Assembly (NCBI RefSeq): GCF_902459465.1
Contig: NC_047079.1
Coordinates: forward strand, 6,572,001-6,636,000
Source: Asterias rubens
Lineage: Eukaryota
Length of the DNA: 64,000 nt
Direction of reading: 5' to 3'
Under the pieces are notes generated by a model. That model had not been told where the DNA came from, ran no database searches, and saw nothing but the letters and a program-made list of their open reading frames with translations. Positions within the stretch are counted from its first letter, which is position 1, and the number at the start of each line of letters is the position of its first letter. The position numbers were made by a program, and so were the translations under genes. Positions 1 through 64,000 of this stretch are shown one piece after another.

Positions 1-483
1 GTTGTTATCCGCGAACTACACGTGCCTCCCGACTGCCATTGTTACCGGCCAGTCTCGAGCGTGCCCGAGTGTGGGAAAACCCCGCCCATCGAGCGCAAAG
101 ACGACTCAGCTAATTGTAAACAGGCAGTGAAAGGTAAACAATGATCGTAGATAACGTTCCCAGCGGTACTGTTGCCAGAGACAGGGTCATGATCCGGGGC
201 CAGTGAGAGCAGCCCGGGCTACCCCGTACAGTGTGGGTGACTTTAAGCTCGACTCGTACAACCGGTGGTTAGGTACACGTTAGGTACACCATAGAGAAAG
301 CGTACGTAGTGTATCACGAGTCTGGACTGGTGCTCTCTCTCTCTTTCAATGGGGTCTTGTCAAACAAATGGATCCGCATATCTTATTCTCTATTATGGCA
401 ACCTGGGCTTCAAGAACAAAACAAAGATGCTGTATTGGAATGCAGCTGCCTTACCTTACCAAAACACACTGGCCTTATGGAAT

Positions 484-509
484 GAATAACCATAGAGAAA
501 GGGAATAAC
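484..509. mobile_element. Micro-insert CATAGAGAAAGG between 7-bp duplications GAATAAC (putative P-like excision scar)
   Basis: Direct reading: GAATAAC 484-490, insert 491-502, GAATAAC 503-509. Confidence 0.55.
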
Positions 510-1544
510 CAAGTCTCCACTACGTAATACGGAAAATATCAATCCCATCTCAACCCCGAAATCAAGTTATTTTTCTACGAGTTTTAAAAAGTCCCCTTCG
601 GTGCACCTTTCCCCAATATACTCGGATTTTTTTTTCAAAATCACGCCCCCTCAAAATGTGGACGGTATCGCAATTCGTCGTTATCATCTAACACTAGTCT
701 TTGCATTTCCCCCAATCTACTGATTTATTTAGACGTCGTTTATGAGCTGTTTGCTGATGATATTTAAGGGGGCCTTTATCGCAGGACCAAACCATGGGAA
801 AGGCAAACAAAACTGCGATTTTTGTGGGAGCTTACCTGTGCTTGGGCTTGTCTTATCTTGATAACACTCCAGGTACCCAGGTTCCCATTTTTTGTTGTAC
901 CTGTTGTAATAAATTCATGTCCAGGTTTAACGCGTGTCATAACACACAATAGAACTATTAATAAATCTCAATCAAGAAGTCAACATGACCACAGATTTTC
1001 AGATTTGGTGAAAATATCGAACGGGGGTAAAACAAGTTTCAACTTCGGCAAAATAATTCACATGTAGATGGAACGAACGTATTATGGAATAAGTTTTTTT
1101 AGTAACTTTTAAAAAGGAATGTATTGTAACCAGTAATGAAACGAAGGTTTTTAAAACTTTCGAGAAAGGGCAGGTAATATAGCATGGAGAAAGGGCTCAT
1201 ATAAATACAGATTCTTTTGCAAAGAGTTTATTATTTTATTTATTTTAGAGAACATCACGGTAATCTGTACCTCTCTGCTCAGGTTCATGTGTAGAGCAAG
1301 GAAGTCAAGTGCGTTGCCAAACTCATGTCTCAATTGTTACTGATTTCGTCAGCAGAACAAAAGGTTAAACAAAACATCATGCCATTTACTCAAAAATAAT
1401 TGTAAACATTTTTATAGTTTAGATTCGAAATTTCCTTTCCCACTAGTTGTTTTATTTGTTCCGTTTAGTCATTAAGACCCAGGGGGTATAGTAAAGAAAA
1501 AGAAATGTATAACAACAAAAATGAAGCGGCTTGGTCGATATTAA

Positions 1545-1906
1545 AGCCATTTGACGCTTTCGGTAAAAAAAAACAAAAAGTTCACAGATTTACAAATAAC
1601 TTACAGGATTTACAGAAGGTAATGGTGAAAGACTTCTTTTGAAATATTATTCCATGAAATGCTTTACTTTTTGAGAAACAGTAAAACAATATCAATTCTC
1701 GATATCGACAATTACGGATTTATTTTAAACACACGTCATGACACGGCGAAACGTGCGGAAACAAGGGTGGGTTTCCCGTTATTTTCTTCCGACTCCGATG
1801 ACCGATTGGGCCTAAATTTTGACAGGTTTGTTGTTTTATATATAAGTTGTGATACACGAAGTGTGGGCCTTTGGACAATACTTTTTACCGAAAGTGTCCA
1901 ATGGCT
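1545..1906 (-). mobile_element. TTAA-flanked MITE (Kolobok/T2-like), family AGCCATTGGAC
   Basis: TTAA at 1541-1544 and 1907-1910; TIR AGCCATT(T/G)GAC.CTTTCGGTA; inverted homologue at 13700-14062. Confidence 0.85.
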
Positions 1907-2619
1907 TTAATTAAGAAGAATTTGTCGTTAATTTTTTTTTTTTTTTTTTTAAGGAATAAACTTTCAGATTCTTTTAAGAGTCGAATTCACCCGGTTTTCT
2001 TTGACTGAGTAGTTGACGGACATCATTTTATTAAACAACGTCAATAAACACTCTGAATAAACAAACTATTCCGTGTTGGTTAATAACCACCACAAAAAAA
2101 GAACCGACAATTCTAAAAAGAAAAACGAAAAGATCTCCAAAAATATTAGTCAAATAAATGTCCATAAATAAATAAACGCCAACGTGGAAAAAAAAGAGAA
2201 CAAAAATACAAAACGCCAAAAATGAAACCACCACTGATTAAATAAACTGGCACTGTGTGGTGAAAAAACACCTGTTCAGGTTTTTTTTTTGACTATCGGA
2301 ATTTTCCCACGGTCGAAAACCGAAGCGCCAGCAAGCACTCATGAGTCAAAAGTCCTTCCACTTGCCTTTGGCACGTGCCCGTCACCGAGCGCTTCCTGCG
2401 GGCCCCCATTTCTGGTCCCAGGTTGGTTCCTGATAACGATCTAAAAGTGCTGAGCTGTTTCGAAGTTTTGTCCACCACGTACCCAGAAAAGAAAACCACT
2501 AGACTTTTTGACATGAATGTTTTAAGTTATAGAGTTTTCTTGATTGTGTGAATGGTATCGTCTTGTTTGAAATTCTTTTCTTGAGACGATGTGGCGATGG
2601 TGTTTTTTTTGTCAGTTTG

Positions 2620-2828
2620 TGTAATGTCTTGCGTTTCTACAAAATTATCTCATAAACCAATAAGTGACTTTAGAATTATGCAACATAATGTAATGTCTTG
2701 CGTTTCTACAAAATTATCTCATAAACCAACAAGTGACTTTAGAATTATGCAACATAATGTAATGTCTTGCGTTTCTACAAAATTATCTCATAAACCAATA
2801 AGTAACTTTAGAATTATGCAACATAATT
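2620..2828. repeat. Tandem repeat, 69-bp unit x3
   Basis: GTAATGTCTTGCGTTTCTACAAAATTATCTC... starts at 2621, 2690, 2759; near-identical units. Confidence 0.95.
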
Positions 2829-3483
2829 CTTAACCAAACATCTTCATAAGTGTTGATTCTATGTTGTAAGTTTTTCGTTAGTTTGTATCGTAGATACCTA
2901 TTTTACATATTGGCCTAATTCCATAAAGCCTGTAAGCACAACAACTTGCTTTAGTTTGTGCTTAGCCTATGGCCTTACAGTCACCATTGCTGCCACTGCT
3001 TCCCCAGTAGAAAAAAAATTCACCCTGGATAAGCTGCTAAGTTCTGCTTAGCAGCTCTATGAAAGTGGCCCCTGTGCTTCTTTTGAATCGCTGTCTTTTT
3101 GCATTGAAGTTTGCTTTCTAAACGGTATCTCTCTGCACTGCGTGCAGTCAGTGTGTTTTGTGTGCCACCGCTAGGGTAAAATAAATAGTGCATTATCGTC
3201 ACGAGGTGGCGCTCTAGCAGTTTCGAGGGTACAGACGTTTGATTGTACAATGAACACAATACTAGTGAGTGCATACTATTAACAGAACCTGACTATAGTG
3301 CTTGTGTAAAGTACTGTCGTCTCCTAGGTTTTCTGTGCTGTTTTAAATTTGATTTTTCAGGGACAAGGACTAAATATTAGCCTTGGTATCTATCATTTTC
3401 AGAATCAGCACCCCCAAACTAGGTAAACCTTTACTCAAAAATAACGCCCACTCCCTTAAATAGAGCCCTTAGTTGAAATTTGG

Positions 3484-3520
3484 GTTAGACCATAGAGCAA
3501 GGAACAGGTTATGGTTAGAC
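3484..3520. mobile_element. Micro-insert CATAGAGCAAGGAACAGGTTATG between 7-bp duplications GTTAGAC
   Basis: GTTAGAC 3484-3490, 23-bp insert with CATA...TATG ends, GTTAGAC 3514-3520. Confidence 0.65.
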
Positions 3521-4253
3521 GAATCACTGCACACTCAAACACAGTGTTGAAAATTCTTTTCTTTTTTGAAGTATTGTATCAGATTATAATAAATTGTGTC
3601 AATGCACTTCGTTATGAAACGAATGTCGCTGAGGTTTTCGATTTCCCCACTGGCTGGCAGACCATTTTGATTAATTTGAAAATCTGATTTTGCACTTCCG
3701 TTGAAGAATGTAGGCCCGTAGGTGAAATGGGACGGTTGCAGATTATATTATGCATCATTCAAGGACTGTTTAAATTGTTCATATTATAGGAGTAATACAA
3801 TAATCAGAAAATTGTAAAGTAACTTGTAAATGTCTAGAGAAATAAGTAGTTGAAGCTAACTTGCCGGTTCTACTTATAATATAAGTAGAAGTTGTTTTTA
3901 TGCAAAGCTGAATTTCGACAATAACAGCAGCTAAATCGGAATTTAAATGTTTCCTCTCCAATCTTTGTATCTTTGTCATTTTTAAACCGATGTCTATCTA
4001 CAGACAAGGCAAGAAGGGGTGTCTGCAGAGTCATGTGCGCACTATTTGTGCCTGCTAAAACTTCTGATGCAAAATTGTCTCTTTTGTGAACCCAAAGAAT
4101 TTGCGTTTATGTGGTTACACATTCAAACCGGGGACGTTCAATGGCTGTTTAAAACACTTAGCAGAAATACGTGTAATTATTACAGAGATGTGTGCTTCTT
4201 CTGTACTTCACACTTCTTTTTAATAAAAAAGTGTATGAAAAGGGGGCATTTAA

Positions 4254-4622
4254 AGGCAGTGGACACTATTGGTAGCAATTGTCAAAGACTACATATCTCA
4301 ACATATGCATAAAATAACTAACATGTGGAAATTTGAGCTCAATCGGTCATCGAAGTTGCGAGATATTAATGAATGAGAAAAACAACTCTTGTCACACGAA
4401 GTTGCGTGCGTGTAGATGGTTGATTTCGAGACCTCAAGTTCTAAATATGAGGTCTCGAAATCAAGTTCGTGGAAAAATACTTCTTTCTGAAAAACTATGG
4501 CACTTCAGAGGGAGCCGTTTCTCACAATGTTTTATACCATCAGCCTCTCCCCATTACTCGTCACCAAGAAAGGTTTTATGCTAATAATTATTTTGAGTAA
4601 TTTACCAATAGTGCCCACTGCA
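4254..4622 (+). mobile_element. TTAA-flanked MITE (Kolobok/T2-like), family AGGCAGTGGACAC
   Basis: TTAA|AGGCAGTGGACACTATTGGT TIR; internal 17-bp hairpin TTGATTTCGAGACCTCA/TGAGGTCTCGAAATCAA; six near-full copies in the window. Confidence 0.88.
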
Positions 4623-5409
4623 TTAAAAAGTACAATGCTCGGTGCAGAGCCTGTGGAATACACATGCCCTTGTGATATCTTTTGTCATGGTTGGTTAAAG
4701 GCACATACAGTACGTCGAAACACTGCCCTAAAGCAAGAAGCCCCAGTGGCGTTTTTTCTAAATAAGAAAACGATTGATGGTCCTGTGGGGATTGTTAGAT
4801 TCACTGATGCGAAAATTCTTTCCCTTTTTTTTTTTTTTTAGCCAACTGATCGATTGCAATTTTCGTAAATTACTTACGCCGTAAAAAAAATACCTGAGGC
4901 GCGGCTTTTATGATGGCACTTAACAACAAAACATAAAAACACAACGCTGGTGAAAGTGTAGTCATCGGAAACAGGAAATTCACTTTAATGTCTGAAATTT
5001 CGGAAATTCCGACGTTGTAAAACCGCTCAAAGCGTGACATTTATGACAATTTCTGAATACAGTTTTTTGATTTTGAAGTTGGCGAAATTGTACTCGTCGA
5101 AACGGAAACATTTTTGTCAAACAAAATCCCTACTCGACCCTCTGGGATTTCAGCAATTATTATCGGTGTAAAAATGCCCGGAGCATGAAATTTATGAAAA
5201 AAGGAGTGGAAACAGCTCATAAAGTGTCCGCACGCCGTAGGCAATTCTTCAATATTTTTGAAGAGATAATAGGCGCACCTATTAACTTAATGATCGTTTA
5301 AAAACCTATAGGAGGTTTGTATATTTTTATGGGGAAACTGTGCTTGGAATAAAAATTATGGACGTGTTTTTGTGGAACGTAAAGGCAAAGCACACTTTTT
5401 GGTTATTGT

Positions 5410-5580
5410 AGAAGACTTTCTCTTTCTCCAGAAGACGATCAGAGCATACTGATCGAAACGTCGAGTTGAAACCAACGGTTCTTTTCAGAACCACCCCAAC
5501 TCATTAGAGATAGTCATTACGTGGTGTTACCGCAAACCTTTCCATATCGTATTTCCACCATGCAAAGTTTCAAATCCTAG
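5410..5580 (+). mobile_element. Penelope-like element terminal fragment with hammerhead-like core (reverse homologue about 52865-52990)
   Basis: CAGAAGA-C-GATCAG/CTGATC-GAAACGTC motif plus a shared downstream body (GAGTTG.AACCAACGGTTCTTTTC.GAACC) in two copies. Confidence 0.55.
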
Positions 5581-6459
5581 TTATTGTTATTGTCAAAGAC
5601 TAGTCTTTACTTGGTATACCCTAACATTATGCATGAAATAGCAAACCTTTGAATCAATCGGTCTGCAAAAAGTGGCCCCCAAAACACACTTGTTGCAAAT
5701 AATTGGGTGTTTTCAGATGCATGAGAAAGGCTTTATGCCTGAAGCTTTTTTTAGATTCAAATGTTATTTTTAAATTATTTACTAAGGTTGATTCAATGCA
5801 TAAAACAAGTAAATACGACAACATTCATTGAATTGGGCCAAAATTTTTCTGAAAGTACAGGAACATGAAGACAAAAGCTGGTGCAGAAAATAAGTAAAAA
5901 AGTTTGTTTAAAATTGAGGATGGGACATAAATCCCCGTTATTGTGATATAGCCTATAGGGACTGAGCACTAACAGACGACGCCGCTTCCCGTGTAGGAAT
6001 CGAACGGCTGACAGAGGTGAACTATGAAATAGCCGTTTAATTCTTAAACCTACAATTGGACACCTGCAACACTTTTATTTCACTTTGCAATTTTAATTTA
6101 AGTATTTAATTTAAGTATTTTATGAAGTTCATACTGTAACATTTTTTTCTGTTAAATATTTCCCTCTGAAATGAAGTCTTCAAGAAAAAAATGTGTCTGC
6201 AAACCTTAAAATATGATTGTATATACGTTTGGTATTTAATTGGAACACACGGATTGTTTTAATCCATAGGCATAGGCCTATAGAAAACTAACCTGTGCAA
6301 ATTTGATTTCAAAAGGTTGTAGGGTTTATGAGATGTTGCCGAAAATCTGGAGCAGTTATGTCCACACACGAAGAGTTACCTACAATTGGAATACATTATT
6401 TGAGAAACTTAACAATCAGTAAAGCTTCTCCGTTTTATGGAGTGAAAAATGATATCCAT

Positions 6460-6708
6460 TCCAAAAACACACTTGTTGCACAAATTTTGTTTGCTTTGAG
6501 ATTCCAGCAAAAGGCTTCAGGCCTAAAGCCTTTCTCAAATTCAAATGTTTTAGTGAGAAATTACCCAAAGCTCTCAAAAACTACGTCACTTCGGAGCGGA
6601 GTCATTTATGACATTTTTTAATACTATAATAACAGCTCTTCATTGCTCGTTACCAAGTAAGTTTTCATGCTAGTACATATTTTGAGTAATTACCAAAATT
6701 TTCCACAA
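6460..6708 (+). mobile_element. Truncated relative of the TTAA MITE family (further fragments 5590-5765, 32050-32230)
   Basis: Shares the ...CTCGTTACCAAGTAAG...TTTTGAGTAATTACCAA right end and the AAAACACACTTGTTGCA segment with 5590-5765. Confidence 0.6.
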
Positions 6709-6731
6709 GTTGGTTTACTATGGTGAAGTGT

Positions 6732-6843
6732 GGCCGTGTCCGAAACGACGACTTCGGCTACAGCTACGGCTAGATCAGCGCGTCTGCCAGTATTGAAGAG
6801 TATTGAAGCCTCTGTAGCCGTAATCACCGTTTCGGACACGGCC
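6732..6843. mobile_element. Palindromic Harbinger/Tourist-like MITE, family GGCCGTGTCCGAA
   Basis: TIR GGCCGTGTCCGAAACG/CGTTTCGGACACGGCC; homologues at 12808, 15164, 30241. Confidence 0.75.
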
Positions 6844-6847
6844 TTAA

Positions 6848-7195
6848 AGACACTGGACACTATTGGTTATTGTCAAAGACCAATCTTATCATTTGGTGTA
6901 TCTCAACCTATGCATAAAATAACAAACCTTTGCAAGTTTGAGCTCAATTGGTCTTCGAAGTTGCGAGATAATAATGAAAGAAAAAACGCCCTTGTCACAC
7001 GAAGTTCGAGACGTCAAATTCTAAATCTCGAAATCAAATTCGTGGAAATGACTTCTTTCTCGAAAACTATACGTCACTTCAGAGGAGCCGTTTCTCACAA
7101 TGTTTTATACTACCAACCTCTCCCCATTACTCGTTACCAAGTAAGGTTTTATGCTAATAATTATTTTGAGTAATTACTAATAGTGTCCACTGCCT
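6848..7195 (+). mobile_element. TTAA-flanked MITE, family AGGCAGTGGACAC
   Basis: TTAA at 6844-6847 and 7196-7199, TIRs present, body homologous to 4254-4622 with a deletion in the internal hairpin. Confidence 0.88.
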
Positions 7196-8116
7196 TTAAA
7201 GCTTAAAGGTGGAACACCAGCCGACGATAACGTCGCGTGCGCCAACGCGTGTGTTATTGTCGACACGGTGTTTTTGCTGTCTGCTCGTAATGGTGGGGGT
7301 GGTACCCGTTTCACGTGCACTGTTCCCAGTCATGCACTTAGTCGTCAGCTCTTTTTTTAATCCCCTTGATGGCAAAACACAATATCACAAATATGTAGAA
7401 AACATGTCTGATTTCATTGTGTTGGTCTTGTTTTCTTCATCGAGAGAAAGCTTGGTGTATGCTGGACTGTATGGATGTACATTTGTAAGTGCACATTCCA
7501 TAGCATAGTGTTTTTATTCATGCTTGCTGTAAACACAATTTCATTCAGAGCAAGTTGCCCTGGAATTTCTTATGGATAACCTTATAATATAAAGAATTTT
7601 AGTTTTATTGTATTTTTTGTAATGTATGGAGAGGAATCAAACTCGCTATGATTTATAAACAAGAAGGTCGTTGACATTTTGGAGGAAATTATCCACATAA
7701 TACAACATTTAATTCAAAACGTATCCCTATTTCACAGAGCTGCTTATAATAAGCACAACAAACTCACTAAGCACTACAGTGAACTTTGCTTACTGGAATG
7801 GGGTCAATACCGGCTAAATGTTTTTGTGCGTAATAATTAATGACTGGTTCCTTGCTTATTTGGCTTTTGCTAAGCAGCGTTTTAAAACTGTTGATACAGG
7901 GGTAACCTAACCCAAATTTATCACGGGTAACGACGTTAAGTTTTTAAAGAAGTTTACCTCAATTGTACCTTATCTTCATGCGTGGGATGATTGTATGAGA
8001 TGGGGGGGGGGGGGGTGGGGGTGCACAGGTGGGGGATGCGACGCAGAGGATATCTCCATATTCACAAGCGCCATCTTAAAAATATACCGCAATGCATCTT
8101 GAGGAACCGAGTACAG

Positions 8117-8287
8117 GGGTGGATTTCACAAAGGTAGTCCTAACTTAGGACTAGTCCTATGCAATGCTAAGAGATAGGACCAGTCCTAAGTTAGGATGAG
8201 TTGCTGGTCCTAACTTAGGACCAGTCCTATCTCTTATCATTGCCTAGGACTAGTCCTAAGTTAGGACTACCTTTGTGAAATCCACCC
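8117..8287. mobile_element. Near-perfect palindromic MITE family GGGTGGATTTCACAAAG (copies 31895-32029, diverged 54657-54825)
   Basis: Whole element is an inverted repeat built from TCCTAA(C/G)TTAGGA and AGGAC(T/C)AGTCCT modules; CWG flanks (CAG/CTG at the 31895 copy). Confidence 0.82.
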
Positions 8288-9681
8288 AGATTACATTTAA
8301 ATCAAGTTGCTAAATGCTGAGAAGCGACGTACGGTAGTTGCCTGGCACACTTGTCATTTTAACCCAACGTGGTACACCCAATACATGTGTTGGGCCTATA
8401 CACTTTTGCTGTTGATTTCGTGTTGAAGTTTCTTTGAAATATAGATTGTGACGAGACAATAATCTGCATTCTGCATTACACATTTCCACAGTCACAAGCG
8501 CCAATACACAGTGTATGTTTAATGTAATAGATTTCAGAATATGTTGTCAACTTATTGTCACTTCGAAAGGTGCATCTTTTAGGTTTTTTAAAACCATATA
8601 TCCATAATTTCCAATCAAATTCTACCATTTCCCCCCAAATTATTTTACCGGGGTTCCTTAAGATGACCCATCTGTTGCCTTCTCTTGGCGCCGGCACGTA
8701 ACCCACAATCGTTCCACTCGTGAGTGCCCAGTGCGATAAAGACCGGGGACGAACCCAAGGGAACGTGTCTAGTTCCCGGTTCCCACGACACGGGGGCGAT
8801 CCTGTGGGCCTCGTACGGGGAGGCTAGCTTCATTGACTACAGTACGTGGAAGCTTGAGTTCATAACACTACACCCGTCGGCAGTGTTGTTTTTTGCACTG
8901 CGAAATTGCCACTGTCGTAGTGCTTTTCAATGGGGGTAATTTTCTTCAAATCGATTCAAAAAAGGGAATCCTTTAAAAAATGAATCAGAACAAAATTTTT
9001 AGATTGGAAATTGAAAACTGAATAAAGTTAAACCACGTTGTAGCTTTGAAGTCTCACCTGCCCTGGGCCCTGGTACTACTAGACTTGTGCACAAGTCGTT
9101 AATGTCGTTATAGCGTAATGCACTCTGTAGCCCCCCCCCCCCCCCAATCAAAAATAGACTGGTCTCGCGAGATCACGAGTGAGGGCAGGCAGACTCGCGG
9201 CGCAGTGGTAGACTCGTATGGTAGACGTATTCAATGATGATGGGAATAAAATCCACTAAAGGATTTGTTTGGTGTGGGCCTCTAGGTGGCAGCATAACCT
9301 GGAGGAGATGCAACATATCATTTTTGTTTTCTTTTTTTTTCTGGAAATTTATGTCAGCTCTTTTTCGCGCCGTTTCGTTTCATAGAAACACAGGAGGAAG
9401 TTGTCTGGTCCTCTATGGAACTTCCATCCAGCCATACCAAGTTCAGTGACCGTGTCGTCTGCTCGCCTGCTGATAATGGAGCCACCACGTAAATCTGTGA
9501 CGATGACAACTGTCACATGACCCTATCGTATGTCCCAATGCGCATGATCGGCGCGCAAAGGATTCTGGGTAAATCTGAGTCCAAGCAACACTCACCTGGA
9601 AACCATAATCATATGGCGCATTGATTTTGAAGCAGTGTACATGTAGACCACAACTTAAAAGCAACTTACAAACTTGGCATT

Positions 9682-9829
9682 GGCCCTTTTCGAATCCACG
9701 GCTTCGGCTCTCGTCCTCTCGTCTGAAGCCCTGAGCACGTACGTAAAGCACGCGCAACTGTCAAAACAACCGCGGGGCAAAGCTAGCTTGAGCCGAACCT
9801 GGAGCCGAAGCCGTGGTTTCGAAAGGGCC
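9682..9829. mobile_element. Palindromic MITE family GGCCCTTTTCGAA (related copies 52563-52680, 59185-59329)
   Basis: TIR GGCCCTTTTCGAA.CCACGGCTTCGGCTC / GAGCCGAAGCCGTGGTTTCGAAAGGGCC. Confidence 0.72.
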
Positions 9830-11169
9830 CAACTGTAAAAAAAAAAAAACTGTTTCGAAAAGGGCCATAATACGGTGTCCATCTTGGCAGTTTGATTGAC
9901 TGTGTGTAGGCCCGTAGAGCCAGGACTACTCGTTTTTCCCGAAGATGCATTGTGGATTAGATGGCACTTTTGGGTAATAGGCATTGAGAATTGCAGATCA
10001 TCACAAAGGCTGGTGAAAAAGTGTGTGTGAAGTTTTACGAGTTGAAGGAAGGGATACAACTTAAGTTAATTTAATATTAAGGAATCGATGATCGTTAGCA
10101 TAGCATCGGAATGTCCCATACTGTTCACATACGTGTCGGAATGGTCGTCGTATCCCACTAAAAACAAAAACACAAAATTGATTACCTTAAACATTTTCCC
10201 AACAAAGACATATTTATGTCCATGAATAAAAATAAACTCCCCGTCGACTTTTTAGTAGAGTAAAGGGTCCAAATGTCAAGACGTATGACTACACGAGGGC
10301 ACTGCGGGTTCCCACCTCGTCACCCACGGTGCTAAATCACTAATACTATCAAAATAATTGGAGGGAGATTATTACATTTTATTTCATTTTTTTTAATTTT
10401 CTTCTCAAATCGCGATTTTTTTTTTAAAGACTTGCCCGGGACCTGTTTTCCAACCAGCGGTCTTAAATCATCACCGCCGATGGTTGGGTTGATTGGCCTC
10501 CTTGGTTTGGAAGCGCAGCGTCCCCGTGTAAAGGTTGCCTGTGTCTTTCGGTGGAGAGTTTCTTGACGAGCGCCACTGCGGGGTCCGACGATAAAAAAAA
10601 AATCACCAGGGAAGAGAAAAAAAACTTGCCTGGGACCGACCCCGGACAACTTTCCCACGATCTCTATAAACTCATGTGGCAGACTGCCAAAAACTGTACC
10701 CTGCACACTGACATGACCGAGCGTAGTCAGTTAGCGACACGTTTAGGCATGGCACGTGCTGGGCCTTGTTTGCTCGAGCGCGCCAAAACTTTTTTTACCC
10801 GTGTGCAGAAAGACAACAAGTGGAGATGAGATAAGAAGAAATATGTAACTTAGTTCTTGCATGGAGGAATGGAGGAAGGGTTAACATTTATATTAAACTG
10901 ATGTCACTGGTGGATGAAGTGTTTCACAATTATCCTAGAGACCGACATTTGTTTCAAAGGTGATGTACTGGATTGGTATAGCTGATAAAATAGTCGCAGC
11001 GATGCTTTTATTTGTGTGATCAACAAGCAACATCCATTGTTACAGTCGGGAGACAAAAAGCGAAACAATGCATAGCAACAGTATTCAGCATGTACAAATG
11101 TATAGGCCTAGGCCTAAACACATTGCTCTTAAATTAATGTCACATTTAATTTTAAATAGCCACCTTTAA

Positions 11170-11565
11170 AGAAACTGGACACTATTGGTAATTATCAAAG
11201 ACTAGTCTTCACAGTTGGTGTATCTCAACATATTTATACAAAATCAAACCTGTGCAAATTTGAGTTAAATCGGTCGTCGAAGTTGCGAGATATTAATGAC
11301 AGAAAAAACACCCTTGTCGCACCATGGTCGCACGAAGTTGTGTGATTTCAGATGCTTGATTTCGAGACCTCAAATTCTAAATCTAAGGTCTCGAAATCAA
11401 ACTCATGGACAATTAATTATCGAAAACTACGTCAGTTCATCTCCAGTTCAGAGGGAGCTGTTTCTCACAATGTTTTATACCATCAACCTCTCCCCATTAC
11501 TCGTAATCAAGAGAGGTTTTATGATAATAATGATTGTGAGTAATTACCAATAGTGTCTACTTCCT
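11170..11565 (+). mobile_element. TTAA-flanked MITE, family AGGCAGTGGACAC
   Basis: TTAA at 11166-11169 and 11566-11569, TIRs, homologous body. Confidence 0.87.
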
Positions 11566-12543
11566 TTAAGACTTATTCCGTTTAAATGTCACCTGCAAAA
11601 AATAATGCCTCCTTTAAAATACAATGAACATTCGTACGCATTGTTTGCGATAAGAAATAATGTTTTTATAAACAGATGCTAAAACCACTTATCAAGAAAA
11701 ACAGAATAACCTTCAAAAATCATTAGTCTCGTTTGTTTCTTATAACTGAGATGGCGGATTGATCTTAGGTGTTTTTTTTGTTTAGCCCTAACACGCACGC
11801 GTGCATGCTATTTATAGCCTACAACAACACGCCACCTTGTCAGCTGGTTTCTGATGTTATCCTGCCTGGTCCCGTTAGTAAGAAACAGCTTTTACCCGAA
11901 CAGTTCGTTAGAGAATAAAAAATAACAAGTTTTGGAAGAGTGTTCTTGCCAATATGTTCTTGCCACACTAAATGCTATTGTTTGCCAATAACTTTCAGTC
12001 CAATTCTAAACAATTTGTTGTGAAAAGGCTTCCTCTGATATTATGACAAACTTAGATTGATCTACCGCATGTTTGTAAATGAACTTAAATATTGTTGTCA
12101 ACTCTGTTTTTTATATTTAATATGCAGCATTTATTTCCGTCTTCGGCAAATGGTGTTTGAGATATTTCTTTCTGGTTATCTGGAAAGTTATCTGGAAAGT
12201 TATCTGTAAATAACTTGTGTTGATCGTTGATATGGAGTTATATTACCAAGGTTGCGGGCACAGCTCCCCCTATCCCTCTATTTACAGTGATTGAAACGCA
12301 TTCTTTCCGGTAACCCCTGTTACACACCTGGATCATATTTCCCACATGTACATTTCGTTTCCTCTTGGACGCTTGTTCTTGGTTTTTTTTAACTTTCTCC
12401 ACTCTCACCCTGAGCTGTCTGTTGCAAAGCAATGCCCCTTGTTCGTACGGCTACATCTTCGCTGGTTTGTATCACTCTTTCTGGTTCGGTTTCTTGGATT
12501 TCATCAGTTGTTTCTGAACATTCTTAACATCACCGATGACCTT

Positions 12544-12784
12544 GGCCCAATTTCATAGAGCTGCTAAGCACACAAATTTGCTAAGCATGAAATGTCTTCC
12601 TTGGTAAAAACAGGATTACCAACAAAATTTCAATTTGTTGTATATTCCTCGTTACTGGTATTCAGCTGTTGTTTGCTCATCCTGAAAATCACGTTAACAT
12701 TTGGTTGGTAATCCTGTTTTCATCAAGGAAGAAACTTCATGCTAAGCAAATTGTTGTGCTTAGCAGCTCTATGAAATTGGGCCC
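12544..12784. mobile_element. MITE family GGCCCAATTTCATAGAGCTGCTAAGCA
   Basis: TIRs of about 28 bp; second full copy 60200-60439; fragments near 3025-3072 and 60622-60680. Confidence 0.82.
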
Positions 12785-12807
12785 TGATATTCTTCCGCAG
12801 ACACTTA

Positions 12808-12939
12808 GGCCGTGCCCGAATTGGCGACTTCGGCTACAGCTAGCTACGGCTAGATCAGCGCGTCTGTCAGTGTTGAAGAATAGCATACGCGCGCGCCCTA
12901 GCCGTAGCTGTTGCCGAAGTCGCCAATTCGGACACGGCC
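12808..12939. mobile_element. Palindromic Harbinger/Tourist-like MITE, family GGCCGTGTCCGAA
   Basis: Inverted repeat arms of about 50 bp; 3-bp TTA duplication both sides (12805-12807, 12940-12942). Confidence 0.82.
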
Positions 12940-13316
12940 TTACTTAATTACTTCCTTACTCTATCACATCATTACCAAAGCTTGGTACCGTACGGCATTA
13001 TTTCCTTGTTGAGATTACAGAGTACCAAAACTACTATTCATTACACCACTGATTGTTCATACTAGATTCATTTACATTGATACCTAAGAGTTGATGACCC
13101 TACCAAAGCTATGTCGCCACCTTGCTCACATTGTCTTGTTTCCCTATAAAATTTATAACTTTTTCATGCACGAATAGATTATATTTAAATAATAATATGT
13201 CCTTGCTCTACGATCACATGATACCATGATGATACCAAAGCTACTAAAGTTGATAGTAATTCAGCACTGATTGCTCACACTGCCTCGTTTCACTATAACA
13301 TATTCAGCATACTTAA

Positions 13317-13695
13317 ATGCAGTAGACACTATTGGTAATTACTCAAAATAATTATTGGCATACAACCTTTCTTGGTGACGAGTAATGGGGAGACATTGAT
13401 TGTATAAAACATTGCGATAAACGGCTCCCTCTGAAGTGCCATAGTTTTCGAGAAAGAAGTAATTTTCCACGAATTTGATTTCGAGACTTCAGATTTAGAA
13501 CTTGAGGTCTCGAAATCAACCATCTAAACGCACACAACTTCGTGTGACAAGGGTGTTTTCTTCTTTCATTATTATCTCGCAAGTTCGATGACCGATTGAG
13601 CTCAAATTTTCACAGGTTAGTTATTTTATGCATATGTTGAGATACACCAGTTGTGAAGGCTAGTCTTTGACAATTACCAATAGTGTCCACTGCCT
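13317..13695 (-). mobile_element. TTAA-flanked MITE, family AGGCAGTGGACAC (opposite orientation)
   Basis: TTAA at 13313-13316 and 13696-13699; reverse complement of the 4254 copy. Confidence 0.88.
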
Positions 13696-13699
13696 TTAA

Positions 13700-14062
13700 A
13701 GCCATTGGACCCTTTCGGTAAACAGTGTTGTCCAAGGCCCACACTTTGTGTACCACAACTTCTATATCAAATAACAAACCTGTGAAAATTTAGGTTCAAT
13801 CGGTCATCGGAGTCGGGAGAAAACAACGGAAAAACCCACCCTTGTTTCCGCGCGTTTCGCCGTGTCATGACATGTGTTTCAAATAAATCCGTAATTCTCG
13901 TTAACGAGAATTTATATTGTTTTGCTGTTTTCTCAAAAAGTAAAGCATTTCATGGAATAATATTTCAAAAGAAGTCTTTCACCATTGCCTTCTGTAAACC
14001 CTGTAAGTTATTTGTAAATCTGTGATTTTTTTTTTTTTCTGAACCGAAAGGGTCCAATGGCT
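13700..14062 (+). mobile_element. TTAA-flanked MITE (Kolobok/T2-like), family AGCCATTGGAC
   Basis: TIR AGCCATTGGACCCTTTCGGT...ACCGAAAGGGTCCAATGGCT; TTAA both sides, the left one shared with the neighbouring MITE. Confidence 0.88.
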
Positions 14063-14920
14063 TTAATAAATATCTCACTGCTCTATGTGTATATAGCAAG
14101 TCACTATTCATCGCCTGACTATTTAATAACTTCACTATCGATACCTTATTCCTACACATATATTTCATACCAAAATAACTATGCTGTATATCTCCATGCT
14201 CTTGATCATTTCAATATCAACGTTTGTTAACAGCACGTCACCGTTGCTATGTAACACTACCCTGTGTCCTAACATCGATACCCCATACCGAGACAGATAT
14301 TAATGTAATGGATGATATCTCCTGAATACCACTGTTGGTCTCGTTGCAATACTCTATTGCCACCATGATTTGGTCCACTCTCTCGCGAGGTCCACTCACT
14401 TATTATCCTCTCCAACTAGTTTAGATTATTGGGCATCAAGCCACGGGAGATACCAAAATCTATGATGACTTCATCTTTTATTTTTGGCGCGAGTCTCGTT
14501 CGTTCTTGAGTCCTGTTTGTCACCAAACAAGATCAGACGGCCACCCGCGGTTGCTAGGGAAAATCGAATTATCAGCTCTGGCACGCGCGCCAATTTCATG
14601 TCTTTTTTTATACTACCACTGGGTGTTTTTTCTTTCCGTGGGATCCAAGCGGTTGGATTTTCCCATGGAAGGTTTTTCCCGCGTTTTGTGGACGGACACA
14701 GCTGGTGTCCGCCTCGGCGTTGGTTTACAGCGCGGTGATGTCCACAGCAGGGGATGGGGAGGTGTAATTAGCGTGTGAAGAAAGTGACGAGTATGGTACT
14801 TTACAATGCGTCGATCATGAGGAATTGGTGGGGGGGGGGTGATTGTATTGGATCATATCATTGGCTGTCTGGAGGAAGAAAATTACCAAAGGTGTGATTG
14901 TTGCTGTTGAGTTGTCATTA

Positions 14921-15036
14921 GGGACTTTTCGTTTTCGACAACGGATGGTTCTGCGACGGTAAAGATGACATTTGGCGTCATCTGCGCATGCGTCGGCTTT
15001 GAGGAGAGCCACCCGTCGTCGAAAACGAAAAGTCCC
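14921..15036. mobile_element. Small TA-flanked palindromic MITE (GGGACTTTTCGTTTTCGAC TIR)
   Basis: TIRs of about 24 bp, TA on both sides. Confidence 0.7.
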
Positions 15037-15163
15037 TATAGTCCCTTAAACAACGGATGGTTCTCAACGATGGGTGGCAATTGGTGGAATGGATTTGAAT
15101 TAAATAGCGTGCCCTAACGACTGGGCGACTGGTGACGTCTCTATGGTCTATTTGGATTTGTTA

Positions 15164-15303
15164 GGCCGTGTCCGAAACGACGACTTCGGCTACAGCTACG
15201 TCTAGATCAGCGCGTCTACCAGGGCAGTACCAGTGTTAAAGAATAGGCAGACGCGCGCGATCTAGCCGTAGCTGTAGCCGAAGTCGCCGTTTCGGACACG
15301 GCC
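15164..15303. mobile_element. Palindromic Harbinger/Tourist-like MITE, family GGCCGTGTCCGAA
   Basis: Long TIRs; TTA duplication (15161-15163, 15304-15306). Confidence 0.85.
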
Positions 15304-17539
15304 TTAGTTTAGAGAGGTTATGGATTTACATGCTTTTTACATAGCTCTATGGTTTTACCACATCATCGGACGTTGTGCTGTAATTGTCATTAACTATACC
15401 GTATAGTTCTTATGTAAGGACCAATGTGTAGTCAACCACAATATAGAAGTCAAGACGGTGCAGAGAATACCAAACACAAAGTTTGTTGTGATTTTCTTCC
15501 CGTGCGCTTTGTTTTGCATGAAACATCGGTGACTTCTGCCGTGATGATCTTTTATCTGTGGTACTATTAAGATGCATAAAGCAAGGGACGTACATGTAGG
15601 GCTTACGGTGTCCTATATGTTCAGGCCGTACTCTTATATTGGGCTGTGAGGGTATCACAATCCAAAATGCATACAAGCAAACAAGTTTTGGGCAACATTT
15701 TGCATTCTTGAAACCTAATATTAATAGTGAACACAAATCTACTTAACCGTTTGTATATCGGCCTTCATATCAAGAAAACGCAATGAAGTACACTCGGGGT
15801 TTAAATTCATGTTGATTTTTTTTGGTACTAACAACGAATTTGTAGAGGAACCTTGGGCATTGTTTCATCCACCCAGGTACAGGTACATCGGGGTCAGTTC
15901 CCCCGTGTCTCCGGGCTCAGTCACGCCGCTAGGTCCCTAACCCTTGGTACCCCTTTGGGAAGACTCACGAGACCTCGATTCTAGCCCTCTCAACAACTTT
16001 CTCTAAAGGTGAGTCATGTTTACAGGACCTCTGAAGTCCCCCCCCCCCACCCCCCCCCCCAAAAAAAAGGACAACCACTACACTTTCATCGTTTACATAA
16101 TTTCTGTTGTTTATTGAGACCACTTTGTTCGAACGACAATAGATCTATTTTTCTTATAAACACAATTTCAGCAGCTAGAGAAGGATAATAAATAACTCCA
16201 TCAGCGTAAGTCACCGGTGAGTGTTCCCCCTAGGTTGGCGAGAGGGTCACCCTGGATTCACATCAGAACGGTCGTGGGAAAATCTTGCGAGCCCTTGAAG
16301 CTGATTTTTAAAGGGACATTCCTTAACTTTTCAGCAAGCATTCTAATCGCAAAATATGTGGTTGTTTTGAGAGATTTATCACTGCTGTTTGCTTGTTTTA
16401 ATGTCGTCGCGCGCCCGTTTGAAGGCCGTGCAGCAAAAAGTTACCAAAAAGGACCTGTTATAATAATAATAAGCAATGTGCGGAATTGTGTTTCGAGAAA
16501 ACTGAGTGTGAAAGTGTGATTGGTTTTCTGCCAATCATAAGTTATAATTGGCAAGGTTAAATTCTGCATGGGAATGGAAAACATGTATTTTGGGGGTAAT
16601 TATAGCGAAACAAAAATGTAACGATTATGCCATATTTGTTTTGTCATCAAGTGTCATTTTATTGCATGTACTTCGTGTGCCTGAAAGAAGAGCGTAGAGC
16701 CATATGCACTGTTTCTGGCACAGGCAAGCGATATAATGTGTCTTGATATTCAAGAAACACACATCTTAATTGTTCCAAAAACACACTGTGGATAACAATG
16801 CTCGAGATAGTTTAGTGAATTGGCGCGTAAGGCCAAGAAACCTTTTTTCTCTGGGAAAACAAGTTCTACACCCTTGGATTCGTCCTATCCTACTCCAGAA
16901 TATCTTCTACAGTTCGGCTAATTTTGTCTATACAAAAACAAACTACCTAGAAAGAAACAGTCAGTCACCTGTAAGATTAGCTTTTGATTGGTCCCCCATT
17001 CAAACTTAGGAGGGGTGGGGCATAAGTGTTCCTTGAAATTTGACTTATACTTAAAAAACAAATTTCGTAGGTCTTAGTTTAGTCACGTGCATCCGCACAC
17101 AACTAATGTATTGTGAATGTGTGCTGGGGGAATGGCGGGAATTAAGACTCGCAAACTGACCTTGACAACAAACCGTTTTTGTACTTCGTCTGGGAACATT
17201 TTACTTAGTCGATGTGAAAAACCTGCAGAGATTACACAATTAATTAAGGAATCAGGAAGTGTTTGTCTGAATATAGCGTGGGAATTAAACGAACTCGTTT
17301 TCTGGTCGTTCCCCTGGGTGTTAACACATGGCGAGCATTTTGATGATATAACAATATGGCATTAAAGGGTGTAGTGTTAACATGTAGAGATTATACTTGG
17401 ACAGCCATCATTTCAGAGTGTAGCTAATTTATTTACGATGGTGGCATCATGGAGGAAGTTGGAGGAAGTTGGAGGGAGGAGGTCACACAATCATCCATGG
17501 TTTATTGAATGAAACTTGACCGCTGACCAGACTTTAGAC

Positions 17540-17800
17540 ATCTCGACCAAACTCGAAACGGCTCGACCAAGACGACACGACCAAAGTCAAGACAACTTGA
17601 CCGAACTCAAGACGACTCGACCACACCCAACACGACTCGACCAAACTCAACGAGACTCGACCAAACTCAACACGACTCAACTAAACTAAAGACGACTCAA
17701 CTAAACTAAAGACGACTTGACCAAACTCAAGACGACTCTACCAAACTCAAGACGACTCGACCAAACTCATCACAACTCGACCAAACTCAACACTACTCAA
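17540..17800. repeat. Minisatellite, about 20-bp unit (CTCGACCAAACTCAAGACGA) x about 13
   Basis: Directly visible degenerate tandem array without spacers. Confidence 0.9.
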
Positions 17801-18599
17801 CGATGACCCACGATGACAAACGGGTGCTTTATGGTGCTGGGGCAGTCGGTGCCTTCTAAACCGCCATCACACTTATGAGGCAATAATTTACCAGATTAAT
17901 TCAATTACGAACGGACAAGCCGCGAAGCTAGACAGCGTGCTACTTGGCCAGTGGTGACACCGGGCGATCTGGCTTGGTTTCCCCATCAGAGAGCCGTGGG
18001 AAACACACGAACTTGGAAAACCACGGGGCCAGAGGAGTGTTTTCTTACTAATTAAAGGAGCAGCCCCAGCAAAACTTTCCCACCACCTGGAACTAATGCC
18101 CACGTAACCTGGTGGGGCACAGAGCTTCGTTCAGTCGGGCCACGCGAGTGTCCCGTGGCTTGGGCTGTTTTTGTTCCCCGGACCCTCGGGGTGTTTGTGA
18201 GGGGACGAGTTATTTTTACTTCTTCTTCCAAGCAAGTCATGCGTACAAATTGTTTACTTGGTGTGGGCTGTTTGTTCTGTTTTGGAATGTGTGTTTGTGT
18301 GGGAAATAATCTAGGCGTGAAATTGGAATTGTTTAAGAAGGTGATTATTTAATTGATTGTTGGAAAAGCAAACAAGGAAAGGACAAATCCATTATTATTT
18401 TGACACAGGCGCGAGTTGAGTTATGATAGAAGGGTGTGCACAGCCTGTCACAAAACAAGTGCAAACACCTTGATGCCATAGCTTTCAATATTCTTTACGA
18501 AACTACAATACTATACCAACAGGAGTGGTTTGAAAACTTGATATTGACAAGTTGATTCTGTAAACGAATAGAATACGAAGTCAGCGCTAGAAAGTTGGA

Positions 18600-18960
18600 G
18601 TCGAAACTAAATGGAATTTGGCGGGAACGAAATGAGAAAAGAAAAAGAAGACATTTACATCTGCCCGAAAGGCAAGAACGAATAGAAGCCCAAGCTGATG
18701 GGTTTTGATTGAAGCACAGATTGTACCCGATAAGAGAGGCATAGATAAGAAATTCCAAAGTTTTGAGAGAGAGCGTGGGAAGAAACTGGTTTGAGAAACT
18801 GTAGTCGTAGAGTTGTAAGTTGATATCGAAGTATAAACGCTAAGAATTTGTATCAGTGTTGGGCTCAAAGTGATTTGTCCCTTAAATTTATGAGCAAAAA
18901 GCTGACCTTTTAAGAAAGTGTTTGTATTGACGACTAAGTGAATGTCCTTAAAACGTCTCC
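18600..18960 (-). mobile_element. Degenerate LINE (CR1/L2-like) ORF2 C-terminal remnant
   Basis: Translation ...TTVSQTSFFPRSLSKLWNFLS... resembles the SFFPR...WN.LP tail of CR1/L2-clade ORF2; no intact RT motifs seen. Confidence 0.5.
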
Positions 18961-21900
18961 ACATTGCTGCCCTGTGAAGAAAACAAGACTAAAACACAGG
19001 TGGTTCATTTCTCCAAGCCATTATTCCCCCACAACCCTGAAACACTTTTACCCAAAATCAATTCACTTTAATTGTAAACAGTAGACCCACAGTCCGATCG
19101 CTTTAATGGCCGTAGTTTATAATCGTAATGGGTTCGCCACTTCTCACGACTTGTATTCCCAGCGCCGAAATCTGAAGCGATCCGAAGTGATCGGTTTTCG
19201 AGTTCTCAGTAGCCTGATCTCGGAGATCCGATATGGTTGACATAATTAAATATCGCACGGTAACTTTATACCGAGTTGACGGTCGTTTGCGGTGAAACAG
19301 ATTATTCATTTTCAGGACCTCTTGCCAAAAAGAACTTTAGAGCATCTCATAAGGTGATTGCGTTACATGGTTTTCAAAGAAAGCCCTTGTGTCATATTAA
19401 GGTATTTCTTAAGGTAGTCGTTGGAAATGCCAACGAAAAGAACAGATGGTAATTCGCGAAAGTCAGAAGCGCAGGTTTTTTTGTTTACAAATTAAGCCTA
19501 CAAGACGCCAGCCGCACTTGAACTTGATGCTAATCGCCATCCAGTTTGATCATAATTTAAATTTGCTTGCAGACCTGGTTCGAAACCTGGCAGATTTAAC
19601 CAATGTCCCATGTATAGTTGGGCAGACAGAAGGAATATTTGTTAATAAAGTATTGTGCCTTTGGTAAGTGGAGTATGGAATTAGGCACCCAGTCTGACTT
19701 GGAGTATGTCATGAGACTGTGGGAGGAGAGTAATATTCTGGGGGGGACCCCACGCAGTCAGGATATGGACTGGAAACACCAGTGCTCGGTGTGATTCGAA
19801 GTCCTGGAAGTGGAAAGCGAGGAAAAACCTCTACACCAACCCGACCACCCGTTCCCCATGTCAGCGTCGTGCTGTGTGCTCTTTGGAGTGGTCGAAAGTC
19901 ACATGCAATATTCCTTAGGACTTAGTGCAACCATGGAGGAAGAAAATAGAGTGCAACCATGGAGGGTGCAACGGCGCAGAACTAATGAGAGAAGGCGTTG
20001 ATTTCTAAATGAATAGTTGATAGAAACAAACAATGAGATTCCCAAGGAGCTTTCATTCCATTCGTAATTTGACAATACGCTCAACAAAATGTTGCACCAT
20101 GCATTGATTGCACATGGTGTAAAGATGGTCATGGTGGGAATATCTTTATAAAGCTACCACCTTTTGATTGAAATTAATTCAACTACATTTATATAGGGTT
20201 AAAATAATCGGTTCCAACATTCCAAAGGTATAGCCATTAATTTTTTTTTTCTCACGGACGATATTTTCTCACGCTGCGGTCCGCGTTCTCACGTTTCAGA
20301 CGGTAGGATGCTGGGGCCGAAACCGCACACTTCAAGGTGTGAACACATAAGCCAATCAACCGTCACCTGTGTTGTTTTCTCGGCCCTCTCTTCTCCCCCC
20401 CCCCCCCCCCCCACTCCTTCTCTCTCACCGGTAATGGAAGCGTCGCGTCATCCCCGAGGATAAGAGTAAACAAACCCTGCTGACTTCTTGGTACTATCAT
20501 GGAGCAATGGTAGAGTTTAGTTTGCAATAGGTACATCTTCCCGTCACCTGTGATTTTTGTCATGGATTTCTCTTCAGTGACCAGTTCTTCATTTCTTGAG
20601 GTGTAGGAGTAAAGAGGGAGGGGGAAGATGATGTATGGAGTCAGAAAAAGTGAATGCTTTACCAAAAATAGAGCCTCATCCGAAAATACTGAAAATGTGT
20701 CAACTTTATATATGCTAATGAAAGACATGGACCTTCCAACCACCTTACTCATTGTGTGTGTGTGGGGGGGGGGGGCTTATCTCTGACAAAATTGAGGGCT
20801 GGGTACGTGGGGTAGAACTTCTTAAATAATTTAGGCAAACTGGTTTCTCATACAATTGTAAAAGCATACGTCTATGTAAGTCAGTATATCAAAGTTTGTA
20901 AACTACCGAGAGATTGGGCATTGTCATAGAGCTATAACTCTATGGGCATTGTTCAAACTTGTTCCACAAAATAATTCAAAGTAATTCCTAAAACAGTTTC
21001 AAACAACTTGTGGTTTCTGAATATATCCGTCACTCGCGATCTGATTTCCCGTGCATCACTCGTGAAAATTACAGTTCATAACTGATCAGTGGTCAAACGA
21101 GTAACAAAATAACGAGGTCAAATCATAGAGTGGCACCTTTTGAGGATTAGAGGGGGAGAGTGAGAGGCCGTGGGGACCCACTTTGGTGACCCTCGCGTAC
21201 GCAGTGTGCGCCCCGCAAGAAGCACGACCCACCCCGCAAGGAACCCGTGCCAGTACGCTCTACACACGTACACCAAGCCACAAGCCTGGGGGCAGGCAGA
21301 CAGAGAGAGGGCCACAAGAAAGGCTGTGCTATTTTACCTGTTTACAGCAGCGCAACAATTTGTTTTAATTGATACCAGGTTTCCAGACCCTCACTACCCC
21401 CGGAGTAAGATGTTCCCACGCCCTCAGACCAACCTCTCCCCGACCGCCAGGTCCCTGAAATGTTTTTCTTTGCGGTTTTTCTTCTTTCCCCGATTAAAAA
21501 ACCGACTCGGGTTTTCAGACAGTTCTCAGACATAACACGAAAGCTTTGATTCGATTTTATTATCAACGGTCGAGGAGCCATCAATCATTCAGAGACTGAC
21601 GTCAATTTTTCTCTCTCAAAATAAACTCTGGGTTAAAAAGAAAACTCTGCAAGAAGTTTTTTTTCTGACATATTGAGTGATGGTGTCGATTTGGGTTTGC
21701 TTTTATTCCATTTTGGTACTCGTAGAGTGATTCCAATACGCTTGGCATGAAATCTTCTCCCCTTTTTAACCTTGGACTTTTTAGTATGTCTAACGAGTAT
21801 AGTTAGGAAATATTGACAAAATAAAGGACTGTTGTACTCTCTAGAACAAACCCGATTTTGAAATCGATTTTCGCGTACGTGATTTCTCTTTCACGACGAA

Positions 21901-22569
21901 CGCTTTGTATGTGACCATGATGTGACCAACCCCAAGGCTTTAGATGTAACTTTATTGTCGTAGGATATCTCTATCCACTTATTCAAATTAAGCTAGTTTT
22001 CCTCATGTAACCATACTTGTTTGTCTAGTTCAATGTCTACCTCGTCGTTTGTCTCTTTGGCCGTCTGTCTTGTCCTAAGTCTGATTTCTAAGTTTCGTCA
22101 ACCCTTGCTTAACCAGCCTCCGTACTCCTCTTTCTACTGTAATATGTTTACTCTGACTTAATTAATAACTTACTACTTTATTTTTGATTCGTAACATTTT
22201 TTTTTCTCACAAGAAATTATGGACATTAGTGTTTTCTGGAATTGAATTTAAGACGTGTCCGACCATAAAACGTCATGTTTTTTTTTAATCCGTTCATGGA
22301 AAACGTAATCAACCGCAATGTTTGTGATGTAGTCTAGACAACTCAAACCACCTTGCTGAACCGTGGGAAATAAAATAACTTTACGTGTTGGCAATCGAAA
22401 CAGAAAGGGGGTTCGGTTCCGGTTCATGCCTGAATAATGTATAGGCGTAATCCTCTTATCCGTCAAGTGCTTGGCACTGCAGCTTTGCGAAAAACCCCAT
22501 TAACGGAAGATGACGTAGTCGCCATTTTGTGGTTTCCATCTTGTGCAACTACCCTAAGAAAAACTATAC

Positions 22570-22739
22570 CGGGCCTTCATTAGGCAACGAAGGTGATTGC
22601 CTCAATGCTCTCTGGTCATTGCCTTGGTGCCCTTGAAATGCTCCGAGGAGAAATTTACAATTTCCTCATAGGGTGCCCTTTACCAATGAGGAAAATACCT
22701 TGGTGCCCTTGCCCTTTCAAAAACGGGCACACAGGCCCG
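22570..22739 (+). mobile_element. Dispersed non-autonomous element, hAT-like (GGAGGCAACGAAGGCGATTGCCTC...GCCTTGGTGCCCTTG family)
   Basis: Copies at 26758-26945, 37705-37826 (minus), 58746-58825, 58918-59030. This copy has CGGGCC/GGCCCG ends and AACTATAC/TACTATAC flanks (7 of 8 match). Confidence 0.6.
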
Positions 22740-23319
22740 TACTATACCCCATCCAATTGTGGCATAATTGTCACATACTTTAAAACGCTATTTTTTTCTG
22801 TACAAAGTTACAACTTATAACCCAAACCCCTAAATTCCTCCAAAGATTTCCTGAGATTCCCACAAACACAATAGACTTGTGTTCAAGTCGTTATTGTTCT
22901 GTCACGATCTTGCAACTGTTGTGCTGAGAGCAGCCCTCTCGCGACAGAGATTTAACGACTTGTCCACAAGTCTAAGAACGCAATGCAGACACAATAGTGG
23001 TACACCATGAAATATGAAATCATGTTGTGAATGCAGCTACACAGTGCACGGTCAACACGCCTCTGACCATTAAATATCATTCACTGTGTTATTGAATGTT
23101 TGATAATTAAAGTACAAGCCTGCAGTGATCATGACTTGTGGTGAGTGCATCTAAAGTCAATTTTCCCAATGGTTAAAAGTCAACTTTCCCAAAGTGTTGC
23201 CAACAGTAACATAAGTTATTTCGCAATTGTGTTAAATTACTTGTGAGCTTACTGAAGACGTACAGTTGTCTTCATTTAAAAGGTGAATTTTAGATCGAGA
23301 ACGAAACTATCCAATCAAG

Positions 23320-23609
23320 ATTCTTTATCCCCGATGCAAATTTAACATCTCTTATATCGTTGCGGTACCCGCTGTCAAAACATAGGATTCGAACTGCCTC
23401 TAGCTACACGGCAACCTCGGTAGTCTAGTTGGTAAGACACTGCTCTAGAATTGCCAGGGTCGTGGGTTCGAATCCCACCCGAGTAATATGCCTGTGATAC
23501 TTTGTTCACGGACTCGGGAAAGTACTGAGTAATACAGTGCTAACACACATCGGTGTATGGGTAAAAACCAAAATCAATATTCTTTATCCCCGATGCAAAC
23601 TTAACATCT
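23320..23609 (+). mobile_element. tRNA-derived SINE-like unit between two 31-bp direct repeats
   Basis: tRNA-like head 23415-23484 (A box TAGTCTAGTTGG, D stem GTCT/AGAC, T arm GTGGG-TTCGAAT-CCCAC); ATTCTTTATCCCCGATGCAAAYTTAACATCT at 23320-23350 and 23579-23609. Confidence 0.7.
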
Positions 23610-26080
23610 TTTATGAAACTAAATCTATCTGAAATAGACTGGATACAAGTTATTTATATCGACACGTTTGGTCGTTTCTCGAAACCGAAAATAGAACCAG
23701 TGGCGAGTTGCAAGACGCAAGAGTTGCGTCTGCTGGTGTGAAGAGTTTAAGTCGTGCTGCGGTAAATTATTGCCAAAACAAGAAATTCTTGGTGACTCAG
23801 GGAGTGACCAGGTTTCAAAACAAAATAAAACAACAATGTTGTTTGTGGTTGTGGGCTCGAGAAAATCTTTGCTGTTATCAAACACTGTAAAAGGGTCCAG
23901 TCATAGAAATGGCATTTTTAAGCAAACTAGTGGTTTGAGTAGACTTTACTCAAGTGACCAGAATTAGACAATGAATTTAGTGTTCGAAACTTTTTTGTTC
24001 AAATCTTGAGTGTTTTTTTGTGTGTGTCCCATACCACCGAAGATTAACTGTTTGGGTGACTCTCGGTGACACTCCCGTCGTGGGAGAGTAGGCGGTTGAA
24101 TCCAGGCGGGCTATAAGTGGTCTGAACTGTCCAAATCGCGGACCTTACGAAACTTGAAAGTTTGACTTTTTTGACAATAATTAAGTACCCTTTCATCAGC
24201 AGTTTTTGTATGTCTCTTTTAAGTCTGAACATCAATCACGCGAAAGAGGAGAAACTTGAGCGCAACTTGAGCGATGAAGCCTACTGGGAAATCATGTCAG
24301 TTGACGGCAGTGGTTTAAGTCTAACCCGCTTCTTCCGGACTGGGCTCAGAAACTTTAAAGTGACAACCCAAGTTTCATTGTTTTCCCTCGGACACAAATA
24401 ATCTTAGACAGACGTTAAAATTTGGTAATCAAGCTTTATTATTATATATTTCTGGTAACGACCGCCACAAAATATGTATTTAGGGTTCTCAAAATTAAGA
24501 AAATACACCCTTTCTGATTTGCTGTTCGATCGATCTTAATACATTGTACTGGATTAATCGTAACATGAGCAAAGTGTGGTGCCACAAAACAAATCACGAG
24601 GCAATATTGGAAACTCGGCAAAAATCTTGACAGTTTTTCTTTAGCATCGAGCTCAGAAACAACATGTAGCGTTTTGTACTTGTGTATGTTATTATATACA
24701 TTTTTAAAATGCATGCTTTTTTATTTTCCTGTATTTTTATAAACATGTATGTTTTTTGTTGGAGGGGTCTGGGAGGACACCTCGCTTTGATGACAGTTTT
24801 TAAAACTTTTGCCTGAACCTGGACGTCCCCTGCAAACAAAGAATTATGTCCGAAGATTTAAAATAACAATAAGAAATACCAATTGTTTGATCTGGTAACT
24901 AAGAAAGATACCTATTAAACGATCTAAGTTTTTAGATAGACAACGTCGTTCATCTCAGAAAACATGAAAGCACAGATGGTCACTTTGGGCTTCCGTACCA
25001 TTATCAATTTGTGGTAAAAAAACTATAGCGCCTGTGTGGATTATATATTGAACATCAAAATGGTCATGGTGGATTGATTTGAAAGAAAAACCTGGAAAGC
25101 TCAGCACAAGAAATTACTTTGTTGAGAGCCGGAAACACACCATGTTTGAACAAAAGGACTTACAAACCCATAGAGACATGATTTACGCTGATCGAAAATG
25201 AGATAGTTGGAAATAGATTTATTGAATTGAGTGGACTGATATTACAACATGTGTATTATTGTCGACATCTGCTATAGCAGAAAGAAAGATTTTCTTTATA
25301 TTAGACAACAATGATCATATCTCACACCGGAAGAGTGAGAATTAATATCAATAAAAATATGTCTGGGAATCTTTGTTGAATTTCAGTTATTCTGAAAAAC
25401 TCAGACTTAATTTAAAAGGAAGTGGAATTATTCTGAATGGGTTTCCAATGGTCCACTGACATTGGTCATAATTAAAATTAATTGGGTGTGGATTTGAACG
25501 CTTTGAATGCTGCTTTGTTTCAACGACAACTGCCGGAAGCGAACACGAGAGGGCGAAAACACCGATCGAAGGGATGCACATAGTGTCACCCCATATCCCA
25601 TCGCAACCAATGGTAAATGCTAAAAATATTTTAAAATATTCAACAAAATAGTTTAAGGTCTCTCAGCCTCTTTAAATTAAAGCAGATTTTGGCTAACGGC
25701 TAAATTTCATTTTGTTTCTTTTGAATTTTCAGCAAATTATAGCCATACAAAAATGTTTTAGCTATATTGGTCATCCAAAATTAAACCGCCCCGAACGAGC
25801 CAATTGGCAGTGGCAGTTTCCTTCTGGGACAAAAGACCTACACTTGGAGTAAAAGTGTTGTTGTTTTTGCTGTTTATTGTACAAATAAAATATACGGAAA
25901 CCTACAAATATTCAGTATTTGATTGTCTCAAACAAATTAAATTGTCACCTAGGCCTATTTCATGACAACAGCTCCAACACAAAGAAACCAGCAGGCCTAT
26001 TTTTTTGTTCAATCGAGTGGTTTCAGACCAGTCGATAGTATAGGCGATAGGGTTTCATTCGATGTTAATACACCCAGACC

Positions 26081-26104
26081 GTCAAACCATAGAGGAAGTC
26101 AAAC
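26081..26104. mobile_element. Micro-insert CATAGAGGAA between 7-bp duplications GTCAAAC
   Basis: GTCAAAC 26081-26087, insert 26088-26097, GTCAAAC 26098-26104. Confidence 0.55.
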
Positions 26105-26268
26105 CATATCAGGTATAACGTGGATAATCAACAAGTTCTGATTGTCACATTTTTGTCCGATGACGAGTGATTGCACCGGTAAACCACATGGGTTAGAGTT
26201 TCTGTTTTTCCCCCGAATGAGTAAACTGGGACACTTTTTAGACTTTGTACTGCTGCGTGCTGACTTAA

Positions 26269-26644
26269 AGGCAGTGCACACTATTTGTATCTACTCAAAA
26301 TAATTATTAGCATAAAACCTTACTTGGTAACGAGTAATGGGGAGCTGTTGATAGTATAAAACATTGTGAGAAACGGCTCCCTCTGAAGTAACGTAGTTTT
26401 TGAAAAGAAGTAATTTTCCACGAATTTGATTTCGAGACCTCAAAATTTGTATTTGAGGTCTCGAAATCAAGCATCTGAAATCACACAACTTCGTGTGATA
26501 AGGGTGTTTTTTCTCAGTATTATCTCGCAACTTCGACGACCAATTGAGCTAAAAAATTCACAGGTGTGTGTTTTATATGCATATGTTGAGATACACCAAG
26601 TGAGAAGACTGGTCTTTGAAACTAACCAATAGTGTCTAGTGTCT
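26269..26644 (-). mobile_element. TTAA-flanked MITE, family AGGCAGTGGACAC
   Basis: Left TTAA 26265-26268, degenerate right TCAA, homologous body with intact internal hairpin. Confidence 0.85.
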
Positions 26645-27355
26645 TCAAAGGGATGTTTTATAAATTATGTATAGGTGTATCACCCAAATCAGAAGTTGGT
26701 TAAAACATTGTATCAAAACCAAAGAGAAACTTCGGCTTGATTCATGGGAGAAGACTACAGTCTGCCAAGCTTGATACTTCACGGAGGCAACGAAGGCGAC
26801 TGCATCTATGCCCCTGGCTGGACATTGCCTTGGTGCCCTTGAAATGCTCAAGTAGACACTTACAATGTCCTCAAGTGGTGCCCTTCAAGGAGAAAATACC
26901 TACGGTGCCCTTGCCCTTTCAAAAACGAAGCATATACAAGGTCTGAGGCTCAATTGTTGTATACAACACCAGGAATGTCTGACACCTCTCAATCTTGGCG
27001 TCTACGCTCATTGCCAAGCCCAACCTCCCCACAAAACAACAACATAAAGCACATTTTAAAGACGCTAAATAAAGCTTTTTAAACTGGAGACAATTCTAAA
27101 TACAATTCCAGATGTCGACCTTTACCATGAAAACAAGACTGGGAGAATAAAAAGACGAATGACCTCAGCTGGTTGGAGAAGTCAAGTTGGCATAATAACC
27201 AAATCTCTTAACACCCCCCCCCTACACCCCGCCCATCAAAAAGCTCTTCCATTATGAAAAGCACCCATCGCGTCGGTCTGACACATGAAACGTCGTGGGT
27301 TTGTGTGACGTTATTGCACTTTCTCGCCCACGGAACCAACAACACCAGTCCTTTG

Positions 27356-27392
27356 GTTGTCCCATAGAGTAAGGACAGAGATATGGTTGTCC
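27356..27392. mobile_element. Micro-insert CATAGAGTAAGGACAGAGATATG between 7-bp duplications GTTGTCC
   Basis: GTTGTCC 27356-27362, 23-bp insert similar to the one at 3491, GTTGTCC 27386-27392. Confidence 0.65.
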
Positions 27393-29640
27393 CAAGGAGG
27401 TTCCTTTCCTCCATTGTTGTTCATACCATATTTTCCCTTTCCTTTTTAGCCTTCGAGAAAGACTTTGCTAAAAGTCGAAACTTCAGGCCATCAATGTTTG
27501 TGTTGCTATACTATAGGTATAGGACTTTCTTTTACGGCGCCACACCTGCGAGTTCTTTCGGTGGCAAAAGTATAGGGCAGACTTCACTGCAAAACAAAAT
27601 ACAATAACTATCGTTTAACACGATAGTGGACAATTTTTGGAAACAAAAGAAGGCTCTTTGCTCAGATGGTTTGACCAACAAATAACATTAGTTTAGATCC
27701 ATAAATACAAACTATTTAAAACTAAACGTTACTTCTTACATGTTCTTTTTGCTAGGTTTTGGTGAGCCTTTCGCAGTTTCCTCGCCCGAAGACTTCAAAT
27801 TGAGTGGTGGTAAGTTGGAAAGTTTTCTTTTCTGACAAGGCGTTCTCTCCCAAGTCTATTACATAAAACGATGTACTCGGTGCAAATGATAGACATGTAC
27901 GCCTGGAAACGAGACTAACGACCTGGCTGGATATCTTCCTTTCTGGTCTGTTCTGGCCTAGACTGGGCCCCTGTCCGTGTGACGTCAGATGTTCAGGCTA
28001 GATCTGGCCAGTCTATCGACGGTTGTTCGTAGAGAGTGAAAGCGGGCGCTGTTGCTCGTTTACGGTGCCTCCCTCTCCCTGTAGCTCTCTCGAGAAAACG
28101 AGGACACCGGAAGCACCCCTTCGGTATGTAGACATCGCAAGATAATATGAAGATAAGATTGACCGTGAAGATTGGAAGTCCAGGGTTCGAATCCAGTGAG
28201 TTAATCTAACTTAAAGCAAAAATGCACATCAGGCCTTTCACTAAAGACAATCACGTTCGACTCACGTCGATAGCACCTATGGAGATCGATCCCAGTCTGG
28301 TTTTGTGGGGTCGACTCCCGTCTTCAACCAGCACAACGCACGTGTGTTGGAAATCAATTCATGTCTGGTTGTGAGGAGTTCGAGTCCAGTCTTAAACTGT
28401 CACAGCCTATAGGTTTGGTTTTGTATGGCTTTCCAGTTCACTATTGCCCCCCCCCCCCGCTCATTCCATCGGAAACAGAACATCTGCCGCCCTCTTAGTA
28501 TGTGTTTCCCGAGACATAGACTATTTAAAAGCCTCCTTGTTTTTTTTTTGTTTTTTTTTAAATGTGTAAAAATGGCCGTGTTTAACACTTGCCTAAATGG
28601 GAACCTGTTTTCGGTCTTTAAGGAGTGCCATTAGCAGAGTTCGTTTTCTATACGCCAGAAGTGGTTTTTCCGACAGATATGGCACCCTGCAAACATTTCC
28701 ACTTAGTTATTTCTAACATGACCTTAGAGAAGTGATACAAAACCATAGCGTAACTGTTTGATTACCATCTCGCACACGGAGCTTCGCGCCGTGTAGGCCA
28801 TCCGTTGATTGTAATCAAATATGCAATAGTGCACACTGGCTACTGTTTAGCAATGAAAAATTGTTGTCACTTTGGGTTTGATATCTCTAATCAGCTGGCC
28901 CTGGGGCAAAGGTTGAGCAATTGGGGCAATACTTTTTAGAGCATTTGGGATTATCAGAGGAGTATCGTGTTTATCGAGTGTAGATGAGGTGAACTCAGGG
29001 ACAGGTTCCCACGGCAGTACTTGATTGAACCCCAAGGGGTTTAAATCCCCACCCCTGGCGCCCATGTACACCCAGGGGTACCTCTTGGGTACACGTGGAT
29101 AAAAAGCTCCCCTCCCTGTACATTGCTGAAATTTTGATTTGAGACGAGCAAGGAAATTGTCCGGGGGTTTTTTCAAGAGGTGTTCCGCCCATTTGTGTCC
29201 TGGAATTTTAGACACGTACTTGAGTTGTTTTAAATTAGTATCATTTTTGTGTGTGCTATGAATACACATTTATCAACAGAGACTCGAGTGCCAGGGGCTA
29301 CTCCTTGAGAAACAGGTCATATTATATAAACATTTGCATTTATTTTTTACTTCAATGTGAATCACAGTCAATAGCGTAACTATAAGGGGGTGTGCACGGA
29401 GGCACTAGCACAACCCTAATTGGCGTCCTTGCTTGCCCCGCCCACCCCCTGTGTATTCCGGTCTTTCTAAATTAAAGTGTAAACCATTTCATCACCATTT
29501 TGTCCTTTCTTCTTTTAAAAATTCTATAACCTTATCTACCCAAATGAAAAAGTTTTGTATCCCGTGATCAGAATAGTCAAATGGCGAATGGTGCATTCAG
29601 TAACACAGTCAAATATTTGAGATTTTGAACCGAGAGCTTT

Positions 29641-29674
29641 GTCAAAGCATGGAGGAGGAAAATAATGGTCAAAG
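29641..29674. mobile_element. Micro-insert CATGGAGGAGGAAAATAATG between 7-bp duplications GTCAAAG
   Basis: GTCAAAG 29641-29647, insert 29648-29667, GTCAAAG 29668-29674. Confidence 0.62.
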
Positions 29675-30240
29675 CTAAACACAACAAGTGGAACATAGTG
29701 ACAAAAAGGTATTGCGCCTTCACATAAAAATTGAATAAGTCGTTATCAATATCAAGAACGTGGCCATGACGCTCATATTTTTTATCAAAGCGACGCCATC
29801 CCAAACAGTAGATAGCTATTTAAAATTTTGGATTGGAACTCGTCACGCTCGTTTGGTTTTAATGACATTTTTATCACTTGTAATAAAAAAAATAACAAGT
29901 TTAATCCAGAACCATCCAGAAAGGTTGTTCTTTAGTTAAATTGGTCTCATTAAACACGCCGCTTTGTGGTATAGAAAAATATATTAAAGGTTCGGTGAGT
30001 TTTATGGTGCAACACTTTGTGGCACTTTATGCGAGAAAAAGTAATTTAAGTTCAATTTAATTAAGGAAGTTGTCATTAAAAAAAGAGATGCAGTCATATT
30101 TGGCACCAGAACTCGTCGTGTGCAACAATCGACCATTTGTTGGGTGTTACAATGGGGGGGGGGGAGGGTGTCATGGGCCCGTGACGTGCAACCTCAAATT
30201 GAACTTTCGGTCATAGACGCTCGATCACCTTCAAGTGTGA

Positions 30241-30378
30241 GGCCGTTTACCGGATTGGCGGCTACAGCTTACGACTACGGCTGTTGCTAGGGGTGTTGCT
30301 ATAGATGTCCTATACTCCAATGCACGATGACGCGGACATCTAGCCGTAGCCCTAGCTGTAGCTGCTTTGGACACGGCA
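30241..30378. mobile_element. Diverged palindromic MITE related to family GGCCGTGTCCGAA
   Basis: GGCCGT...GGACACGGCA ends, internal GGCTACAGCT/AGCTGTAGC arms, TGA duplication both sides. Confidence 0.65.
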
Positions 30379-33300
30379 TGAATGAGCAAAGAATGATCAG
30401 TGGCGGGAAAAATATAATTTTCAGTTGTTTTAGTAGTTTCGTAGTGATATATGTAAACCTTCGGGTGGCTGTTGGAAGACACCGTAGTTTGAGCCCTCCA
30501 GAACCGTAACGTTTCTTGCGAACGCTTTTGGTTTGTTTAAGTAATTTGTAGCATGTGTAATATAACACACAGCTCTGTGTAGCACACACTCTGTGGACAG
30601 GACTGTTAAACTGTGTGCAGCGTTCCTTTGCTAATGCATGTTACAGTAAGTAAGATGATTCCGGTGACCCCATTTGCCATAAATACCTCCCAAATTGAAA
30701 TTATTTTGTTTTAGTAACTTGTAGCATTTTGTAATTATTACACACAGCTCGGTGTTACATACACTGTGGACGTCTATGCTGTGTAGACATTTCCTTAGCA
30801 TGTTTACGTCAGGAGGGATGGGGTGCTCCCGTTTTCCCCAAACTCTAAAATGAAAATGTGTACACAAATTTAAAATAGAGTTGTAAGGTCGAGTGGAATC
30901 GGTAAGACGTAACCTGGGGCAGTGGTCTGTGGCGCGTACACCGCCTTTGAAGTCGTAGGTTGGAAACCAATTAGGATCGTGCGAAAAGGACACTTGCCGA
31001 AAATATATTCTTATTGAACCGGAAAAGGGTTAATAAACAAGTTGTCGGAAATACCTCTGTTAAATAAACAATGTGTAAATTCAATTCATATGAGGTGTTT
31101 TTCTGGTAAATATCCTGCAAAAGAGAAACCACCGCAGCGAAACCTTCAATACGATTGAATATCACGCCTATTTAACTTTTCATATATATACGCACAAACA
31201 AATAATAACGGGAAATTTATTCTTGGCCTCGTTTTAAAAAAAAATCGAAAATATATGTATATATAAATCATGCGGTGCTTTGAGAATGTTCTTTTGTTCG
31301 GAGTTTTTTTTTTTTTTTTTTTTTTTTATGATTGGTGTAAACTCTCCGACTGTGAGTATTTTGTGATAGAGGAGCATTCATGAAATTTCTGCCGTCCCCG
31401 AATCGGATACGACAGTGTCAGCCGGATCCTGTAACTTTAGTTTCTACTCTTTATTGTTGTGCATCTTTGAAATAGGCCTACTACTCTTTTATATTGGGTG
31501 TAAAAACATGACATCATCGTAGAATAGCTGAGAACAATTCGACGAAAACGCGATAATTATTTTATCAGTTTGTTAACATAATTTTACCGTGAGTCATTGA
31601 TAATAAATACGTTCGATTTTACTTTGGTTAAAAGAAAACACCACCACTACAAAGTCACAAAGGAACAACAAAAACGAAAACAGAAAACCAAACAAAGTTT
31701 GAATTGGGGGTATGATGCCATGTATAATGACTATTCATGGGTATCATACGTCATTGATGTATGTTTTGTGAAAACAAAATAACAGGTTCTAGGCCTATGT
31801 GTTGATTCGCTATGAAATCGAGTTTTTTTTTTTTTAATGTGCACCGTCATGATCCTATTAAAGGGACAATGCAGTACACCACTAAACGGTCCAGGGGTGG
31901 ATTTCACAAAGAGTTAGGACTAGTCTTATCTCGAGTTAGGACCAGCTACAAGTCCTAACTTAGAACTAGCTGTACGTTTTTCATATCTCTTCGGACTAGA
32001 CTAGTCCTAACTCTTTGTGAAATCGACCCCTGTACTTGATAATGGTACATTTAAAAGGGATGGTAAACCTTTAGTAATTACTAAACAAAATGACGATCAA
32101 AACTTACTTGGGAAAGAAGCACTGCAGCTGTTGATAGTGTAACATTTTGAGAAACAATTCCCTCCAAAGGAATGTGGTTTTCGAGGGAGGAATTGGAAAA
32201 ACATTGCAATATGAGAAACGTTTCTGCAAGAAACGTTTCTCAGATTGTGTATTCTAATTACGGGTCCTGCTTGGACTTTAACCGCTCCATTTCGGTGATT
32301 TAAAAAAACTACCACCTTTGGGATTGAAGTTGACTTCGGTAAGACTTATCGTAAGATACGTCTACATGTAATATAGGATTGAATGCTTTTAACAAAAGTT
32401 TTGTCAAAACACTAAAGGAAGTTGATTTTGTTGAAAGGAGTATAATATGATTGATTCCTCACTTCTGTCATATTGGGGGGGGGGGTGGAGCGCCATTCAT
32501 GCGACACCAGGTTGGCGCTATCTTGTCGGACGTTGAGGAATTTTAAAGACTTTTTTGCAATTTTTAGAGAATGACCCGGGTGTAAAATATATTTTGTCCT
32601 CGTGCAGTTGACATGAGAGTCAATGACCTAGAGGTCACTTGCAACGATGAAAGAGTCCGGCAAATCAGTTTGTTTTTATGTTGTACACTTTTGTAATAAT
32701 AATATGCTTTTGTGTATTGTAATGAATAGGGTAGATGGCATTAGCTTTCGATCCAATCCGGACCTTCTTCAGAGGCATAAAACAAGTACAAAACTTTTGT
32801 GTATTGTTATAGTGTTTGACATTAGGAGGGAGGTTGTTAGGGTGTGTCGAAAGTGTAAACCATGTTGTTAAAATACAGAATGTTACACAAGCTCTTCATG
32901 GTCACCCACCCACAAAAGATTAAAATTGATCGAATTGCTTAATTGTTTGTTAAAAATTAGCACGAATCATTGTTGTTTTAATATTGGGAAGTAAAAACAA
33001 CCCATTATCCCAAACAATTATTTAAACTACAAATTTATATTGGAATGTTTTACAGTAATTATGTATCTTGAAATCTATAGAATACTGAAGTGAACTTTAT
33101 TTCGTTTTTCCATTGGCCTCTCTGTTAGACTATACTGTATAAGATGCTAATCTTGAAGATTTGTTGGTCCAGGGTTCAGAACGAGGGCTTTAGAGCCAGA
33201 GGGTTAAGCGATACAATTCTTCCCGGGGACCGTCGGCTCATAAAACCAGAAGTCATAAATATGTCAAAATAACATATTTGCGGAAAAGTAAACAGAAGTG

Positions 33301-33796
33301 TTAATTACCAATGACTCTGCGTGTGTGTGAACGTGACCAGGTTAAAAGAAAATCATGATTGTTTAAAAAAGGGTTTGTTTAAAAAATGCAAACGGAATGT
33401 ACAGTTTTTATTTGCCAGAAGTGCCCTCCTAAAAATGGTGCGCCCCTTGTGCCCCTCCCCCTTGAAATGTACTCTCTAAATGTAAAATAGTGAACTGTTA
33501 CTCTCTTGTCCGAGTGGTGTCTTTCACTCTTTTGAGAGTGAAAGTCAATCTGTGGCACTCTCTCTGCGTGAAATTGCAACGAACTGCACTCTAATTATAG
33601 TTGAGAGTACCCGTCTTTTACTCTAAAAAGAGTTGTCTGAAATATGGCTCTTTGCAAGAGTCGTTTAGCGGACCAAACGAGTGGGCGATGGCTGGTACAA
33701 TGTTTTACAATACGGTACACATTAAATTAACAAAGCATGTAACAAACAAGATGTATAGTTCTCTCAACACATGGAAAACACACGAACAAAATGAAT

Positions 33797-33837
33797 CTAT
33801 CACCATGGAGGAATAATTTATTCCTCCATGCTATCAC
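33797..33837. mobile_element. 27-bp perfect hairpin CATGGAGGAATAA-T-TTATTCCTCCATG between 7-bp duplications CTATCAC
   Basis: 13-bp perfect inverted arms 33804-33830; CTATCAC at 33797-33803 and 33831-33837. Confidence 0.75.
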
Positions 33838-36800
33838 CAACCCTATTAATTGGAATTTGGCAGCAAAAAACCTCTTCACAACATTGTCTGATGGAGCACG
33901 AAACAAATCAGCAGTTTTACGATGCATTGTACATAGTGCGGTTAGGATACTACGCATACAATACTTTGCGAGCGATTTCTCAAGAAATAATGAATATGCA
34001 TGAAAGAGTTAGTTGACACTACTCAATTCACAGCCGCAAATGGCTGTACCGGCCCTCGCCTTATATGAATATGCATGAGTGTTGTCCTTGTCTGACGTCA
34101 TGTAGTTTAATTTGCATGAAGTGTCTATGCGGTAGCTGTAACCTTAGATCATTCGAAAATCTGCTTGCGTTGCTGACCCAATTTACGGGCCATGTCCCAC
34201 GAACATGTCGAAACTTGTTTTAAATTTGTTTGATTGTCATTTAATTTTTATCTTTTCAAAGTCGACTTTCATTATTACAATCGTAGTGAGTAAATATTTC
34301 TGTGCGAATGGGCAGGGTCAACAAATCTAAATCCATATGTCTATTGTGACCTATTTAAATGCACGATTCTCTACATACAAAATTGCAGTTATTTCAATTT
34401 GTACATAAATGGGCTAACTGGTGGTGGAGTATCTTCCTCATGCCATGAGGGAACCTGCAGTTTATCCCTGTCTTGTAAATCTGTTAATTTTGTGTCGTGT
34501 GGAAAGGACTTAACAACCTCTCTCATTGAAAATTACCATTCCGTGCGCTATGATCTTGACGGAAGAGCACCTTTTAAAATTCTTTATTTGTTATGTATGT
34601 TATATTAAAATACCAGCGAAGAACCCGTGCTCACAAGCCTACAGTATCAAATACGAATTGAGAATAGAATGGAAAGTTTTTAGAAAAAAATTAACAGCAA
34701 TTTTGAACGTTTTACAAATTATTAAATTTATATCATTGTTTGCGCACAGGGCGTTTGTGCAACTTCATGTGCAATGTTCTGCTTATTGCGGAATCACCGC
34801 GATACCGTCCGCACATTTCTGCGCTTTATTGTAAACGCGCATTATTTCCGCGGTGAGCAAGCTTGACATCGCGCATTGTAGAAATCTGCATTTTTAGGAA
34901 GATGGCGTACACATATTGGTGCAGTTCTGAAAAACGTGCTGAAATTGCAGGAAATCTTCCCCTGTTGAATATTAAGAACGAGAAATGGCGAGCAAGCAAA
35001 AATCTTGAAACCCTGGTTTATGGTACATGATACGACTTGATTTTTATTTTTATTCAAACAAAGTTCGTTCTGTGAACCTGTCTGATTTTTAAAACACCCC
35101 CCAAACACAGTCAGAGATTGAGAAAACAGCCTTGTGATTTTGAGATGAGCTGTTGCGATTGAAGACCATTGGCAACAAGTCCCAACTTGATTGGAATTCT
35201 GTAAAGATGTATAAAGGTGAATACCTACAAATCTGTTTGGACAAACACAGTGAACACGCAAACACCTTCGTGCATGTGTCATGACCTTATAAGGAGATCT
35301 ACCTGTGAACGTCAGACTGCCGCTACCAATTTGGTTTCAATGCGGCTTCAATTTTGGATAAAGACTAAATTATCAAACTTAGCGGTGGATTAATAAAAGA
35401 AAGTTATGGTTCATGGCGAAGGCTTTACTCAGGGTTATAAAGGTTATACAGGTTATAAAGGTTATTGTCTTTGGGGGAAAAGTGTCTCAGTCCGATGGCT
35501 TGTTTGGTTGATGAAATGTTTTCGCGTCAACGTGTGTGGGGGAAATGTTTATTTGGTGAATTGACAGTTTGGCTGAAAACAATTCAAAATTGCTGTTGCT
35601 TTGATTTATCATTTACTTAAATGTATATGTTTACAAAATACTCCATACAAAATGTTCTCTCAAAAGAATGTGGCAATAATGTTCTATTTTAGTTAGTTTA
35701 AGTGTAACAGGAATTATTCGTTTGTGATAATGTTCGGATGACGTGCAGTTAAACAAGCTCCTAGCCTGAGTTAATGGTTCATCGGACCGGTGTTTATATT
35801 CGTTTATTTATTGGCATAATAAATTAATGTCACTAATTTTATTTGCCCTAGAAAGGATACCAGTCCATCTCGGGTTACTCCCCAGCTCTCGCCGGTCTCG
35901 CGAAGGACGCTGAATATCGCAATTGACTAGTCCAGGATTCGAACCCACTTTATTTTAAATACAGAACTTGGGTTCACAGCGCTTGATCGCTCAGCTATAT
36001 GAAACGAAAAGTCACAGGGCTAAATTTTGAAGTTCCCAAACCACTTCGTTTTGAAAATGATATTTACTAATAATGTTATCTCTATTAGAATATATATATA
36101 ATATATTTCACAGGTGTGTTATTTGCTTATCTAAGCATTGTCTAGGTTAGAATACGTAGGCCGGGTCTTCATAGGGACAAGGTCGCGGTATGTGGAGTGT
36201 AAACACTCTAACCTTAAGAATTTAAAAGTTCCAAGCCTGTCCCAACTTGTTTCAAATACCAATCGATAACTATTGTTTTGTTTTTTCTACTGGCACGCGA
36301 CGGGGTTGGGCAAAGTTCGCTCGTGCGGACGAGGGGGCTTACACGTCAAGGTACAATCCCATAGTCGTCACCAGTCCGATTTCGCAATCATATAATAGTA
36401 GTTGTTGGAGTACCTTTTTAAGCTGAGCACTCAGGTATATCTGTAGTTGTGCATGTTCAAACTTGCCTTTGTAATATATGTAAGTTTACAACCTGTAATT
36501 TTACGAAAGCCCATTAGCGCAAAATAATTAAAAGTTTCAACTCATCGTTTTCTCATTCCTTCATTACGGATTTACAAACCATACGGGTTTAATCGTGAAT
36601 TCGTAATAACGGATTTTTAATCCGCAATAATAGATTACGAATTCATAATAACGTATTAAAAATTTAGTTTTTTTGTTGGCACATTAGTGACTTTTCGTAT
36701 AATTTTGTATGCAGTTTTATTCATTTTTAATACTTTTTTGGATGGATTGAAAATCATTTTTTAATTTGCATACCAAAATCCACAAAATTGAAGTCTTAGT

Positions 36801-37107
36801 TTCCTTGTATTCAAAATATTATAGTCCTTTAGTCGCAATCAAAAGTTTAAGCAAATGATTTAGTTATATTATTATATAAACAACAATTTAATATGCTACT
36901 ACATAGAAATGCCACGACACAAAGGATTCTTCATAATTTATCAACAATCATTTTTATTTTGTGTTTTGCATAGAATCACTTCAAACAAAAATAAATTGAA
37001 CACATTTTAATTTCACGCACAACAACAACCACACTTTCTGTATCCGATAACACCAAACAGTAAACATCCATAATCACACAGAGAACAAATCAACAAAATT
37101 GTTTTAA

Positions 37108-37474
37108 AGGCACTGGACACTATTGTTAATTACTCAAAATAAATGTTGGCATAAAAACTTACTTGGTAACGAGCAATGGAGAGCTGTTGATAGTAAAACA
37201 TATTGAGAGAAGCGGCTCCCTCTGAAGTAATGTTGTTTTTGAAAGAAGTAATTTCTCACTCAAATAATGAAAGACTTCAGCTGAAGTCTTTTTATTATGG
37301 ATCTGAAAGCACACGAAGTTGAGCAAAGTTTTATATTTTTCGTTCATTATTATCTCGCAACTTCGACAACCATATGAGCCAAAATTTTCACAGGTTTTTT
37401 ATTTTATGCATTATGTTGGAATACACCAGGTGAGGAGACTGGTCTTTGACAATTACCAAAGGTGTCCAGTGCCT
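37108..37474 (-). mobile_element. TTAA-flanked MITE, related subfamily AGGCACTGGACAC, 650 bp downstream of the Hes stop
   Basis: TTAA at 37104-37107 and 37475-37478; TIR AGGCACTGGACAC/GTGTCCAGTGCCT. Confidence 0.87.
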
Positions 37475-38125
37475 TTAAGGGCAGACAAAACTTCTCAGAT
37501 AAAAGAAATAAATTAAGTAAATTAAATCACGACAAACTAACTCACCTTTTTCCAAATCAGATTAATCAATAAATTGCAAATCAAATCAGTAGAAAAAATA
37601 TATAAATATTTTTCTTCATGTTACAAAATGTACAAACTCTATTATAGAAAAAATAGCTACTTTGGAATGGAAGACAAAATAACAATCTTTGAATTAAGTA
37701 ATCCTTAGTAAAGGGCACCCTAAAGGAAATTGTAAATTTCTACTTGAGCATTTCAAGGGCACCAAGGTAAAGACAAGGGTGCGTGGAGGCATTCGCTTTC
37801 GTTGCCTCCCTGAAGTAACAGACCTGATATTTGGTGATTAAACTACATTTTTACTGAGAAATAAGACTCGTGAAGTGAAATAGAGATCAAACTTTAAAAT
37901 GACGGTGTTTAGACATAAATTTTCTTTGAGAAAACATTTTGGGGCATTATCCAGTTAATGACTTGTCTATTTTAATATTCAGCCTAAGTTGCATACTGTC
38001 TTACTCTTTTTTTTATGTTTTAAAAATATATTAAATTCACAAAAAACACATTTCGAAAATATTTGAAATTAAATATGAAAATAAGAACACTTCAAAATGT
38101 TTAACACATCACAACAAATCATTGT

Positions 38126-39216
38126 CTACCATGGTCTCCACATAGGGTCATCGTCCCCTGACACTTCATAATTTGGATACACCCCCGCCAGTCGAATGGG
38201 ACGTCCTATCTGCTCTCGCGGTTTCTCGTGAGAGGCTAGTCTTGCTGGCGAGATTTCGGCATTAAATGGAAAAGAAATGGCGAGGGGTGGGGCTAGGATA
38301 GAGGGGGCGACAGCTCCAGGTCGTGGCGATATGAGCTGCGCAGCTGGTATAGGAATGGCAGTCCAGGCAACTTGTTGGCCATCTATTGCCGAAGATGGCG
38401 CTCCTGACGTCATTCTTGGGCTTGCCGTGGACGCAGGTGAGGGGCTGACGTCACAGGAGCGTTCTGCTGTTGCAGTTGCAGCAGGACTTGGCTTTTGGAA
38501 AGTGACAACACCGGGGAGGGAGGTGATAGCGTTTGCTTGTGGGGCGTAGACGGGGATTAGATGGGTAGGTACCTGGCCGCCAGGTAGCGACTGGCTAGGC
38601 AGGATTAGCGTGATCATCTCGTTGAACTTGGGCGGTTGTTGAGACGCCTTCGTCGGTAGGTTTTGAGCGACGATTACAGACTGCGTGTTTGCCCCTTTGG
38701 CGACCGGTGTGTCTGATTGGGATGAAGGAGTTGCGGGGAGTTTTTGGTCCTGCGTGATGGGTGCCTGACGGGGTGTGAACCCAGTCCTCGCCCCCTCCAC
38801 TTTGGGTGATGTGAGGAATGTTGAAACAGGTTGCCGCCCCACGACGGGTACTTTATGGGTTCTGCTCGGGGGTGGTGTGAGGAAGTTAGCATACGGTGAC
38901 TGGGCGGAGCTGACTTGGATTGGCGGACTGGGGCGAACCGTGGCTTCCAATCCATGTGAGGTCACCGGTGTAGGGGATAGCTGCACGTGATTGGTTCCTT
39001 GAGTCTGTGAATGGGAACCACCGGCAAATTTGATTGGTTGCTGTCCACGTTGCTGTTGTTGGGTGGTGCACAGCCCGGCGAGGTGGCCCAAGAGGCGGGC
39101 ACGTACCTCCGGGTTCTCGTCCATCGCCCCGCCGAGATAACGCGAGACTTCACCCATGCACTCTGCGAATCCCGTTCGGTACTTTGTGAGAACTGCTGGA
39201 TCGACATCTACGGAAG
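38126..39216 (-). CDS. Hes: Hes/hairy exon 4: Orange domain, long P/S/T/A-rich region, C-terminal WRPW
   Basis: ORF 38126-39247 contains the Orange domain (KYRTGFAECMGEVSRYL...RLLGHL) and ends MWRPW-stop (Groucho/TLE-binding motif). Acceptor tttatAG before 39216; phase fits exon 3. Confidence 0.97.
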
Positions 39217-40434
39217 CTATAAATAAATAAAATACGAAAAGAAACACATTTGATGAATCGATCGTTCACACAACCATCAATTGGACCCATTTATTGCCAG
39301 CTAATTTGAAATTGAATATTGATTTTAAACGCCGGAACCCAGAGTGTTGCTTCATCAAATTTAGATTAAGCTCATTGTATTGAAGCGATTCCCTTTTTGG
39401 CACTAGGGGGATAACAGTAAAACACCTGTCATCTTTGTGCACTCCAATTAACTTTTGGTGCTTAGTTCTTCTTCTTTTTGTTTGTGCCACTTTAGATGTT
39501 TTGGGATCTGGATCAATTTTATCTCCTGTTTTCTATTTCATGTTGTGTTGTATACGCTCCAATTTCTACTTGTTTTTTTTTTAGTTAACAATATTTGACC
39601 TGGTTTTATTCTCTCTGGGTTTTTTTGTGTTTTTTTTCCTTCCCCTAATTCGGCTCTTGGCCACGATGCAAAAGGTATATTTTTGTTGCTAGAATAAACG
39701 AACGAGGTAAAATGCTTCTTCTTTGTATAGCAAGAATAATCAATCAATTGAAATATACCGTGGGAACTTATTGAATTGCTTTGCTAAACTAAAAACTCGC
39801 GTTGGTCCAACATTTTGACTTAATATGGTTTCACTTTCATTTGGAGTCCGTGTTTACTGCTGCAGTTGCTACTGACAAAGGGCGTTGTTTTTGGCTTCTA
39901 TTCTCTCTCAATTGTCGTAGTTTCAACATGCTCACTCTCGAGGAGTTTTTGTGTTTGTTTATATCCTTCTTCAGCAGACAATGCTTGGAGCACTTTAAAA
40001 GCTGGAATTCTCAAGGCCTGCTCAGTTGAAGGTGTTCTGAGTGGTTTTTCACATTCGCAGTCACACCTCAGGTAAATTTAGATAAGCCTACTGTTTTTGT
40101 TTTGTGTCGACAGGCACGAATGCTTATTTATAGAGGCCCCTTTCGAACCTTGGGGCTCAGGCTTTTTATGGCAGGTTCAAAACAGACAGACAGAGCCTAA
40201 GTCGGAGGCCATTGTGAGTCGTTGTTTCGAAAACGGACACAGATTTATATCGCACGTCATCATATTCGTCGTGTTCCCTGACTGCAGTCAATTCAGAAAC
40301 ACTGATTCCCATTAGATATCATCGGAGTACTGTCTGTTTTATACATTATGCCTCGGTTTGGTTCAATTGATGTGAATGGGGAGAAAACAAGATGGCCATA
40401 CCATAATAGGGAACAAACGGATAATCCAACTTAC

Positions 40435-40522
40435 TTTTGACTTGTTGGCGCTGAACGTTTCTTAAGTATCGGACTGTCATTTCCAAGATGTCAGCTTTCT
40501 CCAGCTTGGAATGGCGGGGATT
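40435..40522 (-). CDS. Hes: Hes/hairy exon 3: loop and helix 2 ([29 protein letters not shown])
   Basis: [12 protein letters not shown] motif; tttacAG acceptor, GTAAGT donor; 88 nt ending in phase 1 as in Hes1. Confidence 0.96.
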
Positions 40523-41929
40523 CTGTAAAAAAAAAACACAAAAAAAAACCATAATATTTCATCAAATTGGGGATACAACTTTGATTTCAGTTTCCATATT
40601 TCCATCCTCAACACTTAAAATTTATAACGGTAAAAAGAACATGTAGGTATAAGGAAATTATCATAAGAAGTGCAGCTTAGGTTTAATGTTAAAGAAAAAA
40701 CATGCACAAATTTTCATTTACAAGGTTGCTTGAAAAAAATACACAAGTTGATTGTTCTGGGGTTTCAGAAAGAGTGGTAGAAGGGCCTTGATAATGTATT
40801 ATTATATTTTTCAAAGTAAATATTTGCTGGCTTTTTAGAACTTAGAAGTCTCAATTGTGGGTAAATTAAATTAATCGTCAAAAGAATGGTTCCAAGATAA
40901 AGCGAAAGCTTTTGGACAAATTAAAAACTGGATTGTAAAAAAATCCAGAATTTCATTGATTTGTTTATCTGAGACAAAATCATCAACTGTAAAGTTTTTA
41001 GGTGGTTTGGTTTGAAAAGGTCGATAATCTGCCGCTTAGAAAACAACCCCAGTGTCATTGCACAATCTATAAACGGGGAACTTTGGTACAGTCAGCGCAT
41101 GACAACTTTACAGAAGTGACGTGTCAACAACACCCCTCATGAATAATTCATGCTATTTGAACAGCCTGATGAATTATGCATGCAGCGTCGCGTTGTCATC
41201 ATGACCGTAAATAAAAATGATATCATCAAAAAGTTGCAAATCGGGCAGGTCTGCTCACGCCTGTTGTGTTTATTTACATAAACCCAGCTTAATGGCAGTA
41301 GGGATAATATAATCTACGCTCGCGACGAAAAGGTACAATAAAAAGGGAGAAGGAAATGAAATTAAGACGACAAAAGAATTATCAGATACTTGCGTAAGTC
41401 TCGCCAAAAGGAAATAATAATATGCGACATTGTATTTCCTTGTTTTCGTTGAATAACACTGAAGTGAGTGCCTTTATAGATGACATTTTAAAGTTTAGAT
41501 AAAGTTCTGGGTATAGAATTGGTGGTGAGAATTTACTTCTCCTCACTAAAAATCACATTTTTTGTTCATGAAATACGTATTGTAAAGACGTGAAAACAGC
41601 TTTGCTAACAAGGAGCGCTGAGTACTCAGTTTATGTTTAATTCTTTTTAACTTTTCAATTTCAACTCTTCGTATAAATTTGACTAATTCAGCCCTTAGCT
41701 GTGATGGTCTTTTTGTTTTTCAACAAAACATATCAAATCAAATCAAAGTTCTCCCTTGACTTTGTTAGATGTGTTTGAAGCAAGGACTCCGTTAACCCTT
41801 GATGTTTGGCGTTGGGCCAGTACAGTCATGTTTATTATTTTTAGAGTCCAAAGGTTTATTGTAATGGTATAAAGTCACACGTGGCATTGGATGAACTGAA
41901 TAATACATACATATATAAATGGGTTATTT

Positions 41930-42265
41930 ACCCAATGAGGGTGTTTTTATGTGCTTTTACAAATCTCATGGCTTCTGAAATCGTGAATTAGATATAAAAC
42001 TGGTGCCACAGACAAAATTAATAGTAACTTGAGTCAACTTTTATTCCACACAATGATGGTGCTTTTACATGCACTTCCAACAAATCTCAAATTTAACCTG
42101 AAATCTTTGATAGTGGAGTCGAGATAAATTTGTCATACAGACAAAAAAGTCAAGTGTTTCACCCTGTATTCAGCCAATGATGGTCGTTTTTACCTGTTTC
42201 CACAAATCCCACGGTTTTATCTAACTTTATTGCAGTGGAGATAAAATTGTTGTCACACAGACCAA
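41930..42265. repeat. Diverged tandem repeat (about 118-bp unit x3) in Hes intron 2
   Basis: Recurrent CAATGA(G/T)GGT...TTTTA...ACAAATC...GAGATAAA...CACAGAC(A/C)AA blocks. Confidence 0.6.
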
Positions 42266-42444
42266 CATTGTGTTTTAGTGACGTGATATATATTGGGTGA
42301 CTGCTCTGTCTTCTGACAACCCCATGTTCCGAAAAGGAAGTATTGGGGTTAGGGTTAGGGTACCAGTAAGGATTAGGAAATTTTAGGGGAACATTGGTGT
42401 GGAACCAACTTAGAATTGTTATATTTCTTGTATTTTAAACCTAC

Positions 42445-42540
42445 GTTTTTGTTCAGTCCATCAAGAACCAGCGACTTGAGTTGTAGTAGACTTTCATTTA
42501 TCCTAGCTCTTCGTCTCTTCTCCATAGCCGGCTTAGAGGC
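42445..42540 (-). CDS. Hes: Hes/hairy exon 2: basic region and helix 1 ([32 protein letters not shown])
   Basis: Unmistakable Hes bHLH motif; tttttgacAG acceptor and GTAGGT donor; 96 nt, the canonical Hes1-type exon 2 length. Not in the ORF track. Confidence 0.96.
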
Positions 42541-43311
42541 CTGTCAAAAATGTAAACAAGAAAACAACTTTTTAGTGGTTCATTTTTTTGTAGATCTCCA
42601 CTTCGACTGACATAGTAAATATTATGTTGTAAAGATGACATAGACTTTATGTGGTTAAACTGTAATGGATTCTCAAACAATAATTACAAAGAGCTTAAAG
42701 AGTTCATGGCTATATGAAAATATCACTTTAAAGCAACAACATTTCTTATTGATTGGATCATTGCAGAATGTATGTCTTTATTTCGACTGAAATGGTTAGA
42801 TCAAGATGGTAGATGACAATATAACAGGTCCCATTTTCTTGAAGATTACTTTTATGAGTCCACTGATATCTTAGGCTATACTTAAAAACTAACATCTTAA
42901 AGAGTTTGAAACGCAAATATCATTAGTTGTCAAGCGACAACAGTTTCTCTGAGACTGTCACCGTCTTAATTATGTAAAATAAGAAGCCCTCTTGAAACTG
43001 ATTCGAATCAAAACACAAGACCTTTAAGACCACCTACTTCTGGTTAAATCTCAGCCACATGACCCTTGACAATGTTGTAACAAAACTTACATATAAGTTG
43101 ATGATTCGATATATACAATCTAATCTCTTCAAGATATCGAAGATGGTCAAAGCATCGCATCAGATCCTCACGACCCAGACCCACGCCCCCTTTTTGTTTA
43201 CACCGACCGAGACAGTATTCTTTCCAAAAAATAATTCCAATCAACCATCCAATTAAATTACAATTATTTAATTATCTTAATTAACAATCTTCATTAATTA
43301 GATTTAATCAC

Positions 43312-43347
43312 CTTCATTGTTTGTTTCTCCGTTGGTGCGCTAGTCAT
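43312..43347 (-). CDS. Hes: Hes/hairy bHLH-O repressor, probable coding exon 1 (MTSAPTEKQTMK)
   Basis: ATG at 43347, 12 codons ending AAG|GTGATT donor in phase 0, matching the usual K|xSKP junction of Hes exon 1/2. I found no better K-ending donor between here and exon 2. Confidence 0.65.
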
Positions 43348-43439
43348 CCTTCTCCGCCACAACGATCGACCCCTGAGTATAGTGTATCGGAATGCTAGCC
43401 AAATGTCCCCGATTCGTTAATAAAGAAGGGGGCACACGT

Positions 43440-44310
43440 ATCGGCATGTATACATTGGTTAGATTACTGTGGGTTTAACAGCGACCTCTTCGTCATGTAA
43501 TCATCCACCACGCTTCGTTGGCTCGGTGACAGTTCGTGTGGGATTCTCTTCTACGCATCGGAATGGCTCGGGGTTTTTTCCTTTTCTTCTTTGGACTGAG
43601 GGGGAGACCTTCGCCGTAATACCTGGAGATGTTAGTCGTGTGAATCCACCGCTGGAAGATTTCCCACAGATCTCCCCGTCCACCAATAGACACGTCCGAA
43701 ACAATACCGTCTTGGGGAGGCCTTTTGTGGTAACCCCACTCTCGTGACCAAACTGACCGGATTGGCTGAAGTTAATGGCGGCCTTTGTTGAGAGGTGCAA
43801 GCCCATTGGCCGGTTAACGTGACGACGTCATCCAGGCATGGGGTAATTATCGCTGACAGTTGACCCGTTTCTTTTTCTTCTTTTTTTTCTTCTTTTTTTG
43901 CATCCGTGAGAAATGTGGCTGCCAATGTTAGCAGTATCGCACGTGCCGAGTCCTTCGGTTTATCACTAGGCAGCGAGCGTGTGGATAAACGTGGGAAAAC
44001 CACGCCCACAGACTACTAGACCCAGCACACACAGGTATATCAACCGCAGGTATGACTAGTAAACAAGTCAGTCACTGAAGTACGACGATCCCCCCCCCCC
44101 CCCAGGGTATGAGAAGGTATTGTTTGAAGGTAGCATACAGTACTACTCACAGGCTTTAACCCATGACGCGTCGACGACGGTGACAAGAGTGGCTGCCCTG
44201 GAATTTCAGAGCTTGCACCTCCGGGCCTCGGCGTAAATTACACCCGTAGCGCCGGCCGGTGCGAAAATAGCAACACACTGTATCAGAATGCGGACTATTT
44301 AAATACCGAT
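43440..44310 (-). promoter_or_regulatory. Hes proximal promoter / 5' regulatory region
   Basis: CCAAT boxes on the minus strand (near 43453, 43762, 43805), CRE-like GACGTCA near 43824, CSL sites CGTGAGAA 43905-43912, CGTGGGAA 43990-43997 and TTCCCACA near 43662, GCACGTGCC E-box near 43939, TATTTAAATA 44296-44305; CpG-rich. Confidence 0.6.
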
Positions 44311-44836
44311 ACTCTACGTACCGGTATTTTCTTTCAAAAAGGCGGGAATGGACAGGGGAAAAAATCTACTTTCTTGTTAGAGTGTAAGAATGGTTTGCCT
44401 TCTAGGCAAAGCGGTTTGTTTTCAATGCAGCAGTCGGTGTAGGCTACCATTTACAGCTGTTACTTTTTAAACTGAGACGCGGTAATACCAGGTCGCCTTG
44501 GTAACGGCACGCACGCACCGCCAGAAACGGGGATTTTCGGTTTTTTGAGTTAAGATTGGCTAATGATTGCCTTTTTCTCTCTGGTAATTATTAACTCGTT
44601 TTCGTGTCAGAGTTAATTTGGTCAAACTAGTCAAGAGTTGGGTTTTTTTCCGGGGGCTTTTTTTTTAAGTTCTTTCATTTTTATATTATATGATATTGGT
44701 TCAGTTTACTTGAATTTGCTGGAACTATTATTATCCTAGGATGAAATCGTTAAGACAACCACACTGATTGCAGTTAGCACTCAGGAAATACATTTTTGTG
44801 AGGTGACGGCATTCCCTTAAAAGTATCGTCATGACA

Positions 44837-44990
44837 GTCAGGTTGGCTCAGTTGTTTCTGACCCTGCCTTTCACCTCGGTGGACCCCGGTTCGATACCTG
44901 GACAGGAGCCTTGCATGTGGATTGGTTTTTCCAGTCCCTTACTGCGTGGGTTATCCTCCCACGTCTAATACTAAAAATTCTGCATTGTAC
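44837..44990 (+). mobile_element. tRNA-derived SINE (reverse copies 50973-51081 and about 61695-61775)
   Basis: A box TGGCTCAGTTG 44844-44854, B box GGTTCGATACC 44888-44898, shared body GGATTGGTTTT.CAGTCCCT...CTGCGTGGGTT.TCCTCCCACGTCT. Confidence 0.7.
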
Positions 44991-45268
44991 AAACGTTTGT
45001 GTGATGTTTCCAAATGGGATACTTTGCCGACAATATAAATTCAGTTTCAGTGTCAAACAAATGAACTTCAATTAATTTTCTGCTGATGTGCCTACATTCG
45101 AAAGGCCTGTACCTCGACCTAATGCTACATGTAAATAACTTATTTAAAATTCTGAATATAACAGGTTATGTTCTGAAATTGACTCGTTGCACTTTTTAAG
45201 AATTTCTTGGAGAAATATTTCAAATTGTTCTCTTTTTGAAAGAAGAAAACAAATCATTGTATGGTTCT

Positions 45269-45418
45269 NNNNNNNNNNNNNNNNNNNNNNNNNNNNNNNN
45301 NNNNNNNNNNNNNNNNNNNNNNNNNNNNNNNNNNNNNNNNNNNNNNNNNNNNNNNNNNNNNNNNNNNNNNNNNNNNNNNNNNNNNNNNNNNNNNNNNNNN
45401 NNNNNNNNNNNNNNNNNN
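45269..45418. other. Assembly gap (150 N)
   Basis: Run of N; true length unknown; lies between the Hes promoter and the candidate upstream enhancer. Confidence 0.99.
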
Positions 45419-46027
45419 TCATTGGTGGAACTACTCGTAGTTTAGTTCCTGTTTGTTATTCGAGTGCAGAAGTCAAGGTGGACATTCTTCCTGTCGGACA
45501 AAAATGGCGGAGAGCCAGCGAACAACACGTAGTCACTGGTGATTCTACTTTTTATTTCAATTACGGAATAAAGTGTCGCATAAACCATTAAATCCAACAT
45601 TGTTATATTTTTTTACTGCCCTTTTTTCAGTTCTGACTAAGATTGATTAAGATCGAATGGTACAATTATCACTTTTTGCAGTTTCAATTTCTTTCCCCCC
45701 CTTTCAAGCGCGCCACGGCTCATAAAACCTCCATTTATACATAGATCACAAACAAATGTTTCAGAAATTATTAACCTATAAGAATATTTGTTGTCCCCTC
45801 CACCTTCACAAATTCCAATCTGAAATCATAATCGCATTACTGTGAGAGCTCTATTGCTAGGCATTATTCTCACCGATTGAGAACGAAACACGCGCGGTAA
45901 GAAAAGGTGTGCCAGTGTGGTGATAAATAAGAAAACACAAATGATTTTTTTTTCTCCTTCTGTTTGAGGGGAAAAAATAAAAATTGACTCACTGAAAAAA
46001 GGGCACCGTGTGTGTGTGGGAACAGGT

Positions 46028-46218
46028 ACCCAGGTAGGTCCCACGCTTTTTTGAGGTCTATCGCTCTGTCGGCCAGGAGTCCTGGATCCAACAATGCGTA
46101 CCTTTGCCTCCACCGAGTTCTACCAGGTAGGTCCCACGCTTTTTTGAGGTCTATCGCTCTGTCGGCCAGGAGTCCTGAATCCAACAATGCGTACCTTTGC
46201 CTCCACCGAGTTTCTACC
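46028..46218. repeat. Tandem duplication, 93-bp unit x2
   Basis: CCAGGTAGGTCCCACGCTTTTTTGAGGTC... at 46030 and 46123; about two differences. Confidence 0.92.
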
Positions 46219-47764
46219 CATTGTTAAAGTATACAACACCTTCACGACTAAAAGATTTTTTTTGATGTGAAGAGAGAACAACAAAAATTGAAGTTCTTTC
46301 TTTTTGGGGATCAATTCACTCATTGAAAAAGTCAGTGGGTTTTTATAAAAACATTTTTTTTCTTTGACAATTCTTTTGATTTTTAAAGTTCTCCCACGGT
46401 CTGGTTTGGTATCACGTGAATTGCGGTCTCTCAAAGAATCAAAAACTAAACAAAACAATAAATGCAAACAACCTTGTTACAAAACAAATCAACAAAATCT
46501 GGCTCTCCAGTGACGAATAATATTTGGTGTTGATCATTTGATTAGATAAAAATGAGATTGATTGTGTTTGTTGATGACGTCATAACACGAAGTTTACCGC
46601 GAACAAACTCCCTTTTTGTTTTAATCTGTGGCCCTATCAATTGAAGTGTCCACCCACACAGTCTCCCAAAGGACATTCACAGGTCATGGATTAATTTATT
46701 TCTATTTTATTTTTTATTTCATGGATAAAATAATACACCGTCCAGAGAGGCCGTGCAAGGAAGGGAAACGGAGCAAACTGTCATCAACATTATAGTGTCA
46801 TAAAAAAAAACTGTCATCGAAAAATTACTGTCATCGAAAAATATTTATTTATACAAGATGAAATTGATGAAAAACTTCAAGTTTAGAGTCAAATAAAATG
46901 ATTTTAGCCTTCGAGAAAGACTCTGCTAGGCTAGGGTAGAAACGTCAGGCCATTAACTATTTTTACATATAACCTCGGTGCTTTTGGTTGTTAAGTTGTT
47001 TGCAGCAGCTAATTCTATTCTCTGAAATTGAATCAGTAACATTAACCCGACAGACTGTAATATTTAGCCCGAAACCACACCAACCGACCTTAAAACATTG
47101 ACAAGTTTAAAAACATTGACAACATTCGACATAATAAAGATTATTGCACATTCAAGACGGAAACAAAATATACAAATCTAGAAGCTGAGCATAAAACTCG
47201 TTTAAAATTCCATCGAGCGACTACCGTTTACCTGTACGTCCCGGGCATCCAAAGTGCTTAAATTTCCTCTATAATTGTCATTTAAGAATACATTAATTAT
47301 AACAACTGCGAATCGAAAGTAAAGTATTTTAGTAGATTTTGACTAGTGAACACCTTAATTTGGTTCCTTACAATTTTGAAGTTGGAACTAACAAACTTCA
47401 AGTTAACTTTTGTCAAAATGGATTTCGCATAAAAAGTAACTGTCGAATTGTTGCAATGAAATGCACTTTAAAGTCAAATAATATTGCATAATGCTGTTGA
47501 AACAGATCCCCTTTAGTTTTGTTTATAAGACAATGCCTTATGTTAAAGAATCAATTTGTTTTTATCCACGTAAGAATAACAGGTGTTGAAAGAAAAGCAG
47601 AACTTGTCAACCTCTCCCCTAAAAATGGGAGGGACATTTGTTTTGTTCGACTTCTATACTTTGAATAACGATGGCATAAAGATTAGCTTTTGTATACACA
47701 AAGGTAAAAAAAAAATCGTTTGTGTATTTTATGAGATGACTTGGCCACGGAATACTGGACGAAG

Positions 47765-48045
47765 GTGAGTTCCCACGGTACGAGGGTTTGTTCGAGCGGC
47801 TTATTAACGTGTGCACCTGCTATGCATCCAACCTACCCTATAGTCAATGCCTATTCACGGGCCACCTAGATTGCTCATGCGTGGCCCGCGCGCTTTGTTA
47901 TGCAAATCGTAGGTGAACCTGATTGGTTGGTTGCGCGCTTCATTAGAGAAAACAGCACCTGTATTTACCTGGCGACGAGAGTGGTGGTGTGAGTGTGTGT
48001 TGATGGTGACAAAGAGAAGACACGCGCCGCACGTGGGAACTAGAC
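47765..48045. promoter_or_regulatory. Candidate upstream Hes enhancer (CSL + Sox-Oct + E-boxes)
   Basis: TTCCCACG 47770-47777, CTTTGTTATGCAAAT 47893-47907, two CACCTG E-boxes, CACGCG near 48021, CACGTG overlapping CGTGGGAA 48032-48039; CpG-rich island in an AT-rich background. Confidence 0.55.
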
Positions 48046-50749
48046 CTCGCAGGCACAGCTCTGTGCTTGTACACTTTTGTTATTTACAGCGTAACGGAAT
48101 TTTAAGTATTTTACCGACAGTCACTCTCCCGATTGCCCCCCCATTTTTTGTCATGTTGTTCTTATTGCTTTATATAGGAACAAAGTTAGCGTTATCACGC
48201 TAAAACGCGTCATCATTCTTACACACCATCTCACAGAAAGGACATTATTCTTAAATTGTTAGGACAAACTTTTTGATATTTGTTACGTTCCGTGACGTTG
48301 GATTGAACTTGTACTTTTATATAATACGGAAAATTGACTTACTTAATACCTGGAACACGGTTAGGGACGGCAAGAAGTATCATTTGCCTCATGTAAATCA
48401 TCTTTGAAATCTCTTAAAGATACAACCGCTTGTTAATTGTTATCAACACCTTCTTCGAACAGTAAACATATTTTAATTTTCCCTTTCCTGACATTCTTAG
48501 AATCGGCATTTTTTTATTTATTATAGGCCACCCTTCTCATGTTCTGTCTTATCTCGTTTGAGGGACCACAATTAAGCTTTCCGGTAAATCTTTTTTTTAA
48601 TGCTAGGCTATAATATTTGTTTAAATTTTATTACATTGCTGCTTTGTAGAACCACTTAATTATGCGAAATTTCCAAAATGATAAAAGTTGAGTTAAAGTG
48701 TTATGGCTTTTACCATAGTTGCCCTCAGTAATCAGTGCAGGACAGCATTTTGAATCCAATGCTGATTTTTATTTGACTTGTTATTTTCCCGTCTGGTTTA
48801 CGGACATGCTCCGTCACGGCCACCGCCTCATCAAGGCCCAATGTTTCGTTTGACTGAGTTTATAAGAAAGTGACTAAACATGAGATGATGAAAGGAAAGT
48901 TATTTTATGAAAAGTTGAACACTGTTTCCCCCTTGATATGGCTGGCTTCGTGAAACCGTTCAGCCGTGTATCGTTTCAGATGGACACGCCCTGTGAAGAT
49001 TGTCTTATAAAAACAAACAAACAAACAAGGAAAGCAATTCATTTGCAGATTTTCAAAATACCTGTATGGTTTCATTGTTGTTACTTTGTAAGTATTGTGT
49101 AATAGAATGTCATTACAACTTGGGACAATCGCACTGCAACCTTTCCATTTCGACGTCAATGTAGAACAAAAATGATTGGCAAGAGCTCCGATGATCCAAC
49201 TATTTTTACTCAGTAAATTGAACAACAGACTGAGCAAATTAAGGCAAAGCGTACAAGCAAATAAGAATTGGACAGCTTGGGCTGTGAGAAAATGCCGCGC
49301 CAACCCCAAAATAATTATTGTGTATATTATTTTTAACCATTATGTATGCCTTAAGTGTGACTAAGTTTTTTTGAGCTTCAGTGTCTAATAACTTCCTTGA
49401 CGACAAAGAAAATAGCCATCGCTATTTAATCATGTGAATGGGTTAATACCATCATTTGGTGAAGCCATGAATGTACACCTCTAACCCAATCAGTGGACCC
49501 AAACTGAGGCTGTATGAGGTATATTTTACAAGCCTCATTTTCGATGATGAGCGACTGAAGTAGTTAAATTGTTGTCATGGCAACATGACAAAAGACTGAC
49601 GTAGCACGACGCCAAGGTCGGTGGTCAGCAAGCTGAAACACTTGACGTAGTATCTGGGGAGACTTCTTGACGTCGCTTTTATCATCTTCAAGAACCACCG
49701 GACTCTTACACAACCACTTATTAACCAGATTTCGTCCCCTGCTTGGATGGGCTTTAAGAACCCACTGATTCGTCCACTGAGCAGGGGCATTGTTGCGACC
49801 ACCTCATTGAGGTTGGTGAAGGCATGTTGACTTGAAGCCTTCACGAGGGGCTTTCTTCTCCTAACCGTCTCCCTAGGCATTGTCTGTGGATTCGGTTCCC
49901 ACGCTCTACCCGTGCGGCAGGTAACTTCACCTGAATTAATACTAGCCCTGGACCTATTGTTCTTGGGGCCTTGATTCCGTCGTAATGTCTTCCAGAGGTA
50001 TAATGTTTTGTTTGCGTGCCGGGCGGGACGCCTCGGAGCCCCCACTAGCAAGCAGTCCGCAAACAAGCTTTTTATTGAAGAGGTAGCCAGGAATAATAAC
50101 GAAGAAATCCTTGTAATTTTGAAGATCTGACAACAAGACGTTGGTTTTTTTCTCTGGCTTGTTTCCTTAGTCCTTGGAGCAAGGTAATGCCAGACTGGGC
50201 GCTTGAGGGCAGTCTTGGGAGGGTGAGAATTTTTGGTTCAGACGGTGGAACCTTGAGATGTTATGTTGACGCTCTAGTCGAAAACTCAAGTGTTGGTAGA
50301 GTCCTAAAGGTCTTTGTTCTAGAAGGTTCTATAGTTCTATGGTCTGTATCATAATTATACATTCATAAATACCTCAGACAATTTCGCTATTCCTATCGGT
50401 GGAGAGCACGTCACGTGGGTGTGTATAAACCTTTGTTTATGACCCGTAAAAAGTGTTGAAACATGGGCGTGACACGCGAGCTTGCACCTGTTTTTATAAG
50501 ACAGTTTCTTCATTCCTATTGGTCGAGAGCAACGGCCGGGACGTTGTGCCACATCACGCGATACGCGCGACGCGCACAGCATTCCCTTATAAGGAGTTGT
50601 TCACCCGAGGGCGGCGGTGGGGCCTTACCATTTCATAGCTGGAGGGGTGTTGTGTTGAAAGAAATCATTGAACAATTAAAAACAAATCATTGATTTTACT
50701 TTTTGACCAAAAGTGTTGATGTTTTTTGACCGAAAAGGTATTTATGAAA

Positions 50750-50913
50750 GGGAATCAAAGTGTGTTGAATCGGTTTTTAACTAATGGTTTAAACCCGCCG
50801 AGGCCTGGTTCTTGATAATTTACCTCGACTTCGTCTCGGTAAAGTTATCAAGAAGCAGGCCTCGCAGGGATTAAACCACTGGTTGAAAACCTCTTCACCA
50901 CACATTGATTCCC
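50750..50913. repeat. Long imperfect inverted repeat (MITE-like)
   Basis: Arms GGGAATCAA.GTGTG...GAGGCCTGGTTCTTGATAA.TTACC / GGTAAAGTTATCAAGAAGCAGGCCTCG...CACACATTGATTCCC around a CTCGACTTCGTCTCG loop. Confidence 0.7.
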
Positions 50914-53900
50914 TTAGTAAAACATCCCATTGGAAACATCACACCAACCTCTTTGGTAGAGACGACAATGCAACATTTCAGAATTTTAGACGTGGGAGGA
51001 AAACCCACGCAGTCATGTAGGGACTTGAACACTCAAAATACCCATCCAAGGCTTCATTCAGTCTGGGTATCGAACCGGGGTCTACAATATACTATTGTTT
51101 ACAAACATTAACTTTTTTACGGACTACTTGCGCGTGTATTTTCCCGAAGACTACATGTTGTATGTATTTTGACTGGGTTGGGTTACGGTATTATGTTCCG
51201 GTAAACTTTAACAAACATTCGGGCTGATAAAATGTTAGTTAATTTAAAACAATTGTTAAACTTCTTTAAAAACCCATCTTTTTAAGAACACTTTTCGTTA
51301 CATTTTTATGTACATTTTGTTTAATTGGGTTTACTTGTGTTTAGTTACGACTGTTTTTTTAAATATTTGTATGTGACATGTAAAGCGTTTTTAAATAATC
51401 ATAGTAATTGTTGTTACAGGACAGTCTAAATGAATTGATGGATAGAGTTAGATTTTGTTTCAAAAGTTCCTACACAAGGCTCTCCACAGGTCATTTTTCA
51501 CACGGGAATCGGCTGTTTTTCTCGACTTGATCTGGATAGAGTTCAAGTCGAAAGTGTTCCCTGACGTGTCCTGGTGTGTCCATCCGACCGAGTGACTTGA
51601 ATGTATAAAGCACGGCAAATCAGGCGAGATGCAATTTGCTCGGATGACAGAGCTGGCACAAGCGCCGTGGAAAGCGCCTCACACCTCCACAAAACGGGCT
51701 CGTTGTCATGCCGCTAAAAAGCTCCCCTCGGAGTCCTGCTCGGACTGTATACATAAACCAAAAAGGAGTGAGGAAAAAAAGGAAAATCGCTCTCTACTTG
51801 TCAATCACCATTTTTCACATGTTTATGCTGTGAGTTTGTCAGGCGTTGGCTAAGCAAATGCACCTAAATTAGATTCGGTATTCACTGAAGAGGTCAGCTA
51901 TTTTAAGACATGTGAATTCGCTTTCTGTTTTAACACAAGTTTCGGTCAAATTTGAAATAAAAACGCGATTTTTTTGATTTTTTTTACATTCAGCACCAAT
52001 AAGGTCTATTCAACTGTTTTTATCTAGAGTATAAAAAAATTAACCTTCGAGTCTCTGCAACTATATTCCCTTTGTATTCGTAAATTTTTGTAAGGGAGGC
52101 CTTACTATCTGGATATTCTTTAGACTGCTCTAAACGGCCAAACTATCGCATATTTTCTGTTCATGGTGCAAGAATATCACAGATAAGCAAATATTTGCGT
52201 TTCAAACATTTGTGGCATTTGATTCACGAAATCTGTATTGTTCTCGAAGAGAATGTGATACTGTACCCCCCCCCCCCGCCTCCCCAAGAAAAAACTCCTT
52301 AATAAAGAAAAAAGCACGTCTGGTAACCTACTAACATAAAATAGCCAACATTCAATATTTGGCGAACGGGTTGTACGAAAGAAACATGTCATTCGGCGTT
52401 CAATGGTAGAATTATAAGTAAGGCACGTTCGGCAAACAGATAGATTTGTAATGTGGATATAACTATACGGTCACAGAATGACTTGGAAATTCAATTAGAG
52501 ACCCATTTGGAAGGGGAAGGACATATGTAGTCGGGGCAACTTCACTGACAAGACTATACTATGGCTGTTTTCGAAAGCATGGCTTTTGGGCTTAAAGGCT
52601 TCGTCAGTTAAGTAGAAGACGTGCGCTTTACGGGGCTTCGAAAGGGCGGACGAAACCCAATCCCTGCTTTCGAAAACACCATTTGAAGTTTTTATTAAAC
52701 AGGAGGGGAAGTTGAGCTAATTTGCTCCTTTATCTTGTCTTTCTTCCTTCTCGAAAAAAAGATTTTTTGACAAACTTTGCTCCTTAAAAGTATATTTGGA
52801 AGTTAAGACTTATGCATTTGAAGAAACTCCTTGCATTATAGTGGTGTGAGAAAGGGGTTTACTTGTTAGGTGAGGTTTGCGGTACACAATGTGTAAATCT
52901 CTTTTGAGTAGTGTTGGTTCCGAAAAGAACCGTTGGTTGACAACTCGACGACGTTTCGATCAGTTTGCTCTGATCGTCTTCAGGAAAAAGGTTTACTTGG
53001 TGATGTAAAGTGATTTGCGCTTATATAATTATAGAATAACAATAACTGCTTTGGTCAGATTTGCGGTGGGATGTTTCAGCTTTCACACCTTTTAATTCTA
53101 TAGTCGAAAGAAACTTTGTTTGATTTCATCGAATTGTCGGCTATCTGGAAAGGCATAAAACCCGCAATAAAACTGTCTTCTGTATTAATTAAAGTAAAAA
53201 CGTCACAAGGAAGAGAATAAGAAAGGTCCTTTCTTTAAGGTATATGGGCTAAGTTGGTTTCAAACTTTTCAGTTTGTGATTTCTTTAAAGAAAAAAACCT
53301 ATAATACCACGGTCTCAAGCACGCAGTAGTGCGTGAAGATGCGCATACCTATGGGCATTGTTAATACCGTGGGAACCGCTCGTCCAAAGTCACGCTGATT
53401 GTTCACCTAAAGAATAGGCACTCGTACAGGTAGCCCTACAAGATAAAGACGATGACTAGGTTTTCTCCCTGGGTACCTGGGGGGGCTTTTACTGGAAGAC
53501 ACCCTCCAATGACTGCACTGTCAGGTGGCATTGTCCTATGGGTTGGCTACCACCTTATGTAGCATCAAGTAGGGATTTGACTTTTATCCCCACGGAATAA
53601 AGAGAGTACAGAATTGGACAGTCAATCTTTAACTGGATTTGTTTTGGGGTCAAAATATAACTTTACAGTGATTTTTGTTTCCATTTGTATTTAGTAACTT
53701 ATTTGACCCGATCCGCGTGACCTTCGGGTATAAAACAGTTTTGTTTCACTCTGAAGAGAGCGTGAAAATGCTACCACCTCTAGTAGAGGGGGGGGGGGTA
53801 GGGGGTAGTTGACAAATATTGATTGGTTTATGATGTTTATCGTTATCCATGGTTGGGTCCGACCTCGTGCAAAAGCAGCAAAGGGGACAACTCCATAAAG

Positions 53901-55721
53901 CCGTGTCACACTTTGTAAGAATACTGAATCCAAAGAGAGCATAAATCAAATGCGTCAAATGCAACTGTTTCTATTCGTCGAGTACGCGAGGGTTTAGGGT
54001 TCAGAACCCGGTCAATCTCGTAAGCTATTTCGAAAAAACAGTAAGAGTACTTTTTATACTTGGAACTTTTTATGTTTTCCTGCTTAGCATTAATTGGCAA
54101 GGAACGAATGAGCGGATATCTTGTTCACGTTTTTTAATAGGAACGCTAGGTGGCAGCAGGGAATGTGATTATGCTTGGAACTACGTAAAACAATGAAATT
54201 GTGTCAACAATGAAGTCTGCTGCCACCTAGCGTTTCAAAATATCCAATTGCTCCATAAAACTGATGGCCATGCGCTTAGAAGCTTAGTGAATAACAAGTA
54301 CCGCACATTCTAAAACTGTCACCTTAAAGTAATGTTGACTGCTGTCATCTTATAGAAATCATAGTTGCTATAGCCACCCCCAAAAAAACAAAATTGTATC
54401 GTCCCTTATACGGGTTATAAGGGTCAAATGTCAGTTTTTATTTTACGCATTTATGCATCAAAGGTTAATTAAAGTGTCGCTAGAAGTTACAAAATAACTG
54501 AACCTAAATATGAGTGGGATATATAGGGTGAATTTTTAGCTTAATCACCCCTGTACCTTATCTTGATTCAAATAAAATGGACTAAAACCTCTGTCTAATT
54601 TCTTTTTTAGTCGGTGGTCAATGTTGTATATATGGCCTTAAAATGATATAAGACCAACCGTCGATTTCACCACACTCTTCCTAACTTAGGATTAATCTTA
54701 GGACTTAGGACGGGTTCAGATCCGTATCAAAATACGTAGGACGAATTTAACCCCTTCCTAAGTACGACGGGTTACTCTTCCTAACTCGAGTAAGGATTAT
54801 TCCTAGCGTTTCGTCAAATCGGCTGCAAATCATACAACGAATCTCATGAGTAACCGACATCCAACGCTTCAAAAGATTGTCTTTTTTGTTGCTGTAAGTG
54901 ATTTAATTTCGCTTTTGGGAGTTATGGGGAAAGAACCATTGGAAATGACGCAATTTGACCGGAAAGCAAGAACACAAAAGCAGACGTGTGACCCTCCGCA
55001 GGTTTCTCGTTTTTCGGTGGTTCAAGGGATGATCGATCGATATGTCGATGGGTTCGCTCGGAAGTTCTCTGTACCCAAGGCAGCGGAAACTCCTCGGTAA
55101 CCCCTCGGGGGGAATCTCGACCGTAGTCACGGCCCGTAAATTCTGAGGTTTTACCCCTCCCCTTTTTGTTTCCGTTAATGGGTTATTGCAACATCAAATG
55201 CCAGGAGTCTTTTTTTTATCGCAATGAGGAAAGTATTCTATATCAAAACCCGTCATGGCGTTTTGAGTTTAATAAAATCATTATAAATTGTTATATTTTG
55301 TTCAAATTGCCCTTACAACGTATCAGAGCGCTGTGCAACAATTTAAAGAATAACTATACATCACAATACAATGCACAAAACTTGGGTGTTAAAATTGACA
55401 CCATAAATTAGTATTATATGTTGATATCAATGTAAAAACAAACAACATTTACGTAGTGTAAAAGTGGGTGTAGGAAAAAACTCGCCTGTCCCAACTGGTT
55501 AAACAAAATTTAACCCAGAAACTGCAACATGGCCTATCAATTTCAGACCATTTTAATTTCTTTACACTACACAACATTAAGTGTAACGTCATGATGTGGG
55601 AAAATCATCAGGACTTCCTTCGATGATTATGTTATTCTCCAAGACATAACACACAAATTGTGAACTTAGTTCGTGGTCGCTTGTTTTATCTTTTGGCATG
55701 GGCTCCAAATTGTCTCGTTAA

Positions 55722-55877
55722 GGCCGGTTTATATTATAGTCAGTCGCGCAATGGTCACTCACGCGATGGAAATCTTGCGCGCGATCCTAAGACTGAGGCC
55801 TAAAAACCGTGTCTTTTTATGATCGCGCGTCAAGATTTCCATCGCGAGGCCATCGCGCGACCGACTGTAACTCGGCC
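55722..55877. mobile_element. Palindromic MITE (GGCCG termini)
   Basis: GGCCG/CGGCC ends; internal arms CAGTCGCGC/GCGCGACCGACTG and CGCGATGGAAATCTTG/CAAGATTTCCATCGCG. Confidence 0.65.
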
Positions 55878-56558
55878 TTCAAGATTTTCACCACTGTGAA
55901 CTTTTGTACAAAGTTTTGCATAAGTTAGGCAGACATTCATACCGCATGATTTACCATTACATGTGCATGTACATGTACATGTATATCAAACCACACATTG
56001 TGGCTAGTTGATGTCAGTCAATATGCGATCGATCATTTTTTACGAAATGCTTGAACGATCATAACCAAAAAAGATCCGGTCTCAAGAACGAAATGCATTG
56101 TTGCTAACTCATAAGAAGATGATGTCTTTAGAACCAATCAATGAAAACATTCACTCTTCGCAAGCAATCTTTGTGATATCGTTAAAAGGAAGAAGGGAAA
56201 AGGACAGTAGAACAGACAGAGATCAGTTAACATAATTATATGGTCAGTCACCCCAATATGTCTGTGGATCCAATTTCATGGCTCTGCTTTATCGCGACAT
56301 TATGCTCTCATGGCGCCCTTTAGAGCACATTGTATGCCGTAAGCGCCGAATCGTGCTACAAGCCGCGCCAATGGCTCTCGGCCCTATCTCACGAAGCCTG
56401 TAGTGTAAGCAAAAAATTGTTGAGCACAAATATTGTTTACAGAAACAGACTACCAGTCCAAACTACATTAAGTATACATTGTTGCAACTGGTACTCCACT
56501 AGTTTTTTGCTTCGCAATTGCTTAGCAAAGAAAATTGTCAAGCAGATGTTCTGCTTAA

Positions 56559-56770
56559 AGGTACACGTTGCCTTGGATCGGTCGAGTTTGTCTTTGAAAA
56601 GCGTTTGTAACCGTTTGTTATAAAATGCATATGAGTAGAAAGAAGTTGTAAAAGTAGAATACAATGATCCACACAAACATGCCTCGAAATTGCACGGTTT
56701 TCCTTTTGCATCGTCGACTAACACAGTCTGCCATTTATGGGAGTCACATTTTTGACTCCCAATAAACAGC
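56559..56770 (+). mobile_element. Partial TTAA|AGG-type MITE (different family, AGGTACACGTTGCC)
   Basis: TTAA 56555-56558 followed by an AGG terminus typical of Kolobok/T2 elements; right TIR not found. Confidence 0.45.
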
Positions 56771-57249
56771 TTTAACAGCTTTATGAAATTGGCTACAAAG
56801 ATGGTGAGACTTTATTTTTTGACAGAAAATCCGTCCATTTGGATTTTCTAAAGAAGATAAAGGGCACCTCTCATTGTATGATTTTCCCGCTCACTTTCAG
56901 CAACCTATTTTACTTTTGGCTCTCGATCCTGTATAGAAGCCGTCATTCAGTTGCACTTTGACGCATGCAAATAAAGCTTTACTCAGTAGACTTTGCCACT
57001 CACTAATGCCAGAGTTGGTGCAAGAGATTATCAACTTTCGCTTTCATATTACAGTAAGCGATTTCGCAAAGTAAATAAGCTCTAGTAACAAAATGTAAAC
57101 CGTGCCCCCCCCCCCCCCCACTTCTTTATTTCTGGCAGAATGTTAACACTACGTTGGTAGAAACCATCAACTAAGCAAGTGTTAGCGTTTAAAATTGTAG
57201 GGAGAGCCACCTTTAAATTATAATATTTTGTATTTTCTACACACTCTTA

Positions 57250-57730
57250 TGTTGATACAGATTCCGGGTCAAACTGACCCAGAAACAAGTCAGGTCCCAC
57301 GGGTAAATTCTGACCCGGTTTATTTTAGAATTCATATATCCTCAGACCGGGTTTGCAGTGCAATGACGGCTACCAATTATGATAGTCCCTTGATTTAAAC
57401 ACTATTGGGATTGCAATTCCAAGACAATTCAGATGTTAAGGCGGTTTAAAAAATAAACCGTGCGTGATCTTGGTCACATATTATTCCAGGTCATACTGAC
57501 CCCCAAAATGGGTCAGGTTCCAGATGCGGGTCTATCCTGACCCAGGTTTCTTGTTTTCGGAATACCAGAAAACTGGGTTAACTGTATCATGGTTCTCACT
57601 CTTGTTTTCATCATCATTGCGAGTGCAATTCCATGAAGACAATTCAGACGTAAGACGGTTAAAAAAAAAAAAAACACCACGTGCAAGAGCTCAGTCCACT
57701 TCAGTGCGTGATCTTGGGTGGATAAATCTC
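57250..57730. repeat. Diverged tandem duplication (about 230-bp unit)
   Basis: GGTCA.ACTGACCC...GTCAGGT.CC and TGCAATTCCA..AAGACAATTCAGA...GTGCGTGATCTTGG each occur twice. Confidence 0.6.
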
Positions 57731-58620
57731 CTCACGATTTTCTTTTCTCTTTTTTTTGCATCTTTAGTAAATAGCATCTTAAGACGAACATTTGAATGAG
57801 AAGGGGGTAAATCCAAGACGCCTCCCGAACCTCCTATGTTGGGCCAACAGAGTCGCCTGAGTAGGCAAACTGGAGATAGTCTCTGCCCCAAATCAAGAAA
57901 ATCTTGATAAGGCCAAATAACAAAAATACAAGTTGGTACCCTCTCGCAGCCTTTTTTGAGGCCCACCTTTTTTTATATTTTTTTTTTTCAAAATGAATTT
58001 TGTTGGTGTTTTTCTCTTTAAACTTACTAATCTTTTAAGTACTTGTAGTGACTTTAAACTGAAAAAATGACGGCCAGTTCGAATTTAAATGCTTAGCGGA
58101 CACCCTTAAAGGAAATAAAAACAAGTCCGTCATCCTCCTCTTAAAAAAAACCCCCAGACGAACAACTGGTATTTTGTTTTACATGGCCTAGGACACCAGA
58201 TGTGGTTCTCTGCGATTTCTTTTCCTTCAAGAATTAAGATGAGATGTTGATATCAAAGCTGCAGGTTTCTTAAGGTGGGCTTACCTCTAAGATCTCTTTG
58301 TTTGATTCTTACTACCGGGATATGCGGAACAATTGAGAATAAATTTAGATCTCTTGAGCGGATTTAATCCTGTTCCAATATCGGGGATAAATTGGAGAAT
58401 TGTTTTGGTGGATGAATCGGTTTTTAAAGAAGGAGGATTTAAGGAGGAGTTTGTCCAGTCCCTTAAGGCGTAATAATCGTTCTTATTCGTATAATCATTT
58501 AAAGGTATCAGAGCTAAGACTCAATGCATCCAGACAGTAATGGGGATAGGGCAGAGATGTTGTCAGCAAAAGAACAGATGGAACGCAATATTGACAAAGT
58601 GAGGTATTTAAGGAGACAAT

Positions 58621-58985
58621 AATGCTCAGACTCTTAGCTCAGGCTAAATCTGCTCGAAAAAGTCACTCATACCATGGAGGAAGATGGAGGCTTCCTCCAT
58701 GCTCATACCAACACATGGCAAACAAACAAAGATCAAAGACATCATGCAGGCATGATACTTCACGGAGGCAACGAAGGCGATTGCCTCCATGCACCATAGC
58801 CATTGCCTTGATGCCTTTACCAAGACGGTAATGCTAACACTCTTAGCTCAGGCTAAGTCTGCTCGAAAAAACACTCATACCAACACATAGCAAACAAACT
58901 AAGATCAAAGACATCATGCTGGCATGATACTTCACTTGCCTCCATGCCCCATAGTCAATGCCTTGATGCCCTTTACCAAGGAGCA
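58621..58985. repeat. Local diverged duplication (58621-58829 vs 58830-58985)
   Basis: AATGCT.A.ACTCTTAGCTCAGGCTAA.TCTGCTCGAAAAA...AAGATCAAAGACATCATGC.GGCATGATACTTCAC present twice. Confidence 0.85.
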
Positions 58986-60199
58986 AATTCCTTGGTTCCA
59001 TTGCCCTTTCAAGTCGAAGTATACGGTACAAGAATAGCAAGACGGTGAAGAGAATGGAAATTACACTAGGAGGGCTTCATCAAACAATGGAGGAACACTG
59101 CCTGATGAGGAGGTTAATCTGGGTTCAGTTTGGCTGAATGTTAAAAACAACAAGACCGAATTCTGGCTTGCTCCACCGTCCATTGGCGTTTTCCAAACCT
59201 CGGCTTAAAGGCTCCAGCTCCGCGTTTGATTTTGGAAACACTGTACAAAATGTGTACTGCTTTCCAACATAGACGAGTCACGGAGCCCAGAGCTGGAAAC
59301 GGAGCCAAAGCCCTGGTTTGGAAAGGGCCCCCAATCGTCACTAAACACCACACATTTCCTTCAGGGAATAATTTCGTCCTTGCAAAATTAAAATCCACCT
59401 TTACGAATAAGCTACGAACCACCTCTTTCTTTCTGTTAAAAAAAAGAGGAGTGCATTTATCCAACCTCAGACATGGTTTACTTCTAATCACTTCGGTATT
59501 GTACTTGTTCAGGTATTTTTGGCAGTACATTTGGCAGAAGATCATGCCTAAGTAACCATAGTTTAATCGAAAAATTCTGTAGCTTTTTCTTCTCCTTGAT
59601 TGTGTTTTAGGGTTCTTTTCAAGTCATGATCTCCCGGTCTCCAAGGAAGGAGGGGTCAAGACACATCTCATGCGTCACCAATTGCCCCCTAAAGAAGGAT
59701 AATCCTGAATTCAGCTCAGTTTAATCTCGGGCTCTTTTACGGTTATTTTGGCAAAATTAAAAGCAAAATTAAGTAAATGTCGCCCCACCGATGGGGTATC
59801 GCCTTTTATTGATTTCTGGCTTTATACGAACTAACTTCATCGGATACTCGCTACCATCAGATACTCGCTACCATCTCTATAAGAAGTAGGTTTTTTTTTT
59901 GTTTTTTTTTTTGGGGGGGGAGGAATTACCCTACCTTTAAACAAAATACTTTCGTTGGCAATCTCCTATTTTCCAACTTGGCTAGTGATAACTGAATTGC
60001 CCAAGATTATTACTGTTATCTATCTCCTGGGTACATTTTGTGTACCGGCAATGTCCTGTTTATTATCTCATCTTGAATATTGGTGTTAGTTTTTAACTTT
60101 TGATACCGCCATTTTGTTTATAGTACTTGCCGCTGTACTCTACTCCATAATCCTGACCCATTGCGGATCAAGAATCTGTGTCAAAATGCCATGTCACCA

Positions 60200-60439
60200 G
60201 GGCCCAATTTCATAGAGCTACTAAGCATAACAATTTGCTTAGCATGAAATTTCTTCCTTGATAAAAACAAGATTACCAACCAAATTTTAAATTGTTGCAT
60301 AATGCTTATTACTGGCATTCAGCTGTTGTTTGCTTATCCTGCAAATCACGTGGAAATTTGGTTGGTAACCTGTTTTTATCAATGAAGAAGATTCATGCTA
60401 AGCAAATTTTGGTGCTTAGCAGCTCTATAAAATTGGGCC
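60200..60439. mobile_element. MITE family GGCCCAATTTCATAGAGCTGCTAAGCA
   Basis: TIRs and body homologous (inverted) to 12544-12784. Confidence 0.82.
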
Positions 60440-63092
60440 ATGTACAGTTTGTTACTGGTATCCTGCAAATTTTCGCTAAACACAAAAATTGTAAGCAAAA
60501 CCTATTAAATCAGGCCATGTTCTTTTACGCGGTCCCAAAGAGCTGATGTATATAGTGAAGAGCACTTCAAGAAAACTATACAAGGTTTTTGAAGAATGGT
60601 GTGAAATTGCCCTTTCAGTTGTGCCCAGTTTCATAGAACTCATTAAACAAACAGTTTTGCTTAACAAATTCTTGCTGAGCAGAAATAGACAGGTCACCAG
60701 TCAGAAATGGTACATGTGACATGGTATATTGGCTGGTAACCTTAACTCGGGTAAGCAGCTCCGTGAAGTTGGGTCCATGTGATAATCAATCCGTGTGGTA
60801 TATTGACTCGCACAGTAATTTTTATCCTGCTCTTTTGACTCGTGCATCTTCTAAAAAGGAGTACACTGAGGCACTGAGGGAAAAGTGGGGAACAAAAACA
60901 GGAGCCATGAAAAAAATTTGGTAAAACCAAGGTTTAGGAGATTACGCTTCGGAGACACCGGGGTTTTCTCCTTTCAGATTGCATTGCCATCCAATCAGAC
61001 TTAACGGTCACAAAGCCGGAAAGACACCGCAAAGTGAATTGGCCGTGATTTGGGCACAATAGACGGCACGATAATGAAGGCGAGAGAGCCCAAGCTCTAC
61101 GTGTTCCAGAAGTTACAGGAATTTAGCCAAGGGACATCACAAGTTGGAAAACGGGGTTTAGTGGTCTTAGGATGAAAAGGGTTACAATTGCCAGGGGTTT
61201 TAGCCGTAGACGTTAAGGATTAAGAACTGTTCATTCCCCTTTCCTCATTTTCACAGAATGCAGTTCGTGTGACTTGCGTGAAAGCTGGTGTTAGATTAGA
61301 AGGGAAAACTCCACGGCGTCGAAGATGTAATTTATCCGATCACGTGTTGGTGGCAGGTTCGCCCCAGGCCTAAAAAATATCCCAAGGTATTTGCTTGTAA
61401 CAGTTAGGGCCTACTCCTTATTAACACTGGATAAATATGTTCGTTTTAAACCAGGAAGAAATAATTATGTTTGTATTAAGTTTTCTTAGAATGATGGAGA
61501 AATCGAGCAGCTTTTATCAATATTCATAAAGTTATTATTCATTTGTTGGCAATTTTCTTTTTAAAATATATTGAACCAAGAGATCTTGGGCCTATAACAA
61601 CACAAAACAATTGAGTAACTCTTTGGCATGACATTATAGATATAAAAAGCAGAGAAGAAATGTGAAGAATTGTAGTAGATTTGGAAGAAAAAACCTACAA
61701 AAAGGGAAACCCGAGTTACCAAGTTGGGACTATAAACCAAATCCACTATAGTACGTGTGATTTTGCTGAAAGACGGGGTTTTGGGGTCCAATGTGGCGAA
61801 CCGTAGAAAAACTGATCCCCTTGAAAACGCTGTGACATTTTATTTTTAGTAAAGGTCTGAAATATGTGGTTTTGTCGACAACCCCTTTGTCGAAACTGTT
61901 GAGATTTCGGGCAAACTATAAACGAGTAGTGTTTTTCCTTGTGGTAAGCGCATTTATCTCACCGGTAGGCAGCATCTATTCTTCCCCCTTCATGGGGCCT
62001 CCTGGTTGACGAGCAGTCGCGTGACCGTCAACAAAATATAGACCCTTCCGCCTCGCCTCATCCCTCGGCAGATCGGCAGTTTACAAATCATCGAAGAAAA
62101 CAAAAGTCAACAATGACCACAACAACCAAATCTTTTTCAGGATTGCAGGGGGGAAGTTTCTTTCATTCGGAGGCTAATCTTGACCTAATCTGGCCTTCTT
62201 GATGGCAAATGAAATCCGATTATCTAGCTGGGATTAGTCAATCAAGTCGGCTGCTGGGGAAAATCGTGAAAGGGGGGTTGCGCAAGAAAAATAAGGAAGC
62301 TTGCTTACATAATTAAGCAGCAGTATGTTTTACTGTTATTCCATTTTGTACAAACTTGCAGTGAAGACAACTGTTATAATCTGTTATGCGATTTTATTAA
62401 AATAGCTTGTAGATCACTGTGTAATATTTTTATTGCACGTTTTCTTCTAAAGGCCTCAATTTACAATCCAAATTTAATTAGTAATCCACTCGTTAAATAA
62501 TATAGACATTTAAAAAATATATATAATTTACAATATTGTTTTGTTAAAATATCCGTTCCTATACTTGATAGGACAGTCGTCGATTTTAATTCAGTTAGAA
62601 AAGAAGGGCATTTTAGATTTGATTGATTGTGTTCCAAAGTCCAAAGTTTGACCAGTCCTTTGCAGTTTTTGTACACCTTGTCTTTAGTAATTTATTACAT
62701 GAAGTTATTTTGCAAAAAGACCTACTCAAATATTATTTCCCCTCTGTCGAAATAACATAAATCGTGTTCTGCTCTTTTTCCGTTTATTTTTTTGCAAATG
62801 AAAGAACTTTGTAACTTCACATGCAGCGCACTCTGCACCAACCACTTTACCAAAACGAGATTATGTGTGTTGATGCTACCACTGGGGGCGGCAAACATAA
62901 TCCACGGACACCATTTTTTTGAGAAGATCCTCAGAGAGGGCGCTATTTACTAATATTGGAGCGGGTAGTAAATAATTATGTAATGCTATTTTCTTCCTCC
63001 GTGGTGTTACGGTGATTTTGTAACAAGGGGCGCACTTATGTTTTTCTGCTATCAGTCGAGTGGGGGCGCCCTTGACACTTACAGTACTCCAA

Positions 63093-63242
63093 CTAATGTG
63101 TGTATGGGTTACTCTTTCCCACGATAGACCACTGCATGAGAACGGCGTCTGCTCCGCCTGTAGAGATCAGAAAGCTGTCATTCACAAGGAACCGTGCGCC
63201 GGTGACGTGAAAGCTTTGGGCCTTGATGTCAAAGGACGTTGC
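63093..63242 (-). CDS. EML/EMAP-family WD40 protein, terminal exon (ATSFDIKAQSFHVTGARFLVNDSFLISTGGADAVLMQWSIVGKSNPYTH*)
   Basis: Resembles the EML terminal repeat pattern HVT.V.F...DS.LISTGG.D.S.MQW; tcttccAG acceptor, in frame with the preceding exon; TAG stop; AATAAA on the minus strand at 62783-62788. Confidence 0.88.
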   Translation of the reverse strand, partial: ATSFDIKAQSFHVTGARFLVNDSFLISTGGADAVLMQWSIVGKSNPYTH

Positions 63243-63638
63243 CTGGAAGACCGAAAAGAAAGACGGTAAGGTCAATGTGCATTGGCACAACTTTATACAT
63301 TAGCTGATGCAGTACCACTCCAAGCCATGTCCGTGCATCCATGATTCTGCGTGGATGGCGCAGTTACGCCCTCTATCGTCCTATAATAATCCTCCCGTCA
63401 TTTGTGCCCTCAAAGTCGGTATTGAGACCCTGTCTATATAGAAACCCTCCATTGGATAGAGGCAAAACCCTCTCACGGACTTTAATAAGTTTGGTTTACC
63501 TGTTTCAGTTATAAGAAATTGTTCTTTGGATATGCAGTGTGAGTATCCTAGATACTTTTATTCATTTAAAATGAACTGCAGATTTCACTGTTTGCTTCTA
63601 AGGCAGAGCATCAGAGCCCCAGAATTTGAAATACTCAC

Positions 63639-63769
63639 TTTGGTTGACGAGCATGGATATCTGTAGAGTGACAGGCAGCCAAGATTATCCCCAGTTGCAA
63701 GCAGGCTGCCCGTTCTCGAACGGTCCACTGTGTTCACATCAACACCGCTTTCCCTTGCTGGCCAAATTC
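63639..63769 (-). CDS. EML/EMAP-family microtubule-associated WD40 protein, penultimate exon (GIWPARESGVDVNTVDRSRTGSLLATGDNLGCLSLYRYPCSSTK)
   Basis: Resembles the EML C-terminus pattern GVWP..DGTDIN.V.R....LL.TGDDFG.V.LF.YPC; ttAG acceptor, GTGAGT donor; 131 nt ending in phase 0. Paralogue not assignable by eye. Confidence 0.88.
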
Positions 63770-64000
63770 CTAATTAGGATATAACATCAAACGGACGGTT
63801 CAATACTTCTGCTATCTAAACTGCAAATTACCAGGTAAATCCATTGTGTTTGGGTATGTGCGAAAAAGGGAATTAACCTGGTGAGTCTGCTGCCACCTAG
63901 CGTTCGAAAGTTTCCAATTGCTTACCTAAGACCGAATAGCCTAGAGTACACGTCTGTGTCTGCCAAGCTACGTTCCGAACGGAGTCAGCTTTTTGTTTCT

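Follow-up and report, generated by a model that had tools for sequence, protein, structure and literature searches.

Probable excision scars of P-like transposons in sea star DNA: tip remnants of up to 17 nt between short target duplications

Short inserts framed by direct repeats of 7 or 8 bp recur in the 64,000-nt stretch of Asterias rubens DNA surrounding a Hes gene that was analyzed here in full (the window). These sites are likely to be scars that cut-and-paste DNA transposons, behaving like members of the P superfamily, left at their donor sites. The initial annotation had proposed P-like excision footprints, and this reading is supported by an excess over chance, by empty sites, by a limit of 17 nt of tip per side and by a GT...AC target, the superfamily being assigned by geometry alone. 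The inserts consist of the tips CATGGAGG... and CATAGAG..., with their complements on the far side, and thus show the CA...TG ends of the P superfamily.

All nine main repeat-insert-repeat loci of the initial annotation read as it had described, and their exact coordinates were confirmed (Table 1); the minus-strand sites at 15334-15358 and 62987-63010 are additional. The pattern N7-CAT[AG]GAG...-N7 was found at 10 sites, whereas dinucleotide-preserving shuffles of the window (n = 300) gave 0.01 on average and 1 at most, an approximately 1000-fold excess. Three sites have the minimal form N7-CATG-N7 (0.017 expected from shuffles): those at 13218 and 21909, previously considered weaker cases, and a third at 11316. 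Another weak case, at 63442, was dropped: it lacks the family tip, and chance alone would produce an 8-bp repeat of this sort. When short palindromes between repeats of 5-10 bp were sought without bias, this CAT(A/G)GAG family alone was recovered. The suggested density of one site per 7 kb holds locally in the window, but not for other Asterias loci, where it is ~1 per 12-25 kb. The sample is small, with ~20 sites in all; it comes from ~190 kb of Asterias DNA, and sequence comparable between A. rubens and A. amurensis amounts to ~50 kb. Because the finding spans the entire window, its range includes an assembly gap (45269-45418, N), with none of the footprint loci near or touching it.

Table 1. 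Footprints, related sites and one rejected locus in the window
Position	Strand	Description
484..509	+	Footprint: GAATAAC x2 flanking a 12-nt left-tip remnant, CATAGAGAAAGG
3484..3520	+	Footprint: GTTAGAC x2 flanking 23 nt, read as 17-nt tip + GT + TATG
11316..11333	.	Minimal footprint: GTCGCAC-CATG-GTCGCAC
13218..13235	.	Minimal footprint: ATGATAC-CATG-ATGATAC
15334..15358	-	Footprint: GTAAAAC-CATAGAGCTAT-GTAAAAA; repeat with one mismatch
19925..19972	+	Compound footprint: GTGCAAC x3; insert 1 is 17-nt tip CATGGAGGAAGAAAATA + GA, insert 2 is CATGGAGG
20498..20509	+	Candidate old footprint, poor repeat; A. rubens CATGGAGCAATG, run X8 CATTCCTCCATG at the same place
20917..20952	.	Footprint: 8-bp duplication GGCATTGT flanking a 10+10 nt palindrome; in runs X3, X4
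21909..21926	.	Minimal footprint: ATGTGAC-CATG-ATGTGAC; in runs X3, X4
26081..26104	+	Footprint: GTCAAAC x2 flanking a 10-nt tip remnant; flank continues CATA
27356..27392	+	Footprint: GTTGTCC x2 flanking 23 nt, 17-nt tip + GA + TATG
29641..29674	+	Older footprint: GTCAAAG x2 flanking 17-nt tip + ATG
33797..33837	+	Young footprint: CTATCAC x2 flanking 27 nt, 17-nt tip CATGGAGGAATAATTTA + 10-nt opposite tip
58666..58708	.	Footprint: CTCATAC x2 flanking 11 + 7 + 11 nt
58874..58880	.	Empty paralogous site: single CTCATAC in adjoining tandem copy of the same segment
62987..63010	-	Decayed footprint: GTAACAC + 17-nt tip with one change (CACGG...); right repeat unrecognisable
63442..63472	.	Outside the family: no family tip, 8-bp repeat at chance level

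Two features of the inserts are new relative to the initial annotation: every long remnant ends at exactly 17 nt of tip (17+2, 17+3, 17+8, 17+10, 17+17 and others), and no two sites carry identical inserts, many of which are one-tipped. The letters that follow tip CATGGAGGAAGAAAATA vary: GA (19932), AT (29648), GC (62987), CA (L031), CC (L049), AA (L117) and CA (L108, a contig that may show the end of an element or a scar whose repeat is clipped). After tip CATGGAGGAATAATTTA come the opposite tip at 33797 and GATG in A. amurensis. The longest inserts measure 17+17 = 34 nt (L126) and, with filler, 17+5+17 (L117). At 58666 the 7-nt filler, ATGGAGG, is a copy of the tip itself; such copying, together with inserts that all differ, is as expected for independent repair events. 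Retention of no more than 17 nt of each tip in the flanks is the donor-stagger trait of the P superfamily: P transposase cleaves 17 nt inside its repeat, a stagger that is unusual and specific to P among characterised eukaryotic transposases (PMC7776569). The strict 17-nt stop with differing junctions matches what a staggered cut by a P-type transposase, followed by end joining, would leave.

The proposed course of events is as follows. An element with tips CATGGAGG... or CATAGAG... would enter a GTNNNAC target, with duplication of 7 bp, so that a full element would formerly have stood at each site. On excision by an enzyme presumably of the P family, the transferred strand would be cleaved at the very tip and the second strand 17 nt further in, so that each chromosomal flank would keep 17 nt of the element as a 3' tail. 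The two tails would then be joined by theta-type or classical end joining, usually with one whole (17 nt) and the other trimmed to 0-17 nt; in some cases a few letters of filler, or a short stretch copied from the tip, would be added. Tails pairing at their self-complementary CATG base would yield repeat-CATG-repeat.

The window and loci L001, L125, L126 and L031 together hold 16 perfect duplications of 7 bp and one of 8 bp, the 7-8 bp length being a trait of the P superfamily. The self-symmetric pattern S-T-N-N-N-A-S noted earlier stands, in the sharper form GTNNNAC: among 14 perfect duplications, G occurs in 10, T in 12, A in 13 and C in 13, at p values of 5e-5 to 9e-9 for each position. Six of the 14 have the full motif (0.05 expected). 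A palindromic GT...AC target is likewise a P-superfamily preference; 1360, a member, duplicates 7 bp at GTTNAAC, and the P element target is, for comparison, GTCCGGAC (PMC3276498). Reading the duplication as 9 bp (the repeat plus CA) fails at 8/17 sites. Against the excision reading, typical inserts also occur with no discernible duplication in two metagenome contigs, L049 and L117.

Single-copy empty sites in A. amurensis and in paralogs mark the inserts as real insertions with target duplication, and duplication without the insert was never seen in the orthologs and paralogs compared. The A. amurensis ortholog of 33797 is clean and empty, with a single CTATCAC; that of L126 (an A. rubens insert of 17+17 nt) has one repeat copy, GTTTGAA, with two letters different. 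Conversely, a 13+13 nt insert in A. amurensis corresponds to an empty site in A. rubens, where the left flank is also altered. Within the window, four paralogous repeat copies read straight through a single-copy site at 11316, and 58666 has its empty paralog alongside (58874..58880). The scar at 29641 is shared with A. amurensis, there with substitutions and a 2-nt deletion. The locus at 19925 seems to be polymorphic: in runs X4 and X8 the contigs are short by exactly 26 nt in this interval, X1 and X3 having the full form. The shortfall has the length of one repeat-plus-19-nt unit and is placed no more precisely than within this interval. An apparent joint from 20414 to 19930 was discounted, since it begins in a poly-C run. 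Judged by these comparisons, the events are of different ages: one common to both species, three species-specific (two in A. rubens and one in A. amurensis, in the ~50 kb compared) and one apparently polymorphic.

Among the sites compared, none pairs a scar in one genome with a full element in the other. A rival reading is that no stable full-length insertion was ever present. Two broken-off or pre-cleaved tips might have integrated, or an element might have been inserted and removed within one cell cycle, the break then being rejoined. Such abortive integration would give the same product (a duplication with up to 17 nt per side) and would account both for orthologous sites that are either empty or scarred and for the lack of full elements in 190 kb. 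We nevertheless consider it unlikely. At 20498 the remnants of two lineages, A. rubens and run X8, are mirror images, which suggests that an element lasted long enough to be excised twice. Moreover, the same enzyme and elements would be required elsewhere in the genome, which makes this a variant of the excision reading rather than a true alternative.

We searched for the parent by matching all occurrences of CAT[AG]GAG to all inverted partners, whatever their spacing, and by a relaxed scan of all Asterias loci. Across ~190 kb of Asterias DNA, nothing longer that combines these tips with a 7-bp duplication was recovered; by itself, a sample of this size is compatible with up to several thousand copies genome-wide. 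None of the 13 hairpin MITEs of the window that were inspected has these tips; one starting GGCCCAATTTCATAGAGC (12544-12783, 60198-60442) was set aside because its CATAGAG is only internal. P-superfamily transposases combine a THAP or other zinc DNA-binding domain with an RNase-H-like core and a GTP-binding insertion. Pfam scans of the longest window ORFs gave no relevant match. A metagenome scan with the 17-mer returned mostly chance matches, together with four sea-star-like contigs bearing scars, among which there was no clear full element. The Hes bHLH region, used as a protein query for further Asterias loci, gave no Asterias paralogues. The Hes loci of Acanthaster and Patiria (23 kb each) are without such scars, which is weak evidence for lineage restriction.

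With no parent element in the ~190 kb, we infer P-superfamily membership from geometry only. This leaves room for a non-P family of cut-and-paste elements that happens to have the 7-bp duplication, the CA...TG tips and the 17-nt stagger. We hold such a family to be distinctly improbable, given that this stagger is specific to P among the enzymes characterised (PMC7776569), that the 7-bp GT...AC duplication matches 1360 and that the CATA/CATG tip matches zebrafish Pdre2. The hAT, Tc1/mariner and Mutator superfamilies do not fit either. The hAT elements make 8-bp duplications, have tips YARNG and leave flank-hairpin footprints without element letters; here 7 bp are duplicated, T is third in the tip, and element tips make up the footprints. 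The duplications of Tc1/mariner (TA) and Mutator (9-10 bp) are equally unsuitable.

Inverted tips and target duplications would also be found if the 20-34 bp palindromes were ultra-small mobile elements (micro-MITEs), copied or moved as units. There is very little to recommend this: inserts at different sites are never identical, their lengths group at 17 + x and not at one unit length, and many are single-tipped or CATG alone, hence unrecognisable at both ends. For the same reasons, a junction different in every insert and many single tips, we rejected the ordinary MITE class with its many near-identical copies. Finally, chance repeats or generic repair duplications with no transposon involved have practically nothing in their favour beyond the commonness of short direct repeats (955 7-mer pairs no more than 40 bp apart in the window), and are refuted by the shuffle controls; the common tips and target motif also speak against them, as does the recurrence of these tips in a second species and in further sea-star contigs.

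The closest known parallels are Drosophila P excision footprints, which keep both duplications and at most 17 nt of each inverted tip (for the 17-nt cut, see PMC7776569), and have variable junctions, possible filler and tips starting CATG. They differ in duplication length (8 bp for P, 7 bp in the sea star), in tip sequence and in origin: the P cases are laboratory revertants, whereas the scars described here are natural and mostly fixed in the genome of an echinoderm. The 1360/Hoppel element (and Galileo) shares the 7-bp duplication and the palindromic GT...AC target (PMC3276498), although the central positions of the sea-star target are free (GTNNNAC) and the hosts are insect and echinoderm, respectively; we found no report in the literature of abundant 17-nt scars left by 1360. 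Pdre2, a P-like element of zebrafish, starts CATACC and ends ...TATG, and so, with THAP9, offers a deuterostome P-type system with CATA...TATG tips; its duplications are of 8 bp, and it is known from complete as well as internally deleted copies, in contrast to scars only in the sea star (PMC10983969). A census of DNA-transposon excision in rice similarly used sister genomes to expose insertions, excisions and footprints, but concerned plant superfamilies with footprints of few letters and, in the part of that study drawn on here, no 17-nt signature (PMC4423477). Literature searches found no description of echinoderm scars of this kind.

We know of no biochemical demonstration of the 17-nt staggered cut other than that for Drosophila P transposase. 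The sea-star scars indicate the same cut geometry in a deuterostome P-like system, which bears on the role of THAP9-type enzymes. Being long enough to recognise, they provide a rare and countable record of excision, beyond that of insertions, from which hopping rates per lineage can be estimated. They also contribute insertions of 11-46 bp to regulatory DNA, overlooked by repeat annotation, and may serve as clean presence/absence markers for Asterias population genetics. A bolder and rather doubtful proposal is that a P-type (THAP9-like) sea-star enzyme kept by the host acts mainly as an excisase that clears elements, and that scars outnumber elements for this reason. The proposal is compatible with ~20 scars and no element in ~190 kb, and with activity after the split of A. 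rubens and A. amurensis; if true, the 17-nt scars would record a genome-cleaning system and not merely ordinary hopping.

Two asymmetries run against the excision reading, neither of them statistically firm. The right flank begins CA at 9/17 sites, with the mirrored TG at 3/17, and one-sided remnants favour the plus-strand orientation 7:2. Several footprints lie upstream of coding regions.

A 7-bp direct repeat enclosing CAT(A/G)GAG and up to 30 further nucleotides (N7, CAT[AG]GAG, <=30 nt, same N7) occurs at ten sites in the window, against a mean of 0.01 and a maximum of 1 in 300 dinucleotide-preserving shuffles, the comparison that the initial annotation had asked for; on re-reading, its nine main loci have the sequence it reported. 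For N7-CATG-N7, the minimal form, there are three sites (11316, 13218 and 21909; 0.017 expected). Tolerating one mismatch in the scan and searching with a 17-nt tip each added a minus-strand site, the latter decayed (Table). Scanning without bias for short palindromes of any kind between direct repeats of 5-10 bp returned only this footprint family and the middle of one ordinary hairpin MITE. The case at 63442, previously listed as a weaker example, lacks the family tip and does not rise above chance. Scars are unevenly spread: the window's first 28 kb contain 11, and other stretches have one or two per 25 kb.

The main new result is that the remnants are capped at 17 nt of the element tip. 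The tip CATGGAGGAAGAAAATA is found in the window at 19932 and, with one change each, at 29648 and 62987, and also in four sea-star-like contigs filed as metagenomic (L031, L049 and L108, JACSEG01...; L117, JAAUXV01...). Beyond position 17 the letters differ at each occurrence: GA and the repeat, ATG and the repeat, GC, CA and an 8-nt opposite tip, the 8-nt opposite tip directly, five filler letters and a 17-nt opposite tip, or CA. After a second tip, CATGGAGGAATAATTTA, come 10 nt of the opposite tip at 33797 and GATG at the A. amurensis CREG1 locus (L125). The A. rubens CREG1 insert comprises exactly 17+17 nt, and 17+2+4 is a possible reading of those at 3484 and 27356. Usually one tail is intact and its counterpart has been trimmed; none of the remnants exceeds 17 nt. 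In the reaction of P transposase, the non-transferred strand is cleaved 17 nt into the inverted repeat, a stagger that a review calls unusually long and distinctive (PMC7776569).

The scars behave as the products of P-element excision and subsequent end joining do. The shorter outcomes (11+7+11 with filler copied from the tip, 10+10, 13+13, 12, 10, 8 and CATG alone) are consistent with trimming before the ends were joined. CATG, the first four letters of the tip, is self-complementary, and 4-nt pairing through it could generate the recurrent CATG scar. In two scars, at 18616 (+) in a further Asterias locus (L127) and at 2366 (+) in L108, the right repeat is reduced to its last four letters (CAAC and AGAC, respectively), which may be a recurring repair outcome with 3 nt of flank clipped. 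At 20498, where A. rubens reads CATGGAGCAATG, the letters of sequencing run X8 rebuild CATTCCTCCATG, the mirror image bar one letter. Five changes in a stretch of six letters go beyond ordinary divergence. Either a tiny inversion or the excision of one shared element on two independent occasions would account for them, and the site is possibly the trace of a longer-lived element. We place little weight on it because the flanking repeat is poor there.

The 14 perfect 7-bp duplications yield the target motif G-T-N-N-N-A-C (per-position p from 5e-5 to 9e-9), with the full GTNNNAC in six of them versus 0.05 expected. The P-superfamily element 1360 likewise makes a 7-bp duplication, with the motif GTTNAAC in place of the sea-star GTNNNAC, and P itself has GTCCGGAC (Linheiro and Bergman, PMC3276498). 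CA, often CAA, directly follows the second repeat at 9 of 17 sites (p = 3e-7) drawn from the window, its A. amurensis orthologue (L001), both CREG1 loci (L125, L126) and L031. Mirrored TG lies upstream at 3 of the 17, a difference that is not firm (Fisher's test, hand estimate ~0.07), and the CA excess reflects either a longer target motif or a genuine asymmetry between left and right. One-sided remnants in the window are divided 7:2 between the plus and minus strands.

The footprints are insertions with target duplications. The orthologue comparison proposed in the initial annotation did reveal empty sites with a single repeat copy: in A. amurensis L001, 95.8% identical to the window across 26 kb, the site at 33797 is cleanly empty with just one CTATCAC, and the 29641 insert is present as a diverged copy. 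Conversely, a 13+13 nt insert in L001 corresponds to an empty A. rubens site (35237/8), where the left flank is also slightly changed. The CREG1 locus provides a second orthologous pair, with a 34-nt insert between two copies of GTTGGAT in A. rubens (L126) and a single GTTTGAA, two letters off, in A. amurensis. Within the window, the tandem copy of the 58666 segment contains CTCATAC only once, the ~210-bp duplication (copies ~82% alike) being an internal filled/empty control, and the reconstructed empty site at 11316 is spanned uninterrupted by four paralogous repeat copies. Across the interval containing 19925, contigs from runs X4 (near-identical to the reference) and X8 (~5% diverged) are exactly 26 nt shorter, the position of the gap within the interval not being given, and X1 and X3 have the full form. 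Since 26 nt equals one repeat-plus-19-nt unit, this unit appears to be a recent, polymorphic insertion, and its target was probably hit on two occasions.

Four of the six defining P superfamily features were tested and found: duplication length, tips, 17-nt stagger and target motif. The inserts are not themselves mobile micro-elements (micro-MITEs): inserts at different sites are never the same, many are one-tipped, and their lengths follow 17 + x and not a unit size. Readings as hAT, Tc1/mariner or Mutator products fail on the defining features of those groups. No longer element with the scar tips was found in the window, L001, L125, L126 or L127 (~190 kb in all), so that about 20 scars versus zero elements put their ratio at no less than about 6:1. 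Such an excess would be expected of a small number of elements that move again and again, with a scar remaining at every donor site closed by end joining. The literature searched contained laboratory P footprints and rice genome-wide footprint censuses, and in this material no echinoderm scars are described.

The window, which has 40% G+C and is nearly devoid of coding sequence, matches LR699109.1 of the A. rubens assembly GCA_902459465.3. Its Hes/hairy gene, the sole gene called in 25 kb, shares 98% identity with the A. amurensis orthologue; the ten longest window ORFs outside it had no Pfam matches. The window has an Rfam histone stem-loop match, and its ORF list includes no histone ORF of 100 aa or longer. 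A ~240-bp MITE family with ends GGCCCAATTTCATAGAGCTGCTAAGC has CATAGAG internally, 10 nt from the tip.

Coordinates of features in the window and at the A. rubens CREG1 locus
Feature	Sequence	Position	Strand	Remark
GGCCCAATTTCATAGAGCTGCTAAGC-ended MITE, fragment	window	near 3030-3070
Histone 3' stem-loop (Rfam)	window	5472-5517	+	35.7 bits, threshold 34
GGCCCAATTTCATAGAGCTGCTAAGC-ended MITE	window	12544-12783
Footprint	window	15334-15358	-	one-mismatch scan
tRNA	window	23414-23486
Match to LR699109.1	window	28126-53347		100% identity
Hes/hairy-type bHLH-Orange gene	window	38126-43347	-	WRPW at end of last exon
Assembly gap	window	45269-45418		distant from all sites discussed
Tandem duplication	window	58630-58960
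GGCCCAATTTCATAGAGCTGCTAAGC-ended MITE	window	60198-60442
Decayed footprint	window	62987-63010	-	17-nt tip search
Hairpin MITE	L126	9325-9519		~195 bp

The Hes loci of Acanthaster and Patiria have no scars. The scar-bearing metagenome contigs are transcript-like: their ORFs are intronless and encode a Na/Ca exchanger and a CREG protein, the latter with 72% identity to the CREG1-like protein of A. amurensis; the same 17-nt tip is thus probably present in another sea star. Duplications are not recognisable in L049 and L117. At the A. rubens CREG1 site, as in L031, L049 and L108, scars lie upstream of the coding region, a placement consistent with the promoter preference and local hopping described for P. 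The hairpin MITE of L126, which A. rubens carries and A. amurensis lacks, adjoins the 17+17 scar ~0.5 kb upstream of CREG1, so that this short promoter-proximal stretch has received two insertions independently.

Follow-up and report, generated by a model that had tools for sequence, protein, structure and literature searches.

P-type elements and their excision footprints

The Drosophila P transposase makes a 17-nt staggered cut inside the inverted repeat, a property described as setting it apart from other characterised cut-and-paste transposases (PMC7776569, PMC10983969), and the footprints left when P is excised and the donor break is sealed by end joining consist of remnants of both inverted-repeat termini between the target-site duplications (PMC7776569, PMC10983969, PMC2577343). 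A palindromic target motif is also documented for the P element (PMC2577343). Target-site duplications within the P superfamily range from 7 to 9 bp (PMC3698922), with 8 bp in P itself and 7 bp in the superfamily members 1360 and Galileo (PMC3698922). Both 1360/Hoppel and Galileo belong to the P-type cut-and-paste elements and have numerous non-autonomous derivatives (PMC3698922), and no report of their footprint spectrum was found in the literature. A deuterostome member of the group is the zebrafish element Pdre2/THAP9, whose inverted repeats are short and start with CATAC and which also exists as internally deleted copies (PMC10983969). Its target-site duplication measures 8 bp, its excision in assays often produced larger deletions, and genome-wide scars have not been described for it.

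The locus described here lies in a 64,000-nucleotide stretch of the starfish Asterias rubens genome (hereafter, the window) and, like the footprints of Drosophila P, holds remnants of both inverted-repeat termini between target duplications. The starfish scars further resemble those of P in having a retention ceiling near the known stagger, CATG termini, a possible templated filler and a palindromic target motif, and they have the 7-bp duplication in common with 1360/Hoppel and Galileo, although the latter occur in insects and have inverted repeats that differ from the starfish termini and are often much longer. They differ from P in the length of the duplication (7 bp versus 8 bp), in the retention ceiling (18-20 nt versus 17 nt) and in their starfish host; in addition, no autonomous copy is linked to them, and scars outnumber intact ends. 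Literature searches did not find scars of this kind described in echinoderms.

Filled and empty copies of a duplicated unit

Pairwise alignment and BLAST (E = 3e-30 and 3e-11) identify the segments 58621-58829 and 58830-58985 as paralogous, forming two tandem copies of a unit of ~173 bp that are ~93% identical, with 10-11 substitutions in ~150 aligned columns (~7%) once two large indels are removed. The original prediction, that a filled and an empty version of the same site stand side by side at this locus, is borne out with exact coordinates, as a single CTCATAC is present in the matching context of copy 2 (Table 1). Copy 1 has a surplus of 36 bases at the site (i.e., 29 bp plus one heptamer), and because the segments are paralogous and copy 2 holds a single heptamer, these extra bases are arranged as expected for an insertion that duplicated 7 bp of its target. 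Intact elements elsewhere in the genome with the same termini and 7-bp duplications are independent support for this reading, as is the palindromic target motif that the heptamers have in common. The accompanying claim that the 29-bp hairpin is a real insertion stands with regard to this geometry and needs amending with regard to the hairpin itself, which is the remnant of a departed element and not a self-moving 29-bp unit. An 8-bp duplication had also been considered formally possible; it does not hold as a rule, since of 22 two-sided scars in which the 7-bp repeat is exact only 7 continue with C, and at the CTCATAC site the following base extends the match by coincidence. Further empty sites from a repeat family were sought and given up, as the first ~90 bp of the unit, in which the heptamer site lies, have no other match in the genome, so that copy 1 versus copy 2 is the sole paralogous comparison. 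The scar site is non-coding, with no reading frame or Pfam-worthy ORF nearby.

Table 1. Coordinates of the duplicated unit and its scar, related scars, complete elements and P-type transposase reading frames. Positions are those of the window, except where a locus label (L) precedes them.
Feature	Location	Strand	Basis or remarks
Copy 1 of duplication	58621..58829	.	209 bp; ~173 bp without the 36-bp insertion; alignment, BLAST
Left 7-bp target-site duplication CTCATAC	58666..58672	.	Sequence; fits motif at positions 2, 6, 7
Left scar arm, first 11 nt of transposon terminus, CATGGAGGAAG	58673..58683	+	Identity with intact elements
Filler ATGGAGG, 7 nt, copy of terminus positions 2-8	58684..58690	+	Sequence; chance ~6e-4
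Right scar arm, last 11 nt of element, reverse complement of left arm	58691..58701	-	Sequence
Right 7-bp target-site duplication CTCATAC	58702..58708	.	Sequence
Part of very high-copy dispersed repeat within duplicated unit	58747..58815	.	Recurs at ~58917-59012 in copy 2
17 bp in copy 1, absent from copy 2 between 58935 and 58936	58764..58780	.	Left arm and loop of dispersed-repeat hairpin
Copy 2 of duplication	58830..58985	.	156 bp; ~173 bp before 17-bp deletion; alignment, BLAST
Empty paralogous site in copy 2, single CTCATAC	58874..58880	.	Sequence, alignment
Complex sister scar: GTGCAAC three times, 19 nt of terminus kept, second flank and CATGGAGG copy	19925..19972	.	Window scan
Sister scar, mostly one-sided, between two GTCAAAG	29641..29674	.	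Window scan
Sister scar, CTATCAC, 27-bp palindrome, CTATCAC	33797..33837	.	Window scan
Complete element, ~950 bp, non-coding	L027 1501-2444		Exact 7-bp duplication
Complete element, ~950 bp, non-coding	L048 863-1816		Exact 7-bp duplication
Complete element, ~950 bp, non-coding	L049 920-1880		Same termini; flanking heptamers differ
Complete element, 4161 bp, non-coding	L046 781-4941		Exact 7-bp duplication
Derivative, 265 bp, non-coding	L065 7689-7953		Exact 7-bp duplication
P-type transposase reading frame	L060 4738-7184		Full domain set, split across two overlapping frames
P-type transposase reading frame	L062 3790-5559 (-)
P-type transposase reading frame	L063 3991-5811 (-)
P-type transposase reading frame	L064 4580-6466 (-)		Starts with weak zf-AD match in place of THAP

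The scar is quite probably the trace of a cut-and-paste transposon, likely P-type, that was inserted into copy 1 only and later excised, copy 2 never having been hit. The history would begin with the local tandem duplication of the ~173-bp non-coding unit, followed by entry of a transposon with CATGGAGGAAG termini into copy 1 at CTCATAC, which would have duplicated the 7 bp. Excision would then have left 11 nt of each terminus on the donor flanks, and end joining, with 7 nt of the terminus copied as filler, would have produced a unique 29-bp palindrome between the heptamers, while copy 2 would have remained untouched throughout and kept its empty site. What we infer for the scar at 58666-58708, from its structure and from comparison with related sites, is the sequence in which these events took place, the route of repair and the P-type nature of the enzyme. 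Taken alone, this single scar is inert and non-coding and carries little weight; its value is that of a clean internal control, since the paralogous empty site indicates that the heptamer was duplicated by insertion and thereby gives a foundation for interpreting hundreds of comparable palindromes as excision scars.

Composition of the scar and elements with matching termini

The scar at 58666-58708 consists of CTCATAC, a 29-bp palindrome (58673-58701) and a second CTCATAC. Folded as a single strand, the 29-mer forms an 11-bp stem with a 7-nt loop (-10.3 kcal/mol), and it occurs once in the 417.6-Mb genome when up to 2 mismatches are allowed. The left arm is identical to the first 11 nt of three intact elements (L027, L048 and L049). 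Between the arms lie seven additional nucleotides, ATGGAGG, which the original prediction had tentatively read as templated filler from end-joining repair. The idea is plausible: the heptamer reproduces terminus positions 2-8, the calculated probability that a random 7-mer equals any of the ten arm 7-mers is ~6e-4, and a related scar (19925-19972) carries an unambiguous templated copy of flank and terminus. No simple microhomology path could be derived for the filler at 58684-58690, so templated synthesis during end joining is a plausible origin for it.

The five complete elements recovered have terminal inverted repeats of 25-29 nt beginning CATGGAGG, and four of the five are flanked by an exact 7-bp duplication. 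Related terminus types have an inner GAAGGAGT block in common, and intact-type ends number ~111 in the genome. The ~950-bp copies are mutually 94-96% identical, which indicates that the element family is not young. A supposed solo terminus on another contig turned out to be the 265-bp derivative. The 4161-bp element contains no transposase remnant; its one reading frame of 206 aa has no Pfam match and showed no resemblance to the P-type frames in tblastn. Nested within this element is an unrelated dispersed repeat of ~300 bp (L046 2172-2473, element positions 1392-1693), of which six copies at 68-79% identity are present in the window (26350-26664, 13395-13702, 4345-4541, 11166-11484, 6841-7112 and 37189-37480).

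Excision geometry, target motif and candidate transposases

At the sampled sites, scars are made of 8-20 nt of the element termini. Among 30 sampled termini retaining at least 18 nt, 12 end at 18, 10 at 19 and 6 at 20, with none at 21-25 and 4 intact ends. The same ceiling is apparent in the size distribution of the palindromes, 398 of which measure 20-50 bp compared with 10 of 51-80 bp (~40 times rarer), several of the latter being two adjacent scars. A ceiling of 18-20 nt per terminus is what a long staggered cut predicts to be retained on the donor flanks: a P-type transposase would cut one strand at the end of the element and the other deep in the inverted repeat, which would leave a long single-stranded piece of terminus on each flank. 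Read indirectly from the scars in this manner, the starfish cut would lie 1-3 nt beyond the 17 nt of P. The heptamers at 22 sites follow a palindromic motif, (G/A)TNNNA(C/G), with T at position 2 in 16/22 (p = 3e-4) and A at position 6 in 16/22 (p = 5e-5), and CTCATAC agrees with it at positions 2, 6 and 7. A palindromic target motif would be produced by a symmetric transposase dimer. The exact 7-bp duplication falls within the 7-9 bp of the P superfamily, and the inverted repeats are of the CATG/CATA type found in that group together with such a motif. The element that donated the CATGGAGGAAG termini is thus most likely a member of the P superfamily.

Other well-known transposons leave different traces. 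The hAT, Mutator and Transib transposons make duplications of 8 bp, 9-11 bp or 5 bp and form hairpins on the flanks, and their footprints consist of a few flank-derived bases and hold no element termini; excision of Tc1/mariner leaves 2-3 nt and that of piggyBac none. The starfish scars, with their 7-bp duplication and their 8-20 nt of element termini, do not have the form of a hAT, Mutator or Transib footprint.

About 20 places in the genome match the P-type RNase H domain, and several long reading frames have the full architecture of HTH, RNase H-N, GTP-binding insertion and RNase H-C (Table 1). Three P-type matches lie within 120 kb on contig 8 (17.05-17.16 Mb). No recognisable inverted termini were found near the frames at L060, L062, L063 and L064, no termini matching those of the elements were present in the 10-kb stretches around four transposase loci, and no transposase hit was found near any of the intact-type ends listed. 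The only sequence that the transposase stretches and the complete elements have in common is the unrelated nested repeat. Across the complete elements and the surroundings of four P-type transposases, no autonomous element with CATGGAGG termini was found, and because no P-type frame could be tied to these termini, membership in the P superfamily rests on the geometry of the scars.

These findings leave some room for the view that the scars are genuine excision footprints of a non-P or undescribed superfamily that also leaves long terminal remnants, a view to which both the missing link between a transposase and the CATGGAGG termini and a ceiling of 18-20 nt instead of exactly 17 lend some support. 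It is nevertheless considered unlikely, since the 7-bp duplication, the CATG/CATA termini similar to those of P and Pdre2, the ceiling on long remnants and the palindromic motif are all in keeping with P, the genome contains several P-type transposase reading frames, and the footprints of hAT, Mutator, Transib, Tc1/mariner and piggyBac are unlike the scars.

Related scars in the window and the genome

Sites of this kind are far more numerous than chance would produce. With up to 1 mismatch, CATGGAGGAAG occurs 12 times in the window, where 0.85 occurrences are expected. The window was also scanned for short inserts, beginning CAT(A/G)GAG or ending CTC(C/T)ATG, that lie between two exact copies of a 7-bp direct repeat; 10 such sites were found, whereas the reversed sequence has none and 50 shuffled versions average 0.08. 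Among the 10 sites are a two-sided, a mostly one-sided and a complex example (Table 1). In the complex scar at 19925-19972, the second flank and CATGGAGG copy are clearly a templated product, and the whole looks like the outcome of template switching during repair. A second type of scar, with CATAGAG termini and exact 7-bp flanking repeats, is found at 484-509, 3484-3520, 20917-20952, 26081-26104 and 27356-27392. The CATAGAG and CATGGAG types together amount to 10 scars in 64 kb; if this density is typical, there would be tens of thousands of scars genome-wide, and otherwise it would represent local clustering.

Genome-wide, mini-palindromes of the form CATGGAGGAA-N(0-30)-TTCCTCCATG number 398 in 417.6 Mb, compared with 0 in a backwards control. 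A sample of 15 loci reduced to 11 distinct sites (five loci being copies of one repeated segment), and an exact 7-bp flanking repeat was present at 9 of the 11, with a 6/7 match at one more. Both the arm length and the centre of the mini-palindromes vary from site to site, and one-sided scars without a second terminus also bear the 7-bp repeat.

These observations bear on whether the 29-bp palindrome might be an ultra-small mobile element (a mini-MITE) that transposes as such. Its inverted termini and target duplication are formally the hallmarks of a MITE; however, a MITE is expected in many near-identical copies at different sites, and the 29-mer is single-copy, with no second occurrence in the 417.6-Mb genome even when 2 mismatches are tolerated. 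Arm length and centre that differ among sites, mini-palindromes that obey the length ceiling, and one-sided versions that carry the 7-bp repeat all likewise argue against a unit moving intact, and this origin is regarded as extremely unlikely. For genome annotation, excision followed by repair carries a warning: such short palindromes are repair products, and not regulatory hairpins or mini-elements.

In flies, most gaps left by P excision are repaired from the sister chromatid. A broader and more tentative proposal for the starfish, which we consider possible though doubtful, is that the scars form a genome-wide record of a deuterostome P-superfamily transposase with a staggered cut of ~18-20 nt and a 7-bp duplication, and that end-joining repair, instead of copying from the sister chromatid, may have followed repeated excision and left short palindromes in numbers from thousands to tens of thousands, clustered locally by short-range hopping. 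Considered together, the scars make it possible to read, in an echinoderm and without biochemistry, how a P-type transposase cuts, which targets it prefers and how the breaks are repaired. At L006-L010 (contig 1, 2.61-2.63 Mb), a 34-bp scar with identical flanks occurs at least 5 times at spacings of ~2.7, 6.6 and 11.8 kb, indicating that later segmental or tandem amplification carried the scar along.

Age of the scar and changes in copy 2

The evidence on age and polymorphism comes from assembled contigs, in which rare alleles would be missed. One contig from run X19 is identical to the window over 58200-58776 (0 differences), and a contig from a marine metagenome (X3) covers 58422-58775 with 2 differences, neither of them inside the scar. 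A relative (organism C, X10) is represented by a contig covering 58471-58782 with 7 differences (~2.2%), in which both the scar and the filler are present, with one substitution at the last base of the left heptamer and one in the filler; a second contig of this relative has a 6-bp deletion in the centre of the palindrome. No assembled contig lacking the insert was seen. The presence of the same scar in a relative diverged by ~2.2% indicates that the scar predates that split, and the ~7% difference between copies 1 and 2 indicates that the duplication is also older than the split. A scar formed before the split on an older duplication fits the order of duplication, insertion, excision and speciation, and the scar at 58666-58708 appears to be old, fixed and inert.

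The other large indel that separates the two copies involves the 17 bp at 58764-58780. This stretch was considered as a second hairpin insertion in copy 1, an interpretation refuted by the finding that the hairpin is a conserved part of a repeat with several hundred copies. The hairpin consists of GGAGGCAA, a 9-nt loop with CpG-decay variants, and TTGCCTCC; the arm pattern has 713 strand matches in the genome compared with 0 in a control, and the same loop is found at several hundred places. Since a hairpin with this loop is widespread in the dispersed repeat, the 17 bp were deleted from copy 2. Direct repeats do not bound this deletion.

The loss of 17 bp demonstrates that copy 2 can lose hairpin sequence, and parsimony alone is consequently insufficient to argue against a precise loss of the scar there. 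Such a loss would mean that the scar is older than the duplication and that copy 2 later lost the palindrome and one heptamer through slippage or recombination between the heptamers. Palindromes that lie between direct repeats are known to undergo precise deletion, a part of a different hairpin is gone from copy 2, and the contigs of the X10 relative have a gap over 58829-58902, i.e., the early part of copy 2. Even so, this history demands an additional base-exact event, while the scar in copy 1 has kept both heptamers since before the split from the relative and both heptamers are kept in hundreds of similar scars; moreover, the 17-bp deletion, not lying between direct repeats, is no example of the proposed mechanism. 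A scar that preceded the duplication is accordingly judged distinctly unlikely, and insertion into copy 1 after the duplication is retained as the preferred order.

The dispersed repeat that contains the 17 bp has at least 40 genomic matches and aligns with partial copies at 22610-22770 and 26810-26990 of the window and at L004 690-870. Contig depth reaches the thousands over 58746-58815 and 58936-59012 in four runs, including relatives, and the edges of the repeat fall at 58746-58753. The sequence TTGCCTCCATG, considered as an older scar common to both copies, was rejected as such because it is part of the same dispersed repeat. Elsewhere in the window, ARAGORN reports a tRNA-like gene at 23414-23486 with an undetermined four-base anticodon, which is probably a tRNA-derived repeat or a pseudogene.
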